Assembly (NCBI GenBank): GCA_963678315.1
Contig: OY782781.1
Coordinates: 1,184,001-1,248,000, forward strand
DNA length: 64,000 nt
From: Candidatus Cloacimonadales bacterium
GTDB lineage: Bacteria > Cloacimonadota > Cloacimonadia > Cloacimonadales > JAFGVF01
Direction of reading: 5' to 3'
Part shown: positions 1-64,000 of the stretch, one piece after another
Layout: every line of letters starts with the position of its first letter
How positions within the stretch are numbered: the first letter of the stretch is position 1
Position numbers and translations under genes: made by a program
The notes under the pieces: generated by a model
Databases searched by the model: none
What the model was told of the DNA's origin: nothing
Seen by the model: only the letters and a program-made list of their open reading frames with translations

Positions 1-3000
1 TAAGAAGAATAGCAGTAGTATTCGATCCAGTAGAGTTAATGAAACTACATGCTTTCATACTAACTGAAGAGTTATATAACTCAACACCTCTTTGGTTGTT
101 AGGAAAGTCAATATCTTCCAAAGTTATAGACGAACTATTGTAAATAGATAGTGCTTTATTACAATTACTAAACTCTACGTATCTAGCATGAAGGTTTGCT
201 CCATTAAGTATCTGTATGCCTTTCCAATAAGAAAGCTTCCTATTATTGCATAAACCTTTCATCGTAATTTTATTATTAGGTAAAGCAAATATATCTAATG
301 AACTGTTCACTGTTATACCTTTGTTGTGGTTTGCAAACAATTCTACTCCTGGTGCAAATTCTAGTTTATCATCGTCAACAATAACGTCTCTAGTTAATTC
401 AACATTATTCCAAACAAAGTAGTCACTTTTTATTGCATCTGGTACTGGTTGTAAGAACTCTGAAGTACTTCTGCTGTTGTTACCCCTTTGCGACCACTGA
501 ACAGTAAAGTCAGTGGTATAATTAGAGAATGTAGATTTTTTTAGATACAGGTTTTGATTATCATATATCAAATACACTAAATCAGTAATATCATAATAAT
601 CGAAATGACCAGAAGCAATTGAGCTTATGTCCATAGAATTTGGAATATAAAAAGATAAGGTTTTCTCTTCATCACCATTGCTGTCTAGTGCTAAAACCTT
701 GTTGTAGTTTTTCTCATAAGTGATAACATCAACAACTCCATTGTTATCATTATCAGATATTACAAATGGTTTTAAGAATCTATGATGATGATGAAACTCT
801 AGTGCTCCAGGAATTCCTGTTGTCATCTGCCATTCTTCGTTTAAGAACTGTATAAAATTACCTGTTTCTGAATCTAATACTACACCATAAGTACTTAGTA
901 TAAGTTCTATACCTGGATTGGAAATATCAAAATCTCCACCAAGCAGTAGTCCAGCATCTCCTGGGAATTCATGGTTCACTTGATACTGTTCAGGTATATC
1001 ATTAACATCAAAGTCCCACACTAATTCGGGAATGTCATTATTGAAGTTATAACAAAAAGCTTTATTAATGGTTCTTTGACCATTAGTACCGTATGGATTA
1101 GCTATTACATTAAATCCTATATTGTAATATAAATATGGGAAGTCAAAATCTTCTTCATCAGGATGAGGATTACTGATTATAATATCTGTAGATGAGAAAT
1201 TTACAATGGTATCATTAGAAAATGTTGTTGATCCACCACCCAAGCCACCAAATAGAGATCCATGCTCAATTTCAAAAGACCATCCTGCCGGTGCTCTCCG
1301 TGTATCAGGTGTTAAAGTTATTTTCATTGGTGCGTAGAACAAAGTTGTATACTCTATGTTATTCTCTTGATATGTACTATCTGGTCGAGTTACTACAAAA
1401 ACAACTTCATTATAAATCGTTGAATCTATGTTGGCTGAGGCAATTGTGGATAAAATTCTAAAATCATCACCTATACCTGTATTATAAACTTCATAGCCAT
1501 TAGGGGAAGACAGAACATAAGATAAATAACTTTGAGGATTTTGTCCTGTGATATAGTCCCCTGCGACAACAATATCTAAGATACCATCACCATTAACATC
1601 ATTAACTAAAAAGGATGTTATTTCATGAATATAGGAGGCAATATCCTGTTCCTCAACAAGAGAAAATGTTTTATCGAAGATTAAGACTTTGTTAGTTGCT
1701 GAAGTGTGTATGACAATGATTATTTCTTTAGTTCCATCTCCCTCTAAGTCTGCAAAGACAGGCTTGATAGGATATGCAGTACCTACTGAAATGGTTGATA
1801 AACTACCATCTTTTATTATACAAAGGTGGTCACTAGTTCCATTGCTCGAAATGAAAGCAATTTCATCAATTTTATCTCCATCTATATCTCCAGTTGTAAC
1901 CTCACTTTTGGGACTAGTGTTTTGAAGTGTAATTTCAGTATCAAAGTCACCTAAGTTTGCTCTTTTATTGAGTTTAAAATATAGGGTGTCTGTTACACCA
2001 TCAACACTTGTAATCAATTCAAATGGAACTTCTCCAAATGAACTTGAATTTATATCAATTAAGAATGGAGTAAGGCTAGTGCTATAACTTCTATTAGCTA
2101 TAGGCGCCCATGTTGATACTCCATTAACTATTACTACTTCAGGGTCACTACACCTTAGAGTGCCTGTTATTACCTGGTTACAGTCAAGCCACCAATTCTT
2201 AAGTGACAAATCAATCGGTACGCTAGTTTTTTGCATAGGTAAACTCTTATATCCTTGAACATCAACACTGTGCATTCTAATAGTAGGATGAGATGTTTCA
2301 GTAAGAGCATTATAGATATTTAATCTACCAGAACCATACTTACCCATTACTTCAATACCCGGGTTTTTTATGGAAATATCATCAGCAGAACCTATTACCC
2401 TATCTCTAACTTGTTCAAACGTAAGGCTAGGAAAGTTCTGCTTTACTAGGGCAATTGCTGAAGTAACCATTGGAGTTGCCATAGATGTACCAGACATATA
2501 TCCGTAAGTAGAATTAATTCCAACAGATGGGTCATGACATGTAAATGTAGTATCATTTGGTAGAGTCGAGTATATCTTCCGATTTATAATAGATGAGTCA
2601 CCACCAGGTGCTGAAATATCGGTAAAAAACGACTTATTGGAGTAATCTGTGACAATATCATTTATATTAGTTGCAGCTACTGCAATAGTGTTTGCTAATG
2701 AAGCTGGTATTAGGTCAATTTCTCTGTAATCATTACCTACTGCACACATAAAAAAACAATCTTGATAAGTAGAGAGATAATCAACAAAGTATTGTAATTC
2801 AGTAGTCGACTGTTGATCGAATAAACTCCAAGAACAATTGAAAATATTAATATTATTAACAAAGGCATTTCTGATTCCAATGGTTAAACTACTGAGGAAG
2901 AATTCATCTTCATTACCACATTTGACAGAATATAGTTCACAACCAATAGCGTTCTGTTGATAGTCACCACCACAAATACCATCAATACCTAAAGAATTAT

Positions 3001-3652
3001 TAGAAGTTGCTGATATTATACCTGCTATATGGGTCCCATGACCATATTCATCGTGAGGGTCATCAATAGAATACTCGGAATACTCTCCACAACCATGTAG
3101 AGCATTATATCCATGAGAACCTGTAGGGGATGTGTATATGTTTTGTATTAAGTCTGGGTGTACTATGTCAGTTGTGTGATCTGCACCTAAATCAATTCCA
3201 GAATCAATAACAGCTATTTTCTGATTGGTACCTGTCATAGTATAGTTGCTAGCTACTAAGTCCATTCCAATTTTATTAAGATACCATTGTTCTGGAGACT
3301 TATTGTTACCATCTAACTCGACTAAGTAATCAGGATGGGCATTTAAGACATTGTTTTTTGAAACAAAATCAAGAATCAACTGCTCCATATCTAAACTATC
3401 TTTGTACTCCATCAAGTAGCAATATCTAGTTGTATTCGTGTCTTGTATATCATATATGTCATATAGTTTGTTTATTTTGTAGGCTTGTGACATTAAATTA
3501 AACCAGTGTTGAGAAGTGTTAAGAGAATCACTAAAAGTGTGATTGACGATAATTTCTGTATCTGTTGCAAAAACAATTGCCCTGTCTCTAACATTTGCAA
3601 AAATACCCAAAACCATAACTAGTATTATGCATGATAAAATAACCTTTTTCAT
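1..3652 (-). CDS. Secreted S8 (subtilisin-family) serine protease with FG-GAP-like repeats; runs off the left edge (partial)
   Basis: Absent from the ORF track; translated by hand in segments. ATG at 3652 follows GAGG, which overlaps the upstream TGA. Signal peptide MKKVILSCIILVMVLGIFA. Catalytic motifs VIDSG, HGTHIAG and GTSMATP. Repeats GDIDGDKIDEI, ADLEGDGTKEI and DVNGDGILDIV. The same frame is open at positions 2-58. Confidence 0.9.
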   Translation of the reverse strand, partial: MKKVILSCIILVMVLGIFANVRDRAIVFATDTEIIVNHTFSDSLNTSQHWFNLMSQAYKINKLYDIYDIQDTNTTRYCYLMEYKDSLDMEQLILDFVSKNNVLNAHPDYLVELDGNNKSPEQWYLNKIGMDLVASNYTMTGTNQKIAVIDSGIDLGADHTTDIVHPDLIQNIYTSPTGSHGYNALHGCGEYSEYSIDDPHDEYGHGTHIAGIISATSNNSLGIDGICGGDYQQNAIGCELYSVKCGNEDEFFLSSLTIGIRNAFVNNINIFNCSWSLFDQQSTTELQYFVDYLSTYQDCFFMCAVGNDYREIDLIPASLANTIAVAATNINDIVTDYSNKSFFTDISAPGGDSSIINRKIYSTLPNDTTFTCHDPSVGINSTYGYMSGTSMATPMVTSAIALVKQNFPSLTFEQVRDRVIGSADDISIKNPGIEVMGKYGSGRLNIYNALTETSHPTIRMHSVDVQGYKSLPMQKTSVPIDLSLKNWWLDCNQVITGTLRCSDPEVVIVNGVSTWAPIANRSYSTSLTPFLIDINSSSFGEVPFELITSVDGVTDTLYFKLNKRANLGDFDTEITLQNTSPKSEVTTGDIDGDKIDEIAFISSNGTSDHLCIIKDGSLSTISVGTAYPIKPVFADLEGDGTKEIIIVIHTSATNKVLIFDKTFSLVEEQDIASYIHEITSFLVNDVNGDGILDIVVAGDYITGQNPQSYLSYVLSSPNGYEVYNTGIGDDFRILSTIASANIDSTIYNEVVFVVTRPDSTYQENNIEYTTLFYAPMKITLTPDTRRAPAGWSFEIEHGSLFGGLGGGSTTFSNDTIVNFSSTDIIISNPHPDEEDFDFPYLYYNIGFNVIANPYGTNGQRTINKAFCYNFNNDIPELVWDFDVNDIPEQYQVNHEFPGDAGLLLGGDFDISNPGIELILSTYGVVLDSETGNFIQFLNEEWQMTTGIPGALEFHHHHRFLKPFVISDNDNNGVVDVITYEKNYNKVLALDSNGDEEKTLSFYIPNSMDISSIASGHFDYYDITDLVYLIYDNQNLYLKKSTFSNYTTDFTVQWSQRGNNSRSTSEFLQPVPDAIKSDYFVWNNVELTRDVIVDDDKLEFAPGVELFANHNKGITVNSSLDIFALPNNKITMKGLCNNRKLSYWKGIQILNGANLHARYVEFSNCNKALSIYNSSSITLEDIDFPNNQRGVELYNSSVSMKACSFINSTGSNTTAILL

Positions 3653-3662
3653 ATTATAAACC

Positions 3663-4655
3663 TCACTTGATAACTATTTTTTTTGTTATATCTTTGTATG
3701 CTTTACCATCTGTTAATCTACTCTTTACCAGATATACTCCTGATGATAGATTAGCTGGTAGTTTGATTTCTAAATTTGATGTTTTGTTATCTAATTTTCT
3801 TTGATTATAGACTAATTGACCTTTGATATTATAAATATTTACGTTTTGAATATATTGTCCTGATTTAGCGTTTAGAGATAAATCAGATTTAGTTGGATTT
3901 GGATAACAATGCATATCGAATTGTGCTAGTTCTAGCTCATTATCACTATTAGGGGTTGGGATAAAGTAGAATTCTAGTCTTGGGGCATGGTCATTGCCAC
4001 AAAGAATATTAGATGTTGAAGTGGAAAAATGAATATTATCACTTCTATCATCTAAGTCTGATTCTGTATCAAAGTGGATCATAAGCTTGAAGCTCTCCTC
4101 TTGATAATGGTCACGTGAAGCAAGATAGGCTTGGGTAATATCTACGCTTCTAAAACCATAGTCCCCGTCATCTGATGCATCTGTTAAAATACCAACATGT
4201 CTTGATTCAGAAGGATAGAAAGAACCAGCTAAATCAGAAAAATCAAAGTCAACCTCTGTAATTTTTACAGGTGGTTGATTAATACCAAAGAGAGGATAGG
4301 TATTGGACATATCATTGCCAAGAATTGAACCTCTAAACATCTTGAAGATAACAGCATAGACTGTTAAACCTTCTGGGATTTCAATAAAAGGGTATTCTTG
4401 ATACCATTTTTTCATTTTTTGCTCGTCAGTGAAAGCAGAGGCCACATCTCCAATAGATCTTTCTGGATTTTGATAATTATTAAGTAAGAAATAGACATCA
4501 TCCTGAATTTGATTCATATAATAGCATTGTTTTACGATTAGACGATCATTATCTGGATCTAATAGTTGGACGATAGTATTGGAAGTATCTCCAAATAAAG
4601 TTATAAATGTAAAACAAAGAATTAAAACCAAAACAATTTTCTTGTACGAAATCAT
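3663..4655 (-). CDS. Secreted protein with C-terminal T9SS/FlgD-like sorting domain
   Basis: Signal peptide and C-terminal YPNP...IYNIKGQLV...SSGVYLVK...KKIVIK. Start moved to ATG 4655, which follows GGAG. Confidence 0.8.
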   Translation of the reverse strand: MISYKKIVLVLILCFTFITLFGDTSNTIVQLLDPDNDRLIVKQCYYMNQIQDDVYFLLNNYQNPERSIGDVASAFTDEQKMKKWYQEYPFIEIPEGLTVYAVIFKMFRGSILGNDMSNTYPLFGINQPPVKITEVDFDFSDLAGSFYPSESRHVGILTDASDDGDYGFRSVDITQAYLASRDHYQEESFKLMIHFDTESDLDDRSDNIHFSTSTSNILCGNDHAPRLEFYFIPTPNSDNELELAQFDMHCYPNPTKSDLSLNAKSGQYIQNVNIYNIKGQLVYNQRKLDNKTSNLEIKLPANLSSGVYLVKSRLTDGKAYKDITKKIVIK

Positions 4656-4682
4656 ATAAAAGCTCCTTGTTATCAAATAAGG

Positions 4683-4703
4683 GCTACTACACCGTGTAGT
4701 AGC
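4683..4703. promoter_or_regulatory. Perfect inverted repeat in the leader of the protease operon (operator or hairpin)
   Basis: GCTACTACAC-C-GTGTAGTAGC, between the promoter and the RBS. Confidence 0.45.
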
Positions 4704-4724
4704 TATAAATGCCTAACATGATTA

Positions 4725-4753
4725 ATTATGCAACATTATCTGAATTGTGTCAA
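4725..4753 (-). promoter_or_regulatory. Sigma70-type promoter
   Basis: TTGACA-N17-CATAAT on the minus strand. Confidence 0.55.
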
Positions 4754-4820
4754 GAAAAAAATAGACTGATATTCTTGAAGTAGATCGAGTAATTACAACT
4801 TAGGTTTTATTAGACAAAAC

Positions 4821-4849
4821 AAAAAGCCCACAACAAATTGTGAGCTTTT
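4821..4849 (-). terminator. Intrinsic terminator after the C25 gene
   Basis: AAAAGCCCACAA-CAAA-TTGTGAGCTTTT stem with a U-tract on the minus strand. Confidence 0.65.
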
Positions 4850-4864
4850 AGATATTGTATGATA

Positions 4865-7800
4865 CTATTTCATAAGAATCATTTTCTTAGTATCAGTTTT
4901 AGAAGCAACTTTTAGTTTAGTGAAGTATATTCCGGAAGCAACTCTTTGATTATTAGAGTTTAAACCATTCCAAACAGCTCTATAAGTTCCAGGAGCTTTC
5001 ATATCATTAACTAAAGTAGTAACTTTTTGTCCTTTGATATTGTATATTTCAAGACTTACTTTCTCAGCACTTTTACTATTGATAGAAGGAACAGAGTATT
5101 CAATTGTTGTCTCAGGGTTAAATGGATTTGGGTAGTTTCCTTTAATCTCTGCCACTACAGGTAAAACTTCACTATCAGTGTTTGCTGTTGGAAGGTCAAC
5201 AACTAAATCATCGATATACCAACCTTCATCTGTAGTATAACCGTCTGCTGCAAAGATAAATCTGAACTTAACAGTTCCTGTCATGTTTCCAATTGGGAAT
5301 TCTGCAAGAGTCCATGAAAATGAACCAGAATATACTGGGGTGTAAGCAGGTATAGGGTTAGCATCGTTATCTCTTAATGAATAAGGATAATCGCCTAATG
5401 GAGTAATTAACATAAATTGGCCGTTATTAACTGACATTTCTACATAGCCTCCATCCCAAGCATAGTTTTGGTTCTGTATATCGCGTTCAGCTTTCATCCA
5501 ATGATAGAATTTTAAAACTGAACCTGGTTCTACGTTAAAGCTTGGTGTTTCTAAGTATCCGTAGGAAGAGTTAGCATAGTCACTATCTCCTTCACCACCA
5601 AATTTGATAGAAGAAGTACCATTTTCTGTATGGTTTCGGTTTGTAGAAACAGCCCATTGATTATTGCTTGATGGGGTAGGATCAACAATACTAAAGCCCA
5701 TTAAGCCTGATTCAAAAGTAAATTGGTCAACGCCAATAATGAAGTCATGATTTACACTTGTTGTGTTGTAGTGTGGATCTAAGACTAGAACTTGAACATT
5801 ACCCATAGCGCCATCTTGTACAGTCTCAGCTATATTGATAGTGAAGATATCATTTAACTCAACAGATTCACCTGGAGCAAGATTTGAGATATTGTAAGAT
5901 AGATGTGAAAATGTGATTTCTCCCATTGTAGAGAAGAACATTAAGCTAACATTATCAGAGTAACCTGAACCATTATTAGTAATAGTAAGATTCATAGGTA
6001 TATCCATACCTGTTTCAGCAGATACTGTTTCAGTAACTAGACTAAGGTTATCAACAACTAGGTTTGAAGCATTTAAAGTAACATACTTCTCGTTAACTGA
6101 TTGATTATCTCCGAAGTAACTAATAATTCTAACGGTTGCAGTTTCACCATCATCATGTCCACCTAAGTTCTTAATTTCAAAGATATCTTCAAAGTCGATA
6201 ACCTGGTTACCTGTCATGGTTCCAATATATAAAGAATCTTCGATAACTTCTATATTGGAGTTTTCACAGAATAGTTTTAAATAAACATCTTCATTGAGCT
6301 CATCTGAACCAAAGTTCTTAACAGAGAAGTCAAAACCAAGAGTATTGTTAACACTGAAGACTTCTGATTCCATGTTAGTAGTTACATTAACTGTTCCCAC
6401 AAAAGCTTGATCAGATTCAATAATCTCAATATCAATAGTTCTTGGTAAAGAATTTGGAGCTGTGATAAATAGTTGATATTCTCCTGCTAAGAGAGTTTGT
6501 GATGTAATGACTGCTATGTTACCTAGGAAATCTTTTTCTCCTGACCATAAGATATCATCACCATCCATAAGAGATACTTTAACATCATCAGTAGTAATAT
6601 CAAGCGGATAAGAGGATTGTCCCATTGTCCATACAGTTGAAATGTTTTCTTCTATCATACCAGGAGTATCAGTCCACAAGAGCATTGCTGGGTCACCAAA
6701 AAGAGTAGTTTGATAATAACACCAGAACATAGTAGGACTGTCCATTCTTGGGATATTATCTACTTTTGCATCATTAAGAGATTCACCTATGCTATAAATT
6801 CCTTCAGTAAATATTGCATCTACCCATTCTCTATGGAAGTATTGAGAAGCTCCATTAGTAGAACCTTGAGAACCCCAACCATAGCGACTGTTAGAAATCA
6901 TTGCCACTGCAGAGTTATCTAATGCTGTGAATTTTTCTGAGATACAGTCTTCAATATATTGACCTACTTCTGTACCACGGTTATCAAAAGCACCAGCATA
7001 ACAACCTTGAGAAAAATCAACTGAGAAGTTAGATGTGATACCATTATTGGTGATGTTTGAAGTTGTAACATAATCATTAGAAATACGCATATTGTAAGTT
7101 GTATTAGAGTGACCTAAATGGTTTATGTATGTAGGACCTTGATTTAAGTAAGGGAATAAATCATTACCGTTCCATGAACCATCACCGCCATTATCTCTAT
7201 CGTATAGTTTAGGGAATGTCCAGTTCTCTGGGTAACCAGTAGTTGAATAACCGTACATATTAGTATTACCAATGAGTTCATCCATGTAGTCACCACCATA
7301 AGTAGGTCCTTCCCAGAGCCATTCACCACACATGAAAGATGTAGTAACTTGATCGACTACAGGTTCTTCAGTAAATTTATAAATTTTATTTAGGATATTG
7401 TCTAATTCATTAACATTATTATAACAGATTCTACCTATAGCTAATTCAGGATAAAGGTCAGCATCCATTTCTTCGCCGAAGACGTCATTTCCATCATAGT
7501 CAAAGCTACCGTCTAAATTAGAGTAATAACAATCGGCAGGGATATCGAAGTCAGCTTGTGCATCATTATCAGCCCAAAATCCTCTATGAGGAATAACATC
7601 ATCATCACCAGCTAAAAGGACATAAGAAAGGTCATTAACGTCTTGTGAATAGTAATATTTGATATATTCTCTAATCTTGTCTTGTAAATCATCAAAGTCT
7701 GCATTGTTAGGTACATTGTTTGCTTGGATTGATTCAACAGAAAGAAGTTCAACATTTAGATTTCTTGCTTCATGATAATGTTTAATATCTTCAATCTGAG

Positions 7801-8476
7801 CTAAGTAATCTTGAGGATAAATAATAAGATAATCTATGCCATTATTTCTAGTGTTGTAACTAAAATTTACAGCTTCAGGATTATCAACAGATCTAACTAT
7901 TCTGTTATATATGTTTTTATTTTCTTTGTATAAATCTTGGCTTTCAGAAGCTCTTTGAGTGTATTCAGTATTTACAGAAATTGTGATTTCATCATACCAA
8001 GTTATTGTATTATTAGCAGGGTTATATTCAACAGCGTTTACAGCAAATGTTGCTATACTGTGACCAGCGATAAAGTCTGTTCTTAAATTCTTAACTTCAT
8101 TACCAGGAAAGCTCTTATCAAGAGAGTAGTATTCTTGGTTTGGCTCAGTAAAATATGATTCATCCATCTTAGATAAAGGGAATTGTTGTTGAGCTGGAAT
8201 TAGTCTATTTGTAAGTTTAATAGTGCTTTGTCCGCTTCTTTTAACTTGTACATTAACTGCTTCTTTACCAGAACCGATATATAATGATACTGGACTGTAA
8301 GTGATTGCAGGTTGGCCAGGTACACCATTTATGAATGTATTTTCTTGAACTATTGTTGCATATTCACCAGAGTACTTAACTTGTGGCTTGTCAAATGAGT
8401 ATGTCTTTGTTACTGTCGATGCAAAGACACTTGTTGCTAATAAAACTAATAAAATTAGAATGATACTTTTCTTCAT
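4865..8476 (-). CDS. C25 (gingipain-like) cysteine protease with propeptide, Ig-like domains and FlgD/T9SS-like C-terminus
   Basis: YVLLAGD, PELAIGR, catalytic His (HLGHSN) and Cys (SQGCYAG), LFGDP, C-terminal NYPNPFNP...SGIYF...KKMILMK. Confidence 0.88.
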   Translation of the reverse strand: MKKSIILILLVLLATSVFASTVTKTYSFDKPQVKYSGEYATIVQENTFINGVPGQPAITYSPVSLYIGSGKEAVNVQVKRSGQSTIKLTNRLIPAQQQFPLSKMDESYFTEPNQEYYSLDKSFPGNEVKNLRTDFIAGHSIATFAVNAVEYNPANNTITWYDEITISVNTEYTQRASESQDLYKENKNIYNRIVRSVDNPEAVNFSYNTRNNGIDYLIIYPQDYLAQIEDIKHYHEARNLNVELLSVESIQANNVPNNADFDDLQDKIREYIKYYYSQDVNDLSYVLLAGDDDVIPHRGFWADNDAQADFDIPADCYYSNLDGSFDYDGNDVFGEEMDADLYPELAIGRICYNNVNELDNILNKIYKFTEEPVVDQVTTSFMCGEWLWEGPTYGGDYMDELIGNTNMYGYSTTGYPENWTFPKLYDRDNGGDGSWNGNDLFPYLNQGPTYINHLGHSNTTYNMRISNDYVTTSNITNNGITSNFSVDFSQGCYAGAFDNRGTEVGQYIEDCISEKFTALDNSAVAMISNSRYGWGSQGSTNGASQYFHREWVDAIFTEGIYSIGESLNDAKVDNIPRMDSPTMFWCYYQTTLFGDPAMLLWTDTPGMIEENISTVWTMGQSSYPLDITTDDVKVSLMDGDDILWSGEKDFLGNIAVITSQTLLAGEYQLFITAPNSLPRTIDIEIIESDQAFVGTVNVTTNMESEVFSVNNTLGFDFSVKNFGSDELNEDVYLKLFCENSNIEVIEDSLYIGTMTGNQVIDFEDIFEIKNLGGHDDGETATVRIISYFGDNQSVNEKYVTLNASNLVVDNLSLVTETVSAETGMDIPMNLTITNNGSGYSDNVSLMFFSTMGEITFSHLSYNISNLAPGESVELNDIFTINIAETVQDGAMGNVQVLVLDPHYNTTSVNHDFIIGVDQFTFESGLMGFSIVDPTPSSNNQWAVSTNRNHTENGTSSIKFGGEGDSDYANSSYGYLETPSFNVEPGSVLKFYHWMKAERDIQNQNYAWDGGYVEMSVNNGQFMLITPLGDYPYSLRDNDANPIPAYTPVYSGSFSWTLAEFPIGNMTGTVKFRFIFAADGYTTDEGWYIDDLVVDLPTANTDSEVLPVVAEIKGNYPNPFNPETTIEYSVPSINSKSAEKVSLEIYNIKGQKVTTLVNDMKAPGTYRAVWNGLNSNNQRVASGIYFTKLKVASKTDTKKMILMK

Positions 8477-8613
8477 CTATCCTCCATTTGGAATATATAT
8501 AATTACTAAAATAATATGCAAGCACTTAGCCAGAGATATAGTTTAATTACTTAAATGCATATAACTTATATTAAACTGCGTGTTGTTTTGAGTGAGTGGA
8601 AATAAAATCTTGA

Positions 8614-10503
8614 TTACTGGTCAGTGATTTCTTCTAGCTCTTCTAATCTCATTAACTTATCAAGAGATTCTTCTTCTAATTTGAGCTGTTCATTGGATAG
8701 GTCTTGGAAGTCTTGAGATGTTAGATTAGCTGCATTAGTTTCAATTGTATTTGTTATCTCGGCTAATCTTCTTTCAATAAACTCTAACCTAGAATTAATC
8801 TCTTCAAGTTCTTTCTTCTCTTTGAAAGATAACTTCTTTTTAACTGTCTTGACCTTTTGTGTTTTGACTTTATCAAGCTCTTCATCTTCTTCTTTTTGGA
8901 ATCTCTTGACTAGTAAGTAGTCTGAATAGTTACCAGCGAACTTTTTAATCTTGTTATCTTGGAAGATAAACAAGAAATCACAAACTCTATCCAAGAAGAA
9001 TCTATCATGGGAAACAACTAGAACACAACCGTCAAAAGCATCTAAGTAGTCTTCCAGAATCTTTAATGTTCTGATGTCTAAATCATTAGTAGGTTCATCA
9101 AGAATAATAAAGTTTGCTCCAAACATAAGAGATTTAAGTAAGTAAAGCCTTTTCTTTTCTCCACCAGATAGAGAAGATATTTTAGCTTGTTGCATCTTCC
9201 TGTCGAACAAGAATCTTTCCAGCATTTCAGCAGCTGAATGCAAAACACCGTCTTTGGTCCTTATATTATCGGCATAACTTGAAATATATTGATGAACAGA
9301 CTCTTTTTCAGGCATTGAATCAGCTTCTTGCTTAAAGTAAGCAAACTGAGTATTTACACCTAAAGTAACTTTACCAATGGTTGGTTTAAGCTCTTTGGTT
9401 AAGATTTTAAGTAAAGTGGTTTTACCGCAACCATTATCACCAATGATGCCAATTCTTTCAAACTTTTGGAACACATGTGAAAATCCATTGATAAGTGATT
9501 TATCATCGTATTGATGCTCAATGTTTCCTAGTTCAAGTATTCTTTTACCCATTCTATGTGACTGGAAAGATATGTCTAAATCTTGTTGTTCAATTAGATA
9601 TGATTTATCTAGAAGCTCTTTAACCCTATCAACATGATTCTTAGGCTTGGAAGATCTTGCCTTTGCGCCTCTTTTAAGCCATTTAAGCTCTTTTTGTAGT
9701 TGAGCTTTACGCCTAGTTTCTTTTCGCTGTAAATCAATATTCTCCATCTCTTTCTTTTCTACATAATAAGAATAATTACCTTCAAAGAAATTAACACTTC
9801 CTTCATCAAGTTCCATGATTTTATTGGAAACACTGTCTAGAAAGTATCTGTCATGAGTTACGAATATAATTGTTCCTTTATAGTCAGCTAAATAGTTTTG
9901 TAGCCATTCTATAGAATCAATATCTAAGTGGTTAGTAGGTTCATCAAGAATAAGAATATCAGGTTCTTGAAGAAGTATACTTGCTAAGTCAACCTTACGC
10001 TTCTGACCACCAGATAGAAATCTAATTTTCTGGGAATACTCACTGATTCCAAGCTTAGTAAGATAACTCTTAGCTTTTGCTTCAATGCTCCATGCCTGCT
10101 TTTGTTCAATCTTTTCAGCTAAATGAGCAAGCTTATCCCAATTCTCTTGGATAGGATTAAGATTACTTTCTTCGGAAGCAAGGTAATAGTCTTTTAGTAG
10201 TTTCATCTCTTCTCGGTCAGAAGAATAAATCTGCTCTAAAATGGATAGGTTCTCATCTAATTCAGGAATCTGTTGTAAATAACCAATTTTGAGATTATTT
10301 CTGTAAGTAATGTTACCTGAATCAACCTCTTCTTTGCCTGTTAATATTTTTAGAAAGGTTGTCTTTCCACAACCATTAACACCAATTATTCCAATCTTTT
10401 CCCCAGAATGAATACCAAAATTTGCTTCATTTAATATATCTTTATCAACAAATGTTTTATTAACATTATTTACTGTAACTAATATTTCTCCAACAGAAAT
10501 CAA
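8614..10503 (-). CDS. ABC-F family ATPase (Uup-like)
   Basis: Two ABC domains (GVNGCGKTT, GDNGCGKTT, LSGG, LDEPTN), no TM segments, C-terminal coiled coil. Confidence 0.9.
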   Translation of the reverse strand: MISVGEILVTVNNVNKTFVDKDILNEANFGIHSGEKIGIIGVNGCGKTTFLKILTGKEEVDSGNITYRNNLKIGYLQQIPELDENLSILEQIYSSDREEMKLLKDYYLASEESNLNPIQENWDKLAHLAEKIEQKQAWSIEAKAKSYLTKLGISEYSQKIRFLSGGQKRKVDLASILLQEPDILILDEPTNHLDIDSIEWLQNYLADYKGTIIFVTHDRYFLDSVSNKIMELDEGSVNFFEGNYSYYVEKKEMENIDLQRKETRRKAQLQKELKWLKRGAKARSSKPKNHVDRVKELLDKSYLIEQQDLDISFQSHRMGKRILELGNIEHQYDDKSLINGFSHVFQKFERIGIIGDNGCGKTTLLKILTKELKPTIGKVTLGVNTQFAYFKQEADSMPEKESVHQYISSYADNIRTKDGVLHSAAEMLERFLFDRKMQQAKISSLSGGEKKRLYLLKSLMFGANFIILDEPTNDLDIRTLKILEDYLDAFDGCVLVVSHDRFFLDRVCDFLFIFQDNKIKKFAGNYSDYLLVKRFQKEEDEELDKVKTQKVKTVKKKLSFKEKKELEEINSRLEFIERRLAEITNTIETNAANLTSQDFQDLSNEQLKLEEESLDKLMRLEELEEITDQ

Positions 10504-10513
10504 TATATATTCC

Positions 10514-11578
10514 TTAATTATCTAAAAGTTTTTTTCTAATTTTAGCACTTACTAAGTCCATTATCCAAACAGTCAACGCTATTAAGCAGACTATAGTTCC
10601 AACCCCATTCCAATCAGTCATTTGTTGCTTTTGAAATAGTTGCAGACCTATACCTCCGCCACCAACAAAACCAACAATAGTTGCCATTCTTACATTAATA
10701 TCCCAACGGTATATAGTAAAGGCTAAGAAGGGGTTTATGATTTGAGGTATAACAGCATACTTCCATATCTGCCAAGTATTAGCCCCAGTAGAAGTAATTG
10801 CTTCGATAGGACCTTGGTCAATATTCTCAATCTGTTCCGAGTAAAGCTTTATAAGGGCAGCAATGGAATGAGTCATCAAAGCTAACATACCAGCAAAAGG
10901 TCCGATTCCAACCCACACAGCAAAGATGATTGCCCAAACAATAGCTTCAATTGATCTTACAACAGTAGAAATTGTTCTAACAGTGGTGTAGATTGTTCTA
11001 CCGATAGCAGAATTACCCATCAAGTTGGACGCACCTAAGAAGCTGAAAGCAAATGCAACTGGTACAGCAAAGATAGTCGCCATCAATGCTAAATAAATAG
11101 TTTTTACTAATTCTCCCAACATTGGTACGAATATATCCATATCAGGGTGAAAGAGTCCTCTTAGCACATTAACAGTTCCTTTAATCCCAGTAAAGAACTC
11201 AAGTAAACTTATTTCTACTAGAGCCCATCCAAGTGCTAAAGTTAAGATTAAGGTAATTATAAAGACATTCGAGTGTAGTTTTCTAAAATTAAAGAACTCG
11301 AATTCTCTTTCAGAATAAATTACTTTACCAGGTGATTTTGCTAACAGATTTAATATAATGCCAACAATAATTGAAAATATTATAAGTAAAACTATGCTAA
11401 AGTTTTGATAACACCATGTATCGACTAGTGAAGTTAAATCTTTATTTATGTTAAAAGTAGTGAGGATTTCATTCAGGTTAAGAGTAATATCAGTCCATGT
11501 ATTCACGAAATAGAAGATAATCGAACAGATGTATAAGCTAAACAAGTAGTCTACTAAAAATGCTTTAATTTTATTCAT
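10514..11578 (-). CDS. phnE: Phosphonate/phosphite ABC transporter permease
   Basis: KLYSEQIENID.GPIEA..STGA, YRWDINVR.ATIVGFVGGGGIG. Start ATG 11578 follows GGAG. Confidence 0.85.
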   Translation of the reverse strand: MNKIKAFLVDYLFSLYICSIIFYFVNTWTDITLNLNEILTTFNINKDLTSLVDTWCYQNFSIVLLIIFSIIVGIILNLLAKSPGKVIYSEREFEFFNFRKLHSNVFIITLILTLALGWALVEISLLEFFTGIKGTVNVLRGLFHPDMDIFVPMLGELVKTIYLALMATIFAVPVAFAFSFLGASNLMGNSAIGRTIYTTVRTISTVVRSIEAIVWAIIFAVWVGIGPFAGMLALMTHSIAALIKLYSEQIENIDQGPIEAITSTGANTWQIWKYAVIPQIINPFLAFTIYRWDINVRMATIVGFVGGGGIGLQLFQKQQMTDWNGVGTIVCLIALTVWIMDLVSAKIRKKLLDN

Positions 11579-11579
11579 G

Positions 11580-12332
11580 TTATCTAATCTCCACTTCCTC
11601 TGCATCTTCACCATATATTTGTTTGAATTTGAATTCGTCTATCTCATGAGGGTTACCTGAGAACTTCACGCTTCCATCTTTTAAGGCAACAACTCTAGTT
11701 CCATATTTTCTTGCTAGACTTAAGAAGTGAAGAGAGCAAATAACAGTTATTCCATCTTCTTGGTTTAATCTTCCTAAATAGCTCATAACAGAATCAGCAG
11801 TTGCAGGATCAAGACTGGCTACAGGCTCATCAGCAAGTATCATCTTTGGTCGTTGCATTAAAGCTCTTGCTATTGCTACTCTTTGCTGTTGACCACCACT
11901 CAAATTCTTAACTTTACGCTTAGCAAAGTCTTGTAGTCCAACTCTTTCTAGATTATGCATAGCAAATTCTTTTTCTTCTTTACTCCAGTGAGATAATACA
12001 CTATGCTTGCTAAGATTTCCCGTAAGAACATTAGTTAGCACAGAGATATTTTTAACCAGATTAAACTGTTGGAATATCATAGCTATATCACTTCTGATTT
12101 GTCTCAACTCGCCCTTTTTAGCAGACTCAATGTGTTTGCCTTGGAATATTATCTGACCGCTTGTTGGTTCAATTAATCTGTTGATACAGCGAAGTAGGGT
12201 AGACTTGCCTGAACCTGACAAACCTAATAGAATTACAAACTCATCCTCAGAGATGCTAAGGTCAACATCTCTTAGGGCATGAGTTTCACTATTATAAAAC
12301 TTATTTAGTTTCTTTATATCAAGAGTTTTCAT
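11580..12332 (-). CDS. phnC: Phosphonate ABC transporter ATPase
   Basis: GLSGSGKSTLLRCINRL, LSGGQQQRVAIARAL, ADEPVASLDP. Confidence 0.9.
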   Translation of the reverse strand: MKTLDIKKLNKFYNSETHALRDVDLSISEDEFVILLGLSGSGKSTLLRCINRLIEPTSGQIIFQGKHIESAKKGELRQIRSDIAMIFQQFNLVKNISVLTNVLTGNLSKHSVLSHWSKEEKEFAMHNLERVGLQDFAKRKVKNLSGGQQQRVAIARALMQRPKMILADEPVASLDPATADSVMSYLGRLNQEDGITVICSLHFLSLARKYGTRVVALKDGSVKFSGNPHEIDEFKFKQIYGEDAEEVEIR

Positions 12333-12333
12333 C

Positions 12334-13233
12334 TTAAAGCTTTAACAATCCTTTGTTTTCAATCATTTCTAGAGTTTCTCTTATTTCATCATAAGCACTA
12401 TCGTCAACTCTTTTTAAGCCATCAACTTCATAAAGCTCTTTAAACGCTTTTTTACCTTCAGGGGTTTCTTTGAATGTATTGATTGCTTCAATCAATTTAT
12501 CTGCAACATCTTTAGGTAAGTCTTTTCTGAAAGTACAATTATCATTAGGAATCCAATCTGTGAATCCAACTATCTTTGTCTTTGTGAATACATCAGGAAC
12601 ATCAGTCAAAAGTTTCTTCCTAGCATCTTGAGGTACACCGTCAATTGCTGGAGACCAGTATGTACAAGCAACATCTGCTTTACCTTCAAGTACAGCTCTG
12701 ACTGCACTATCATGGCCACCAACAAATATCTTCTCTTTAGGAATTATATTGTTTTTTGCTAACAATACTGATGGAATTACGTAACCAGATGTTGATGCTG
12801 CGTCTGTATAAGCAATGACTTTACCTTGAATATCTTCAATAGATTTTATTTCTGAGTTTGCTCTAGTTATGAATTGCCCTCTGTACTCTGATAATCCATG
12901 TCTTACAGTTTGGAAGGTAGCATAAGCTCCATATTTCTTATTAGCTAAGTAGTAAGCGTAAGTTGGTAACCATGCTACATCTGCTCTGCCAACCCCCATT
13001 GTTTCCACGACTGCTGCATAGCTAGTCGGAACTTCTGATTCTATCTCATAACCTGTCAATTCTTCTAATGCTTCTTCAATGATTTTACCAGAAGACATCA
13101 ATTTATTCTGTTCTAATGAAGGTACAAAATACATGGTTATAGGGTTACTTTTTGTCCCTTTAGGACCTTTTGTACATCCAACTAGTGTTGCAATAATTAC
13201 AGCTATTAACAATATACGACTTATAATCTTCAT
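12334..13233 (-). CDS. phnD: Phosphate/phosphite/phosphonate-binding lipoprotein
   Basis: Lipobox LVGC, SYAAVVE, D.ASTSGY..P, GGHD. Adjacent to phnC/phnE. Confidence 0.85.
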   Translation of the reverse strand: MKIISRILLIAVIIATLVGCTKGPKGTKSNPITMYFVPSLEQNKLMSSGKIIEEALEELTGYEIESEVPTSYAAVVETMGVGRADVAWLPTYAYYLANKKYGAYATFQTVRHGLSEYRGQFITRANSEIKSIEDIQGKVIAYTDAASTSGYVIPSVLLAKNNIIPKEKIFVGGHDSAVRAVLEGKADVACTYWSPAIDGVPQDARKKLLTDVPDVFTKTKIVGFTDWIPNDNCTFRKDLPKDVADKLIEAINTFKETPEGKKAFKELYEVDGLKRVDDSAYDEIRETLEMIENKGLLKL

Positions 13234-13246
13234 TATCACCTCAACT

Positions 13247-13930
13247 TTATAGAATATCTTTTAAATCTAAAAGATTTGTTATATGGAAATCAGGTACAAT
13301 TTCAGAAGTTTTCTCTAAAGGATTATACCAACAAGTTGAAATACCTGCATTTATTCCACCTTTTATGTCTGAGTTTATACTATCTCCAATCATTAAAATA
13401 CTATCGTCTTTGTTTATATTACTTTTCTCGAATAATGTGCTAAAGAAACCAATATCAGGTTTTTGATAACCTAGTTCTTGGGAAATTCCTATATAAGAAA
13501 AATAAGCTAGCATCTCTGAAGATTTAAGCCTTGGGTATTGAACATCAGGTAAACCATTACTTGCCAGAAGAATATTATAACCTTTTTCTTGTAGATAATT
13601 AAGAATCTCATAACTTCCAGGAAGTGGGTGAGCATTTTGGGATAAGAATCTAGTATACTGGTCAGCGCAGTCATAAGGATCAACATCTTTTTTCCCAATT
13701 TGTGTCATGAATTCTTTGTGTCGCATCACCTTTAAATCAGATATACTGATTCTTCCTTCTTCATATTTTTTCCAAAAACCATTGTTAATAGTTTTATATT
13801 TGTATCTTAAATCTTGAAAATCACCTTGAATATGATAAAAATCAAACAAGTTCTCTAGTGCTTTTTGTTCTGCTAAATCATAATCTAATAGTGTATTATC
13901 TAAATCAAATATTATATGCTTAAACTTCAT
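13247..13930 (-). CDS. HAD hydrolase, YjjG-like nucleotidase
   Basis: FDLDNTL, SNG, KP, MIGDSINSDI.GG. ATG overlaps the upstream stop (TAATG). Confidence 0.85.
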   Translation of the reverse strand: MKFKHIIFDLDNTLLDYDLAEQKALENLFDFYHIQGDFQDLRYKYKTINNGFWKKYEEGRISISDLKVMRHKEFMTQIGKKDVDPYDCADQYTRFLSQNAHPLPGSYEILNYLQEKGYNILLASNGLPDVQYPRLKSSEMLAYFSYIGISQELGYQKPDIGFFSTLFEKSNINKDDSILMIGDSINSDIKGGINAGISTCWYNPLEKTSEIVPDFHITNLLDLKDIL

Positions 13931-15207
13931 TACTTCCCTTTTGTTTTTATTTCCCATCCCTCAAATAGAGGATTTGTTATTAATATATTTCTATCTAGCT
14001 CTTCAATAATTTTATCTTGGCTATAGTTGTCTAAGGTAATTCCTTCAGAATTAAAGATATCACCCGAGAATACAGGAATCTCATTAGTTCTGAGTTGCAT
14101 TTGTTTGTTTATGTCTTGAAAGGTTAATAAGCCACAGACAGTTACAGTCTCTCCCATAAAGTAATTCTTAATCTTTACAGTTCTAGCTCTTAGGGGAGCG
14201 ATTAAATGGTCTAGTTCTTCAACTATTTTGCTGATAAAACCATAAGCTGATTCGCCTGTTACAAAAAGTAAATCTTGCTTTACTTCATCTTTAATATAAT
14301 CAGCAAAAACTTCTTTATCATAATCCCAGTTATCTAAGAACATTCTTACCATACCAATACCATTTTCTATCTCATCGTAGGAACCATAGTAACTGCTTTC
14401 TGGGATTTCTCTATCAGCTTGAATAAAGAATTCGTCTGAAGCATAAATATTCTCAAAATTAGCTTTGAATTTATCAACTGTATCGAGAACTTTTGTCGCA
14501 AGACCTGGAGTAAACATTGGAAGCTTTTTTAAATGTCCTCTATGTTTAGTGATTCCAACAGGTACAACACCAATTCCAATTGTATTTAATTCAGGATTAG
14601 TCAGTTCTCTTAATGATCTTTCTAGTTGCTCACCATCATTATATCCAGGAACTAGAACTAGTTGAGTATGATACTCAATCCCACCCTTAGCTAATTTTCT
14701 TAATCTAGAAAGAATATCACAATCTTGCTTATATCCCATCATCTCTTTTCTTAGCTGGGGATTAGTAGCATGTACTGAAACATATAATGGCGTGATTTTC
14801 ATCTTGATTATTTTATCTATTATCTCTTCACTTAAGTTGGTAAGTGTTATGTAATTACCATAAATGAAAGAATAAGCATAATCGTCATCTTTTATGTATA
14901 ATGATTCTCGCATTCCTGAAGGCATCTGATCAACAAAACAGAAGATACAATTATTTGTGCATTCTCTGCATCTATGCTCTTCTGTTAAAACACCTAAAGG
15001 AGCTTCAATACTCTTTTCTAAATGCTTAGTTAGCAAGTGACCTTCATTAATAATTTCAATAACTAATTCTTCTTCAGCTGAAAAGTAGTTAATATCTAGA
15101 AAATCATAGATATGATTTCCATTTATTTTAACTATAAAATCGTTAGCTTTTATGCCAACTTCTTCCGCTAGAGAACCATTTTCAACTTGAATTACTTTTA
15201 TTGCCAT
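13930..15207 (-). CDS. PDZ + radical-SAM-like Fe-S protein (DUF512 family)
   Basis: N-terminal PDZ-like segment, CTNNCIFC, DQMP.GMRESLY.KDDD, ENGIGMVR. Confidence 0.85.
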   Translation of the reverse strand: MAIKVIQVENGSLAEEVGIKANDFIVKINGNHIYDFLDINYFSAEEELVIEIINEGHLLTKHLEKSIEAPLGVLTEEHRCRECTNNCIFCFVDQMPSGMRESLYIKDDDYAYSFIYGNYITLTNLSEEIIDKIIKMKITPLYVSVHATNPQLRKEMMGYKQDCDILSRLRKLAKGGIEYHTQLVLVPGYNDGEQLERSLRELTNPELNTIGIGVVPVGITKHRGHLKKLPMFTPGLATKVLDTVDKFKANFENIYASDEFFIQADREIPESSYYGSYDEIENGIGMVRMFLDNWDYDKEVFADYIKDEVKQDLLFVTGESAYGFISKIVEELDHLIAPLRARTVKIKNYFMGETVTVCGLLTFQDINKQMQLRTNEIPVFSGDIFNSEGITLDNYSQDKIIEELDRNILITNPLFEGWEIKTKGK

Positions 15208-15461
15208 GTCTTTGTATTTATTACCTTTATTTTATGTTTTCTATAGTTTACTATTTTTTTCCTAAGTTAATTAGTGTCTAGCTTTTTTGTGTAAAATGAT
15301 ATTCACAATTGATTATCAGTAATATACAATATTATTTTAGATAGGCATTCTGTAATGCTAACACACTATTGAACAACATTAAAGCTAATCTAATCATTTT
15401 AAAAACTTCTTAAAAGAGAAAAATTCTTCTTGACTAAAGTTAGCTTTTTATAACACCTGTA

Positions 15462-15483
15462 TTTATTAGTAAATACTAACAAA
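15462..15483. promoter_or_regulatory. Palindromic operator (metalloregulator-like)
   Basis: tttaTTAGTAAATACTAAcaaa directly upstream of the AGGAG RBS. Confidence 0.5.
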
Positions 15484-15498
15484 TCATTAGGAGTTATT

Positions 15499-16518
15499 AT
15501 GAGAAAGTTATTTATTATGTTTACGATTTTATTCGTAGTGGGGAACATTTATTCTTATCAGCTTGAGATGCCTAAAATCCATGCTGGTATCATGCTCGAT
15601 AGTAAGTTTTATAGTGGGGACCATGCTAATTCTGGTGACTATAATACTACTAACAGATATCAAGTCAGAAAAGCTGCATTTGAAGTATATGGTAGATTAG
15701 ACGAACAAATAAGTTATTCTATTGAAGCAGGAATCTCTACTTGTGTGGGAGCAGGAACTAACCTAAAACTGATGAATGCAGTTATTGAGTATGAATGGAA
15801 TGAGAATATTACTTTAGCCTTGCAACAAGGGCATGTCTTAAGAGGATTCTCTGGTGTTACAGAATGTAGCGACAGAATTCCCTTAGAAAGACCAGTCTTC
15901 TATACTTCTATGACGACATGTCATCCTACAGGTTTTGTTGCAAACTTCTATTATGACCTTCCAGCAAATACATCAATAGAATTTGAAGCAGGTCTTATGA
16001 ATGGTACTACCGAAACATTAGATGGAGAGCATGATTTTAACTTTGGTGCTATTTACACAAGTCCAATACCTGGTTTGTCAGTAACTGGTGTGTATAACCA
16101 TACAAGTGCAAACTATTATATTGATGGCAAGAACCAAAGCAAAGATGGTAATCGAATTATTGCTGGTTTAAAATATGAATTGGATAATCTTAGCTTAAGT
16201 GGCGAATATTATACAGGTGAGGGTTTTGATACTTATGACCGTGAATACGATGCTTATTATTTATTAGCAGCTTATCGAATAGATACTAATTTCACAAGCA
16301 AGATTTCTTATATTCAACCTTATGCCCGTTATACCTTTTGGGATAAAGCGGCTGAAGATGACATAGATAATCAATATACATTCTTGGATCTTGGAATCAA
16401 TATTTCTCTTTCTTCTACAACTAAGTTGAAATTAGGCTATCAGAAGAATCTAGACCAACCAGAAGAATTTAAAGAAAGTCCTTCATGCCTAATGGCAAGA
16501 CTTCAAATCAATATTTAG
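15499..16518 (+). CDS. Outer-membrane porin-like beta-barrel (OprO/P-like)
   Basis: Signal peptide, alternating amphipathic strands, C-terminal ARLQINI. Cys/His motifs STCVG, TECSD and TTCHPTG. Confidence 0.65.
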   Translation: MRKLFIMFTILFVVGNIYSYQLEMPKIHAGIMLDSKFYSGDHANSGDYNTTNRYQVRKAAFEVYGRLDEQISYSIEAGISTCVGAGTNLKLMNAVIEYEWNENITLALQQGHVLRGFSGVTECSDRIPLERPVFYTSMTTCHPTGFVANFYYDLPANTSIEFEAGLMNGTTETLDGEHDFNFGAIYTSPIPGLSVTGVYNHTSANYYIDGKNQSKDGNRIIAGLKYELDNLSLSGEYYTGEGFDTYDREYDAYYLLAAYRIDTNFTSKISYIQPYARYTFWDKAAEDDIDNQYTFLDLGINISLSSTTKLKLGYQKNLDQPEEFKESPSCLMARLQINI

Positions 16519-16526
16519 GAGGAAAC

Positions 16527-17408
16527 ATGAAAAAAATTTATACTATTATTATATCTATTATAGCCATTTTAGCTGTAAATGCTGAAACAGTCACTTTAAG
16601 TCCTATAAGTGACACATATACTGATGTTGAACACCCATCCGAGTCTCCCGTTCTTACAGAGCTATGGACAGCTAATTTTACACCTGCTGGTATGTTTCAA
16701 AGAATCGTAATTGATTTCGACTTGAACGACGTCCTCCAAAGCAATGTCACACATGCAGAGCTTAATCTAACACGTTTTTTTAGCTGTCCAAGCTCTGGTT
16801 CAACAATAACTAAAATCTATCCGATTACAGAAGAATGGAATGAATCTTCCTGCAATCCTCATTCACATTTAGCTTATGACGTGAACATATACCAAGAAGT
16901 TCCTTTTATTGGAACAGGAGGATCTTCTATTGTTCAGTTTAACATTGATATTACTCAGCTAATTAACGATATACAGGATTCTGAGATTGATTTTCATGGC
17001 TTCGTAATCATTGCTAACTCTGGTCAGAAGTTCAGTAAATTCTATTCTAAAGAATATTCAAATGAAGATTATCGACCTAATTTAAGTATCGATTATTCTC
17101 CAGTAGCAAATGCTGGTGATGCTATTGAGCTTACAAGCCTAAAAGCAGATGTTTATCCTAATCCTTTCAATCCTACAACTACAATCTCCTTTTCAAATTC
17201 GTCAAACAATGATGTTACTATCTCAATATTTGATTTGAGAGGGAGATTGATTAAAAAGATAAGTCATATTGATTCTAAGAATGGTGAAAATAGTATTACT
17301 TGGAATGGTAAAGATTATAATAATAAAGAAGTTTCTTCTGGTATCTACTTCGCTAGAGTGGACAATAAGAATGAAGCAGTAACAAAGAAACTAATATTAC
17401 AAAAGTGA
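16527..17408 (+). CDS. Secreted DNRLRE-like domain protein with FlgD/T9SS-like C-terminus
   Basis: Start follows GGAGG. PISDTY, IDFDL, FYSKE...RPNLSIDY, then YPNPFNP...SGIYF. Confidence 0.75.
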   Translation: MKKIYTIIISIIAILAVNAETVTLSPISDTYTDVEHPSESPVLTELWTANFTPAGMFQRIVIDFDLNDVLQSNVTHAELNLTRFFSCPSSGSTITKIYPITEEWNESSCNPHSHLAYDVNIYQEVPFIGTGGSSIVQFNIDITQLINDIQDSEIDFHGFVIIANSGQKFSKFYSKEYSNEDYRPNLSIDYSPVANAGDAIELTSLKADVYPNPFNPTTTISFSNSSNNDVTISIFDLRGRLIKKISHIDSKNGENSITWNGKDYNNKEVSSGIYFARVDNKNEAVTKKLILQK

Positions 17409-17415
17409 TAAAATC

Positions 17416-17898
17416 ATGAAAAGAGTATCTCTATTTTTACTAGTTTTGCTTATTTGTATTAAACTATTTGCAGTTTCAGAACAACAACGATTGGTTGATT
17501 ATCTAGACGATAATAATTATTCAAATTATGAAGTTATAGTTACGGAAGATAGCTTAATATATGCCCAGATCAAAAAGAAGGATACAGCAACTTATCTAGT
17601 ATTGAGTTCAGATAATCTTGAAGTGCATGGATATGAAGGAAAAACAAAAGTTGCCCTCTTTTTTGATAGTCTTGCCAACATTTTAGAAGTGAAAATTGTT
17701 AAATCTAGGGATACTCGTTCATTTGTTAAAAGACTAAAAAGCTCAAATTTTCTTGAACAGTTCGTGAATTGGAAGGGTAAAGGTGAAATTGTTTCTAAAA
17801 CAGGAGTAACCTTTACCTCCGACTCCGTTACCCAAACAGTTAAAAATCTAATCCCTTATATAAATAGAATCTCTAAAATAATTAATCAACAAGATTAG
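17416..17898 (+). CDS. Extracytoplasmic FMN-binding domain protein
   Basis: Signal peptide, GYEG, SRDT, FLEQF, flavinylation-like TGVTFTS (canonical S/T-G-A-T). Confidence 0.65.
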   Translation: MKRVSLFLLVLLICIKLFAVSEQQRLVDYLDDNNYSNYEVIVTEDSLIYAQIKKKDTATYLVLSSDNLEVHGYEGKTKVALFFDSLANILEVKIVKSRDTRSFVKRLKSSNFLEQFVNWKGKGEIVSKTGVTFTSDSVTQTVKNLIPYINRISKIINQQD

Positions 17899-17924
17899 TT
17901 ATTTCTTCTATTCATTAACCAGAT

Positions 17925-17960
17925 AAATAAACACCTGCCTAGGTAGGTGTTTATTTTATT
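17925..17960 (+). terminator. Intrinsic terminator
   Basis: AAATAAACACCTGCCT/AGGTAGGTGTTTATTT inverted repeat with T-rich tail. Confidence 0.7.
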
Positions 17961-18020
17961 ATACGAACTAGCTTTACTCTGCGAAGTCAAAGCAATATTA
18001 TCCTTTATATTATAGACAAT

Positions 18021-18051
18021 AAAAAAAGCTCACAGATAAACTGAGAGCTTT
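18021..18051 (-). terminator. Intrinsic terminator
   Basis: AAAGCTCACAG-ATAAA-CTGAGAGCTTT preceded by an A-run (U-tract on the minus strand). Confidence 0.65.
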
Positions 18052-18073
18052 GAAAATTTAATTAATTAACTAT

Positions 18074-18556
18074 TTATTTAATAGTTGTAGGGATATTGTT
18101 TCTGCGAAGTTTCCAGATATTTCCACTTTTTCTTTTTAGAAGTCTTTTAATTTCATCCCATGTAAGTGTTCTTCTAACTTGGTGCATAGTAGCATCACCA
18201 GTATCAAAAACATCAGTTATATCAGATCTGTCATTATATGATACTTTATAAACATTATAGCGTTCTTGATTACTTAAATTTGCTATATGATAGATATTAA
18301 AGAATTGATTATCAGTATAACCTTTTACCATGAATTCATTATCATCGTCTGTGTTACCAGAAGTAATAATATATACAAAATCATCAGAAGTTGAAACATT
18401 ATCTTCCCATGAAATTCTTACATTATGATAATTATCCATATATTGAGTTAATATTGTTATTCTATTATCACTATTACTATAACTTACAAAATCTTCTGTT
18501 GCAAAAACAGATAAGCAAAAGACTGCTAATACAAGAATTAATACGATTCTTTTCAC
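18074..18556 (-). CDS. Hypothetical secreted protein
   Basis: GTG start after AAGGTG, signal peptide, own terminator. Confidence 0.7.
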   Translation of the reverse strand: MKRIVLILVLAVFCLSVFATEDFVSYSNSDNRITILTQYMDNYHNVRISWEDNVSTSDDFVYIITSGNTDDDNEFMVKGYTDNQFFNIYHIANLSNQERYNVYKVSYNDRSDITDVFDTGDATMHQVRRTLTWDEIKRLLKRKSGNIWKLRRNNIPTTIK

Positions 18557-18640
18557 TATTTCACCTTCTTTATTCTTTTATTTACTTATAAAATAGTTAC
18601 TTACAAAAAGATGTCAAGGAAAAAGTCATTTTTCTTGATT

Positions 18641-19153
18641 ATCCCAAGCTCTGGGACAGCAAGCAACAGTCTTAGCCTGTCAAAGTCCTTGCTTGCGAAA
18701 GACGAACAGCCGTTCGTCTATATAATTTGGTAAGCATGAACTATGTTCAACCTAGCGGTGGATGCTTACACTCCTATGTCCAGTCCTAAATAATTTGACT
18801 GTTTTTCGTGTTATTCGTGCTTTTCGTGGTAAACTTCTCTGTTTGCAGATAAAGCTTAGCCTTTATGTCGCCCTTTCAGTGCTTTTTTTATTTTTTAACT
18901 ATTACATGGAGGGCAAGCCTCCATGCTTAGTATATGCCACCCCTTCGGGGTTTTTATGGATAGCAACTCCTCAATTCTCCAATAAGTTTAATTCTTAATT
19001 CTACATTATCAATTCTTTGCCGGCTATCCGGCAGTAGCCGGACTAAAGGCAAAGCGTTCCCAGTAACTTTCTAAATCCTCACTCCTAACTCCGTCCTTAC
19101 TTGCCTCCTTGAAAAATCGGCTGTTTTTCAAAGAGGCAAGTAATCACCAATTG
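18641..19153 (-). repeat. Intergenic hairpin mosaic A (REP/BIME-like)
   Basis: Contains the ~185-nt core (18777-18962) as the reverse complement of 31546-31730, plus modules shared with 41344, 50040, 50071 and 62575. Confidence 0.9.
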
Positions 19154-19161
19154 TCCAGGTA

Positions 19162-19458
19162 TTAATCGTAAAGATAGATATGAAGATCTAGCTTGTCATT
19201 CTGAAAGACTATTCCTTCTGCTTCTAACCTAGCTCTTTGTTCTTGTCCAGCAATACCTTTGAGAGATATTTTACCTTGTGAATTAATTACTCTATGCCAG
19301 GGTAAATCGTATTTGTCAGAAGAACTATGAAGTAAATTGCTAACTAATCTAGCAGATCTTGGACTTCCAGCTCTTCTTGCCACTTCTCCATAGGTCAGAA
19401 CTTTACCCTCTGGTATATCTGAGATTATTCTAATAATTTCTTTTGCTAGATCTGACAT
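19162..19458 (-). CDS. atl: Alkyltransferase-like (ATL/YbaZ) O6-alkylguanine-binding protein
   Basis: IPEGKVLTYGEVA...PWHRV (Trp in place of the catalytic Cys of Ogt). Confidence 0.88.
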   Translation of the reverse strand: MSDLAKEIIRIISDIPEGKVLTYGEVARRAGSPRSARLVSNLLHSSSDKYDLPWHRVINSQGKISLKGIAGQEQRARLEAEGIVFQNDKLDLHIYLYD

Positions 19459-22400
19459 TGCTAGTATTGCTCCTAATAACTCTTTGATTTCTTACTTGAT
19501 TATCAGTAGTTGCTACAACTTTGAAGAACATTTTTGTCTCTAAGTCTGGGTTTTGAATGGAATATGACGTCTCTGAAGTATAGATAAAGTCCATGCCTTC
19601 TATATCAAAATCAATTATATCTGAACTATAAATCTTATATCCTATGGCGTTTTCTATTGCTGTCCATTGGAGAAGAAGCTCATTTGCAGTTGTATTTTCC
19701 GTAATGCTGACATTAGGAACTTCTAGTTGTGAATTACTAAATCCAGGTGTTGGACTAGCAAAGACTTGCCAATTATCCCCACCATCAAGTGTTCTTCCAT
19801 AAGAAGTATCGGTTTGCAGAGTAACAGCATCAATAAAGTTCATAGTAACGGCTCCAATAACACTTGTGATTATCAGCGGTTCTCCACTTGAACTAATCTT
19901 GAAGTTAGTATGAATTTCACCATTTGGAGCAGTGATATTGTTGTCAGATGCCCATATTTGGATAAACTCTTGTGGTTGCAATATGTATTCAGGGAACTGC
20001 CATTTGCTTGGATTAAGAGAATCGTCACTAAGATAATAGTCATTAAGTTGAACAGCAATTTGACCATTGTTATATATTTCAATCCAATCAGAATCATTGC
20101 CATAATAGTCTGTGAAGCCCTGACCTGTTAAAGTAGAGTTAGCACTCATAAACTCATTAATAACAATAGATGCTTGCGGTGCAGTGTCAGATACAAAGTT
20201 AGCAGTAAGGGTAATATCCCCAGATAGTGTCACTGTTATGCTATTTGTTGCTTCATTACTATCACCACTCCAACCTTGGAATGAATATCCTCTATTAGGA
20301 ATAGCTTTTATTACAATAGGGAGACCATTAAAATATAGTCCACTCCATGGATAAATGTTTGAAGTATCAACACCTGGAAGGCTTTCATTTACTCTAATTG
20401 TTGAAATTTGAATTATACCCATGCTTTCATCATTAACATTGAGAGAAACATTTGATGTACCGTCAATAAATGGGAACTTTTCAATGAAATGTTGCCTTAT
20501 GTTAGGATTTCTGTCATTTACGAAATTCCTTAAAGACTGAATTTTAGCATCCCATTCTACTAAGTTATCAGGAGAAGACCAACGCTGAGTATGATAAGTC
20601 ATCTCATGACTGATTCTCTCTTTCATCTCTTCGATTAATGGAGCAGTTCTTTCTTCTCTAAAGTTAGAGTTTAGCAAGTCAGCCATTCTGTTTATAAACT
20701 TATTCCTTACTTCTTCTGAACCAATCTTAGGACTGCTATTAGCAGGGTCATAAGGATAATCTCCAAGAAGGCTTCTAGTTAATAGTCTAAACATGTCTTG
20801 CCAGTTATCATGCCAAGTTGTAGCATCCTCAAGAGTGTTATCTGTAGCTGAACCACTATATTCACCTAAGCCACTATCCAAGTCATATAAGAGCCAACGC
20901 CATCTGCCATCATGTCCTCTTCTTGCATCTGGTTGATTAACATCAAGGTGCTTTCTCCACATCCTAAGGTTATTATAGGGCCAGTCATAGTTTGCTGCAT
21001 AGATTTCTGTTGCATAGTAATCAATAAAATTGTTAATATCAATCATGCTTGATAACTGAGCAAATGCTGTAGGTTCAGACATATCATTGTTTTCAAGGAG
21101 ATTACGTAAATCCATAAAGGCTTCATCAGTGCCATTCTCAGCTATAAACTGATTCTGATAAGCAATAATATCAACCTGATCCTCTGGAATACCATAAGTC
21201 TCTTCTATATAGTCTTCATCAAGTCTGTTTCTGATATTGTGTAAGCCCCAATATTCTCCATTAATGAAAACTACAACAGGTTTATATTGCATTCTTTCAA
21301 TATTTAAACCTCCAGCAAGATTGTGTATAAAGGCATCTCTAAAGTTAGTCTTGTTAGAGTCTTGGCCAGAGTTTCTCAGGATAAACTTATGGAACTTGTC
21401 TTGGTTATAGTCTGGGAATAGTTGGTATTCAAACATATCTCCACCATATTCATCCCTAGCATAGAGTCTTAGTGATTTTCTATTTCTTCTTGTAGAAGCA
21501 CCACCATGAATTCTAATACCACATTCACGTGCCATAGATAACTCAAGACCATTGTCAAAGTATTCAACATAAGCTGGACGTTCCCAATCAGGACCTGACT
21601 GATTATAATTAGCATTGTGCCAATCAGTATTATCTGCTTGGAAACCTGCACCGGGTACGTAAATACCTGATTCATCGCTGAAAAGATTATCTTGATCCGT
21701 TGTTATTGAGAATACAGAAAGGTCGAATCTAGAGCTTATCCCTGTTCCAATAAAGTAACTTCTAGTATCAATAGAACTTGGAACATAACCATTCTGGATA
21801 ACTCTGCATTTTAAGACTGTTGCTTTATCTACTATTGATTGGGGTTCAGTCCAGAAATCAGTTTCAGAAAGATAATCCTCTGTTCCTTCAGGAATAGTAG
21901 TTCTAATTGTAGAAATACCATTGGCTTCATTCATTCGAGACGAGATGGTTAATGGTCCAGTATATAGGTTTGATTGAGCAGTCGGTTCAGAACCGTCTAA
22001 AGTATAGTAAATAGAACCAGCAGTGTTGCTGTGTGATAAAGTTACAACTTGTGTATCTTCATAAAAACCAGCATCTAATGACACTGTGCAAGGTTCAAGA
22101 ATTGGCTGTGCAGTAGTAAAGTTTTCTGCATTAGGGGTAGGGGATAAGAAGATTGAATGATAGTGTGGGTTTTCAAATATTCTACCATAAGAAGCATCTT
22201 CAGGTATATAGACTCCTCTAATATGGTCAATTTCATTACTTGCTAGGTCAGAAAAGATTATCTTTTCTCCACTTCTACTGATACTGAAGTTAGTATGGAT
22301 TTCATCTACAATAAGGCTGTCTTTGTTAGAACACCAAAGTAGGTAGTAACTATTAGGATCAAGTATTAATTCTGGGAACTTCCACTTGTTCAAATCTGTT

Positions 22401-25342
22401 TCATCATCCGTTAACATAAATTGGTTGAGATTAATTGGATAGTCTTTTTGGTTCCATAACTCTATCCAATCACTGTAATCTCCTTCTGCATCAGCAAGAA
22501 GTGTTTCATTGTCTGAACACACTTCATTTAGATAGATGGCTTCACTAAAGTTGTAGCTTAATTCATTGTTATTTCCTGGACTTGGATAAGCAACTTCTTC
22601 CCATTGAGAGATATTGTCCCAGCGCCTAGCTTTTGAATAGTTATTGCCACTTACACTGCAAGGAACAGAGTCAATTACACTAATGCTATCAAAGTGTGAC
22701 AGATACAAGGTCTCAGTAGAACTGAGCTTGAAGTTAGTATGCATATATCCATGGTCATCTTGCCTATCTTTGTTATCAGCCCAAAAGAGTAAAATTTCAT
22801 TAGGGTTAATAATTTTATCTTCAATTAACCATTTACCTAGGTTGTTAATATCATCAGAAAGATAGAGTCCATCTAAATCAATTGCATCTAGTCCATAATT
22901 AATGAGTTCGAACCAGTCTCCATCATCTCCTTCATGGTCATCAAAATAATTATCATTAGAAGACATTACTTCGTTAATATAGAGACTATAGTCAGGTAGT
23001 TGATACATAGGATTTAAGAGTCCTGGTGAAGGGGCTAGATACTCATAAATCAAATCACTACCATTTGGATAACGACCCAGACTATAATCAATATCTGTAG
23101 CTTCTGCATAGAAAGTGTTTATGACAGTCTGTCCATCACTAGCCACCAGAATTACTTCTTCTCCTTCCGAAGAGATTGAGAAGTTAGTATGAATTTCATT
23201 ATTTGCGTAAGTTGTATCTGCTCCACTGCACCAAAAAAGAGCTACACTATTAGCAGGAAGTAGAGTATTAGGAATCTGCCATTTTGTATAGTTTTGCCAG
23301 TTATCAGAAAGGTACATTCCACCTAGATTCACAGTTTGATTAGACGCATTGTATATTTCTATCCAGTCAGAAGAAATACCAGTGTAATCTAAATCTTCAA
23401 GTTCACCGTTATTCTTAACTTCATTGATGAAGATATCTTCTATAGGCGCACCATTCAAATTATCTGTGTATGGTGTTGGGGTATTAGAGATTTGCCATGT
23501 ATTATTTAACAGACTATATGATTGATTGTCTCCTAAAATGGAAGTAGTAATATTCGAGTAGTTTCCTCCATCTAAGCCAGTAAGAATAAGGTCTTCACCA
23601 CTTGCTGAAATAGAAAAATTAGTATGGTTCTTCTTGTCTTTTCCAGATGCCCAAACTACATGATATTCATTAGGAAGCAAGGCAATATTAGAAAATTGCC
23701 ACTTGTTTGCTTCAGCCATATCATCGCTTAGTGAGAAGTAGTTAAGATTTATAGGAAATAAGCCATTGTTATGCAATTCTATCCAGTCTGAATAGTTTCC
23801 ATCGTTATCAGTAATAAAGTTCTGGTTCTTAGCCATAACCTCAGTAATTTGAACATCTATACCGCTTGATTGGACTTGATTAAGGCTTCCTGGTGTAGGA
23901 ATTGAAAAGACATTGTGAAACTCAGAGTTAAAAGATGCTCTTCCAAAAGAATAATCAGCTGGAATATCAATAGCTTTGACTGAGTCAATTATGGTTTCGT
24001 AGTCAACAAAAGTTAAATAAACACTTTCACCATCATTATTTAGCTTGAAGTTGGTATTAAGTCCTGGCAATGGGTATTGTTGGTTACACCAGACAACTAT
24101 TCTTTGTCCAGCGGGAATTATAGTATCAGGGAAGGTCCATTTGGTAAGGTCATCTCTATCATCTGATAGAAAATAATTGCTAAGGTCCAAGCTTTCTGTA
24201 CCGGCATTGTATAGCTCAATCCAATCTGATTGCTGACCAAAGCTATCTAAGTAATTAGAATGTGTCCACGAATTATTATTATACATGACTTCTGAAATAT
24301 ATAAATCATTTGGTAATTCATTTGTAGGAGTATTATCATGAAGGAACTCTGTATAACCTATTTCCCATAAGTTAGTATCTGTAGCAGTCCCTCCGTCAGA
24401 AGAGTACCAAACTTTGAAGTTAAGGTGATTATTGATTTTGTATGGAAGAATTGTTGAACGGTAGATATTGTTATCCCAAGCATTCTGTACACCCTGTAAA
24501 ATAGGGCTATCAGCCATAGTCCAATTTATACCATTATCTGAAACAGCTAGATATAAATCACCACCTCTAGGTGCTCCTGAAGGTCCAACAGAAGATAGCA
24601 TATAATATTTCCCATCAATATAAGTTACATCAAGGTGCCATATCTCAAAGCTTCCAGCAATTACGCCTAGGTCTGTAGCTATAGGATCTGACCAGCCACT
24701 AGTAAGATTATCAGAAGTCCTCAAATTAATAGTTCTAGGACTAGTCTTTGTGTTTACTGTCCACATCTTATATTCATTATCGTCTCTTACTAAAGCAGGA
24801 GAAATAACCCTTTCAGTGGAATATCCATCAGTCTCAAGTAAAAATTGATTATCACTCCAGTTGATACCATCAGTAGAATAGACGTATCTGATAGTTTCAT
24901 ATCTCCAACCAGTATGCTCTCTCCAAAATACATACATGGTTTGATTGTCTTCTGACATAATAATATCAGGATCTGAATGATAGTAATTGTTTGGATTGTA
25001 GGAATCATTAAAAGGAGTCATTATTGGATTTACTAACCCTTCAGGTGCTAGCCAGTTTAATCCATCTTGTGAAACTGCTATGGAAGGATTCTCAAATTGA
25101 GCGTTAGAGTTAGGGAATGGTGTGTAAGCCATCCAGTATTGGTAGCCTTGCCAGCCTTCTTCAAAATAAACTACATCTGGGTGAACAACTTCATTGTTAC
25201 CTTCAACATAGGATTCTATTGCTAAAGGTTCATCAGCATTATCAGCTTGATAACCATTTATATCTTGATGAATAACAATACTATACAGGTTTACGACCTG
25301 AAACAAAATAAAACAGCAAATATTTATCAACAACCTTTTCAT
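19430..25342 (-). CDS. Large secreted CotH-kinase-family protein with an N-terminal glycosidase-like propeller and six lamin-tail domains
   Basis: Signal peptide, six (I/L)(N/S/T)E(V/F)...DW(I/F)E(L/I)xN repeats, IYYTLDGSEP. CotH motifs GIRIHGG, KSLRLYAR, NGEYWG, NYDWPYNN and WRWLLYDLD. Confidence 0.85.
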   Translation of the reverse strand: MKRLLINICCFILFQVVNLYSIVIHQDINGYQADNADEPLAIESYVEGNNEVVHPDVVYFEEGWQGYQYWMAYTPFPNSNAQFENPSIAVSQDGLNWLAPEGLVNPIMTPFNDSYNPNNYYHSDPDIIMSEDNQTMYVFWREHTGWRYETIRYVYSTDGINWSDNQFLLETDGYSTERVISPALVRDDNEYKMWTVNTKTSPRTINLRTSDNLTSGWSDPIATDLGVIAGSFEIWHLDVTYIDGKYYMLSSVGPSGAPRGGDLYLAVSDNGINWTMADSPILQGVQNAWDNNIYRSTILPYKINNHLNFKVWYSSDGGTATDTNLWEIGYTEFLHDNTPTNELPNDLYISEVMYNNNSWTHSNYLDSFGQQSDWIELYNAGTESLDLSNYFLSDDRDDLTKWTFPDTIIPAGQRIVVWCNQQYPLPGLNTNFKLNNDGESVYLTFVDYETIIDSVKAIDIPADYSFGRASFNSEFHNVFSIPTPGSLNQVQSSGIDVQITEVMAKNQNFITDNDGNYSDWIELHNNGLFPINLNYFSLSDDMAEANKWQFSNIALLPNEYHVVWASGKDKKNHTNFSISASGEDLILTGLDGGNYSNITTSILGDNQSYSLLNNTWQISNTPTPYTDNLNGAPIEDIFINEVKNNGELEDLDYTGISSDWIEIYNASNQTVNLGGMYLSDNWQNYTKWQIPNTLLPANSVALFWCSGADTTYANNEIHTNFSISSEGEEVILVASDGQTVINTFYAEATDIDYSLGRYPNGSDLIYEYLAPSPGLLNPMYQLPDYSLYINEVMSSNDNYFDDHEGDDGDWFELINYGLDAIDLDGLYLSDDINNLGKWLIEDKIINPNEILLFWADNKDRQDDHGYMHTNFKLSSTETLYLSHFDSISVIDSVPCSVSGNNYSKARRWDNISQWEEVAYPSPGNNNELSYNFSEAIYLNEVCSDNETLLADAEGDYSDWIELWNQKDYPINLNQFMLTDDETDLNKWKFPELILDPNSYYLLWCSNKDSLIVDEIHTNFSISRSGEKIIFSDLASNEIDHIRGVYIPEDASYGRIFENPHYHSIFLSPTPNAENFTTAQPILEPCTVSLDAGFYEDTQVVTLSHSNTAGSIYYTLDGSEPTAQSNLYTGPLTISSRMNEANGISTIRTTIPEGTEDYLSETDFWTEPQSIVDKATVLKCRVIQNGYVPSSIDTRSYFIGTGISSRFDLSVFSITTDQDNLFSDESGIYVPGAGFQADNTDWHNANYNQSGPDWERPAYVEYFDNGLELSMARECGIRIHGGASTRRNRKSLRLYARDEYGGDMFEYQLFPDYNQDKFHKFILRNSGQDSNKTNFRDAFIHNLAGGLNIERMQYKPVVVFINGEYWGLHNIRNRLDEDYIEETYGIPEDQVDIIAYQNQFIAENGTDEAFMDLRNLLENNDMSEPTAFAQLSSMIDINNFIDYYATEIYAANYDWPYNNLRMWRKHLDVNQPDARRGHDGRWRWLLYDLDSGLGEYSGSATDNTLEDATTWHDNWQDMFRLLTRSLLGDYPYDPANSSPKIGSEEVRNKFINRMADLLNSNFREERTAPLIEEMKERISHEMTYHTQRWSSPDNLVEWDAKIQSLRNFVNDRNPNIRQHFIEKFPFIDGTSNVSLNVNDESMGIIQISTIRVNESLPGVDTSNIYPWSGLYFNGLPIVIKAIPNRGYSFQGWSGDSNEATNSITVTLSGDITLTANFVSDTAPQASIVINEFMSANSTLTGQGFTDYYGNDSDWIEIYNNGQIAVQLNDYYLSDDSLNPSKWQFPEYILQPQEFIQIWASDNNITAPNGEIHTNFKISSSGEPLIITSVIGAVTMNFIDAVTLQTDTSYGRTLDGGDNWQVFASPTPGFSNSQLEVPNVSITENTTANELLLQWTAIENAIGYKIYSSDIIDFDIEGMDFIYTSETSYSIQNPDLETKMFFKVVATTDNQVRNQRVIRSNTSNVRSSKRNY

Positions 25343-25552
25343 TAAACTCTCTCCAAAGCTTTTTTATTTCTTTAATTAAATTTATATCTTTTAAGTTAAT
25401 ATAGTTTAAAGTGAGATAATTGTCAATATTTTATATATCCTAAATGTTGATAGTCCATAAGATAATTCATTTAATTCTACATAATATGGTTTTCATTTCT
25501 ATATTTAGAATTGATTATATTGCAGTAAATAATTAATTACAGTTTAAAAGAA

Positions 25553-25626
25553 AAAACCTTGTTATTGATAACTATCAAAAAGCTCACTACAACTTCTTAA
25601 ATTATTACCTTCATAACAAGGTTTTA
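25553..25626 (-). terminator. Long-loop inverted repeat followed by a U-tract
   Basis: AAAACCTTGTTAT...ATAACAAGGTTTT with an A-run on the left. Confidence 0.4.
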
Positions 25627-25654
25627 AACTATATTCACTAAATTACAAATCTGG

Positions 25655-25878
25655 CACTTAAACATATATAAGGGACGATATGAGTAAGTTTGCTCGTGCC
25701 TAGTATATTAGCTAAATATACAATAATCCGAAAAGTTTGTTTTATCAATTGATATCTAGTGAGTGGTGAGTTGTTCAAGTTGAGTGGTAAAAAAAGATAT
25801 TGGATGGTTGGAAGAAAGACTATTGATAATCTTGGGTCTCCTGCATAAAATGCCAAATTAATGCAGGGGGCAAGTAAG
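25655..25878. repeat. Degenerate hairpin mosaic G
   Basis: CTCCTGCAT...ATGCAGGGGGCAAGTAAG (25831-25878) is shared with 41243, 49907 and 62491. Also a GGCAC...GTGCC hairpin. Confidence 0.7.
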
Positions 25879-25905
25879 CTTTTAGTCTTTTACAAAGAAA
25901 AGTCC

Positions 25906-25943
25906 AAAAAAAAAGGTTACCGTCTCTCACCTCGGTAACCTTT
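25906..25943 (-). terminator. fusA terminator
   Basis: AAAGGTTACCG...CGGTAACCTTT with an A9 run. Confidence 0.8.
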
Positions 25944-25973
25944 ATTAACTTAAAAAGGGGGATTTATTATTAT

Positions 25974-28049
25974 TTATTTCTTATCTTGATTATTCTTTCT
26001 AATCTCTTCTAACATCTTTTCTTCCATTTGTTTTGGAACTCTTTTGTAAGAAGCGAACTCTAATGAGAATTCAGATTTACCTTGAGTTAAAGATCTTAGA
26101 ACAGTTGGGTAACCAAAGATTTCTGATAATGGAACTTCAGCGATAACTCTTGTGAAAGCATCATCAATTTCAGTATCAAGAACGATACCACGTCTTTGGT
26201 TGATAGAGCCCATCACGTTTCCTCTAAATTCAGAAGGAGTTTCGATTTCAATCTTCATGATAGGTTCCATTATATAAGGACTTGCCTTTCTATAAACTTC
26301 TTTGAAAGCAGCTTTTGTAGCAACTTCGAAAGCCATTTGTGAAGAGTCAACTGGGTGATAAGAACCATCGTTAAGTTCTAATTCAACACCAACAACAGGG
26401 AAACCTGTTAACTCACCTTTTTCAAGAGAAGCTCTAAAACCTTTCTCTACTGAAGGGATGTATGTACCAGGAATTACACCACCAGTGATCTTATCAAGGA
26501 ATGATGAATCACCTTCAACAGGTCTGATAAGACCAGCAATCTTAGCAAACTGTCCACGACCACCAGATTGTTTTTTGTGAGTATATGAGAATGCTGTTTC
26601 CACACCAATAGATTCTCTATAAGAAACTTCTGGTTGTCCAGTTTCGATATCAACTTTATATTCTCTTTTCATTCTTTCAATATAAACATCTAAGTGAAGT
26701 TCACCCATACCAGAAATGATTGTTTGACCTGATTCTTCATCAGTTCTATATCTGAAAGTAGGGTCTTCTTTGGTGAATCTATTTAAAGCTTTACCCATGT
26801 TGTTAAGAGATTTCTTATCTTTACAGGTAACAGCTAAAGAGATGATAGGTTCAGGAACGTACATTGATTTAAGTGAAATCTTTCTATCACCAGAAACAAA
26901 AGTATCACCTAATGAACAATCAACACCGAAGATAGCGATAATATCACCTGCTTCACCTTGGTTGATATCTTCCATAGAATCAGAGTGCATTCTGATAAGT
27001 CTACCAACTTTGATTCTCTTGTTAGAAGAAATATTAGTAATGTCAGAACCTTTCTTTAAAGTACCTTGATAGATTCTAACATAAGTAAGCTGACCATAAA
27101 CTTGGTTATCAAGTTTGAAAGCCATAGCTACTAAGTCTTCTTCTGGAGAATGAGAAAGTTCGATTTCAACATCACCATTATCAACATCGAATGCTTTGTT
27201 AGTAACATCGTTTGGAGCAGGTAAATATGTCAAAACAGCATCAAGAAGTGTTTGAACACCTTTGTTTTTATAAGCAGTACCCATGAATACAGGTGTTAAA
27301 TCTCTAGAGATTGTACCAATTCTAACTGCTTCATTGATTTGTTCTTCAGTTTCGTTACCTTCTAAGAAAGCTTCCATTAATTCTTCTGAGAACATAGATG
27401 CTTCATTGATAAGCTCTTCTCTTTTTTCTTCTGCTAAGTCAACTAAATCAGCAGGAATATCTGCATATACTATTTCGTCGCCCTTAGGACCTTCATAGTA
27501 AACAGCTTTCATTTTAACAAGGTCAACAACACCTTCAAACTTTTCACCTGTTCCGATAGGTAATTGCATCATTACAGCGTTTCTTCCTAATTTCTCTCTA
27601 ACTTGAGAAGCAACTTTGAAAGGATCTGCACCTTGTCTATCCATTTTATTAACGAATACAACGTTTGGAACTTCATATCTTTTTAACTGTCTGTCAACAG
27701 TGATAGTTTGAGACTGAACACCACCAACACTACAAAGAACAAGAATAGCTCCATCAAGAACTCTAAGAGCATTCTCAACCTCAATTGTGAAGTCAACGTG
27801 ACCAGGTGTGTCAATGATGTTTATATCGTAATCTTTCCAGCTAACACTTGTAGCAGCTGAAGCAATTGTGATTCCTCTCTCTTTTTCTAATTCCATTGAA
27901 TCCATTGTTGCACCAACACCATCTTTACCACGAACTTCATGAATTGCATGAATTTTTCCTGTATAATACAAGATTCTTTCAGTTAAGGTTGTCTTTCCTG
28001 AATCAATGTGAGCACTGATTCCAATGTTCCTTAATTTTGTAATGTCCAT
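25974..28049 (-). CDS. fusA: Elongation factor G (spdEFG1/mtEFG1-type)
   Basis: [46 protein letters not shown]. Confidence 0.95.
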
Positions 28050-28234
28050 TTTGTTTCCTTTTTTTTATTCCTTTGATTATTAATTTCATTTTTGTTTCGA
28101 CTTATTGAGTTGCAAAAAAAAAATTTGATTCTAATTTAGCAAGAAAAAAAATATTTACAATTTATTGATGATAAATTTATTGTTGTCTAAAATACTGTAA
28201 ATTTGGAATAAAAATGACATAGGAGAGCTCTTTT

Positions 28235-30610
28235 ATGCTTAAAAAAAACTTTTTTCTACTAATATTTCTAACACTTTTTTTGGGGTTATTTGGGCAATAT
28301 CAACAACCAAATAAACAAATTGTTGATATTTACGAAACACCAAAATCACCATATATAACAACTAAAGACTTAACAAGACGTTTTTTTGAAAGAAGAATTG
28401 ACTATGATATATCTTTAAATGAGCTTGCAGATCCTGTAATAGAGTTAGCGTCCAGAAGATTTTCTAAGAAACTTAATGCTAAGCGTGAATTTTATCCAAC
28501 AAGCCAATTAAGAATCCTAGACTTAGATAATGAAATAGATTTAAATGTTGATTTATCAGACTACAATAACATTAGAACTATATACAATTCTTATGACTAC
28601 TCTAAAGCAGTAATGACTCACGACTTTGAAGATGGAGTCGGCATGGTTCTTGTTGATTTTGAGACAGGGAAGACTAAAGAATTCAAAGGGATAAGACTTA
28701 ATGGTGCTATGGGCGATCCATCTGTTACTTGGTTTGCTGATAATAGACGTGTTTTAGTGAGAACACTGGTAAAGGATAGGGGAGAAGAACCTAAGTTTAA
28801 TTCTGCTCCTAAAAGTCCTATAATAGAAGAAACGGAAGGTAAGGTAAGTCAGTTAAGAACTTACACTAAACTTCTTAAATCTCCAGAAGATGAAGTTTTA
28901 TTCGATTATTATTTTACAAGTCAATTAGCAGTCTTGGATACTAAAACAGGTAAGTTAAAAAAGCTGGGAGAACCTGGTATCTATAAGTCAGCATCTCTTT
29001 CCCCAAACAACAAGTATCTTCTTGTGAAAACAGTTGAAAGACCCTACTCCTATGAAGTTCCTTATTACTATTTCCCATCTACAAGCCAAGTATGGAACCT
29101 TAAAGGCAAGGTCTTACAAGATATAATACATTATCCATTGCAAGATGAAATTCCAATAGGGGGGACTTATTCTCAAGCTCGTTATCATTATTGGTTGCCT
29201 ACAGAGAAAGCAACACTTATTTGGCTTGAAGCCCAAGATAATGGCGACCCTAAAGTAAAAGTCCCTTATCGTGATATTTGTTATACTTCTACATATCCTT
29301 TTAAAGAGAAGACAGAACTATATAGAACCGAATACAGAGCTTCAGGCCCTGACTTCTTTGATAATAATAAGTATTGTACATACACAGAATATGATAGAGA
29401 TAGGATTTGGTATAGACATTGGTTATTGAATCTTGAAACAGGTAATGCAAGCATTATAACAGATGCTTCAGCTAACAATTCTTATGCTGAAAAGGGTGAC
29501 CTTTATACTATATGGGATAAGAATAAGAATAGTGTAATATTGACTAATGGCGATTTTATCTACTTCAAGAATAATACAGGTGCTACTCCAGAAGGTAATA
29601 GACCTTACATTGCTTCTTATAATATTAAAACTAATGAATTCAAGAAGCTTTATCAATCAAATCTTGATTCTTATGAACAAATAATTGATTTTACTAATAA
29701 AGAACTCACCGAACTGTTAGTTGCTGTTCAGACTAAAGAAAAGCCAAGAAACTACTTCTTAGTTAATTTAGAGACTGGTGAAAGAACTGCTGTGACTAAC
29801 TACCAAGACCCTTATCCTGAATATGCTCACTTGAAGAAAGAACTAGTTAAGTATAAGAGAAGTGATGGAGTTGACTTAAATGGTATACTATATTTACCTC
29901 ATGATTACCAAGAAGGGGATAAGCTTCCTCTTGTAATTCATGCCTATCCAGAAGAATACACTAATAAATCTGATGCTGGGCAGGTTACGGGAACAGATAA
30001 AACATTCACTTGGTATTATGGTTCAAACATTAAGTACTTTGCCATGAATGGTTATGCCGTCTTGTATAATGCTTCAATCCCTATTGTTGGCGATCCTGAA
30101 ACAGTTAATGATACTTACATCGAACAGCTTATAGATGGTGTCCAATCTGCTGTTGATTATCTTGATAGCAGAGGTGTTATCGATACAACAAAAGTAGGTA
30201 TCATCGGTCACAGTTATGGTGCTTTCATGGTGGCTAATGTTCTTGCTCATTCAGATGTTTGCCAAGCTGGTATAGCTAAAAGTGGAGCATATAACAGAAC
30301 TCTAACTCCTTTTGGATTCCAAAGCGAAAGAAGAACTTTTTGGCAAGCTAAAGACTTTTATGTAAATGTTTCCCCATTCAGTAATGCTGATAAGATTAAT
30401 GAACCAATACTTCTTATTCATGGTGAGAAAGATCCTAACTCTGGTACTTATCCGATGCAGTCTAAGCGTCTCTATAAAGCTATCAAAGGTAATGGTGGAA
30501 CTTCTAAGCTAGTTATCTTACCTCTTGAAGAACATAGTTATAAAGCAAAAGAATCCCAGCTCCATGTTCTTTATGAAATGATGAACTGGTTCGACACATA
30601 CTTAAAATAG
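28235..30610 (+). CDS. S9 prolyl-oligopeptidase-family peptidase (S9D glutamyl-endopeptidase-like)
   Basis: GHSYGAFM, YNRTLTPFGFQSERRT, HGEKDPNSGT, E.HSY. Signal peptide. Confidence 0.88.
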   Translation: MLKKNFFLLIFLTLFLGLFGQYQQPNKQIVDIYETPKSPYITTKDLTRRFFERRIDYDISLNELADPVIELASRRFSKKLNAKREFYPTSQLRILDLDNEIDLNVDLSDYNNIRTIYNSYDYSKAVMTHDFEDGVGMVLVDFETGKTKEFKGIRLNGAMGDPSVTWFADNRRVLVRTLVKDRGEEPKFNSAPKSPIIEETEGKVSQLRTYTKLLKSPEDEVLFDYYFTSQLAVLDTKTGKLKKLGEPGIYKSASLSPNNKYLLVKTVERPYSYEVPYYYFPSTSQVWNLKGKVLQDIIHYPLQDEIPIGGTYSQARYHYWLPTEKATLIWLEAQDNGDPKVKVPYRDICYTSTYPFKEKTELYRTEYRASGPDFFDNNKYCTYTEYDRDRIWYRHWLLNLETGNASIITDASANNSYAEKGDLYTIWDKNKNSVILTNGDFIYFKNNTGATPEGNRPYIASYNIKTNEFKKLYQSNLDSYEQIIDFTNKELTELLVAVQTKEKPRNYFLVNLETGERTAVTNYQDPYPEYAHLKKELVKYKRSDGVDLNGILYLPHDYQEGDKLPLVIHAYPEEYTNKSDAGQVTGTDKTFTWYYGSNIKYFAMNGYAVLYNASIPIVGDPETVNDTYIEQLIDGVQSAVDYLDSRGVIDTTKVGIIGHSYGAFMVANVLAHSDVCQAGIAKSGAYNRTLTPFGFQSERRTFWQAKDFYVNVSPFSNADKINEPILLIHGEKDPNSGTYPMQSKRLYKAIKGNGGTSKLVILPLEEHSYKAKESQLHVLYEMMNWFDTYLK

Positions 30611-30654
30611 TAGCTTTTCTTTAGTTCAATGATTTATAAAAAGGATGTGTTAAA

Positions 30655-31344
30655 ATGAGAATAGCTGGATTACAGAAGTTTTCTATGATTGATTATGATG
30701 ATAAAATATGTGCAGTCGTTTTTACACAGGGGTGTAATTTATTCTGCCCATATTGCCATAACCCTAAGCTTGTTCCTATGCTTTCCGAAGATGCTTTACT
30801 AGTAGAGGAAGAGGTACTTGGTTTTCTTCAATCGAGGGTAAATAAACTTGATGGAGTGGTTATAACAGGAGGAGAACCTCTTTTGCAAAAGAATCTTATC
30901 CCATTTGTTGAGAAGTTAAAACAGATGGGTTATCTAGTAAAATTAGACACTAATGGAGTCAGACCAGATCTCTTAGAAAATATACTTAAGCTCAATATCT
31001 TAGATTATGTTGCAATGGATATTAAGACAGCACTGGATAAGTATGAACAAGTTGTAAAGGTTAAGGTTGCTCCTGAAACTGTAATCAAGTCTATCCAGTT
31101 GATAAAAGATTCAGCTATAAATCATGAATTTAGAACTACTCTTGTCGATGGCTTGATTTCAGAAGAAGATATTTATTCTTTAGTTAACTATATTCCCAAA
31201 GGATCTAGCTACTATCTTCAGAATTTTCAACCCTCTGAACACTTAGATTCTTCTTATAAGAATAGGGCAGGCTTCTCTGACGAAAGAATGGAGCATTTGA
31301 AATATAGATTACAAGAAAAGAAAATTAATTTTAGATTAAGATAG
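30655..31344 (+). CDS. nrdG: Anaerobic ribonucleotide reductase activating radical SAM protein
   Basis: GLQKFSMIDY, GCNLFCPYCHNP, VITGGEP, KLDTNG, EFRTT. Confidence 0.85.
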   Translation: MRIAGLQKFSMIDYDDKICAVVFTQGCNLFCPYCHNPKLVPMLSEDALLVEEEVLGFLQSRVNKLDGVVITGGEPLLQKNLIPFVEKLKQMGYLVKLDTNGVRPDLLENILKLNILDYVAMDIKTALDKYEQVVKVKVAPETVIKSIQLIKDSAINHEFRTTLVDGLISEEDIYSLVNYIPKGSSYYLQNFQPSEHLDSSYKNRAGFSDERMEHLKYRLQEKKINFRLR

Positions 31345-31454
31345 AAATCAAGATTCGTTTAGGAAATATGATACTTAAGAAGCTATGCTAGTTTATTGTC
31401 AGCTTGAGCTTATCTCTTAACTTAGTATGAAACGTTTTTGATGTCTAACTGCTT

Positions 31455-31856
31455 CCTTACTGGTCTCCTTGAAAAAAAGCCGATTTTTCAAGGGGGCAAG
31501 TAAGGAAGGAGTTAGAAGTGAGGAGTTAGAAGTGAGGAATTAGAATATCCATAAAACCCCGAAGGGGTGGCATATACTAAGCATGGAGGCTTGCCCTCCA
31601 TGTAATAGTTAAAAAATAAAAAAAGCCCTGAAAGGGCGACATAAAGGCTAAGCTTTATCTGCAAACAGAGAAGTTTACCACGAAAAGCACGAATAACACG
31701 AAAAACAGTCAAATTATTTAGGACTGGACAGGGTGATTGCTGTATTAGACCTGAAAGGACGTCATGTATTAAGCCAGGGCCGTGTCAGGCCTTGACTGAG
31801 TCTTGTACCCCATGTAAATTAATATAAACAAATTGAGTCGCGAAAGGACGACATAG
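31455..31856 (+). repeat. Intergenic hairpin mosaic B
   Basis: Long hairpin, heptamer tandem GAGTTAG/AAGTGAG, core 31546-31730, and a second degenerate GAA-hairpin unit at 31747-31855. Confidence 0.9.
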
Positions 31857-31880
31857 CTTTAACCTTGTCTGTAATTTTTA

Positions 31881-31908
31881 TTGACATTATAGATTAAACA
31901 ATTATAAT
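31881..31908 (+). promoter_or_regulatory. Sigma70-type promoter
   Basis: TTGACA-N16-TATAAT. Confidence 0.7.
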
Positions 31909-31934
31909 AAAGAAACTAATTAAAAAGGTGTGAA

Positions 31935-32954
31935 ATGTCTAGTAAACTAATAGATAGATTAAATAATTCAGATAACAGTATTCCCATCATTGCTATCACA
32001 GGTTTGTGTAAAAATGCTGGAAAAACTTCATTACTAAATTGGATAGTTTCTAATATTCCTGACAATGAAGATGTTGTCTTGATGACAACGGGTAGAGATG
32101 GGGAAGATTTTGACCAAGTTGGAGGTCATGAAAAACCAAAAGTTCTAGTTCCTAAAGGAACTATATTTGTTACTCATGATGGTGTTCTAAGTCAGTTTGG
32201 AGAAAGAATAGAAGTTTTAGAAAAGACTGATTATAAAGCTGGTCCTTATCGAGTTTGGGTTGCAAGGGCACTTGACTCATTAAAGACTGAGATTATCGGA
32301 CCTTCAACAGCTAAAGAACAAATTGAATTAAGCCAAGAACTAAAAAAATATAAACCAGCTAAAATATTTATTGATGGTTCTTTAGACAGAAAGGCAATTA
32401 CCCTCCATCCAGAAGTAGATGAAATAATTGTTGTGTTAAGTGCGAATTTTGGTTCTATTGATAACAATATTGAAGAGCTTAGTCGCTTGCTATTGCTAAC
32501 ACAAATAAGAACTACTGAAACAAACAACATTGCTATTGAAAGCCTGTCACTAATAAAAGAAAATAAGATAATTAAATCTTGGGATAGTCTCTTAGGTAAC
32601 GAAGAAGAATTTGTTAAAGAAGTTAGAAAAGAGTGTCCAGAATACATCTTGATACCAGGAGTTGTAACTAACTCTGTATGGGAAAAAATTAGTAAGCAGT
32701 TAATTGATTTTGGTGGAGCAGTAATAGTGAACCATCCATATCAACTACAATTAAGAAAGTTTGAACTTGAACAGTTAATTAACACAGTGAATATAAAATG
32801 TGTACATGAATTTGAGATAAGTGGTATTGGAATAAACAGTTATTCAGTAAAAGGTAAACACTTGGACTCAGATTTATTTAGATCTCGTATCAGAGAATTA
32901 TGTGATTTGCCTATAGTCGATAGCATGGAGATATTAAATGAAATGTGTAAATAA
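31935..32954 (+). CDS. P-loop protein resembling KamB-like proteins of lysine-fermentation loci
   Basis: GLCKNAGKT, TGRDGE..D.V....KP, IIGP, IDGSLDRK. Confidence 0.55.
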   Translation: MSSKLIDRLNNSDNSIPIIAITGLCKNAGKTSLLNWIVSNIPDNEDVVLMTTGRDGEDFDQVGGHEKPKVLVPKGTIFVTHDGVLSQFGERIEVLEKTDYKAGPYRVWVARALDSLKTEIIGPSTAKEQIELSQELKKYKPAKIFIDGSLDRKAITLHPEVDEIIVVLSANFGSIDNNIEELSRLLLLTQIRTTETNNIAIESLSLIKENKIIKSWDSLLGNEEEFVKEVRKECPEYILIPGVVTNSVWEKISKQLIDFGGAVIVNHPYQLQLRKFELEQLINTVNIKCVHEFEISGIGINSYSVKGKHLDSDLFRSRIRELCDLPIVDSMEILNEMCK

Positions 32955-33834
32955 ATCTGTAACTTTGGGGTTAATTACTAATGTTATTTTTGCAGTAATG
33001 AAGACCCTTATAGGTATTTATGGAAGGTCTCAAGCTTTAATTGCTGATGGCATAAATTCTACTTCTGATGTAGCCTATTATTTAGCCGTTTCTATATTCA
33101 TGAAAAAGTCTAATAAGCCAGCAGACAAAGAGCATCCTTATGGTCATAAACAGTTAGATAATATTGCAGCTATAGTAGTTGGGGCTTTTATTATAACAAC
33201 AGGTGCAACTATATTCTGGAATGCAATAACCACAGTTTATGAGATATTTAGTGGTTCTTATCAAGAATCAAGCAAACCTTTATTTCCTTTAATAGTAGCT
33301 GGAATTACTATAATTACAAAGATGTTCCTATATTTGGATGCTAAGAGCACATATGGTAAGTCTAAAAATCCAACAATACGAGCATTGATGAATGACCATA
33401 TAAATGATTTAATGGCTTCAATTGCTGTATTAGTCAGTTTAGTTATTACTATGATAAATTCTGGTTTATCTTGGGTAGATCCAATCGCATCTTGCTTAGT
33501 AGCTGGATTTATTCTGAAAACAGGCTTTGAAATTATTATTGATTCTTCTAACGAACTTATGGACTCAATACCAGATAACGACTTTGCTCGTCAGATTGAA
33601 AAGATAATTTTGAACCACAGCAATGTCTTTGGTATCACCCATATTGGGGCACATAAGTATGGACCAACTTATGTAATTAATATTACTATTGAAGTTGAAC
33701 CTAGCTTGTCAATTGCTCAAGGGGATATTATTTGTGATAAAATCGAAAACGACCTCTTAAGCAAGTTTGAAGAGTCAGTAAAAAAAGTAAATATACACTT
33801 TCACCCACCTAAGGAAAATAAAACAAGTCTCTAA
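32938..33834 (+). CDS. Cation diffusion facilitator (CDF) transporter
   Basis: SQALIADG, KPADKEHPYGH, DH.ND, DP.A, C-terminal IHFHP. Confidence 0.9.
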   Translation: MKCVNKSVTLGLITNVIFAVMKTLIGIYGRSQALIADGINSTSDVAYYLAVSIFMKKSNKPADKEHPYGHKQLDNIAAIVVGAFIITTGATIFWNAITTVYEIFSGSYQESSKPLFPLIVAGITIITKMFLYLDAKSTYGKSKNPTIRALMNDHINDLMASIAVLVSLVITMINSGLSWVDPIASCLVAGFILKTGFEIIIDSSNELMDSIPDNDFARQIEKIILNHSNVFGITHIGAHKYGPTYVINITIEVEPSLSIAQGDIICDKIENDLLSKFEESVKKVNIHFHPPKENKTSL

Positions 33835-34032
33835 ATGCAAACATAAGGCAATATTTACTTGACTGAAAGAAGATAAAACAAAAAATCCTTGCATATTTCT
33901 TCAAAATTTAAGAAATTGTATCTGTTATAAAATAGGTAACATAAACTCATTAAATTAGATTTGTTGAGTTGTGATTTAGATAGTTCTGCATTGTTAATCA
34001 ATAGTAGAACAAAAGAATTTTAGGAGTATTTA

Positions 34033-34992
34033 ATGAATATATTAATAACTGGTGGAGCTGGATTTATAGGTTCTCATTTAGCAGAGAAACTTCTAGCTCA
34101 AGGAAATAGAGTTGTAGTCTTAGATAACCTATCAACAGGTTCTCTAGATAACGTAAAACATCTAAGAAATAACGATAAATTTGAATTGCATATTGGTTCA
34201 ATCCTCAATGCAGAATTACTAGAATCATTAGTTAAAGAATGTGACATTGTTTATCACATGGCTGCAGCAGTAGGTGTTAAATATATTATAGAAAACCCTT
34301 TATTATCTCTTAGAACTAATATAGTCGGAACTGAGAATGTTCTTGAGTTTGCTCATAAATACAGATGCAAAGTATTAGTCGCTTCTACTTCTGAAATCTA
34401 TGGTAAAAGTGATAATATTCCTTTCTCTGAAGAAGATGACAGGCTTCTTGGCTCAACTCATATCAGTAGATGGGGATATAGTACAGCTAAAGCAGTTGAT
34501 GAATTCTTAGCTCTTGCATATCACAGAGAAAAGAAACTTCCTGTGGTTATAGTTAGATTATTCAATACTGTGGGTCCTAGACAGACAGGCCAATACGGAA
34601 TGGTGATTCCTAAGTTTATTAAAGCAGCCTTGTTAGATCAACCAATCGTTATCTATGGTACAGGAAAGCAAAGCAGATGTTTTACAGATGTAGATGATGT
34701 TTCTGATGCCTTGATAAAATTAATGGCTACACCAAAGTGTGAAGGTAAAATCTTTAATGTAGGTTCAACAGAATCAATCTCTATTGAAGAGCTTGCTCAA
34801 AAGATTAAAAAGGCAGCGAAGAGTCATTCAAAAATTGAATATATGGCTTATGAAGATGTATTTGAAGATGGTTTTGAAGACATGATGAAAAGAATGCCCG
34901 ATATCTCTAAAATAGAAAAGTATATAGGCTATAAAAGAAAACACAATCTAGATAAAATTATTGATAGAGTAATCACATATTATGAATCGTAG
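34033..34992 (+). CDS. NAD-dependent nucleotide-sugar epimerase/dehydratase
   Basis: TGGAGFIGSH, STSEIYG, YSTAK, RLFNTVGPRQ. Confidence 0.9.
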   Translation: MNILITGGAGFIGSHLAEKLLAQGNRVVVLDNLSTGSLDNVKHLRNNDKFELHIGSILNAELLESLVKECDIVYHMAAAVGVKYIIENPLLSLRTNIVGTENVLEFAHKYRCKVLVASTSEIYGKSDNIPFSEEDDRLLGSTHISRWGYSTAKAVDEFLALAYHREKKLPVVIVRLFNTVGPRQTGQYGMVIPKFIKAALLDQPIVIYGTGKQSRCFTDVDDVSDALIKLMATPKCEGKIFNVGSTESISIEELAQKIKKAAKSHSKIEYMAYEDVFEDGFEDMMKRMPDISKIEKYIGYKRKHNLDKIIDRVITYYES

Positions 34993-36421
34993 AATTCTAT
35001 TAGTAGTAACAGTTCTTCTTATTGTAAGCAGTTTATTCTCATTACCAATTAATGTTTCTATTGTTGGTTCTGTTGATAATCCAGGGGTTTATGTCTTTGA
35101 TTCAAATAATAGACTATCCCAAGCAGTACAATTTATAGAGTTAAGCAGTTTACAGAGTATTGGAAGCGAACTTCAGTCAGATAAAGCTGAAATGCTAGTT
35201 GATGTTGAGAATAATCAACAGCTATCAGGTAGTTTAAAAGCAGATATGATTGCAGAAACCAATATGAAAAAGATTGAAGGTTTAGAACAAGCCAGAGAAT
35301 TAAAAAGTACATTGGGACAAGAAGAATATATTATTCCAGAGATATCTTATAGGAAAGTTGTCTTAATCAGAAATGGGGAAGAGAAAGAGATTAATCTTTT
35401 GAACTTCTTTTTGACAGGTAGCTTGGAAAATAACCCTTACCTACTCAATGAAGATGTTATTAAACTATTCCCAGTGGAAAGAAGTGTTCAAATTCAAGGA
35501 GCTGTTAATAAAGCAGGTACAATTGAGTTTGTAGAAGGAGAGAGACTCTCTGATGCTGTTAAGTATGCTTTTGGTTTTAAGCTTTCTGCAGATATTAGTC
35601 ATGTTCTAGTAGATAGATATTCTGAAGATGGGTCATTAACTAAAATCTATGTTGATTACACAGCTGTGAAAGAGAATATTGATTCAGAACAAAATATTAA
35701 ACTGCAACATAATGATAAGATTAGTGTGTTTGAAAAGACTTTCTACATTGAAGAGAAAATAGCAGAAGTCAGAGGATTAGTTAAATATCCTGGTGAATAT
35801 GCTATTGATGATAATTCAACATTATTGGATGTCTTGACTCAGGCTGGAGGTCCACTTAAAAGTGCGGACTTAAATTTTGCTATATTAATAGATAAAAATG
35901 TAGCGGATACATTCGATCCGGATTTAGAAAGGTTAATGAGCTTAAACATGGCTCTTATGTCCTCTAGCGAATACTCTTACTATCAATCTAAATTGAGAGA
36001 GATCTCAGGTAAACACTATGTTAACATAAAGAAGCTTTGGGAAACTAAAGATGAAAAGTATAATAGGCCGTTAAATAATGGCGATATTATTATTATAAAA
36101 GAAGCAGTACTTACAGTTAATATCTCTGGTGCTGTGTTTAATGCTGGACTGCAACCATGGGAAGAAGGAAAAACTTGGGAAGAATATGTAACTTCTGCAG
36201 GTGGACTTATTCCTTCTGCCTATGAAAGCAAAGCAAAGGTTATACGATATCAGTCAGGTGTTTGGATAGACCTAGAAGATGACACTCCTATTTATCCTGG
36301 AGATGAAGTCTTTATTCCTGAACACAAAGATAGAACTACATGGGATTATGTTGTGGAAGGTTTGGCTATCACAGCACAGGTTATGACAATCATATTGGGT
36401 GTTCATACCCTTACTAAATAA
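34982..36421 (+). CDS. SLBB-domain polysaccharide export protein (Wza-like)
   Basis: Repeated V.G.V..PG motifs, AGG, PIYPGDEVFIP, C-terminal amphipathic helix. Confidence 0.8.
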   Translation: MNRRILLVVTVLLIVSSLFSLPINVSIVGSVDNPGVYVFDSNNRLSQAVQFIELSSLQSIGSELQSDKAEMLVDVENNQQLSGSLKADMIAETNMKKIEGLEQARELKSTLGQEEYIIPEISYRKVVLIRNGEEKEINLLNFFLTGSLENNPYLLNEDVIKLFPVERSVQIQGAVNKAGTIEFVEGERLSDAVKYAFGFKLSADISHVLVDRYSEDGSLTKIYVDYTAVKENIDSEQNIKLQHNDKISVFEKTFYIEEKIAEVRGLVKYPGEYAIDDNSTLLDVLTQAGGPLKSADLNFAILIDKNVADTFDPDLERLMSLNMALMSSSEYSYYQSKLREISGKHYVNIKKLWETKDEKYNRPLNNGDIIIIKEAVLTVNISGAVFNAGLQPWEEGKTWEEYVTSAGGLIPSAYESKAKVIRYQSGVWIDLEDDTPIYPGDEVFIPEHKDRTTWDYVVEGLAITAQVMTIILGVHTLTK

Positions 36422-36442
36422 TATATGTTTTAGGAGCTAACG

Positions 36443-37549
36443 ATGAAAGTTGATTTATTAGATTTAAACGCACAATACGAAAATATACTTCCAAAAATCA
36501 AAGAAGAAATAAACAATGTACTCGAAACACATAAATATATTTTAGGACCTCAAGTTAAAGAGTTTGAGGGTAAAGTTCAAGACTACTTAGGTGCTAAATA
36601 TGCAATTGGCTGTTCTTCAGGAACTGATGCGCTTGTTTTAGCTTTAAAAGCTTTAGAAGTGGGTCCTGGTGATGAAGTTATTACAACTCCTTTTACTTTC
36701 TTCGCTACTGCAGGATCAGTAGCAAGAGTTGGAGCTACTCCTGTTTTTGTAGATATTAAAAGTGATACATTTAATATTGATCCTGATAAAATAGAAGCTG
36801 CGATTACCGATAAAACAAAGGTTATTATGCCGGTTCATTTATTCGGTCAAGCTTCAGAAATGGACAAGATTATGGCTATTGCTAAGAAACATAATCTAAG
36901 AGTCATTGAAGATAATGCCCAAGGTATTGGAGCTAAGTTTGATGGTAAATGTGCAGGAACTATTGGAGATATAGGAACCTTATCATTCTTCCCAAGTAAG
37001 AACTTAGGTTGCATGGGTGATGGTGGAATGTGTTTAACTAATGATGAACAACTTGCTAAAGACTTAGCTCAATTAAGAAAGCATGGAGAAAATCCGAAAT
37101 ACTTCCATAAGTGGGTTGGCTTGAACAGCAGACTTGATACTATCCAAGCAGCCGTACTTAATGTGAAAATAGATTATTTAGAGGGGTGGTCAGAACAGCG
37201 CAGAAATAACTCAAAGTTATACTATGAAATGCTAGCTGATGTCAAAGGTATAGAACTTCCATTCATTCACGAGAAAGCTCAAACTATCTATAATCAGTTT
37301 ACTTTGAAAGTAGAAAGAAGAGATGAATTAATGGCATTCTTAAAAGAGAATGAAATTGGTTGTGCTATCTACTATCCAAAACCACTTCATATCCAAGAAT
37401 GCTTTGAAGAATTAGGCTATAAAGAAGGTGATTTACCTGTTTCTGAAGAGGTAGCTAAAAAGGTTCTTTCTATACCTATCTATTCAGAACTTCCACAAGA
37501 ACAACAGCTTTTCGTGATTGAAAAGATTAAAGAATTTTATACAAAATAA
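36443..37549 (+). CDS. DegT/DnrJ/EryC1/StrS sugar aminotransferase
   Basis: SSGTDAL, PVHLFGQ, EDNAQ, SFFPSKNLG..GDGG, NSRLD. Confidence 0.92.
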   Translation: MKVDLLDLNAQYENILPKIKEEINNVLETHKYILGPQVKEFEGKVQDYLGAKYAIGCSSGTDALVLALKALEVGPGDEVITTPFTFFATAGSVARVGATPVFVDIKSDTFNIDPDKIEAAITDKTKVIMPVHLFGQASEMDKIMAIAKKHNLRVIEDNAQGIGAKFDGKCAGTIGDIGTLSFFPSKNLGCMGDGGMCLTNDEQLAKDLAQLRKHGENPKYFHKWVGLNSRLDTIQAAVLNVKIDYLEGWSEQRRNNSKLYYEMLADVKGIELPFIHEKAQTIYNQFTLKVERRDELMAFLKENEIGCAIYYPKPLHIQECFEELGYKEGDLPVSEEVAKKVLSIPIYSELPQEQQLFVIEKIKEFYTK

Positions 37550-37563
37550 AAGGATTTTAAATT

Positions 37564-38346
37564 ATGAATATAATTGTATGTATTAAACAAGTTCCAGATA
37601 CTACAGAAATTAAAATTGACCCTGCTACAAATACACTTATTCGTGAAGGGGTTGAAAGTATCTTAAATCCATTTGATACTTACGCTTTAGAAGAAGCTCT
37701 CAGATTAAAAGAACAGCATGGTGGTAAGATAACTGCTCTTACAATGGGACCACCTCAAGCAGAGGCAATTCTTAAAGAAGCTATTTCTTTAGGTGTTGAT
37801 GAAATAATACTACTTTCTGATAGAAAGTTTGCAGGTGCTGATACTTGGGCTACAAGTAATGCTCTTGCTGCAGGTGCTAAGAAGATTGGTGATTATGATC
37901 TAATCCTTTTTGGGCAACAAGCTATTGATGGTGATACTGCACAGGTTGGACCTGGTGTTGCTACCCATTTGAATATTCCACAAACATGTTTTGTTAAGAA
38001 AATAGAGTCTTATGAAGATAACAAGATTACTTGTCAACGCTTGATGGAAGAAGGTTATGATGTTGTTGAAATGCAACTTCCTGCTGTAATCTCTGTTGTG
38101 AAAGAGATTAATATTCCAAGGTTACCTTCTCTTCGTGGTAAAAGAAATGCCCGTAAAGCAAGCCCAATAGTATGGACTGCTGATGATTTAGGTCTTGATG
38201 AAAAAGAGATTGGACTTAATGGTTCACCTACTCAGGTTGTTGAAATATTCTCACCTCAAATGAACAAGACTGGACAAATGTTCGAAGGAAGTCCAGAAGA
38301 AGCAGTTGATTTGATTGTAAAAAGCATAAAAGAAGCTTCTGTATAG
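37564..38346 (+). CDS. etfB: Electron transfer flavoprotein beta subunit
   Basis: VCIKQVPD, NPFD, DRKFAGADT, GQQAIDGDTAQVG, GSPTQV. Confidence 0.93.
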   Translation: MNIIVCIKQVPDTTEIKIDPATNTLIREGVESILNPFDTYALEEALRLKEQHGGKITALTMGPPQAEAILKEAISLGVDEIILLSDRKFAGADTWATSNALAAGAKKIGDYDLILFGQQAIDGDTAQVGPGVATHLNIPQTCFVKKIESYEDNKITCQRLMEEGYDVVEMQLPAVISVVKEINIPRLPSLRGKRNARKASPIVWTADDLGLDEKEIGLNGSPTQVVEIFSPQMNKTGQMFEGSPEEAVDLIVKSIKEASV

Positions 38347-38352
38347 ATTATT

Positions 38353-38380
38353 GGCTCGCATTGTGCGAGCCTTTTTATTT
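38353..38380 (+). terminator. Terminator after etfB
   Basis: GGCTCGCA-TTG-TGCGAGCC-TTTTT. Confidence 0.85.
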
Positions 38381-38460
38381 TGTTTAAAAGGGTTAAATTT
38401 AATCTTTTCTTTAGAATGTGGACAGGTCTACATTCTTAACTTATTTATGGAGTAATCGAT

Positions 38461-39273
38461 ATGATAACTTTTCCTGATATAAAACCATATATATTCAAAG
38501 CTAATATTGGAAGCTTTCCTCTTGAAATTAGATATTATGGACTTCTTTATCTAGTTAGCTTTGTTCTTGGTTATATTTTTGTTAAAAGAAACTTAAAATA
38601 CCGTGATATTAAAATCTCACGTGAGTTATATGATGATCTAATTTTTTCTATTGCTTTAGGAGTAATTATTGGTGGAAGAGTGGGTTATATGCTATTTTAC
38701 GCTTTTCCACAGTTTATTAGTAATCCTCTGACCATATTTCATGTTTGGGAGGGAGGAATGGCTTTTCACGGCGGGGCTTTAGGAGTAGTGATATCTAGCT
38801 ATATTTATTGTAGACGAAAGAAGATAAACTTCTTCGGAGCTGGTGATGCAGTTATGCCTTATGTGGCAGTGGGATTAGGCTTAGGAAGACTGGGTAACTT
38901 CATTAATGCTGAACTTTATGGTTCTCCAACCTCCTTACCATGGGGAGTCCTTTTCCCTGGTGAAACAATAGCAAGACATCCTTCTCAGCTGTACGAAATG
39001 TTACTAGAAGGTGTTTTAATGTATATTCTTCTACAGTGGATGCTTGTTAAGTCTAAAAGAGAAGGTATAGTCTTTTGGTCTTTCTTCATATTTTATGGGG
39101 TTGCAAGAATTCTAGTTGAGTTTGTAAGATTACCAGACCAGCTTCCATCATTATATCCTAATGGACTGCTATACGGATTTTTACCAATGTCTCAAGGACA
39201 GTTCCTATCTTCTTTTATGATTATAGCAGGTAGCTTAGGATTAATTTATACCTTTAGGAAGAAGCAAGCATGA
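38461..39273 (+). CDS. lgt: Prolipoprotein diacylglyceryl transferase
   Basis: YYG, GGRVGY, WEGGMAFHGG, GRLGNFINAELYG, HPSQLYE, EFVR.PD. Confidence 0.95.
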   Translation: MITFPDIKPYIFKANIGSFPLEIRYYGLLYLVSFVLGYIFVKRNLKYRDIKISRELYDDLIFSIALGVIIGGRVGYMLFYAFPQFISNPLTIFHVWEGGMAFHGGALGVVISSYIYCRRKKINFFGAGDAVMPYVAVGLGLGRLGNFINAELYGSPTSLPWGVLFPGETIARHPSQLYEMLLEGVLMYILLQWMLVKSKREGIVFWSFFIFYGVARILVEFVRLPDQLPSLYPNGLLYGFLPMSQGQFLSSFMIIAGSLGLIYTFRKKQA

Positions 39274-39899
39274 AAAAGCTACTAGTAATCTTTTTATTCT
39301 TAGCTATATTAGTAGGATGTTCAACCCATAAAGAGCTAACTATGGAAGAGAAAAAGACTAGGTTAAAGCAGAATCTTGCCCAACTGAATAGATTCCAAGC
39401 AACAGGTATCTTAGAAGTTAACTACAAGGAACTTTCTTTAAAGAAAGAATTCATTATGAAGAAGAATCCACAAGAAATAAGGTTTGATGCTATTAATAGC
39501 GGAGTAATGGCTCTCACAGTATCACCTTTTGCATCTGGGTATATTGGAGAAGAAGTCTATATTACTTCATATAATAACGAGACTTTTGAAGATGTAATTA
39601 TGCCTTTTGACCAAGTACAGCCATACTTGGATTTTGAATCCTTTACTCCCGCTGAAATCAACAATATCATTCAGACAAAGAGATTTGTTGTGGGAGAAAT
39701 GATAATGACTTTTAATGACTCTTATCAGGTAGCTACTTTTGAGTTGGATAATAAAGAAGTTAAGTTTATTTATAATAAGCAGAATATTCTGGATACTTTG
39801 ACAATTGATGATGATGAGGTTGATGCAAAGTTAGTTTTAGATACATTTAAAATTGGTGATTATAAGATTAATAAAATAAATAGGAGAAACCATGATTAA
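39270..39899 (+). CDS. Lipoprotein of unknown function
   Basis: Lipobox LVGC, beta-rich, overlaps both lgt and purB. Confidence 0.75.
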   Translation: MKKLLVIFLFLAILVGCSTHKELTMEEKKTRLKQNLAQLNRFQATGILEVNYKELSLKKEFIMKKNPQEIRFDAINSGVMALTVSPFASGYIGEEVYITSYNNETFEDVIMPFDQVQPYLDFESFTPAEINNIIQTKRFVVGEMIMTFNDSYQVATFELDNKEVKFIYNKQNILDTLTIDDDEVDAKLVLDTFKIGDYKINKINRRNHD

Positions 39900-41187
39900 A
39901 AGATACACTCGTGAAGAAATGGGTAATATCTGGGAAATGCAGAACCGCTATCAATGCTGGTTAGATGTAGAAATAGCAGCTTGTAAAGCTATGAACGAAA
40001 TGGGAATTGTTCCTGATGAAGATTTAAAGAACATTATTGAAAAAGCAGACTTCAATGTTGAACGTGTGGATGAAATTGAACTGACAACAAAACACGATAT
40101 CATTGCTTTCTTAACTAATGTTGCTGAATATGTTGGACCTTCTTCAAGATGGATTCACTATGGAATGACTTCTTCCGATGTTCTTGACACAGCAACAGCT
40201 ATCCAATGTAAGCAGGCTGGTCAACTAATCCTATCAGAACTGCAAGTTTTTGCTGAATCATTAAAAAAGAAAGCTATTGAATACAAAGACACAGTTTGTA
40301 TAGGACGTTCACATGGTATCCACGCAGAGCCAACTTCTTTTGGACTTAAATTCACTCTTTGGTATGATGAGATGAAACGTAATATCGAAAGAATGAAAAG
40401 AGCTAATGAAGTAGTTTCAGTAGGGCAAATTTCTGGTGCTGTTGGTAACTATGCTCACCTTTCTCCTGAGATTGAAGAAAAAGCATGTAAGCATTTAGAC
40501 CTAAAACCTGTGAACATTGCAACACAAGTTATTCAACGTGATAGACATGCTGAATTCTTAACTACACTTGCTTTAATTTCTTCTTCTATTGAAAAGATTG
40601 CTATCGAAATTAGACATCTTCAAAGAACTGAAGTGAGAGAAGCTGAAGAAAGATTTACTAAAGGACAAAAAGGTTCTTCTGCTATGCCACATAAGAGAAA
40701 CCCTATTGTTACTGAACAAATGACAGGTCTAGCTAGACTTATCAGGTCTAATGCAATGGCTGCTATCGAAAATAATGCTCTTTGGCACGAAAGAGATATA
40801 TCTCACTCTTCTGTTGAACGTGTAATTCTTCCTGATTCAACAATTTTAGTTCATTATATGCTCGGAAAGATGATTAAATTAATTGATAATCTTGCTGTAT
40901 ATCCTGAAAATATTAAGAAGAATCTAGAGCTAACAGGTGGTCTTGTATTCTCACAAGTTCTATTGCTTAAATTGGCATCTAAAGGTGTTTCTCGTGAAGA
41001 TAGTTATGCTATGGTTCAAAGAAATGCTATGAAAGCTTGGGAAGAAGGAGATAACTTCAAAGAACTTATTCTTAATGATAATGATATTATGTCTGTTATC
41101 TCTAAAGAAGACTTTGATGAAGTATTCTCTTATGATAGATATATTGCTAATGTTGACTTTATTTTGAAAAGAGCTGGAATATTATAA
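39892..41187 (+). CDS. purB: Adenylosuccinate lyase
   Basis: HYGMTSSD, GRSHGIHAEP, GSSAMPHKRNP, HERDISHSSVER. Confidence 0.97.
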   Translation: MIKRYTREEMGNIWEMQNRYQCWLDVEIAACKAMNEMGIVPDEDLKNIIEKADFNVERVDEIELTTKHDIIAFLTNVAEYVGPSSRWIHYGMTSSDVLDTATAIQCKQAGQLILSELQVFAESLKKKAIEYKDTVCIGRSHGIHAEPTSFGLKFTLWYDEMKRNIERMKRANEVVSVGQISGAVGNYAHLSPEIEEKACKHLDLKPVNIATQVIQRDRHAEFLTTLALISSSIEKIAIEIRHLQRTEVREAEERFTKGQKGSSAMPHKRNPIVTEQMTGLARLIRSNAMAAIENNALWHERDISHSSVERVILPDSTILVHYMLGKMIKLIDNLAVYPENIKKNLELTGGLVFSQVLLLKLASKGVSREDSYAMVQRNAMKAWEEGDNFKELILNDNDIMSVISKEDFDEVFSYDRYIANVDFILKRAGIL

Positions 41188-41242
41188 GATAAACATATAG
41201 AAATTTATGATGTAAATTAATATAATTTTACTGTTTACTCAA

Positions 41243-41388
41243 TAGCCTCCTGCATTAAATGGCGATTTTATGCAGGAGGCTAGTATGTTTATTCTGTATG
41301 ACATAATATATAACGATTGTCTCTGTAGTGTGCATATCTTTGCGTAAGCATGAAGTTTCTTCAACCTACCGGTGGATGCTTACACTCC
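41243..41388. repeat. Hairpin mosaic F
   Basis: TAGCCTCCTGCAT...ATGCAGGAGGCTA (41243-41282) and GTAAGCATG...GGATGCTTACACTCC (41344-41388, matching 18730-18774). Confidence 0.85.
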
Positions 41389-41399
41389 AAAAAATGAGC

Positions 41400-41436
41400 A
41401 AAAAAAAAGATTGAAGAAGCTAAGCATCCTCAATCT
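41400..41436 (-). terminator. Terminator of the small ORF
   Basis: AGATTGA...TCAATCT stem with an A9 run. Confidence 0.65.
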
Positions 41437-41454
41437 ATCAAAATCTTTATTGTA

Positions 41455-41589
41455 TTAAGGTGTTGGTTGTTCCAATTTTAATTTAATATCTTCATCTTGG
41501 AAAGTATAATTAATTGGTGTTTCAATAATCTTTTGAATTTTCTGCGCTCTGATTTTTCTTTGTTCTGCTTGACTCAACTTCTTTTTCAT
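41455..41589 (-). CDS. Small 44-aa protein MKKKLSQAEQRKIRAQKIQKIIETPINYTFQDEDIKLKLEQPTP
   Basis: Below the ORF-track cutoff. AAGGAG RBS, upstream promoter, downstream terminator. Confidence 0.65.
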   Translation of the reverse strand: MKKKLSQAEQRKIRAQKIQKIIETPINYTFQDEDIKLKLEQPTP

Positions 41590-41636
41590 AATCATTCTCC
41601 TTTTTAAGTTTATTAGTTAATCTACTAACCACTGAT

Positions 41637-41665
41637 AATATAATTAAAATAGCCCTTTTTGGCAA
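41637..41665 (-). promoter_or_regulatory. Promoter of the small ORF
   Basis: TTGCCA-N17-TATATT. Confidence 0.55.
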
Positions 41666-42108
41666 ATTAATTATTAATTAATTTTTTGTTTAGCATTTGT
41701 TAATATTTTACAGGTTATTTCTAATTTCTGACTATTGTCTTTAAAACGTCTTTTATCTTCCTTACTTTAAACTTTAAAAAATATTCTTGTTTGTTAAAGG
41801 TTGAAGTAAGAGCTTATAAATAAGGGACTTATATTAATTTATGTATTAAATATTATTTTGTAATCCGTAATTTAACTACCTACCAACAATAGAAAATATA
41901 TATTGGATATTAAGTATTATTATAATAATAAACTAAGATAATCTTGTCAATAAATAAATCCATTTTATGTAAAATCACTTAATTTCTAATATTAGTCAGT
42001 AGCTTTATCTAACATTAATCTTTAGATGCATTGAAAAAACTTGACAATAACATGAATTTATTTCAAGTTTATTAGTTATAGAAATAATCACACATAATAA
42101 AGGAAATC

Positions 42109-43980
42109 ATGAGTTTACACTTAATTGAATTACAGATTTTTGAAATAGGACTTTTAGTTTTTGCTGCCTATATGGGTGGAATAATTGCCAGAAAACTAAG
42201 GATTGGAGAAGTAATTGGTCAGATATTGGGTGGGGTCATAGTTGGACCGAACACTTTAAAACTGATAGATAACTTCTTAGTTAGTCATAGTTATCTTAGT
42301 AAATATCGTATTTTACAGCCACTCTACAGCTTTTATAATGACAGTTTCCAGTCTTTTGATTCTATGTATGTTGCCTATCAGGATACATATTCTCATATGC
42401 AGTTTTTTACATTCTTATTCTTAGGCTTAATTACTTTTTCATTAGGGGAAGAGTTACATTTAGAAAGAATGAAAAAAATAGGTTGGAGTGCTGCAATAAT
42501 AACATTAGTACAAGCTTTTGCAACAGTAGCATTAATCACAATCTCATTCCATTATATATTTGGTTTCCCTGTTATTATTGGGTTACTTCTAGGTTCTATT
42601 GGTGTGGCAACAGCTCCTGCACTATCTTTTATTTTGATGAATAAATTTAAAATTGAAGGAAACTTAAAAAATATTTTAGCGAATATAATAGTTCTCGATG
42701 ACTTAACAGAAGTTTTATTATTTTCTATCTTTTTAGGAATTGCTCCCTTTATAATCACAGGGGGAGAACTTTCTATCAGTCATTTGACTTTTCATGTAGT
42801 TGAAGAGATTGCAATGGCATTGCTGGTAGGTGCAGGAATATTTTTTGCTTTAAAATTAACCATAAAATCTAATGGTAGTGAAGATGACGAAGACTATTCT
42901 GAAGAAGGTTCTTCTTTATCAGCCGTACTATCAAATCATCCTACTCCATCAGTGGAAATACTATTCATAACCATAGGTATAATAGCGATGGGTATTGCTA
43001 CGGCAATTCATTATGATTTACCATTCTTGTTATCATCAATGTTTGCAGGTTTCTTGATATCTAACTATCATCACCAGGCAATCTTTGATTCTTTAAAAAT
43101 CAAGAACGTAATGCCAATATTTAATCTAATGTTCTTTGCCTTAATTGGTGCTTCAATAAATTTAGAACAATTCTCTATGCAAACTTTATCCTTTGTATTG
43201 GTATATGTTCTAGTAAGATCAGTTGGTAAATACTTTGGAACTTACCTAGGTTGTAAATTTACAGGACTTGATAAAAAAATCACTGCAACTGTTCCTAAAT
43301 TAATGCTTCCTCAAGCTGAACTAGCTGCTATTGAAACAATCATTGTAGCTAATACTTTGGGCAATATTCCAGAAAGTCAAAGCTTGGTAGCTACTGTTGT
43401 TCCAGCCTTAATCATTTTCCAACTTGGTGGAGCTTACTTATCAGAAAGAACACTTTTGCGTTGGAAATCATGGGTTACTGGGGAAGAAAAAGCTTATAGA
43501 AGTGAGATTCCTGTTGGTAAGGAGATGGAACTAAAATTCTTAATTGAAGATAGAATTGTTAGGCTTTCTCCAAATAGCAAGACAGAAGCAATTACTATGA
43601 TGGCTAATGAACTTAAAAGAAAGAATATAATAGCTGATACTGATGTGGTAACTAATGCAATATTTGAAAGAGAAATGTTGGCAACAACTGGAATTGGTAA
43701 AGGACTAGCTCTTCCGCATTGTAGGATTGCTAGTGTTGATAGAGTAATGGTAGTTTTAGCTTACTTTGATAAAGCAGTTGATTGGAACTCATTAGATAAC
43801 AAGGCTGTTGACTTAGCCTTTATGATTATTACACCTCAGGAATCACCAGAGCTACATCTACAGGCAATTAGTAAAATTAGTAAAGCAGTTAAAGAAATTA
43901 ACTTTAGAGAAATAATACAAGGAAACTCACCAGATAATTATGATGAGTTGTTAGGAGAAATGGAGGGACAAAGTGTTTGA
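42109..43980 (+). CDS. Cation:proton antiporter fused to a PTS EIIA(Ntr/Fru)-like domain
   Basis: G.I.GG.IVGP, ATAPA and LDD in a multi-TM region. C-terminal ERE..ATTGIGKGLALPHCR...DNKAVDL. Confidence 0.85.
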   Translation: MSLHLIELQIFEIGLLVFAAYMGGIIARKLRIGEVIGQILGGVIVGPNTLKLIDNFLVSHSYLSKYRILQPLYSFYNDSFQSFDSMYVAYQDTYSHMQFFTFLFLGLITFSLGEELHLERMKKIGWSAAIITLVQAFATVALITISFHYIFGFPVIIGLLLGSIGVATAPALSFILMNKFKIEGNLKNILANIIVLDDLTEVLLFSIFLGIAPFIITGGELSISHLTFHVVEEIAMALLVGAGIFFALKLTIKSNGSEDDEDYSEEGSSLSAVLSNHPTPSVEILFITIGIIAMGIATAIHYDLPFLLSSMFAGFLISNYHHQAIFDSLKIKNVMPIFNLMFFALIGASINLEQFSMQTLSFVLVYVLVRSVGKYFGTYLGCKFTGLDKKITATVPKLMLPQAELAAIETIIVANTLGNIPESQSLVATVVPALIIFQLGGAYLSERTLLRWKSWVTGEEKAYRSEIPVGKEMELKFLIEDRIVRLSPNSKTEAITMMANELKRKNIIADTDVVTNAIFEREMLATTGIGKGLALPHCRIASVDRVMVVLAYFDKAVDWNSLDNKAVDLAFMIITPQESPELHLQAISKISKAVKEINFREIIQGNSPDNYDELLGEMEGQSV

Positions 43981-44596
43981 TAATTTAAAACTAAAGCATT
44001 ATCAAAAAAAGGGATACCAAGCATTAAATAAATCTCAATTAGAAAAGGCTATAAGCTATTTTGAGAAAGCGCTATTTATATCAGATAAAGCTGAAATCAT
44101 GTTTAATTATGCAGTAGCTTTATCGGGGTTAAGCAGGTATGAAGAAGCATATACTGTACTAAGAAAAATATTAGATATGTATGAAGATAATGAGATGGCA
44201 TTATCTATGATGGTATGGGTTTGTACTATGTTAAGAGAATGGGATAGAGCAATTTTCTATGTAGAAAAGATTATGCTTCAATATCCAACAAATACTGAAT
44301 TTGCTAGTATTTATGATATAATATATGATGAAGAAAAGAGAGAAACTTTTGTTTCAGTAAATGAAAGAATAAAGACTGCAGAAAGATTTAAATTGCAGAA
44401 AGATTACGATCAAGCAATAAAGATGTTGGAATCAGTAATTTCCTTAGATCCAACAAGAGCTTTAGCTTATCATAACATTGGAGCAATTTACCTTCTAAAA
44501 AAAGAAAAGACTAAAGCAAAAGAATATTTGCAAAAAGCAGTTGAACTTGCTCCTAAAAACAATGCCTTTAAAAAGAGTTTAAACAAAATAATATAA
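43973..44596 (+). CDS. TPR repeat protein
   Basis: A..YFEKAL, AYHNIGAIY, A.EYLQKAVELAP. Confidence 0.85.
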   Translation: MFDNLKLKHYQKKGYQALNKSQLEKAISYFEKALFISDKAEIMFNYAVALSGLSRYEEAYTVLRKILDMYEDNEMALSMMVWVCTMLREWDRAIFYVEKIMLQYPTNTEFASIYDIIYDEEKRETFVSVNERIKTAERFKLQKDYDQAIKMLESVISLDPTRALAYHNIGAIYLLKKEKTKAKEYLQKAVELAPKNNAFKKSLNKII

Positions 44597-44612
44597 GAAT
44601 AAATGAGGATCT

Positions 44613-45896
44613 ATGATAAGTAAAAGTGATATAATTGATATCTTAAAAGCTGACATTACTCCTGCTTTAGGCTGTACTGAGCCTGTTGCAATAGCATTAG
44701 CTACTGCCTATATAACCAGTGCTGTAACTGAAGAAATAGAAGAGCTTGAGGTTCTTTTAAGTCAGAACATTCTCAAGAATGCGATGGGAGTTGGTATTCC
44801 TGGAACAAGCGAAAGAGGAATCAAGCTTGCAACTGCTTTAGGTGCTGTCGCTGGGGTTCCAGAGATGCAACTAGAAGTTCTGAAGTTCGTTGATGAAATT
44901 AATATCAAGGAAGCTAAAGAACTTATTAATCGTGATGTTATTAAAGTTAAGTTAGCTGAGAATGATGAATTGTTCTGGATTGAAGTAAACATCAAAACCC
45001 AGAATCACACAGGAAGTGCTATCATTCAAGGTAAACACACAAATTTAATTCTTCTAAAGGTAGATGATGTAATTCTTCAAGAAAATAAACCTTACCTTTG
45101 TAAAGGATGTGTGGATAATATTCGTAGAAAGATGTCCTTCAATGATGTTTACGAATTAGTAAATACTATGACAGAAGAAGACTTATCATTCCTCAATGAA
45201 GTGATTGAGAAAAATTATCAAATTGCTAAACATGGCTTAGAAAGCCAAGCAGGTTACAAAATAGCCAATATCATGCAAGAAAATATCAAAAAAGGTATTC
45301 TTGGTGACGATATGGTTAATTATGCCACAATGATGACAGTGGCAGGTTCTGAGGCAAGAATGAGCGGATGCCAGTTACCTGCAATGGCTAATTCTGGGTC
45401 AGGAAATCAAGGCATAACTTTGACAGTTCCTATAGTTGCTAGTGGTGAAAAACTAAATTCTTCTAAGTTAGATATTCTCAAAGCAGTAGCTATTTCTCAT
45501 TTGATATCAATCCATGTTAAAACTTATTTCGGTGTACTTTCTGCAATATGTGGGATAGTTAATGCTACAATTGGGGTTGCATGCGGTGTAGTTTATCTTC
45601 TTGGTGGGAATATTGATAATATGAGAGCTGCTACTCAAGACGTAATTGGCGATATTTCAGGAATGATCTGTGATGGTGCTAAACTCGGATGTTCTCTAAA
45701 AGTCGCTACAGGTGTTAGAACTGCTATTAACAGTGCTGTTTTAGGAATGGCAGATATTCATGTTAATAGTTATGAAGGCATAAATGGAAATAATTGTGAA
45801 GAATCAATAACTAATCTAGGAAAGATAGTTGTTTCTGGTATGAAAGAAGTTGATAACACAATAATATCTATAATGCTTGCAAAAAATGAAATATAA
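44613..45896 (+). CDS. UPF0597/YhaM (L-cysteine desulfidase, serine dehydratase alpha-like)
   Basis: PALGCTEP, KNAMGVGIPGT, ARMSG, NSGSGNQG, LSAICG, GMICDGAK.GC.LK. Confidence 0.88.
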   Translation: MISKSDIIDILKADITPALGCTEPVAIALATAYITSAVTEEIEELEVLLSQNILKNAMGVGIPGTSERGIKLATALGAVAGVPEMQLEVLKFVDEINIKEAKELINRDVIKVKLAENDELFWIEVNIKTQNHTGSAIIQGKHTNLILLKVDDVILQENKPYLCKGCVDNIRRKMSFNDVYELVNTMTEEDLSFLNEVIEKNYQIAKHGLESQAGYKIANIMQENIKKGILGDDMVNYATMMTVAGSEARMSGCQLPAMANSGSGNQGITLTVPIVASGEKLNSSKLDILKAVAISHLISIHVKTYFGVLSAICGIVNATIGVACGVVYLLGGNIDNMRAATQDVIGDISGMICDGAKLGCSLKVATGVRTAINSAVLGMADIHVNSYEGINGNNCEESITNLGKIVVSGMKEVDNTIISIMLAKNEI

Positions 45897-45933
45897 TTAA
45901 AAACAACAAAATACATATTAGATGGAGATGGAA

Positions 45934-47955
45934 ATGATTGACTTTGATTACAAAAAAGCTATTAAAGTAAAATTGTCAGACGAGTTACCAGCAAAATTGG
46001 AATTTGATCCAAGCAAAAGAAGAGCTCCAGATCGTGGACTCAATTTAACTAAATATGAAATTAAGATTGCCTTAAAGAATGCTCTTCGTTATGTGCCAGA
46101 ACACTTACATGAAGAAATAGCTCCTGAGTTTTTAGAAGAACTTAAAACTATGGGTAGAATCTATGGTTATAGATACAGACCACAAGGTGCTATTATTGGT
46201 AAAGCAATCGATGAGTATAAAGGCATTACAGCTGCTAAAGCTATGCAAGTTATGATTGATAACAATCTTGACTTTGATATTGCTTTGTATCCTTATGAAC
46301 TTGTGACCTATGGTGAAACAGGGCAGATCTTCCAAAACTGGATGCAATACCAACTTGTGAAGAAGTATCTTGAAATAATGACTGAAGACCAAACTCTTGT
46401 TGTTGCTTCAGGTCACCCAGTAGGTTTATTCCCTTCAAAACCTGAAGCTCCAAGAGTTATTAATACTAATGGACTTGTAATCGGTAAATGGGATAACCCA
46501 GAAGAATTCAAGAGATTAACTGCTCTTGGTGTTGCAAACTACGGACAAATGACTGCTGGTGGTTGGATGTATATCGGACCACAAGGCATTGTTCATGGTA
46601 CCTATATTACTCTACTTAATGCTGGAAGAAAATACTTAGGTTTAGCTGATGATAAAGATATTAGAGGTAAATTATTTGTTACTTCTGGATTAGGCGGAAT
46701 GTCTGGTGCACAACCAAAAGCATGTGAAATTGCTGGTGGTATCTGTGTAGTAGCTGAAGTAGATGAAAGTAGAATAGAAACACGTTATGAACAAGGCTGG
46801 GTAGCAAGAGTTTCTAATAACTTAGCAGAAATTGCTAACTGGATTGAAGAGTATAGAATAAAAGAAGAACCAGTATCAATTGCTTACCATGGTAATATTG
46901 TTGATTTATTAGAATACATTGATGAACATAATATTAAAGCTGAATTAGTATCAGACCAAACATCATGCCACGCTGTTTATGATGGTGGTTACACTCCAGC
47001 TGGTATTGGCTTCGATGAAGGTAGAGAATTGATTACGAAAGATCTTGCTAAATTCAAGCAACTAGTTGATGAATCACTTGTTAGACACTTCCATGTTCTT
47101 CAAAGATTAACAGCTAAAGGTTCATTCTTCTGGGATTATGGTAATAGCTTTATGGCTTCAATCTTTGATGCTGGTGCAAAAGAGATTGCTAAGAATGGAA
47201 TGAACACTAATGAAGGATTCATTTGGCCTTCTTATGTAGAAGATATTATGGGACCTATCTGTTTTGATAATGGTTATGGACCTTTCAGATGGGTATGTTT
47301 ATCTAGAAAAGACCAAGATTTAAGAACAACTGATAAAATTGCTATGGACTGCATAGATCCAGAAAGATGTTCTCAAGACAGAGATAACTATCACTGGATA
47401 GCTACAGCTGAAGAAAATAAGCTTGTTGTTGGCACAAAAGCTAGAATTCTATATGCTGACGAAGAAGGTCGTGTAAGAATCGCCTTGAAATTCAATGAAG
47501 CAATCAGAAAAGGTATCATTGGGCCAGTAATGCTTGGTAGAGATCATCATGATGTATCAGGAACTGATTCTCCTTTCAGAGAAACATCTAACATTTATGA
47601 TGGTTCAAACGTAATGGCTGATATGGCGACTCATTGTTTTGGTGGTAATATAGCTAGAGGAATGTCTTTAGTTGTTCTATCAAATGGTGGTGGAGTTGGT
47701 ATCGGTCGTTCAATCAACGGTGGTAATGGTATTGTTCTTGATGGTTCTGCAAGAATGGATAATATCATTAAAAGTGCTCTCTCATGGGATGTTATGGGTG
47801 GTGTTGCTCGTAGAAACTGGGCTAGAAATGACAACGCTATCAAGACTTCAACAGAATGGAATCAAAAACATGAAGGAAGAGGTCATATAACTATACCTTA
47901 CTTAGCTAATGATGAATTAGTTGACAAGTTAGTAGATGATAATATAGATGAATAA
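45934..47955 (+). CDS. hutU: Urocanate hydratase (long form)
   Basis: YGQMTAGGWMYIGPQGIVHGT, GLGGMSGAQ, SDQTSCH, GRDHHDVSGTDSPFRET. Confidence 0.95.
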   Translation: MIDFDYKKAIKVKLSDELPAKLEFDPSKRRAPDRGLNLTKYEIKIALKNALRYVPEHLHEEIAPEFLEELKTMGRIYGYRYRPQGAIIGKAIDEYKGITAAKAMQVMIDNNLDFDIALYPYELVTYGETGQIFQNWMQYQLVKKYLEIMTEDQTLVVASGHPVGLFPSKPEAPRVINTNGLVIGKWDNPEEFKRLTALGVANYGQMTAGGWMYIGPQGIVHGTYITLLNAGRKYLGLADDKDIRGKLFVTSGLGGMSGAQPKACEIAGGICVVAEVDESRIETRYEQGWVARVSNNLAEIANWIEEYRIKEEPVSIAYHGNIVDLLEYIDEHNIKAELVSDQTSCHAVYDGGYTPAGIGFDEGRELITKDLAKFKQLVDESLVRHFHVLQRLTAKGSFFWDYGNSFMASIFDAGAKEIAKNGMNTNEGFIWPSYVEDIMGPICFDNGYGPFRWVCLSRKDQDLRTTDKIAMDCIDPERCSQDRDNYHWIATAEENKLVVGTKARILYADEEGRVRIALKFNEAIRKGIIGPVMLGRDHHDVSGTDSPFRETSNIYDGSNVMADMATHCFGGNIARGMSLVVLSNGGGVGIGRSINGGNGIVLDGSARMDNIIKSALSWDVMGGVARRNWARNDNAIKTSTEWNQKHEGRGHITIPYLANDELVDKLVDDNIDE

Positions 47956-48022
47956 TATAGTATAGAGGGTGAGCAATCACCCTCGTTTTTTCGAAACATG
48001 TTTTGTTAAGAAAGGAGTTAGA

Positions 48023-49396
48023 ATGAATAATAAGATAGACGATATTGAAAAGAAAATGGCTTCAGCAGGTTTGAATGATGAAGTTATAAGAACCTTTTCA
48101 AAATACTATTCTCAGCTAGTTGAGGGGAATACTGGCAAATTATCTAATGAGGATATTGATGCACCTAACCGCAGAAACTTAGTTATGTATGAGAATTTAA
48201 ATGAAGTAGATGATAGCTTACTTGATTCTCTAGCTGTTATCAAGTTAAACGGTGGTTTGGGGACCAGTATGGGGCTTGATAGAGCTAAATCTTTACTTCA
48301 AGTAAAAGGTGATATGACTTTCTTGGATATCTTGTCAAGACAGATTCTATCTCTGAGAAATAAATATAGCTGTCAGACACCTTTAATCTTCATGAATAGT
48401 TATAATACCCAAGCAGACACCTTGGAACTATTGGCTAATTATAAAGAATTAAAAATTTCGAATCTACCTTTAGATTTTCTTCAAAATATGTTTCCAAGAA
48501 TTAAAAGAGATGACTTCACTGCACTAAATTTAGAAGACGATAACTCTAATTGGAATCCACCTGGCCATGGTGATATTTATGGTGCACTAAACAGCTCAGG
48601 AATATTAGACCAACTTATTGATAAAGGCATCAAGTATGCTTTTATTTCTAATTCTGATAATCTAGGAGCTATTGTAGATCAGAAAATACTTAGCTACATG
48701 GCAAGTAATGATGTTCCTTTCATCATGGAAGTATGTAAAAGAACAGAAATGGATAAAAAAGGTGGGCATCTTGCTCAAACTAAGGAAGGTAACTTAATAT
48801 TAAGGGAAGTAGCCCAATGTCCAGAAGATGAGATTGAGGAATTCCAAGATATCAGGAAGTTTAGCTATTTCAATACAAATAACTTATGGGTTAACTTAGA
48901 GGCACTTAAACAAACATTAGAACTAAACAACAATGTCTTAGAATTACCACTAATTATCAATCCAAAGATAGTTGAAGAAACACCAGTTTACCAAATTGAA
49001 ACTGCTATGGGTGCTGCAATCAATGTTTTTGAAGGAGCTAAAGCTCTTGTAGTTCCTAGATCAAGATTCGCTCCTGTTAAAAAAACTAATGACCTGCTTT
49101 TAATATGGTCTGATCTCTACAAACTTAATAGTTCTTATCAAATAGTTCTTACAGAAGGTGTAGAAAAGATTCCAGTTATTGACCTTGACCCAGAATATTA
49201 TAAGACTGTTCAACAACTTACTAATCACTTTAAAGATGTCCCTTCTCTAATTCAATGTACAAGCTTACAAGTTAAAGGAAATGTATTCTTTGGTAAGAAT
49301 GTTCTAATGAGAGGAGATGTAGTTATCGAATCAGAAGAAAAAGAACGTATTTCAGACACAATCTATGATGGATCTAATCCTTCATACTTAGCTTAA
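48023..49396 (+). CDS. UTP--glucose-1-phosphate uridylyltransferase, eukaryote-type UDPGP family
   Basis: KLNGGLGTSMG...KS, WNPPGHGD, SNSDNLGA, DKKGG, FNTNNLW, ETAMGAAI, RFAPVK. Start follows AAGGAG. Confidence 0.92.
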   Translation: MNNKIDDIEKKMASAGLNDEVIRTFSKYYSQLVEGNTGKLSNEDIDAPNRRNLVMYENLNEVDDSLLDSLAVIKLNGGLGTSMGLDRAKSLLQVKGDMTFLDILSRQILSLRNKYSCQTPLIFMNSYNTQADTLELLANYKELKISNLPLDFLQNMFPRIKRDDFTALNLEDDNSNWNPPGHGDIYGALNSSGILDQLIDKGIKYAFISNSDNLGAIVDQKILSYMASNDVPFIMEVCKRTEMDKKGGHLAQTKEGNLILREVAQCPEDEIEEFQDIRKFSYFNTNNLWVNLEALKQTLELNNNVLELPLIINPKIVEETPVYQIETAMGAAINVFEGAKALVVPRSRFAPVKKTNDLLLIWSDLYKLNSSYQIVLTEGVEKIPVIDLDPEYYKTVQQLTNHFKDVPSLIQCTSLQVKGNVFFGKNVLMRGDVVIESEEKERISDTIYDGSNPSYLA

Positions 49397-49405
49397 GGAG
49401 TTATT

Positions 49406-49801
49406 ATGCCTCTCTTGTTTATAAGTCCAGATGAGATAGTTGATTTAATCGAAAAGAAAACAAGTTCTACTGCTGTTTTTAAGAGTATTTCTGCAAATGC
49501 AAATACCTTTAGAATTGTCCTTAAAATAGACAAAGTACCTTTAGACATTAAACTTAATATTCAATTCGATACTTTTATGCAAGGAATGGCATATTTAAAT
49601 TATTCAAGCACTATTCCAGCTATGTTTGTTAATATGTTTAAAAACTATATATCGGAAAAAACTCATGGTAATATTCAAATAGTTAAAAATCAAATTAACA
49701 TTAATATAAATGAGTTAATCTCATCATACAATGATGATATTGATATAAAATCATTGAAGTTTGATAATGGAGTTTATCAGATTGAATTCAGTATGTGTTG
49801 A
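49406..49801 (+). CDS. Hypothetical protein
   Basis: AAGGAG RBS. Last gene of the operon, before a terminator. Confidence 0.7.
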   Translation: MPLLFISPDEIVDLIEKKTSSTAVFKSISANANTFRIVLKIDKVPLDIKLNIQFDTFMQGMAYLNYSSTIPAMFVNMFKNYISEKTHGNIQIVKNQINININELISSYNDDIDIKSLKFDNGVYQIEFSMC

Positions 49802-49829
49802 TAAAAGGTAATATTAAGAAAATTTTAGT

Positions 49830-49857
49830 GCTTACAGTTCTCTGTAAGCCTTTTTTT
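49830..49857 (+). terminator. Intrinsic terminator
   Basis: GCTTACAG-TTCT-CTGTAAGC-CTTTTTTT. Confidence 0.8.
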
Positions 49858-49900
49858 ATGAAGAAAGCTCTTGTATCTTTATGTTTACCTCTTGCAATCC

Positions 49901-50442
49901 TCAAGTGCCTCCTGCATTAATTAACCTTTTTATGCAGGTGGGGCAAGGGCAAGAAGGCAGTAAAGAATTAGGAGTTAGGGGTACTTGGATCACCAGCCTC
50001 CGTGCTGGCTTCACTTAGAAGCTAGTGATAAGTGAATATGTAGAGAGACGAGCGGATGTTCGTCTGTTATGGGTTGCAAGCATCCCTGCTTGCGAAATAT
50101 CATTCATTACGAATGATGTTCATATATGTCCTCTTAAATCATTCAGAAATGATTTAAGATGTGCATTCAGGGATGAATGCACTCCATAAAACCCCCGAAG
50201 GGGTGGTATATACTAGCATGGAGGCTTGCCCTCCATGTTCAATGATATAAAAGTTTTAGTCCCGAAGGGACGTAATATACTAAGCATGGAGGCTTGCCCT
50301 CCATGTAATAGTTAAAAATAAAAAAGCCCTGAAAGGGCGACATAAAGGCTAAGCTTTATCTGCAAACAGAGAAGTTTACCACGAAAAGCACGAATAACAC
50401 GAAAAACAGTCAAATTATTTAGGACTGGACACTCACCAATTG
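49901..50442 (+). repeat. Intergenic hairpin mosaic C (longest, about 14 consecutive hairpins)
   Basis: Core 50183-50431 with a duplicated GAA-hairpin/CATGG unit, preceded by a chain of distinct 20-30 nt palindromes. Confidence 0.9.
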
Positions 50443-50443
50443 C

Positions 50444-52903
50444 TTAATACATATACCTACTAAGTAATCCTATTAATTCTTTTTTCTCAATTGGTTTAGT
50501 TATAAAATCATCACAACCCGCTTCATATAACTTACTACGCTCATTATCAGAACTAAAAGCAGTCTGTGCAATAATTGGTACTTTAGTGTTAAATCCTCTA
50601 ATCTTTTCAGTAGCTTGGAATCCATTCATGACAGGCATTTGGATATCCATTAGTATCAAATCGAAATTTTGTTCTTTAGATTTATTTACTGCTTCTAGTC
50701 CATTATTTGCAAATTCAAGGTTAACATCAATACCTCTGAAGATTGCTTTAAAGAATTTAATGATATGGACAGTATCGTCAACGATTAGTATAGTCTTTCC
50801 TTTCCACAGTTTATTAGCTTCATCCATTGAAGTGATTTTATAGCGAGTAGATTTAGCTTGATCAATCTCAGAAAGCTCAACGACCTTTACCTGTCCTGGA
50901 ATCTGGAACATGAAAGAGGTACCTTTGCCAAAATCAGAATCTACAACTATTTTACCACCAAGACGGGCTACAATGTTTGAACTGATAGTTAAACCAACCC
51001 CGATACCACCGTATTGACGAGTGTAAGAACCATTAGCTTGTTTAAACATATCGAAGATAACAGCTTTTTGTTCTTTTTCAATACCTATTCCAGTATCTAT
51101 GATATAAAATAATATTTGATTCAGGGAAGTAACTTGAAAACCAATTTCAATTGACCCTTCATGAGTGAATTTAACAGCATTACTGATTAAACTTTGCAAG
51201 ACTTGAGTTAAGTTGTTTTCATCAGAATCGAAGAAGATATTAGTATCTCTTGGAATATTAACCTTAAACTCAATGTTTTTCAACTTGCTATCATGCTCAG
51301 CAAGTGTACTTTCTGCAATGTTATTAAAAAGGTCGGTGAGAGAGAACATATTTTTTACAATAGCAATATTATCACCTTCAATCTTAGAAGCAGTTATAAC
51401 ATTGTCCATCTGTCTTTTTAATCGTTTAGCACCTTCATAGATCATTCTAATCTTATCATCTCTATCTTGAACAGAAATGCTTTTGTCATCATTGAGTAGT
51501 TGTGCAAATCCATAAACTGCATTAAGTGGTGTTCTTAATTCATGTGATACATTAGCTAGAAACTCAGATTTTAATGTTTCTGCAGACTTTTGAGCTTTGA
51601 CAGCCTCTTCAAGCTTTTTTTCTTTCTCGAATTGTTGAGTCACATCACGATTAACGCAGAGAATTGCATCAACTTTATTGTTGAAAAGTATTGGTATCTT
51701 ATTATGTTCTAACTTAATAAGCTCATTTGTAAGTGATTTAAACTCTACAATACCAGGGGAATATGGCTGAACAGAGTCTTTAACTACAGAATCAGTTATA
51801 TTGTATCTATCAGCTTGATCTTTGGGGAATATTTCTTGGTCAGTCAAGCCTATAGCTGAACTTCTCGAAACTCCACTGATTCTTTCAAATTCTTTGTTCC
51901 AGATTTCATAAACTCCGTTTTTTCCATTTTTTACAGTAATACCAATAGGGATATTTTCAATTAACTTCTCAAGAAAACTATTGTGACGACCATGCTCCAG
52001 CTCAAGAATCTTGTGATCTGTAATATCAATCATAAAACCTTGAATTCTATTGCCACAACGTCTATAATTACATGATACCCAAAACTCAGATTTACCATTG
52101 TTTATTGTCTTAACATCGTGATTATAGCTAATTTTTTCCTCAGAGTTCTGAATACTCTTATAAAAGTCAGGATTATCTTCAATACTAATTAAATCAGTAA
52201 CTTTCTTAGTGTACAAAATATGTTCAGAGGGCATATTGAAGAAATGGAAAGCATCTCTTGTTAGAAAACTAAATTTATAGCTATCCATATCAAAAACAAA
52301 GCAAAAAGACATTGGGCGTAAATTAAATTTATCAAGATTATATTGATTATCTAATTGTGCTTTATAAATAGTTTTTATACTATAAGAAATTACAGCAGAG
52401 ACCTTTTTAGCAATTTCAAAATGGGTATTATTCCAATCTATGGTCTTAGATGAGTTGGTAAAACCAAACAAACCACCGAAAGCACCTTCTATATAAATTG
52501 GTTTTACAAGTAATGATTTAATCTTGAATTTCTTAAAACTGTCGATTTCATTGACTGCTTCTTTAGGTATTTCATCAATACAACTAACATAATGTATATT
52601 ATCATTAGAAATTCTTTGTAATAACCAACTTAAGTTAGCAATATTAAAAGAATTGTTAAAATCTGGAAGAGATTCATTAATGCGATTGTTCCAAACTAAT
52701 GAAAAGTTGCACATAGCATGATTATCAAAGAATCTACAAAAACATCTATCAATGTCTAATTCCTCAGTAATCTCCTTAAATATCAGTTGCAATCTTTCTT
52801 TAAAAATATCAATATTGTTCTCAAAATCAGTAACTGCAAAATCTAATAACTTCTGGTCTATTGACATTTGTGAATCCCTTAAAACTATTTTATCCAAAAA
52901 CAC
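50444..52903 (-). CDS. Cytoplasmic hybrid histidine kinase (GAF-PAS-HisKA-HATPase-REC)
   Basis: EFLANVSHELRTPLN, NAVKFT, DTGIGI, GGIGVGL, LILMDIQMP, KP. No TM segments. Alternative ATG at 52867. Confidence 0.9.
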   Translation of the reverse strand: MFLDKIVLRDSQMSIDQKLLDFAVTDFENNIDIFKERLQLIFKEITEELDIDRCFCRFFDNHAMCNFSLVWNNRINESLPDFNNSFNIANLSWLLQRISNDNIHYVSCIDEIPKEAVNEIDSFKKFKIKSLLVKPIYIEGAFGGLFGFTNSSKTIDWNNTHFEIAKKVSAVISYSIKTIYKAQLDNQYNLDKFNLRPMSFCFVFDMDSYKFSFLTRDAFHFFNMPSEHILYTKKVTDLISIEDNPDFYKSIQNSEEKISYNHDVKTINNGKSEFWVSCNYRRCGNRIQGFMIDITDHKILELEHGRHNSFLEKLIENIPIGITVKNGKNGVYEIWNKEFERISGVSRSSAIGLTDQEIFPKDQADRYNITDSVVKDSVQPYSPGIVEFKSLTNELIKLEHNKIPILFNNKVDAILCVNRDVTQQFEKEKKLEEAVKAQKSAETLKSEFLANVSHELRTPLNAVYGFAQLLNDDKSISVQDRDDKIRMIYEGAKRLKRQMDNVITASKIEGDNIAIVKNMFSLTDLFNNIAESTLAEHDSKLKNIEFKVNIPRDTNIFFDSDENNLTQVLQSLISNAVKFTHEGSIEIGFQVTSLNQILFYIIDTGIGIEKEQKAVIFDMFKQANGSYTRQYGGIGVGLTISSNIVARLGGKIVVDSDFGKGTSFMFQIPGQVKVVELSEIDQAKSTRYKITSMDEANKLWKGKTILIVDDTVHIIKFFKAIFRGIDVNLEFANNGLEAVNKSKEQNFDLILMDIQMPVMNGFQATEKIRGFNTKVPIIAQTAFSSDNERSKLYEAGCDDFITKPIEKKELIGLLSRYMY

Positions 52904-53099
52904 AAAAATTATTTAACTCTGGCAAGTAAAAATATATGAAAACCTTTGATAACACAATAAATGATGTTTTAACAGTGTGTATATTACACTGTTAATAAAT
53001 ATTTTACTGATAACGTCTGTTCACACGCATTTTATAAAAAATATTATAACTAAAAGAACAAAATGTTGGTTTTTGTTCAAAACTATTGGGTCAAAAATG

Positions 53100-53130
53100 A
53101 AAAAGAGAGTGATGATAATCAACACTCTCA
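53100..53130 (-). terminator. Terminator after sppA
   Basis: GAGAGTG...CACTCTC with an A-run. Confidence 0.6.
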
Positions 53131-53157
53131 TAGTTATTATTTTAGATTTTACTTAGT

Positions 53158-55596
53158 TTATTTAGTTTCTTCTGTGAAATCGTAAGGTGTTTTATAAAGA
53201 ATAGTCTCTTCTGATAATTCAGATACTTGTTTCTCGAGGCTTATCAATTTCTTCAATATAGGGTTTGAGAAAACTGAGAATAGAGGAGAGCTAGAACTAT
53301 CAAGTTCAACCTCAAACATACTATTGTTTTTAACACCCATTTCTATCAAGTTCATTTCATTGTTAGTGCCAAGCATGTTTTTCATATCAGCAATAGCTAC
53401 TTCAAATCCTCCTAGTTTATCAACTAGACCGTTTTTAAGTGCTTGCTTGCCTGTCCATACTTGTCCCATAGCTATTTTATTAGTTTCTTCATAGCTCATA
53501 TCTCTGGAATTAGCAACAGTTGATACAAATCTTTTATATGATGAATGGATAAAGTTTTTGAACATTTCTTTTTCTGCAGGAGTCATTTCTCTTGTTACAG
53601 AACCGAAAGTTGCATTATCTCCAAACTTAAATTCTGACCAATTAACACCTACTTTACGTGATACTCTAGCGAAGTTAGGCATCATACCAATAACCCCAAT
53701 TGAACCGGTTATTGTTGTAGGTTCAGCTATAATCTCATCAGCATGAGTAGAAATATAATAGCCACCAGAAGCTGCAACACCAGACATCAATGCAATAATA
53801 GGTTTCTTGTTAGGTCCCTCAGTGCATAATCTAACTTCTTCTGCTATGATATGAGAAGCTAGGGCAGATCCACCACCAGAATCCACTCTTAAGATGATAC
53901 CATCTATCATTGGGTTATTTCTAGCATCTCTAATTGCTTTTGCAGTAGTTTCTGAACCAATAGATTTACCAGGCTGACCTTTACCAGAGATAATGTTACC
54001 AGAAGCGTAGATGACAGCAATATTGCTTTGACCAGCTTTGTGCCAGTTAGTTTCAACATATTCACCCATAGATTTAGTTTTTGTAGAAATATCAAAATTC
54101 TTAACAAGAACATCATTGAGTTCATGCCATTCTACTAATTGGTCAACTAGACCGTTATCAAGAGCATCTTGAGGATCGAAGTAAGGTCCATTGTTGATGA
54201 TAGTTTTAACGTCAGCAGAAAGCTTATGAGCTCTACCATCATGGATCATTTTAACCATTTCTTCATAAATGTCACCATAGAGTCTTTCTAATACAAGTCT
54301 TTCTTGCTCTGTCATTTCTGATTCAGAGAACATGTTTCCAGCTGTTTTATAAGGATGGCTTCTAAAATTATAGAAGTCAACACCAAGCTTATCTAACAAG
54401 TCTTTTACATAAGGTTGAGCTCCACCTAAACCGCTAAGAGAAACCATTCCCTCTGGGTTTAAATAGATTGCATCAGCAATATTAGCAGCAAATGCGTAGT
54501 TAGCATTAGATATGTTTTCATAATAGAAAACTAGATATTTACCTGCGTTTTTAAATTCATGAAGCGCTGTAAGTAGTTCTTGTCTTTTAGCAAATGAAGC
54601 TCCGAAATTGTTGTTAGTGAATATAATTCCACCAATTTCTTTGTCATTAGTAGCTTGTTTAATTTTGTCTAAAAGAGGTAGCATTCTTGTGTTCTTATCT
54701 AATTTGATAGTGATAGGACCAATATTCATTTTAGAGTTTTCATCTACAATTGCTGAACCAATACCTAGGTCGAGGAATTTCTTTGTAGTAAATAAGTTAT
54801 GTTTAGAAAAAAGCTTCTCATTGATAGTTACATAAGCATAGCCACCATCTTCAATCTCTTCATTTCTTTCACTGGATTCATCATCATAGATATTGAAGAA
54901 TCCACCAGTAGATAACTTGAAATTGGTTAAAGAGAAGTTAAGGCCTATTTCTTCTAACTCAGTATTATATGTACCACCAATAGATAGGGCATTCATTAGA
55001 TTGAATTTTAGACCTACTGTAGGCATTTCGAATCCACGTTCCTGATCTTCTGTCTCGTTACCCATCCCTGCATCTACTGATAGTTCGATTCCATCAGCGA
55101 AAGATCCAGAAGTAATAGGTCTTAAGGCTAAACCAAGTCTATGCTGAGGTTTTAAATCGTTAGGGTGTTCAAGAACATAACCTAAAGATAAGAAGTTGGC
55201 AGGACGGTACAACATTGAAGTCTTTAAATTTCCTTCTTTAAATGATCCAGAACGCCAGTTCCAGGCATAACCGAGGTAGAGGTTTCTAAGGACTGAACTT
55301 TGTCCAAAGTTATTACCTGATGCAAAGGTCTGATATGTACCTTCTTCTACATCTTCAAAAATGTATTCAAAACCGTGTTGCTTGTAGAATATTGCATAAT
55401 CATCTTCAAAGTCATTTTTAGTATATTTTTGCATATATGTTAATGAGAAGTTGTCATTAAAAGCTAATGCTGCAGGATTAACTAATCCAGATAAAAAGTT
55501 ATCTGTTGTTGCTACAGATTGATTACTAAAGTCAGCTGATGTTGCTGAAATTAAAGTTACTAAGCATAAAAATGCTAATAAAATAGTTTTTTTCAT
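53158..55596 (-). CDS. sppA: Signal peptide peptidase SppA (S49) with a long N-terminal extension
   Basis: YKTAGN, LRVDSGGGSALAS, AASGGYYIS, TITGSIGV, GQVWTG.QA...GLVD.LGG. Confidence 0.9.
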   Translation of the reverse strand: MKKTILLAFLCLVTLISATSADFSNQSVATTDNFLSGLVNPAALAFNDNFSLTYMQKYTKNDFEDDYAIFYKQHGFEYIFEDVEEGTYQTFASGNNFGQSSVLRNLYLGYAWNWRSGSFKEGNLKTSMLYRPANFLSLGYVLEHPNDLKPQHRLGLALRPITSGSFADGIELSVDAGMGNETEDQERGFEMPTVGLKFNLMNALSIGGTYNTELEEIGLNFSLTNFKLSTGGFFNIYDDESSERNEEIEDGGYAYVTINEKLFSKHNLFTTKKFLDLGIGSAIVDENSKMNIGPITIKLDKNTRMLPLLDKIKQATNDKEIGGIIFTNNNFGASFAKRQELLTALHEFKNAGKYLVFYYENISNANYAFAANIADAIYLNPEGMVSLSGLGGAQPYVKDLLDKLGVDFYNFRSHPYKTAGNMFSESEMTEQERLVLERLYGDIYEEMVKMIHDGRAHKLSADVKTIINNGPYFDPQDALDNGLVDQLVEWHELNDVLVKNFDISTKTKSMGEYVETNWHKAGQSNIAVIYASGNIISGKGQPGKSIGSETTAKAIRDARNNPMIDGIILRVDSGGGSALASHIIAEEVRLCTEGPNKKPIIALMSGVAASGGYYISTHADEIIAEPTTITGSIGVIGMMPNFARVSRKVGVNWSEFKFGDNATFGSVTREMTPAEKEMFKNFIHSSYKRFVSTVANSRDMSYEETNKIAMGQVWTGKQALKNGLVDKLGGFEVAIADMKNMLGTNNEMNLIEMGVKNNSMFEVELDSSSSPLFSVFSNPILKKLISLEKQVSELSEETILYKTPYDFTEETK

Positions 55597-55604
55597 CTTA
55601 TCTC

Positions 55605-56459
55605 CTATTGTTTTATTTTTATAATCTCACTATCTTGGAAAGTACAACCTTCCATATCTTTCGCTAATCTAATTAAGGCCTCAAAACTAAATACAGGACT
55701 TGATATTAATTTTACTATATTGTCAGAATCATCAAGCATCTTATCAAACTCGAAACTAAACAAATCAATTTTATTACCTGAATAGTCGATGTTAGATTCT
55801 TTTATATTATTTTCGAATTCAAGAGATACATAAAATTTCATACCTTCTGCAAATACTTTCATGAATTGTAACTGGTCATTAACTTGATCTTGATTATCAG
55901 ATATACCTTTTTGGATATCTTCCATTGCTTTTTTCTGCTCTTTATTCCTATTCTCATAAGCTTTTTGGGAGAGTTTTAGTAATCTTGCGAAATCATTAAC
56001 AATGATAATCTCATTTGAACCTTCAGAATCTAATTTACTAAAGGAAAAACCGAGCTGATTATGTTTATTAGAATCAACAACACCCTCATCACTTTGAATT
56101 TTAAGGTTATTTATTGCATGGTTAAAAGTATCACTATTGATTTTTACATTTGATATATCATTGAATTTATAGACAGTTCTATATCCACGTTGTTTGTCAT
56201 AGTTAAGCTTCTCGGATGATTTAACAACAACACTATCTCCAAAGTTTCTACTTCTTGAAAGCAGTTCTTCTTCTGCATTGTTAATCAAATCGTTGTTTGG
56301 AAAGGATAAATTAATAAGATTGAATGCTTGTTTTTTTATTAAGAATTCTTCAACAATCTCTCCAGAACCATTTTCATTTACTTTTACTGTGATACCATAT
56401 TCAATACAACCAGTTAGTAAAATTGTTGCTAGTGACAATAATAAGATTAGCTTTTTCAT
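55605..56459 (-). CDS. Lipoprotein of unknown function
   Basis: Lipobox LTGC, VKVNENGSG. Confidence 0.75.
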   Translation of the reverse strand: MKKLILLLSLATILLTGCIEYGITVKVNENGSGEIVEEFLIKKQAFNLINLSFPNNDLINNAEEELLSRSRNFGDSVVVKSSEKLNYDKQRGYRTVYKFNDISNVKINSDTFNHAINNLKIQSDEGVVDSNKHNQLGFSFSKLDSEGSNEIIIVNDFARLLKLSQKAYENRNKEQKKAMEDIQKGISDNQDQVNDQLQFMKVFAEGMKFYVSLEFENNIKESNIDYSGNKIDLFSFEFDKMLDDSDNIVKLISSPVFSFEALIRLAKDMEGCTFQDSEIIKIKQ

Positions 56460-56471
56460 AATAACTCCTAA

Positions 56472-57350
56472 CTAGTCTATGCGTCTTATTTTATGGAAAT
56501 ATGTAGCTGCTGCTAACAAGCCAAAAGAAGCAACAAATAGGATAAAACCATCAAAGCTAAAAAGGTTAGCAACTAGATTGTTGCTGACTGCTATTACACC
56601 ACTATCAATGCTTGTTTGAGATAAGAAAGTTCTAGCTAGTTCTTCACTATCAATCAACTTTGCACCGGTGAAAGAAGGATTTATCAGCCATCTACTAAAG
56701 TACTCAGATAATGTTTCTATTTTCACATCACTTATTAAATCAATAATCTTTAAGAAAATATTCAATCCAATTATTGTTCCAAAGAACTTAATAAATACTT
56801 TCTTCTTAATAATTGCTGATAGAAGCATATAAAGTGAACTTGTAACAACTAAAAATGGTAATGTGAATATTGAAATTCCAATTGTTAAATGAATTAAGGA
56901 CCAAAGAGAAATTTCTGATTCATTACCTAAGAAAGCATTAGCTATTAGAATATTGATTATTGATAGCAAGATACTACTTACCCATGGAATCATGGTTGAA
57001 ACTAAGAACTTAGATGAAACTAGTTTCCAAGATGGTATTGGTAAGCATCTATAAAAAACCTCACACTTATGTCTTATTCCATCATTTAACGATGTCGGAG
57101 ACATAATCACTATTGCCAATGATACTAGCATTCCATAGAGCCACAGGTTGCTTAGAAATACTGCAACTAGTCCAAATAGAGGAATATTAATATTTTCAAA
57201 GTTAAATTCATTGCTGTTTAGGTTAATACCCCATTTCATATCTACAAACACAATTACTGCATAAAGGAATATTGTAACGATTAAAGGGAGTATTAATGTC
57301 CATTTACTTAATCTTACATCTCTAACTAATAGACTTTTAAATTGTTTCAT
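56472..57350 (-). CDS. ABC-2 type permease
   Basis: About 6 TM segments, FYRCLPI...LV.SKF. Start follows GGAG. Confidence 0.8.
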   Translation of the reverse strand: MKQFKSLLVRDVRLSKWTLILPLIVTIFLYAVIVFVDMKWGINLNSNEFNFENINIPLFGLVAVFLSNLWLYGMLVSLAIVIMSPTSLNDGIRHKCEVFYRCLPIPSWKLVSSKFLVSTMIPWVSSILLSIINILIANAFLGNESEISLWSLIHLTIGISIFTLPFLVVTSSLYMLLSAIIKKKVFIKFFGTIIGLNIFLKIIDLISDVKIETLSEYFSRWLINPSFTGAKLIDSEELARTFLSQTSIDSGVIAVSNNLVANLFSFDGFILFVASFGLLAAATYFHKIRRID

Positions 57351-58188
57351 TTTTGTTCTCCAATCTGTATAAGAATATCTGTGCAAGATTAGGAATTGAT
57401 TCCTTGAATCCTTCTAGTTTGCTATTTCTTGGAACAACTACTTCTAAGGCACTTAATCCTTCTGTAACTATCTTATGTGGAAGTCCATTTAATTGATCTC
57501 TTTCTGAAGCATCTATTGTGATTAACTTATAGTATGTTAGAATATTATCTATAGAATCTTCTAGGATTACTTTCCCTTCATCTATTATGATTAAGTCATG
57601 AAGAATATGTTCAACTTCTTCAATCTGGTGAGTTGATACTAAAATTGTTCTCTCTTCATTATAGAAAGAACTTAGTATGGTATTGTAGAATTCGTTTCTG
57701 GCTAAGATATCTAAACCTAAAGTTGGTTCATCTAATATAAGAAAACTTACATCTAAAGATAATACTAATATTAAATACAGTTTTGTTTTCATTCCTTTAG
57801 ATAATTTACCTATCTTTCTGTTCAGAGGAAGTGTGCTTTGAGAAAAAAGATGTTGAAATCTTTCCTCATTCCACTTTGGGTGTACTCCTCTGAAGAAATC
57901 AATAAAGTGACTTACTTTGAATCTAGCATCTAAACTGTTAATATCTGGTATGAAGGCAGTATCTTCAAATACCTTACTGTCCATAAATTTTACTGGTTTC
58001 CCTGATATCTCAATTTCTCCATTAAACTTAGAAAAACCAATAATACATCTCATAAGTGTTGATTTACCTGCACCATTCTTGCCTAATAAACCAACTATTC
58101 TTCCCTTGTTTATTGTAACACTTGCATTATTTAAAGCCTTTACATGCTTATAATTTTTGGTTACATTTTTTACATCAACTAACTTCAT
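57337..58188 (-). CDS. ABC transporter ATPase (YtrB-like)
   Basis: GKNGAGKST, LSKGM, LDEPTLGLD, STH. Confidence 0.9.
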   Translation of the reverse strand: MKLVDVKNVTKNYKHVKALNNASVTINKGRIVGLLGKNGAGKSTLMRCIIGFSKFNGEIEISGKPVKFMDSKVFEDTAFIPDINSLDARFKVSHFIDFFRGVHPKWNEERFQHLFSQSTLPLNRKIGKLSKGMKTKLYLILVLSLDVSFLILDEPTLGLDILARNEFYNTILSSFYNEERTILVSTHQIEEVEHILHDLIIIDEGKVILEDSIDNILTYYKLITIDASERDQLNGLPHKIVTEGLSALEVVVPRNSKLEGFKESIPNLAQIFLYRLENKNETI

Positions 58189-58559
58189 TTATCCCCCTTG
58201 AAGTAACGTTGTTTTATTTCTTCAATTATAATTTCTAAATCTATATCAATTATTTTGGCTTTAGCTACGAAATCGGTTAAAACATTATTTAAGAATTTTT
58301 TCTTTTTTTCCTCTAATAACTTCTTCCTGGCACCATTGTTAACAAAAAAACCTCTTCCTCTCTTCTTATAGATAATTGCAGAAGATTCTAACTCAGTGTA
58401 AGCATTACTTATAGTATTTGGATTCACCTTATACTGAGCAGACAGACCGCGAATGGAAGGGATTTGTTCTTCTTCCTTCAAACGGTTAGCTAAAATAGCT
58501 TCTTCTATCTCTTCTCTAATCTGTAGGTAGATAGGAATGTCATTTTTAAAATTTATCAT
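58185..58559 (-). CDS. GntR family regulator, YtrA subfamily
   Basis: PIYLQI, PSIR.L, VNPNT...AY.ELE, RGRGFFV. Short protein upstream of ABC genes. Confidence 0.9.
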   Translation of the reverse strand: MINFKNDIPIYLQIREEIEEAILANRLKEEEQIPSIRGLSAQYKVNPNTISNAYTELESSAIIYKKRGRGFFVNNGARKKLLEEKKKKFLNNVLTDFVAKAKIIDIDLEIIIEEIKQRYFKGDK

Positions 58560-58573
58560 CATCACCTCTTATG

Positions 58574-58595
58574 GTGTTATAGTTAAGTGGTACAC
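58574..58595. promoter_or_regulatory. YtrA-type operator
   Basis: GTGTACCACTTAACTATAACAC (minus strand), an imperfect palindrome just downstream of TTGACA (58602-58607). Confidence 0.65.
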
Positions 58596-58873
58596 TAAAT
58601 ATGTCAAGCAATATCTTTAAATTGTCCAAAATAGACTCCTTTTAGTTGCAAGATCTACTGAAAAAGTGAAGTATTTTTAGTTTGAAAATACTTTGTAAAT
58701 ACCTGTAGATTAAGACTATTAAAGGTTTTTTAGAATAATAAAGACTTATGATAAAAATTATCTTGACAATAATCTAAAGTGACTTAATATGAATTTGAAT
58801 TGTTATGAATATGTATGTAATTAATAAAAAATAAAAAAAACTTTTATATATTTGTTAGCAAGAGAGGAGAAAT

Positions 58874-59947
58874 ATGAAAAAGATTGTTTTAAGTTTGATG
58901 TTTATGATTATAAGTTTGGGACTGTTTGGAGCTGTGTTAACCATAAATTCTGTTGATTTTTATGGTTCTAGTGGTGTTGGTGATTATCAAATAGCATCTG
59001 GAGAATCATGTGTAATTGTAATTGATTATACTGCTACAGATGTAGTGTTGCCATTCTTACTATATACAGAAATTGATTCAAAATTAGGTGAAGGTGGGAG
59101 TGTTAATTATACATATGTTTCTACAAGTGGTTTTGATAGTAGCATTGGAACTAATGTAGTCGATACATTATCATTCACAATGCCGAGTTTGTCTGGAGAT
59201 GCAATTAGTGATGATAATTTCGAAATATATGTATATCTTGAAGATGGTAATAATAATCCAAGACTAAGAGTTAGTGATCAATCAATAACAGATGTTCAGG
59301 CGTCATACCTTGACAATACCCTCCCAGTAGAACTTTCATCATTTGATGCTGTATTGTTATCTACTAATGATGGTGTTAAACTTGATTGGGTTGTTGAGTC
59401 TGAATCAGGTGTTTCAGGATATTATATCTATAGAAACACTTTGAATGATTTAGAAAGTGCAATTCAAATTCCTGCATTTATACCTTCATTAAATGTAGAA
59501 CAACAACATACTTATTCTTTTACTGATTATGAAATTGAAAATAATACTCAATATTTCTATTGGTTAAAGAGTATAGATTTGAGTAATGAATTTGAATTCT
59601 TCGGTCCTGTATTAGTTACTATTGGTTCTACAAATGGAGATAATGATACTCCTGACTATTTCTACGGTACTGACCTTTATGCAAACTATCCTAACCCATT
59701 TAATCCAACTACAACAATTAGCTATTCTGTTGATAATCCTCAACATGTTAATATCTCTGTTTATAATGTGAAAGGTCAGCTTGTTAAGGTTTTATTGGAC
59801 CAACAAGTAACAGATGCTAAAGTAAAACACTCTGTTAACTGGAATGGAACAGATTCTAACAGAAATAAAGTTTCATCTGGAATCTATTTTACTGTTATGA
59901 AAACTAGAGATGATGTGAAAACTAATAAAATGGTGTTATCTAAATAA
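58874..59947 (+). CDS. Secreted protein with LPVELSSF linker and FlgD/T9SS-like C-terminus
   Basis: Signal peptide, TLPVELSSF, YYWL-type FN3-like module, NYPNPFNP...SGIYF...KMVLSK. Confidence 0.85.
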   Translation: MKKIVLSLMFMIISLGLFGAVLTINSVDFYGSSGVGDYQIASGESCVIVIDYTATDVVLPFLLYTEIDSKLGEGGSVNYTYVSTSGFDSSIGTNVVDTLSFTMPSLSGDAISDDNFEIYVYLEDGNNNPRLRVSDQSITDVQASYLDNTLPVELSSFDAVLLSTNDGVKLDWVVESESGVSGYYIYRNTLNDLESAIQIPAFIPSLNVEQQHTYSFTDYEIENNTQYFYWLKSIDLSNEFEFFGPVLVTIGSTNGDNDTPDYFYGTDLYANYPNPFNPTTTISYSVDNPQHVNISVYNVKGQLVKVLLDQQVTDAKVKHSVNWNGTDSNRNKVSSGIYFTVMKTRDDVKTNKMVLSK

Positions 59948-59972
59948 AACAAAACTTCGTAAAATAAATATT

Positions 59973-59998
59973 GACGCTTTTATAAGCGTCTTTTTTTT
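59973..59998 (+). terminator. Intrinsic terminator
   Basis: GACGCTT-TTAT-AAGCGTC-TTTTTTTT. Confidence 0.8.
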
Positions 59999-60030
59999 AT
60001 ATGTAATTTATTAGATCTAAGGAGAATAGA

Positions 60031-60465
60031 ATGTTAAAAAAAGTAACTGTTGAAACAAGTTTAGCTGGCAACATGGTAATTAATGTAAAAACAGGCAATC
60101 ACTCAATGCTTATTGACCAACCAAAAGCTGGTGGTGGGGAAGATAAAGGTCCAACACCATTACAATATTTCTTAACAGCTCTTGCAGGTTGTATTGGTAG
60201 TATTTCACTTATTATTGCAAAACAAAGAAGAATAAATCTTACTAAATGTGACGTAAAGGTTGAAGGTGAATTAGATACTGATGTTTTAATGGGTAAATCT
60301 AATGATTCAAGAGCAGGATTCCAATGGATGAAGGTTTATGTTGACCTTGATGCGGAAGGTATGACAGCTGAAGATAGAAAAGTATTTATTCATGAAGTTG
60401 ATGAAAGATGCCCTATTTCTGACAATATTGCTAATACATCTAAAATTGAATTTATCGTCGAATAA
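60031..60465 (+). CDS. OsmC/Ohr-like family protein
   Basis: DQP..GGG.D.GPTP, LAGC, RCPISD. Confidence 0.88.
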   Translation: MLKKVTVETSLAGNMVINVKTGNHSMLIDQPKAGGGEDKGPTPLQYFLTALAGCIGSISLIIAKQRRINLTKCDVKVEGELDTDVLMGKSNDSRAGFQWMKVYVDLDAEGMTAEDRKVFIHEVDERCPISDNIANTSKIEFIVE

Positions 60466-60469
60466 ATTT

Positions 60470-60614
60470 ACTGGGAGTGTAGCCATCCCTGGCTAAGCAA
60501 TTCAAGAAGACTGGGAGTGTAGCCATCCTTGGCTAGACCAAGATGGTTGTGTACACAGAAAGAAACCGGTGATGTAAGCATCCGAGCAGTTGCCGGACAC
60601 GATCCTTGCTTACA
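60470..60614 (+). repeat. Hairpin mosaic E: tandem GGAG-headed REP-like units
   Basis: ACTGGGAGTGTAGCCATCC(C/T)TGGCTA twice (60470, 60510), then TGTAAGCA[insert]TCCTTGCTTACA. Confidence 0.85.
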
Positions 60615-60627
60615 TAATATATTGTAT

Positions 60628-60659
60628 AAAAAGAAGGACAGGTTTTTAAGCCTGTCCTT
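60628..60659 (-). terminator. groEL terminator
   Basis: AAGGACAGG...CCTGTCCTT with an A-run. Confidence 0.8.
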
Positions 60660-60684
60660 GTTATGTTATTAGATTATTAATCTA

Positions 60685-62352
<1,668 letters not shown>

Positions 62353-62368
62353 TTATTTTCATTTTAAT

Positions 62369-62395
62369 TTAGCAATCAAGCTTTCTGTTTGCTAA
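62369..62395. promoter_or_regulatory. CIRCE element (HrcA operator)
   Basis: TTAGCAATC-N9-GTTTGCTAA against consensus TTAGCACTC-N9-GAGTGCTAA, about 40 nt upstream of groEL. TTGACA at 62416-62421 on the minus strand. Confidence 0.85.
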
Positions 62396-62490
62396 TTAAT
62401 ATCATTCTGTAATTTTGTCAAATGTTTTTTTTATTTATTTTTAAAATCCTAGCTGTTTCTATTCTGTTCTCATATATAGAGATTCTTAAG

Positions 62491-62792
62491 AGCCTCCTGC
62501 ACTAAATTGCTATTTTATGCTGGTGGGGCAAGGGCACATAGGCAGTTAGGAGTTAGGAGTGAGGGTTAGAAGTTACTGGGAACGCTCGGCTGCTAGCCGG
62601 CAAAACACTGGGAACGCTCAGCTGCTAGCTGGCAAAGAATTGATAATGTAGAATTAAGAATTAAACTTGTAACCCCGAAGGGGTGGCATATATTAGCATG
62701 GGGTCTTGTACCCCATGTAAATAAGAAATAAAATCAAGCCCTGAAAGGGCGACATAAATAGTCAATTGTTGATATGAAGGGCTGCTCGTCTA
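62491..62792 (+). repeat. Intergenic hairpin mosaic D
   Basis: CCTCCTGC hairpin, TTAGGAG heptamers, two ACTGGGAACGCT...GGCAAA units, and a covariant partial core at 62671-62757. Confidence 0.88.
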
Positions 62793-62933
62793 GATTGGAG
62801 ATAGATAAATAAAAACAATACAAAAATTAACTATTATTCGACTTCTGACATTGGCGAGACTCTTTGCTTTATCCCAAATAATGCACTAGAGCTTGAATAA
62901 TATGCACTTTTTTCGTCAAGTCTAATACTTCAT

Positions 62934-64000
62934 CTTAGCATACCCCCATTTTTTTTAAGTAAAATTGATTCGTAGTTGTAACTTATCATGATATTCACCT
63001 TTATGAGGTACCATTTTCTTTAATTTAGAATTACTAAATATATTTTTTATTATTCTACTAAGTTTTTAATACACATAGGTATGCTTTATATTTTTTAGAC
63101 TACCAAACTCCGGATATTGGTACAAAAGATCATCAATATACCTTATCGAAGAATAAACAATATCTACCTCAACCATCAAAATAGTATTAATGTTTTTTAG
63201 TCCTATATAAGACATTAATTGAACACTTTCCCAGTTAAATTCTTGTTTTATATGTCTATGAAACTCTTCAATTTTCCACCTTTTTCTATATCCTCGTAGA
63301 GTTTTCAATATAACCTCATAATCAGTTAAACTATCATCGTTAAAATTGCACAAGAAATAAAATAGTCCCCCTTTTTTACCATATCTTGCAATAACAAGAT
63401 TTGCCTCAACTGTGTCTGGGTATTTTCTTTTGTGAGGATTGGTTCTTATCTTAACTTTTTTTACTCCACATCTTAAAACTGTTTTATCAGAAGTTATAAC
63501 TTTATGTTTTAGTTTAACTTGCTTAACCACCGATACAAAATCAATTTCTTTATCATCAACAATGAGATCTCTTCTACCTGTACTTCGAAGTATATAGTTG
63601 TTTTCGTTTTGGGTGAGTAAATTTATTAGTTTGCGACTATCATAGCCTCTATCAAAAACAAAAGTTCCTTTGTTATTGCTGTGAATGGTAATATCTATAA
63701 TTTTATCTTCAAGCATGTTTTTTGAAGTGTCTTCCTCTATCTTGTTGCTATATAACTTACTACATATAGGTAATATCGAATGATATTTACCATTATCTGT
63801 TAATGAAGTGATGTTGAATAAATGATAACCTTTAACACGTTTCCCCGTAGATCCATCTCTAACTACTGATAGACCTTCTAATTTATTAGATCTTGGCTTA
63901 ACAATATCCGAGTCATCAACAATAAAATAGGTATCTTTCGTAGCTTTTGAACAGTTTGATTTTAATATATTATCACTAACTATATTTCCAAGCTTTTCTT
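62934..64000 (-). mobile_element. IS4-like DDE insertion sequence, 3' part with putative terminal repeat
   Basis: Transposase frame open from the window edge. Candidate end CTTAGCATACCCCCATTTTT at 62934; the partner end is outside the window. Confidence 0.7.
63066..64000 (-). CDS. DDE transposase (IS4/IS701-like), 5' partial, C-terminus probably truncated
   Basis: The frame extends upstream of the track ORF (VDDSDIVKP...EGL..VRDGS). FDRGYD and Y..RWKIEEFHR..KQ (YREK motif). Confidence 0.85.
   Translation of the reverse strand, partial: EKLGNIVSDNILKSNCSKATKDTYFIVDDSDIVKPRSNKLEGLSVVRDGSTGKRVKGYHLFNITSLTDNGKYHSILPICSKLYSNKIEEDTSKNMLEDKIIDITIHSNNKGTFVFDRGYDSRKLINLLTQNENNYILRSTGRRDLIVDDKEIDFVSVVKQVKLKHKVITSDKTVLRCGVKKVKIRTNPHKRKYPDTVEANLVIARYGKKGGLFYFLCNFNDDSLTDYEVILKTLRGYRKRWKIEEFHRHIKQEFNWESVQLMSYIGLKNINTILMVEVDIVYSSIRYIDDLLYQYPEFGSLKNIKHTYVY

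Follow-up and report, generated by a model that had tools for sequence, protein, structure and literature searches.

The micro-inserts reported in the window, a stretch of 64,000 nucleotides from the 2.99-Mb genome of an uncultured member of the Cloacimonadales, are real: they are small hairpin modules with exact edges, located inside the loops of larger palindromic repeats. EF-G of the organism shares 82–86% identity with Cloacimonadales MAGs. Three kinds of insert, A, B and C, were distinguished at the six sites (Table 1), and the sequences quoted for these sites by the first-pass annotation were all found in place. The modules at sites 1, 2 and 6 and the core of site 5 consist of a short hairpin and a 5-nt linker, altogether 19–22 nt, with one hairpin per module in both B and C. 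The annotation had proposed a class of mobile or templated elements of about 20 nt targeting other hairpins. What holds of this is a discrete and host-independent module, B, and less fully C; sites 3 and 4 fall outside the class and site 5 is not a simple case.

Table 1. Hairpin repeats at the six sites and their empty or short relatives in the window.
Feature	Position in window	Strand	Description	Fold z
Site 1, filled REP	18659..18700	+	Arms GCAAGCA (18659-18665)/TGCTTGC; B at 18666-18685, ACAG-TCTTAGC-CTGT + CAAAG; then host loop TCCT	-2.0
Site 2, filled REP	60574..60613	+	Arms GTAAGCA/TGCTTAC; C at 60581-60602 (22 nt), TCCGAGC-AGTT-GCCGGA + CACGA; then host loop TCCT	-4.3
Site 3, A element	18730..18774	-	GGAGT head, arms GTAAGCA/TGCTTAC, then TCC and inner hairpins ACC-GCTA-GGT and TGAAC-ATA-GTTCA; three-way form	-2.5
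Site 4, A element	41344..41388	-	Architecture as site 3; compensated inner stem TGAAG/CTTCA	-3.4
Site 5, long ACTGGGAACGC-headed REP	19016..19065	-	Outer stem CTTTGCC/GGCAAAG, 5x5 internal loop, inner C hairpin TCCGGC-TACT-GCCGGA (19027-19042)	-3.2
Site 6	31777..31814	-	B at 31780-31799 (minus strand TCAG-TCAAGGC-CTGA + CACGG) within CATGGGGT...ACCCCATG hairpin, Acido-Lenti-1-type unit	+0.24
Empty REP	50076..50093	+	GCAAGCA-TCCC-TGCTTGC; site 1 host family	-4.8
Empty REP	50163..50180	-	GCATTCA-TCCC-TGAATGC; host family filled elsewhere in genome
Two empty REPs	60479..60535	+	GGAGT heads, GTAGCCA arms (60479-60495, 60519-60535)
Two short ACTGGGAACGC-headed REPs	62575..62632	+	Loop GCT	-1.3
Empty Acido-Lenti-1-type unit	62671..62717	-	CCCCGAAGGGG ... 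CATGGGGTCTTGTACCCCATG; site 6 host family	-4.6

The intergenic DNA of the genome includes many families of REP-type hairpin repeats, with heads TGGGATT, GGAGT and ACTGGGAWCGC, and each family is linked to one of nine Y1 (HUH, IS200/RAYT-like) transposase genes. The repeats are extragenic: open frames of at least 150 codons cover 86.6% of the genome, and inside them lie none of the 102 A elements, none of the 70 short REPs and three of the 35 B copies. The pattern greatly exceeds chance, and the lengths of the inserts are discrete, not continuous. When gaps between exact 7-bp arms were counted genome-wide, five host families showed a bimodal distribution of either 3–4 nt or 23–33 nt, the numbers of short and long gaps being 42 and 4 for GTAAGCT, 31 and 6 for GTAGCCA, 18 and 106 for GTAAGCA, 10 and 11 for GCAAGCA, and 10 and 8 for GCATTCA. 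Ten further hairpin families had short loops only in the same count.

Module B, present at sites 1 and 6, has a stem of 4 bp and a loop of the TCTTCGC type, followed by the tail CACRG (N4-TCTTCGC-N4' + CACRG). The insert cores were found also in other contexts: the core of B had 43 matches in the genome, in comparison to none for the reversed control pattern, and the module was present, with identical edges, in host hairpins of four or more unrelated families. The arms hosting it are GCAAGCA (ten hosts besides site 1), GTAAGCA, GTAAGCT, GTAGCCA, GCATTCA, GTAACTT and ACAAGCT, the other hosts being the CATGGGGT unit (10 copies), a TCGAAG-type hairpin (three copies) and the ACTGGGAWCGC REPs (7 of 207 heads). 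The stems covary around a constant loop (ACAG/CTGT in 19 copies, TCAG/CTGA in 25 and ATCG/CGAT in seven). YCC follows directly 3' of 47 of the 51 copies with a linker (38 TCC and 9 CCC; the remaining triplets are three TAC and one TTC), while the copies in the ACTGGGAWCGC hosts have the linker TTWAG instead of CACRG and lack the following YCC. The left flank is variable (GCA, CCA, GCT, TCA, GAC, TAA) and has no fixed motif. Also the duplication at the junctions is inconsistent, with 0 nt in the ACAG variant, 2 nt in the TCAG variant and 4 nt at site 2. Because the variants of the module are host-specific, most filled copies look like the outcome of a few events, amplified later as composites. 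At genome positions 694719, 694986, 697620 and 816382, chimeric elements are joined within B, the left half coming from the ACTGGGAWCGC host and the right half from the GCAAGCA host.

Outside this genome, the 22-mer of B had an exact single match in each of two of 231 other Cloacimonadota genomes, which represent two other families. In one of them it is flanked by 5-nt complementary sequences unlike any host detected here, and in the second the pairing of the flanks is weaker; no Y1 gene was found within 1.5 kb of B in either. The host pattern GKGTAAGCA...TGCTTACRC was present in none of 40 relatives.

The effect of B on the predicted fold of the host differs between the two sites. At site 1 the outer stem is kept, the inner hairpin stacks coaxially and a bulge of 9 nt lies on the 3' side, and the comparison with the empty REP at 50076 is a clean pair, as the annotation had claimed. 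At site 6 the host hairpin is destroyed by the module, and the difference from the paralogue at genome 475055-475148 is exactly 20 nt. All ten filled CATGGGGT copies have CCCTRG (nine CCCTGG and one CCCTAG) against CCCATG in the empty ones. The empty unit of this family in the window matched Rfam RF01687 with 40.7 bits (gathering score 37), and none of the Rfam families matched A, B or C within the window.

Module C, a TCCGGC-N4-GCCGGA hairpin either followed by CACGR or preceded by TTWAG, is the palindrome that had been seen to be shared by the inserts of sites 2 and 5 in spite of their different host hairpins. The 22-nt insert of site 2 is flanked by ATCC on both sides, in agreement with the duplication described earlier, and is the sole copy among the 106 long GTAAGCA-armed elements. 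A second copy of C with a linker is located in a GCATTCA host at genome 1544245, on the opposite side of the loop. The long form present at site 5 is carried by 27 of the 207 heads genome-wide; long and short forms exist as described, but in the 10 nt preceding the TAG that they share about half of the positions differ, and site 5 is only partly a clean pair and not a simple insertion. C hairpins were also detected near two of the five small GIY-YIG ORFs of the genome (11365 and 14193), flanking both sides inside tRNA-like copies, and none beside the remaining three. Two of the five genes are located within what reads as 23S rRNA, and one has no adjacent repeats.

Sites 3 and 4 were rejected as micro-inserts. 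The inserts described there are real, but the units set against them as uninterrupted (60479 and 60519) have GTAGCCA and not GTAAGCA arms, and the inserts are a core of two hairpins belonging to the main REP family, which adjoins a Y1 transposase gene. The commonest repeat, with about 103 copies, has this core, A, in its standard form, and the two sites are ordinary examples of the compound REP that accompanies the Y1 gene at genome 1121495-1122016. The inner stems of A covary (P2: ACC/GGT 56, GCC/GGC 16, longer stems 8; P3: TGAAC/GTTCA 72, TGAAG/CTTCA 12), and its outer stem is lengthened by a G-T pair on one strand only. True empty copies of the GTAAGCA host are found elsewhere, four of them at genome 1399266-1399667.

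The counterparts that had been called empty alleles are paralogous copies instead. In the public contigs of three sister populations, all of which end at repeat clusters, no orthologous site with filled and empty states was seen, and the pairs presented here are paralogues only. With a criterion of at least 85% identity and at least 25 nt on each side, a paralogous empty copy was found for 16 of the 60 filled B or C sites. The copies at genome 846793 and 846597 are 99% identical over 105 nt, the sole difference being the 20 nt, and the array at 846.5–849.1 kb includes two adjacent filled units among at least four empty ones with identities of 94–99%. In the pair 684238/716570, one arm base differs in addition to the module and the loop, which looks more like a replacement than an insertion. 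Furthermore, one more unit, about 81 nt long, is present at window position 18659-18699 in a sister population, indicating that the repeat arrays change by unit.

The strand carrying hairpin-CACRG-YCC lay on the side of the leading strand in 32 of 35 B copies and in 23 of 26 clusters (p-value 9e-5), counts that include copies partly related by local duplication and that rely on origin and terminus positions from GC skew only. Where the flanking genes run against replication, the orientation of B matched replication in eight of nine cases. The orientation of B tracks replication, not transcription.

The annotation had postulated an unknown trans-acting enzyme, which it need not be, as nine Y1 HUH genes are embedded in the hairpin repeats. 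All nine are intact PF01797 ORFs (45.7–91.8 bits, cut-off 23), and six of them fall within 22 kb. On reading, hairpin repeats were present on both sides of every gene, and in eight of the nine repeats covered 22–89% of at least one flank in comparison to the genome mean of 3.9%. Inverted flanking repeats are plain at genes 795932, 1107162, 1110286 and 1115148, whereas at 1121495 the A elements on both sides share their orientation; filled copies adjoin genes 1107162 and 1121495. Two of the nine were scanned for type: the 173-aa type had its best match in NCBIfam REP_Tyr_transpos (62.3 bits, below the cut-off of 80), and the 150-aa type exceeded the cut-off of the IS200 model (70.3 vs 55). TnpA-REP is described as cutting and recombining single strands of REPs and BIMEs, and REP integration has been modelled as recombination with a REP-bearing target (PMC3333891).

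The reading preferred here, with a probability of roughly one half, is that Y1 transposases moved the modules, or recombined them, in single-stranded form. The host REP, single-stranded on the lagging-strand template, would extrude as a hairpin and would be cut by the transposase at the 5' arm/loop junction, usually just 5' of YCC. The enzyme would then join in a module excised from another copy, without target duplication; the same chemistry could also remove a module exactly, and the composite of REP and module would spread as a unit like any REP. Behind the proposal are the exact edges, the several unrelated hosts, the filled and empty paralogues, the replication-linked bias, the extragenic location and the Y1 genes embedded in repeats; the Y1 enzyme is the putative agent, and the member of the nine involved and the direction of each event are likewise presumed.

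Several observations count against the Y1 proposal. None of the filled and empty pairs is orthologous. Y1 transposons normally end in hairpins on both sides and B has only one, the left flank of B is variable, the ACTGGGAWCGC hosts have the TTWAG linker without YCC, and C at 1544245 is on the other side of the loop. The pair 684238/716570 is replacement-like, the score with the REP-transposase model is below its cut-off, and B occurs without a nearby Y1 gene in the two other genomes. Also the module variants are host-specific, so the real events may be few. A stronger version is tentative and on balance doubtful: B and C could be single-hairpin transposable units of 19–22 nt, the smallest mobile DNA yet seen, cut and pasted as single strands by one Y1 transposase and landing at the arm/loop junction of any hairpin extruding on the lagging-strand template, including REPs from other families and perhaps stem-loops in copies of tRNA genes.

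Without any transposition of a 20-nt unit, the modules could have spread among the REPs of a cluster through gene conversion driven by homology, through unequal recombination or through template switching of the polymerase at hairpins, loop contents being copied between neighbouring repeats to produce mosaics. The four chimeras joined inside B, the joint exchange of module, loop and arm base in the pair 684238/716570, the short junction identities at some sites (TC, ATCC, TAG) and the extra unit of the sister population all agree with such copying, and most TGGGATTG-type hosts have heads, tails and five of seven arm bases in common, which is enough for conversion. It is nevertheless unlikely, since the edges are base-exact also in hosts without flanking similarity (the CATGGGGT unit, the TCGAAG type and those of the two other genomes), the ACAG variant has no microhomology at its junctions, and double-strand homologous exchange does not predict a strand bias linked to replication. 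That nothing was inserted, the long forms being ancestral and the short hairpins having lost their inner hairpin, appears very unlikely. Long forms do predominate in the GTAAGCA host (106 to 18), and the direction of any single pair cannot be told, the relatives without these hosts providing no outgroup. Deletion alone, however, cannot explain unrelated hosts: one module in at least four families requires several gains. The empty copies outnumber the filled in GTAAGCT (42:4) and GTAGCCA (31:6) and in the array at 846.5–849.1 kb, the CCCTRG of all ten filled CATGGGGT copies sets them apart from the empty CCCATG, and the exact removal of 20 nt where no repeats flank them would itself require an enzyme.

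Equally improbable is a functional role of the elements, as structured RNAs or as DNA structures bound by proteins, in which the modules would be selected structural variants kept by function and not by mobility, and the alternative partner of C would be a small Ssn-like GIY-YIG nuclease with a single domain. The stem covariation in A and B, the one-strand G-T pair in the outer stem of A, the Acido-Lenti-1 match of one host unit and the C hairpins on both sides of the GIY-YIG genes at 11365 and 14193 are in line with function, as is the description of Ssn nucleases flanked by hairpin repeats of 20–50 nt (PMC11893778). Covariation is, however, equally expected if a transposase reads the hairpin, and the account of Ssn describes a nuclease and reports no joining activity in the text at hand (PMC11893778). 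The position of two of the five small GIY-YIG genes in apparent 23S rRNA and the lack of repeats beside one of the five speak against this partner, and A, B and C have no Rfam match in the window. The copy number of about 100 per family, the arrays, the filled and empty paralogues and the central Y1 genes are typical of selfish repeats.

Among known systems, Elhai et al. reportedly described in 2008 the SDR1-8 of heterocyst-forming cyanobacteria, modules of 21–27 nt inserted at exact points. SDR5 interrupts the HIP1 palindrome exactly between its bases 3 and 4 (PMC4390886). The modules found here, compared with SDRs by description only, differ in phylum, in having REP hairpin loops as targets and in the Y1 genes at hand. 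IS200/IS605 elements end in hairpins on both sides and encode their own transposase. The likeness to their 'peel and paste' movement includes exact ends, no target duplication, hairpin recognition, orientation tied to replication and, less clearly, a short insertion-point motif (PMC3333891, PMC6006769). Exact ends and lack of target duplication were seen here, but B and C, each about 20 nt long, have one hairpin and not a subterminal hairpin at both ends, and YCC, the conserved flank of B, is 3' of the module on the replication-following strand. An assignment to MITEs was rejected, the module being one hairpin and a linker without regular duplication. Ssn loci resemble the surroundings of C in that a small single-domain nuclease gene is flanked by oriented hairpin repeats with a conserved short sequence and a palindrome (PMC11893778); here only C, and at two tRNA-linked loci only, adjoins GIY-YIG genes, and the likeness is one of domain and context alone.

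Short-loop and long-loop members within one REP family, with inner loops pairing over up to 27 bp in Bradyrhizobium, were described by Di Nocera et al. (2013), together with REPs inside other palindromes and hundreds of empty targets in Thermomicrobium roseum (PMC3733652). In the sections of that paper available here these are treated as loop variants or associations, with no module common to unrelated hosts, no exact filled and empty paralogues and no strand bias. The closest likeness is to the 'REPtrons' of REPs, BIMEs or REPINs with RAYT (TnpA-REP), described as short extragenic palindromes of high copy number that have a conserved head each and cluster in mosaic arrays, each family surrounding a single-copy Y1 HUH transposase gene (PMC3333891, PMC8266576, PMC3116915). 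The differences are the phylum, here Cloacimonadota, the nine Y1 genes with six in 22 kb, and the variable unit, a single hairpin of 19–22 nt inside the loop of another REP and not an adjacent REP doublet as in those accounts. Furthermore, the heads are of the TGGGA type against the GTAG or CGTC given there; with the heads TGGGATT, GGAGT and ACTGGGAWCGC the repeats fall outside these super-families. Because the genome has nine Y1 transposase genes, the hairpin modules are an unusually small, modular variant of known REP/transposase selfish DNA and not a wholly new system.

The genome is a single contig (G000:C1, to which all genome positions refer) of 2,988,751 bp with 32.8% G+C, and the window corresponds to G000:C1:1184001-1248000. 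Its EF-G was 82–86% identical to that of MAGs named Candidatus Cloacimonadales, and it was the sole representative of its genus among the genomes compared. The six long, filled hairpin repeats of the window (sites 1–6) and the empty copies quoted with them, here treated as shorter-looped paralogues, matched the text of the first-pass annotation exactly when re-read. Its interpretation, that small mobile modules are inserted into REP-type hairpins, was partly supported: one module was found with the same edges in unrelated hosts, but sites 3 and 4 hold no micro-insert and site 5 does not represent a simple insertion. What sites 3 and 4 contain is the form in which the most abundant repeat of the genome normally occurs, and the comparators proposed for them (window 60479 and 60519) have arms differing from the host, the true empty forms of which were located elsewhere. 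At site 5, the long and short forms differ from each other 5' of the TAG that they share.

Exact 7-bp arms with their reverse complement at most 70 nt downstream were collected genome-wide. The arm-to-arm gaps were bimodal in five related host families, and the continuous distribution of insert lengths that would have spoken against the first-pass annotation was not seen. Ten further hairpin families had short loops exclusively, e.g. ATGGAGG (40/40), GACGTTT (32/32), and AACCTAC (18/18).

Arm-to-arm gaps in the five related host families with short and long loops, exact-arm search of the genome
Host arm	Gaps of 3–4 nt	Longer gaps
GTAAGCT	42	4 (24 nt)
GTAGCCA	31	6 (23–29 nt)
GTAAGCA	18	106 (24–33 nt; 72 at 26 nt)
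GCAAGCA	10	11 (24 or 29 nt)
GCATTCA	10	8 (24 or 27 nt)

Module B, present at site 1 and on the opposite strand at site 6, is formed by a 4-bp stem, a loop of 6–7 nt and a CACRG tail. The stem covaries (ACAG/CTGT 19, TCAG/CTGA 25, ATCG/CGAT 7) while the loop is constant, being TCTTCGC with the variants TCTAGC, TCTTAGC, and TCAARGC. Module C, found at site 2 and as the core of site 5, has the form TCCGGC-N4-GCCGGA, at site 2 with a tail of the same kind as in B. Module A (sites 3 and 4), the host of which is always GGAGT-GTAAGCA, includes TCC and two hairpins with compensatory changes in both. Among the 86 of 103 copies that could be parsed, the first stem was ACC/GGT in 56, GCC/GGC in 16 and longer in 8, and the second TGAAC/GTTCA in 72 and TGAAG/CTTCA in 12. 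The predicted single-stranded DNA folds of sites 1–5 retained the outer stem with the inner hairpin stacked on top (z -2.0 to -4.3), leaving a 9-nt bulge or, with A, giving a three-way form instead; at site 6 the host hairpin was lost (z +0.24).

Among the TGGGATT/GGAGT-headed hosts, module B was found with seven different variants of the arms; it was also present in an unrelated CATGGGGT...ACCCCATG hairpin (10 copies), in a TCGAAG-type hairpin (3 copies), and in 7 of the 207 heads of the ACTGGGAWCGC-headed REPs, where the same slot holds C in 27. The edges of the module were identical to the base across all these hosts, and YCC directly followed the 3' end in 47 of the 51 tailed copies, a count that takes in seven TCTAGC copies. 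The B pattern had 43 matches in the genome versus none for the reversed control. The exact B 22-mer was present as a single copy in each of two of the 231 other Cloacimonadota genomes (G015 and G158), belonging to two other families. In one of them the flanks are complementary over 5 nt and unlike any host found here, and in the other the pairing is weaker. No Y1 transposase gene was found within 1.5 kb of either copy; in G158 a DUF559 gene lies directly upstream of B. A 19-mer search of all species genomes gave nine matches, about the number expected by chance, of which only the two in Cloacimonadota were credible.

In the paralogue test, the module was deleted in silico from 60 filled B and C sites and the genome was searched, requiring at least 85% identity, an alignment that extended past the junction by 25 nt or more in both directions and at most 3 gap positions. 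An empty paralogue was detected for 16 of the 60. The best pair (846793 and 846597), present in one array, was 99% identical over 105 nt with 20 nt as the sole difference, and the empty partner of site 6 was at 475055-475148. No regular target duplication was seen: the ACAG variant has 0 nt, the TCAG variant 2 nt, and site 2 has 4 nt. All ten filled CATGGGGT copies had CCCTRG (nine CCCTGG, one CCCTAG) in comparison to CCCATG in the empty ones. Since the module variants are also host-specific, the composite probably spread after a small number of events.

Four public sequencing runs were compared over window positions 17401-37400. They provided no evidence either way on filled/empty polymorphism, the contigs ending at the repeat clusters (18805 to 19087; 31479 to 31761). 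A single contig of run X6 entered a cluster, and included the filled site 1 and an extra unit of ~81 nt (window 18659-18754) that duplicates the filled REP there; the unit number of the arrays thus varies between populations. The populations sequenced in runs X1, X2-5 and X6-8 contain the species, at 0.6–0.9 of sampled words. Among the metagenome contigs searched for a sister strain, the closest EF-G was only 83% identical and no usable strain was found.

Nine intact ORFs of Y1 (HUH single-strand transposase, Y1_Tnp; TnpA-REP or RAYT in its REP-associated form) were present in the genome, each surrounded by its own hairpin repeat family when the flanks were read. Six of them lie within 22 kb (G000:C1:1104220-1126245), about 58–80 kb left of the window, with a different flanking family for each, and this cluster looks like a 'RAYT island'. 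The IS200-like gene at 1107162-1107614 is surrounded by CCCCGAAGGGG...CATGGGGT units, some filled with B, and the gene at 1110286-1110825 by ACTGGGAACGC REPs including a long form with C. Around the gene at 1121495-1122016 are A elements together with short GTAAGCT/GTAGCCA REPs, one filled copy of the B type among them. The repeats lie outside genes. Within the order, Y1 genes were found in 32 of the 41 genomes searched. Heptamer-like AGGAGTT/AGGAGTG runs adjoin ACTGGGAACGC REPs at window 19066-19100 and 62540-62575, and the same word recurs among the genome's abundant 14-mers.

At the gathering threshold, the sole Rfam match in the window was Acido-Lenti-1 (RF01687; 62671-62717, minus strand), with none for A, B or C; genome-wide, 16 of the 38 matches at E ≤ 0.01 exceeded the gathering score. 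This sRNA family, termed 'of unknown function' in a passage of a 2026 preprint, matches the unit around the IS200-like gene and here behaves like a REP-type repeat. As partners of the repeats, reverse transcriptase (RT) and DUF559 genes were rejected, the repeat content of their flanks being no higher than the genome mean. One DUF559 nuclease domain (125 bits; G000:C1:89990-90760) shares an open frame of 765 codons with a segment that reads like a type I methyltransferase (NPPF motif), and inverted arrays of a hairpin repeat of the CCCCTAAAGGGG type lie on either side of it.

Other elements of the genome also adjoin hairpins. Copies of a ~1672-bp element with 17-nt inverted ends (TCAGACTGCTGACAAAG) are located, for example, at 814500-816172, 816474-818146, 1065318-1066990, 2720647-2722319, 2432349-2434021, and 268888-270560; each end adjoins a REP-type hairpin, five different hairpin families being used, and in the pairs read the hairpin was the same at both ends. 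The C palindrome is present within incomplete tRNA-Asn and tRNA-Met copies arranged in tandem (11069-11751, 14463-14509, 1382748-1382889, 2769652-2769942; intact tRNA-Met at 1382589-1382664), directly 3' of the anticodon loop, replacing the 3' anticodon stem and the variable loop, and once in the T-loop. Just downstream of the tRNA-Asn copies are two small single-domain GIY-YIG ORFs of 86–93 aa (11365-11580, 14193-14408) flanked on both sides, or adjoined, by C hairpins, which may form a nuclease-repeat pair resembling Ssn (GIY-YIG single-strand nuclease). Two identical GIY-YIG ORFs of 98 aa (1142681-1142890, 2788314-2788523) have flanks which, by eye, resemble 23S rRNA; they may be an intervening sequence or a homing-type insert in both rRNA operons.

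By GC skew, the origin lies at about 0.73 Mb and the terminus at about 2.0 Mb. Of 35 copies, 32 had the strand that reads hairpin-CACRG-YCC on the leading-strand side; pooling of copies no more than 3 kb apart gave 26 clusters, 23 of which had this orientation (p = 9e-5). Only 61% of the long ORFs run in the direction of replication. With both neighbouring genes oriented opposite to the fork, B followed replication in 8 of 9 cases, and between convergent or divergent genes in 12 of 13. Such a bias would be expected of single-strand transposition on the lagging-strand template, as established for IS608 and ISDra2 in the sections consulted of PMC6006769 and PMC3333891. That the target is always GGGA on the opposite strand was rejected as a general rule: it fails in the ACTGGGAWCGC hosts, and the strand bias favours the other strand.

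The reading considered best, with a probability of roughly 0.5, is that Y1 transposases cut and join, or remove, single-hairpin modules at REP hairpins and that the composite then spreads. The extruded hairpin would be cut at the arm/loop junction, the module would be joined in or removed by the same enzyme, and host and module together would spread as any REP does. According to the part of PMC3333891 consulted, TnpA-REP cleaves and recombines single-stranded REP/BIME, and integration has been modelled as recombination with a REP-bearing target. Against the Y1 reading, B has one hairpin and not two, the flank rule has exceptions, and the contigs compared showed no polymorphism at orthologous sites. 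Also, some of the filled/empty differences resemble replacement, and the chimeric repeats at 694719, 694986, 697620, and 816382, with an ACTGGGAWCGC-type left half and a GCAAGCA-type right half, are joined within B. These last two observations favour copying of the modules by homology or template switching, which is a possible but clearly less probable explanation.

Pure deletion, by which the short forms would derive from the long ones, seems improbable; there is no outgroup for the polarity, because a search of 40 relatives did not detect the host hairpin pattern, and B was absent from all 11 genomes of the same family that were searched. Similarly little weight is given to the modules being functional RNA or DNA, or to an Ssn-type reading.

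Among known systems, the closest are the REP/BIME/REPIN-RAYT systems; the heads found here are neither GTAG nor CGTC and thus fall outside the two named REP super-families. Related are also the complex loops and 'REPs inserted within palindromes' in the pages consulted of Di Nocera et al. (PMC3733652) and, through citing papers only, the small dispersed repeats (SDRs) of Elhai, of which SDR5 is described in an excerpt of PMC4390886 as inserted exactly into HIP1. Cyanobacterial SDRs were rejected as the identity of the modules, the host being a member of Cloacimonadales and not a cyanobacterium. In the REP/RAYT literature as searched, no paper on modules within REP loops was found; others may exist.

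In the REPIN view the doublet is the mobile unit, and REPs are cut and recombined in vitro; in-vivo intermediates are, to our knowledge, scarce. The modules bear on how REPs spread and diversify, and the genome can serve as a natural experiment, with nine Y1 genes that each have a repeat family, an exact-edged 20-nt hairpin present or absent between 99%-identical units, and a strand bias following the fork. If a Y1 enzyme moves the module, the minimal in-vivo substrate of this transposase class would be one hairpin and five bases. In that case REP loops would act as landing pads, and the 'complex loops' catalogued in other phyla would be explained.
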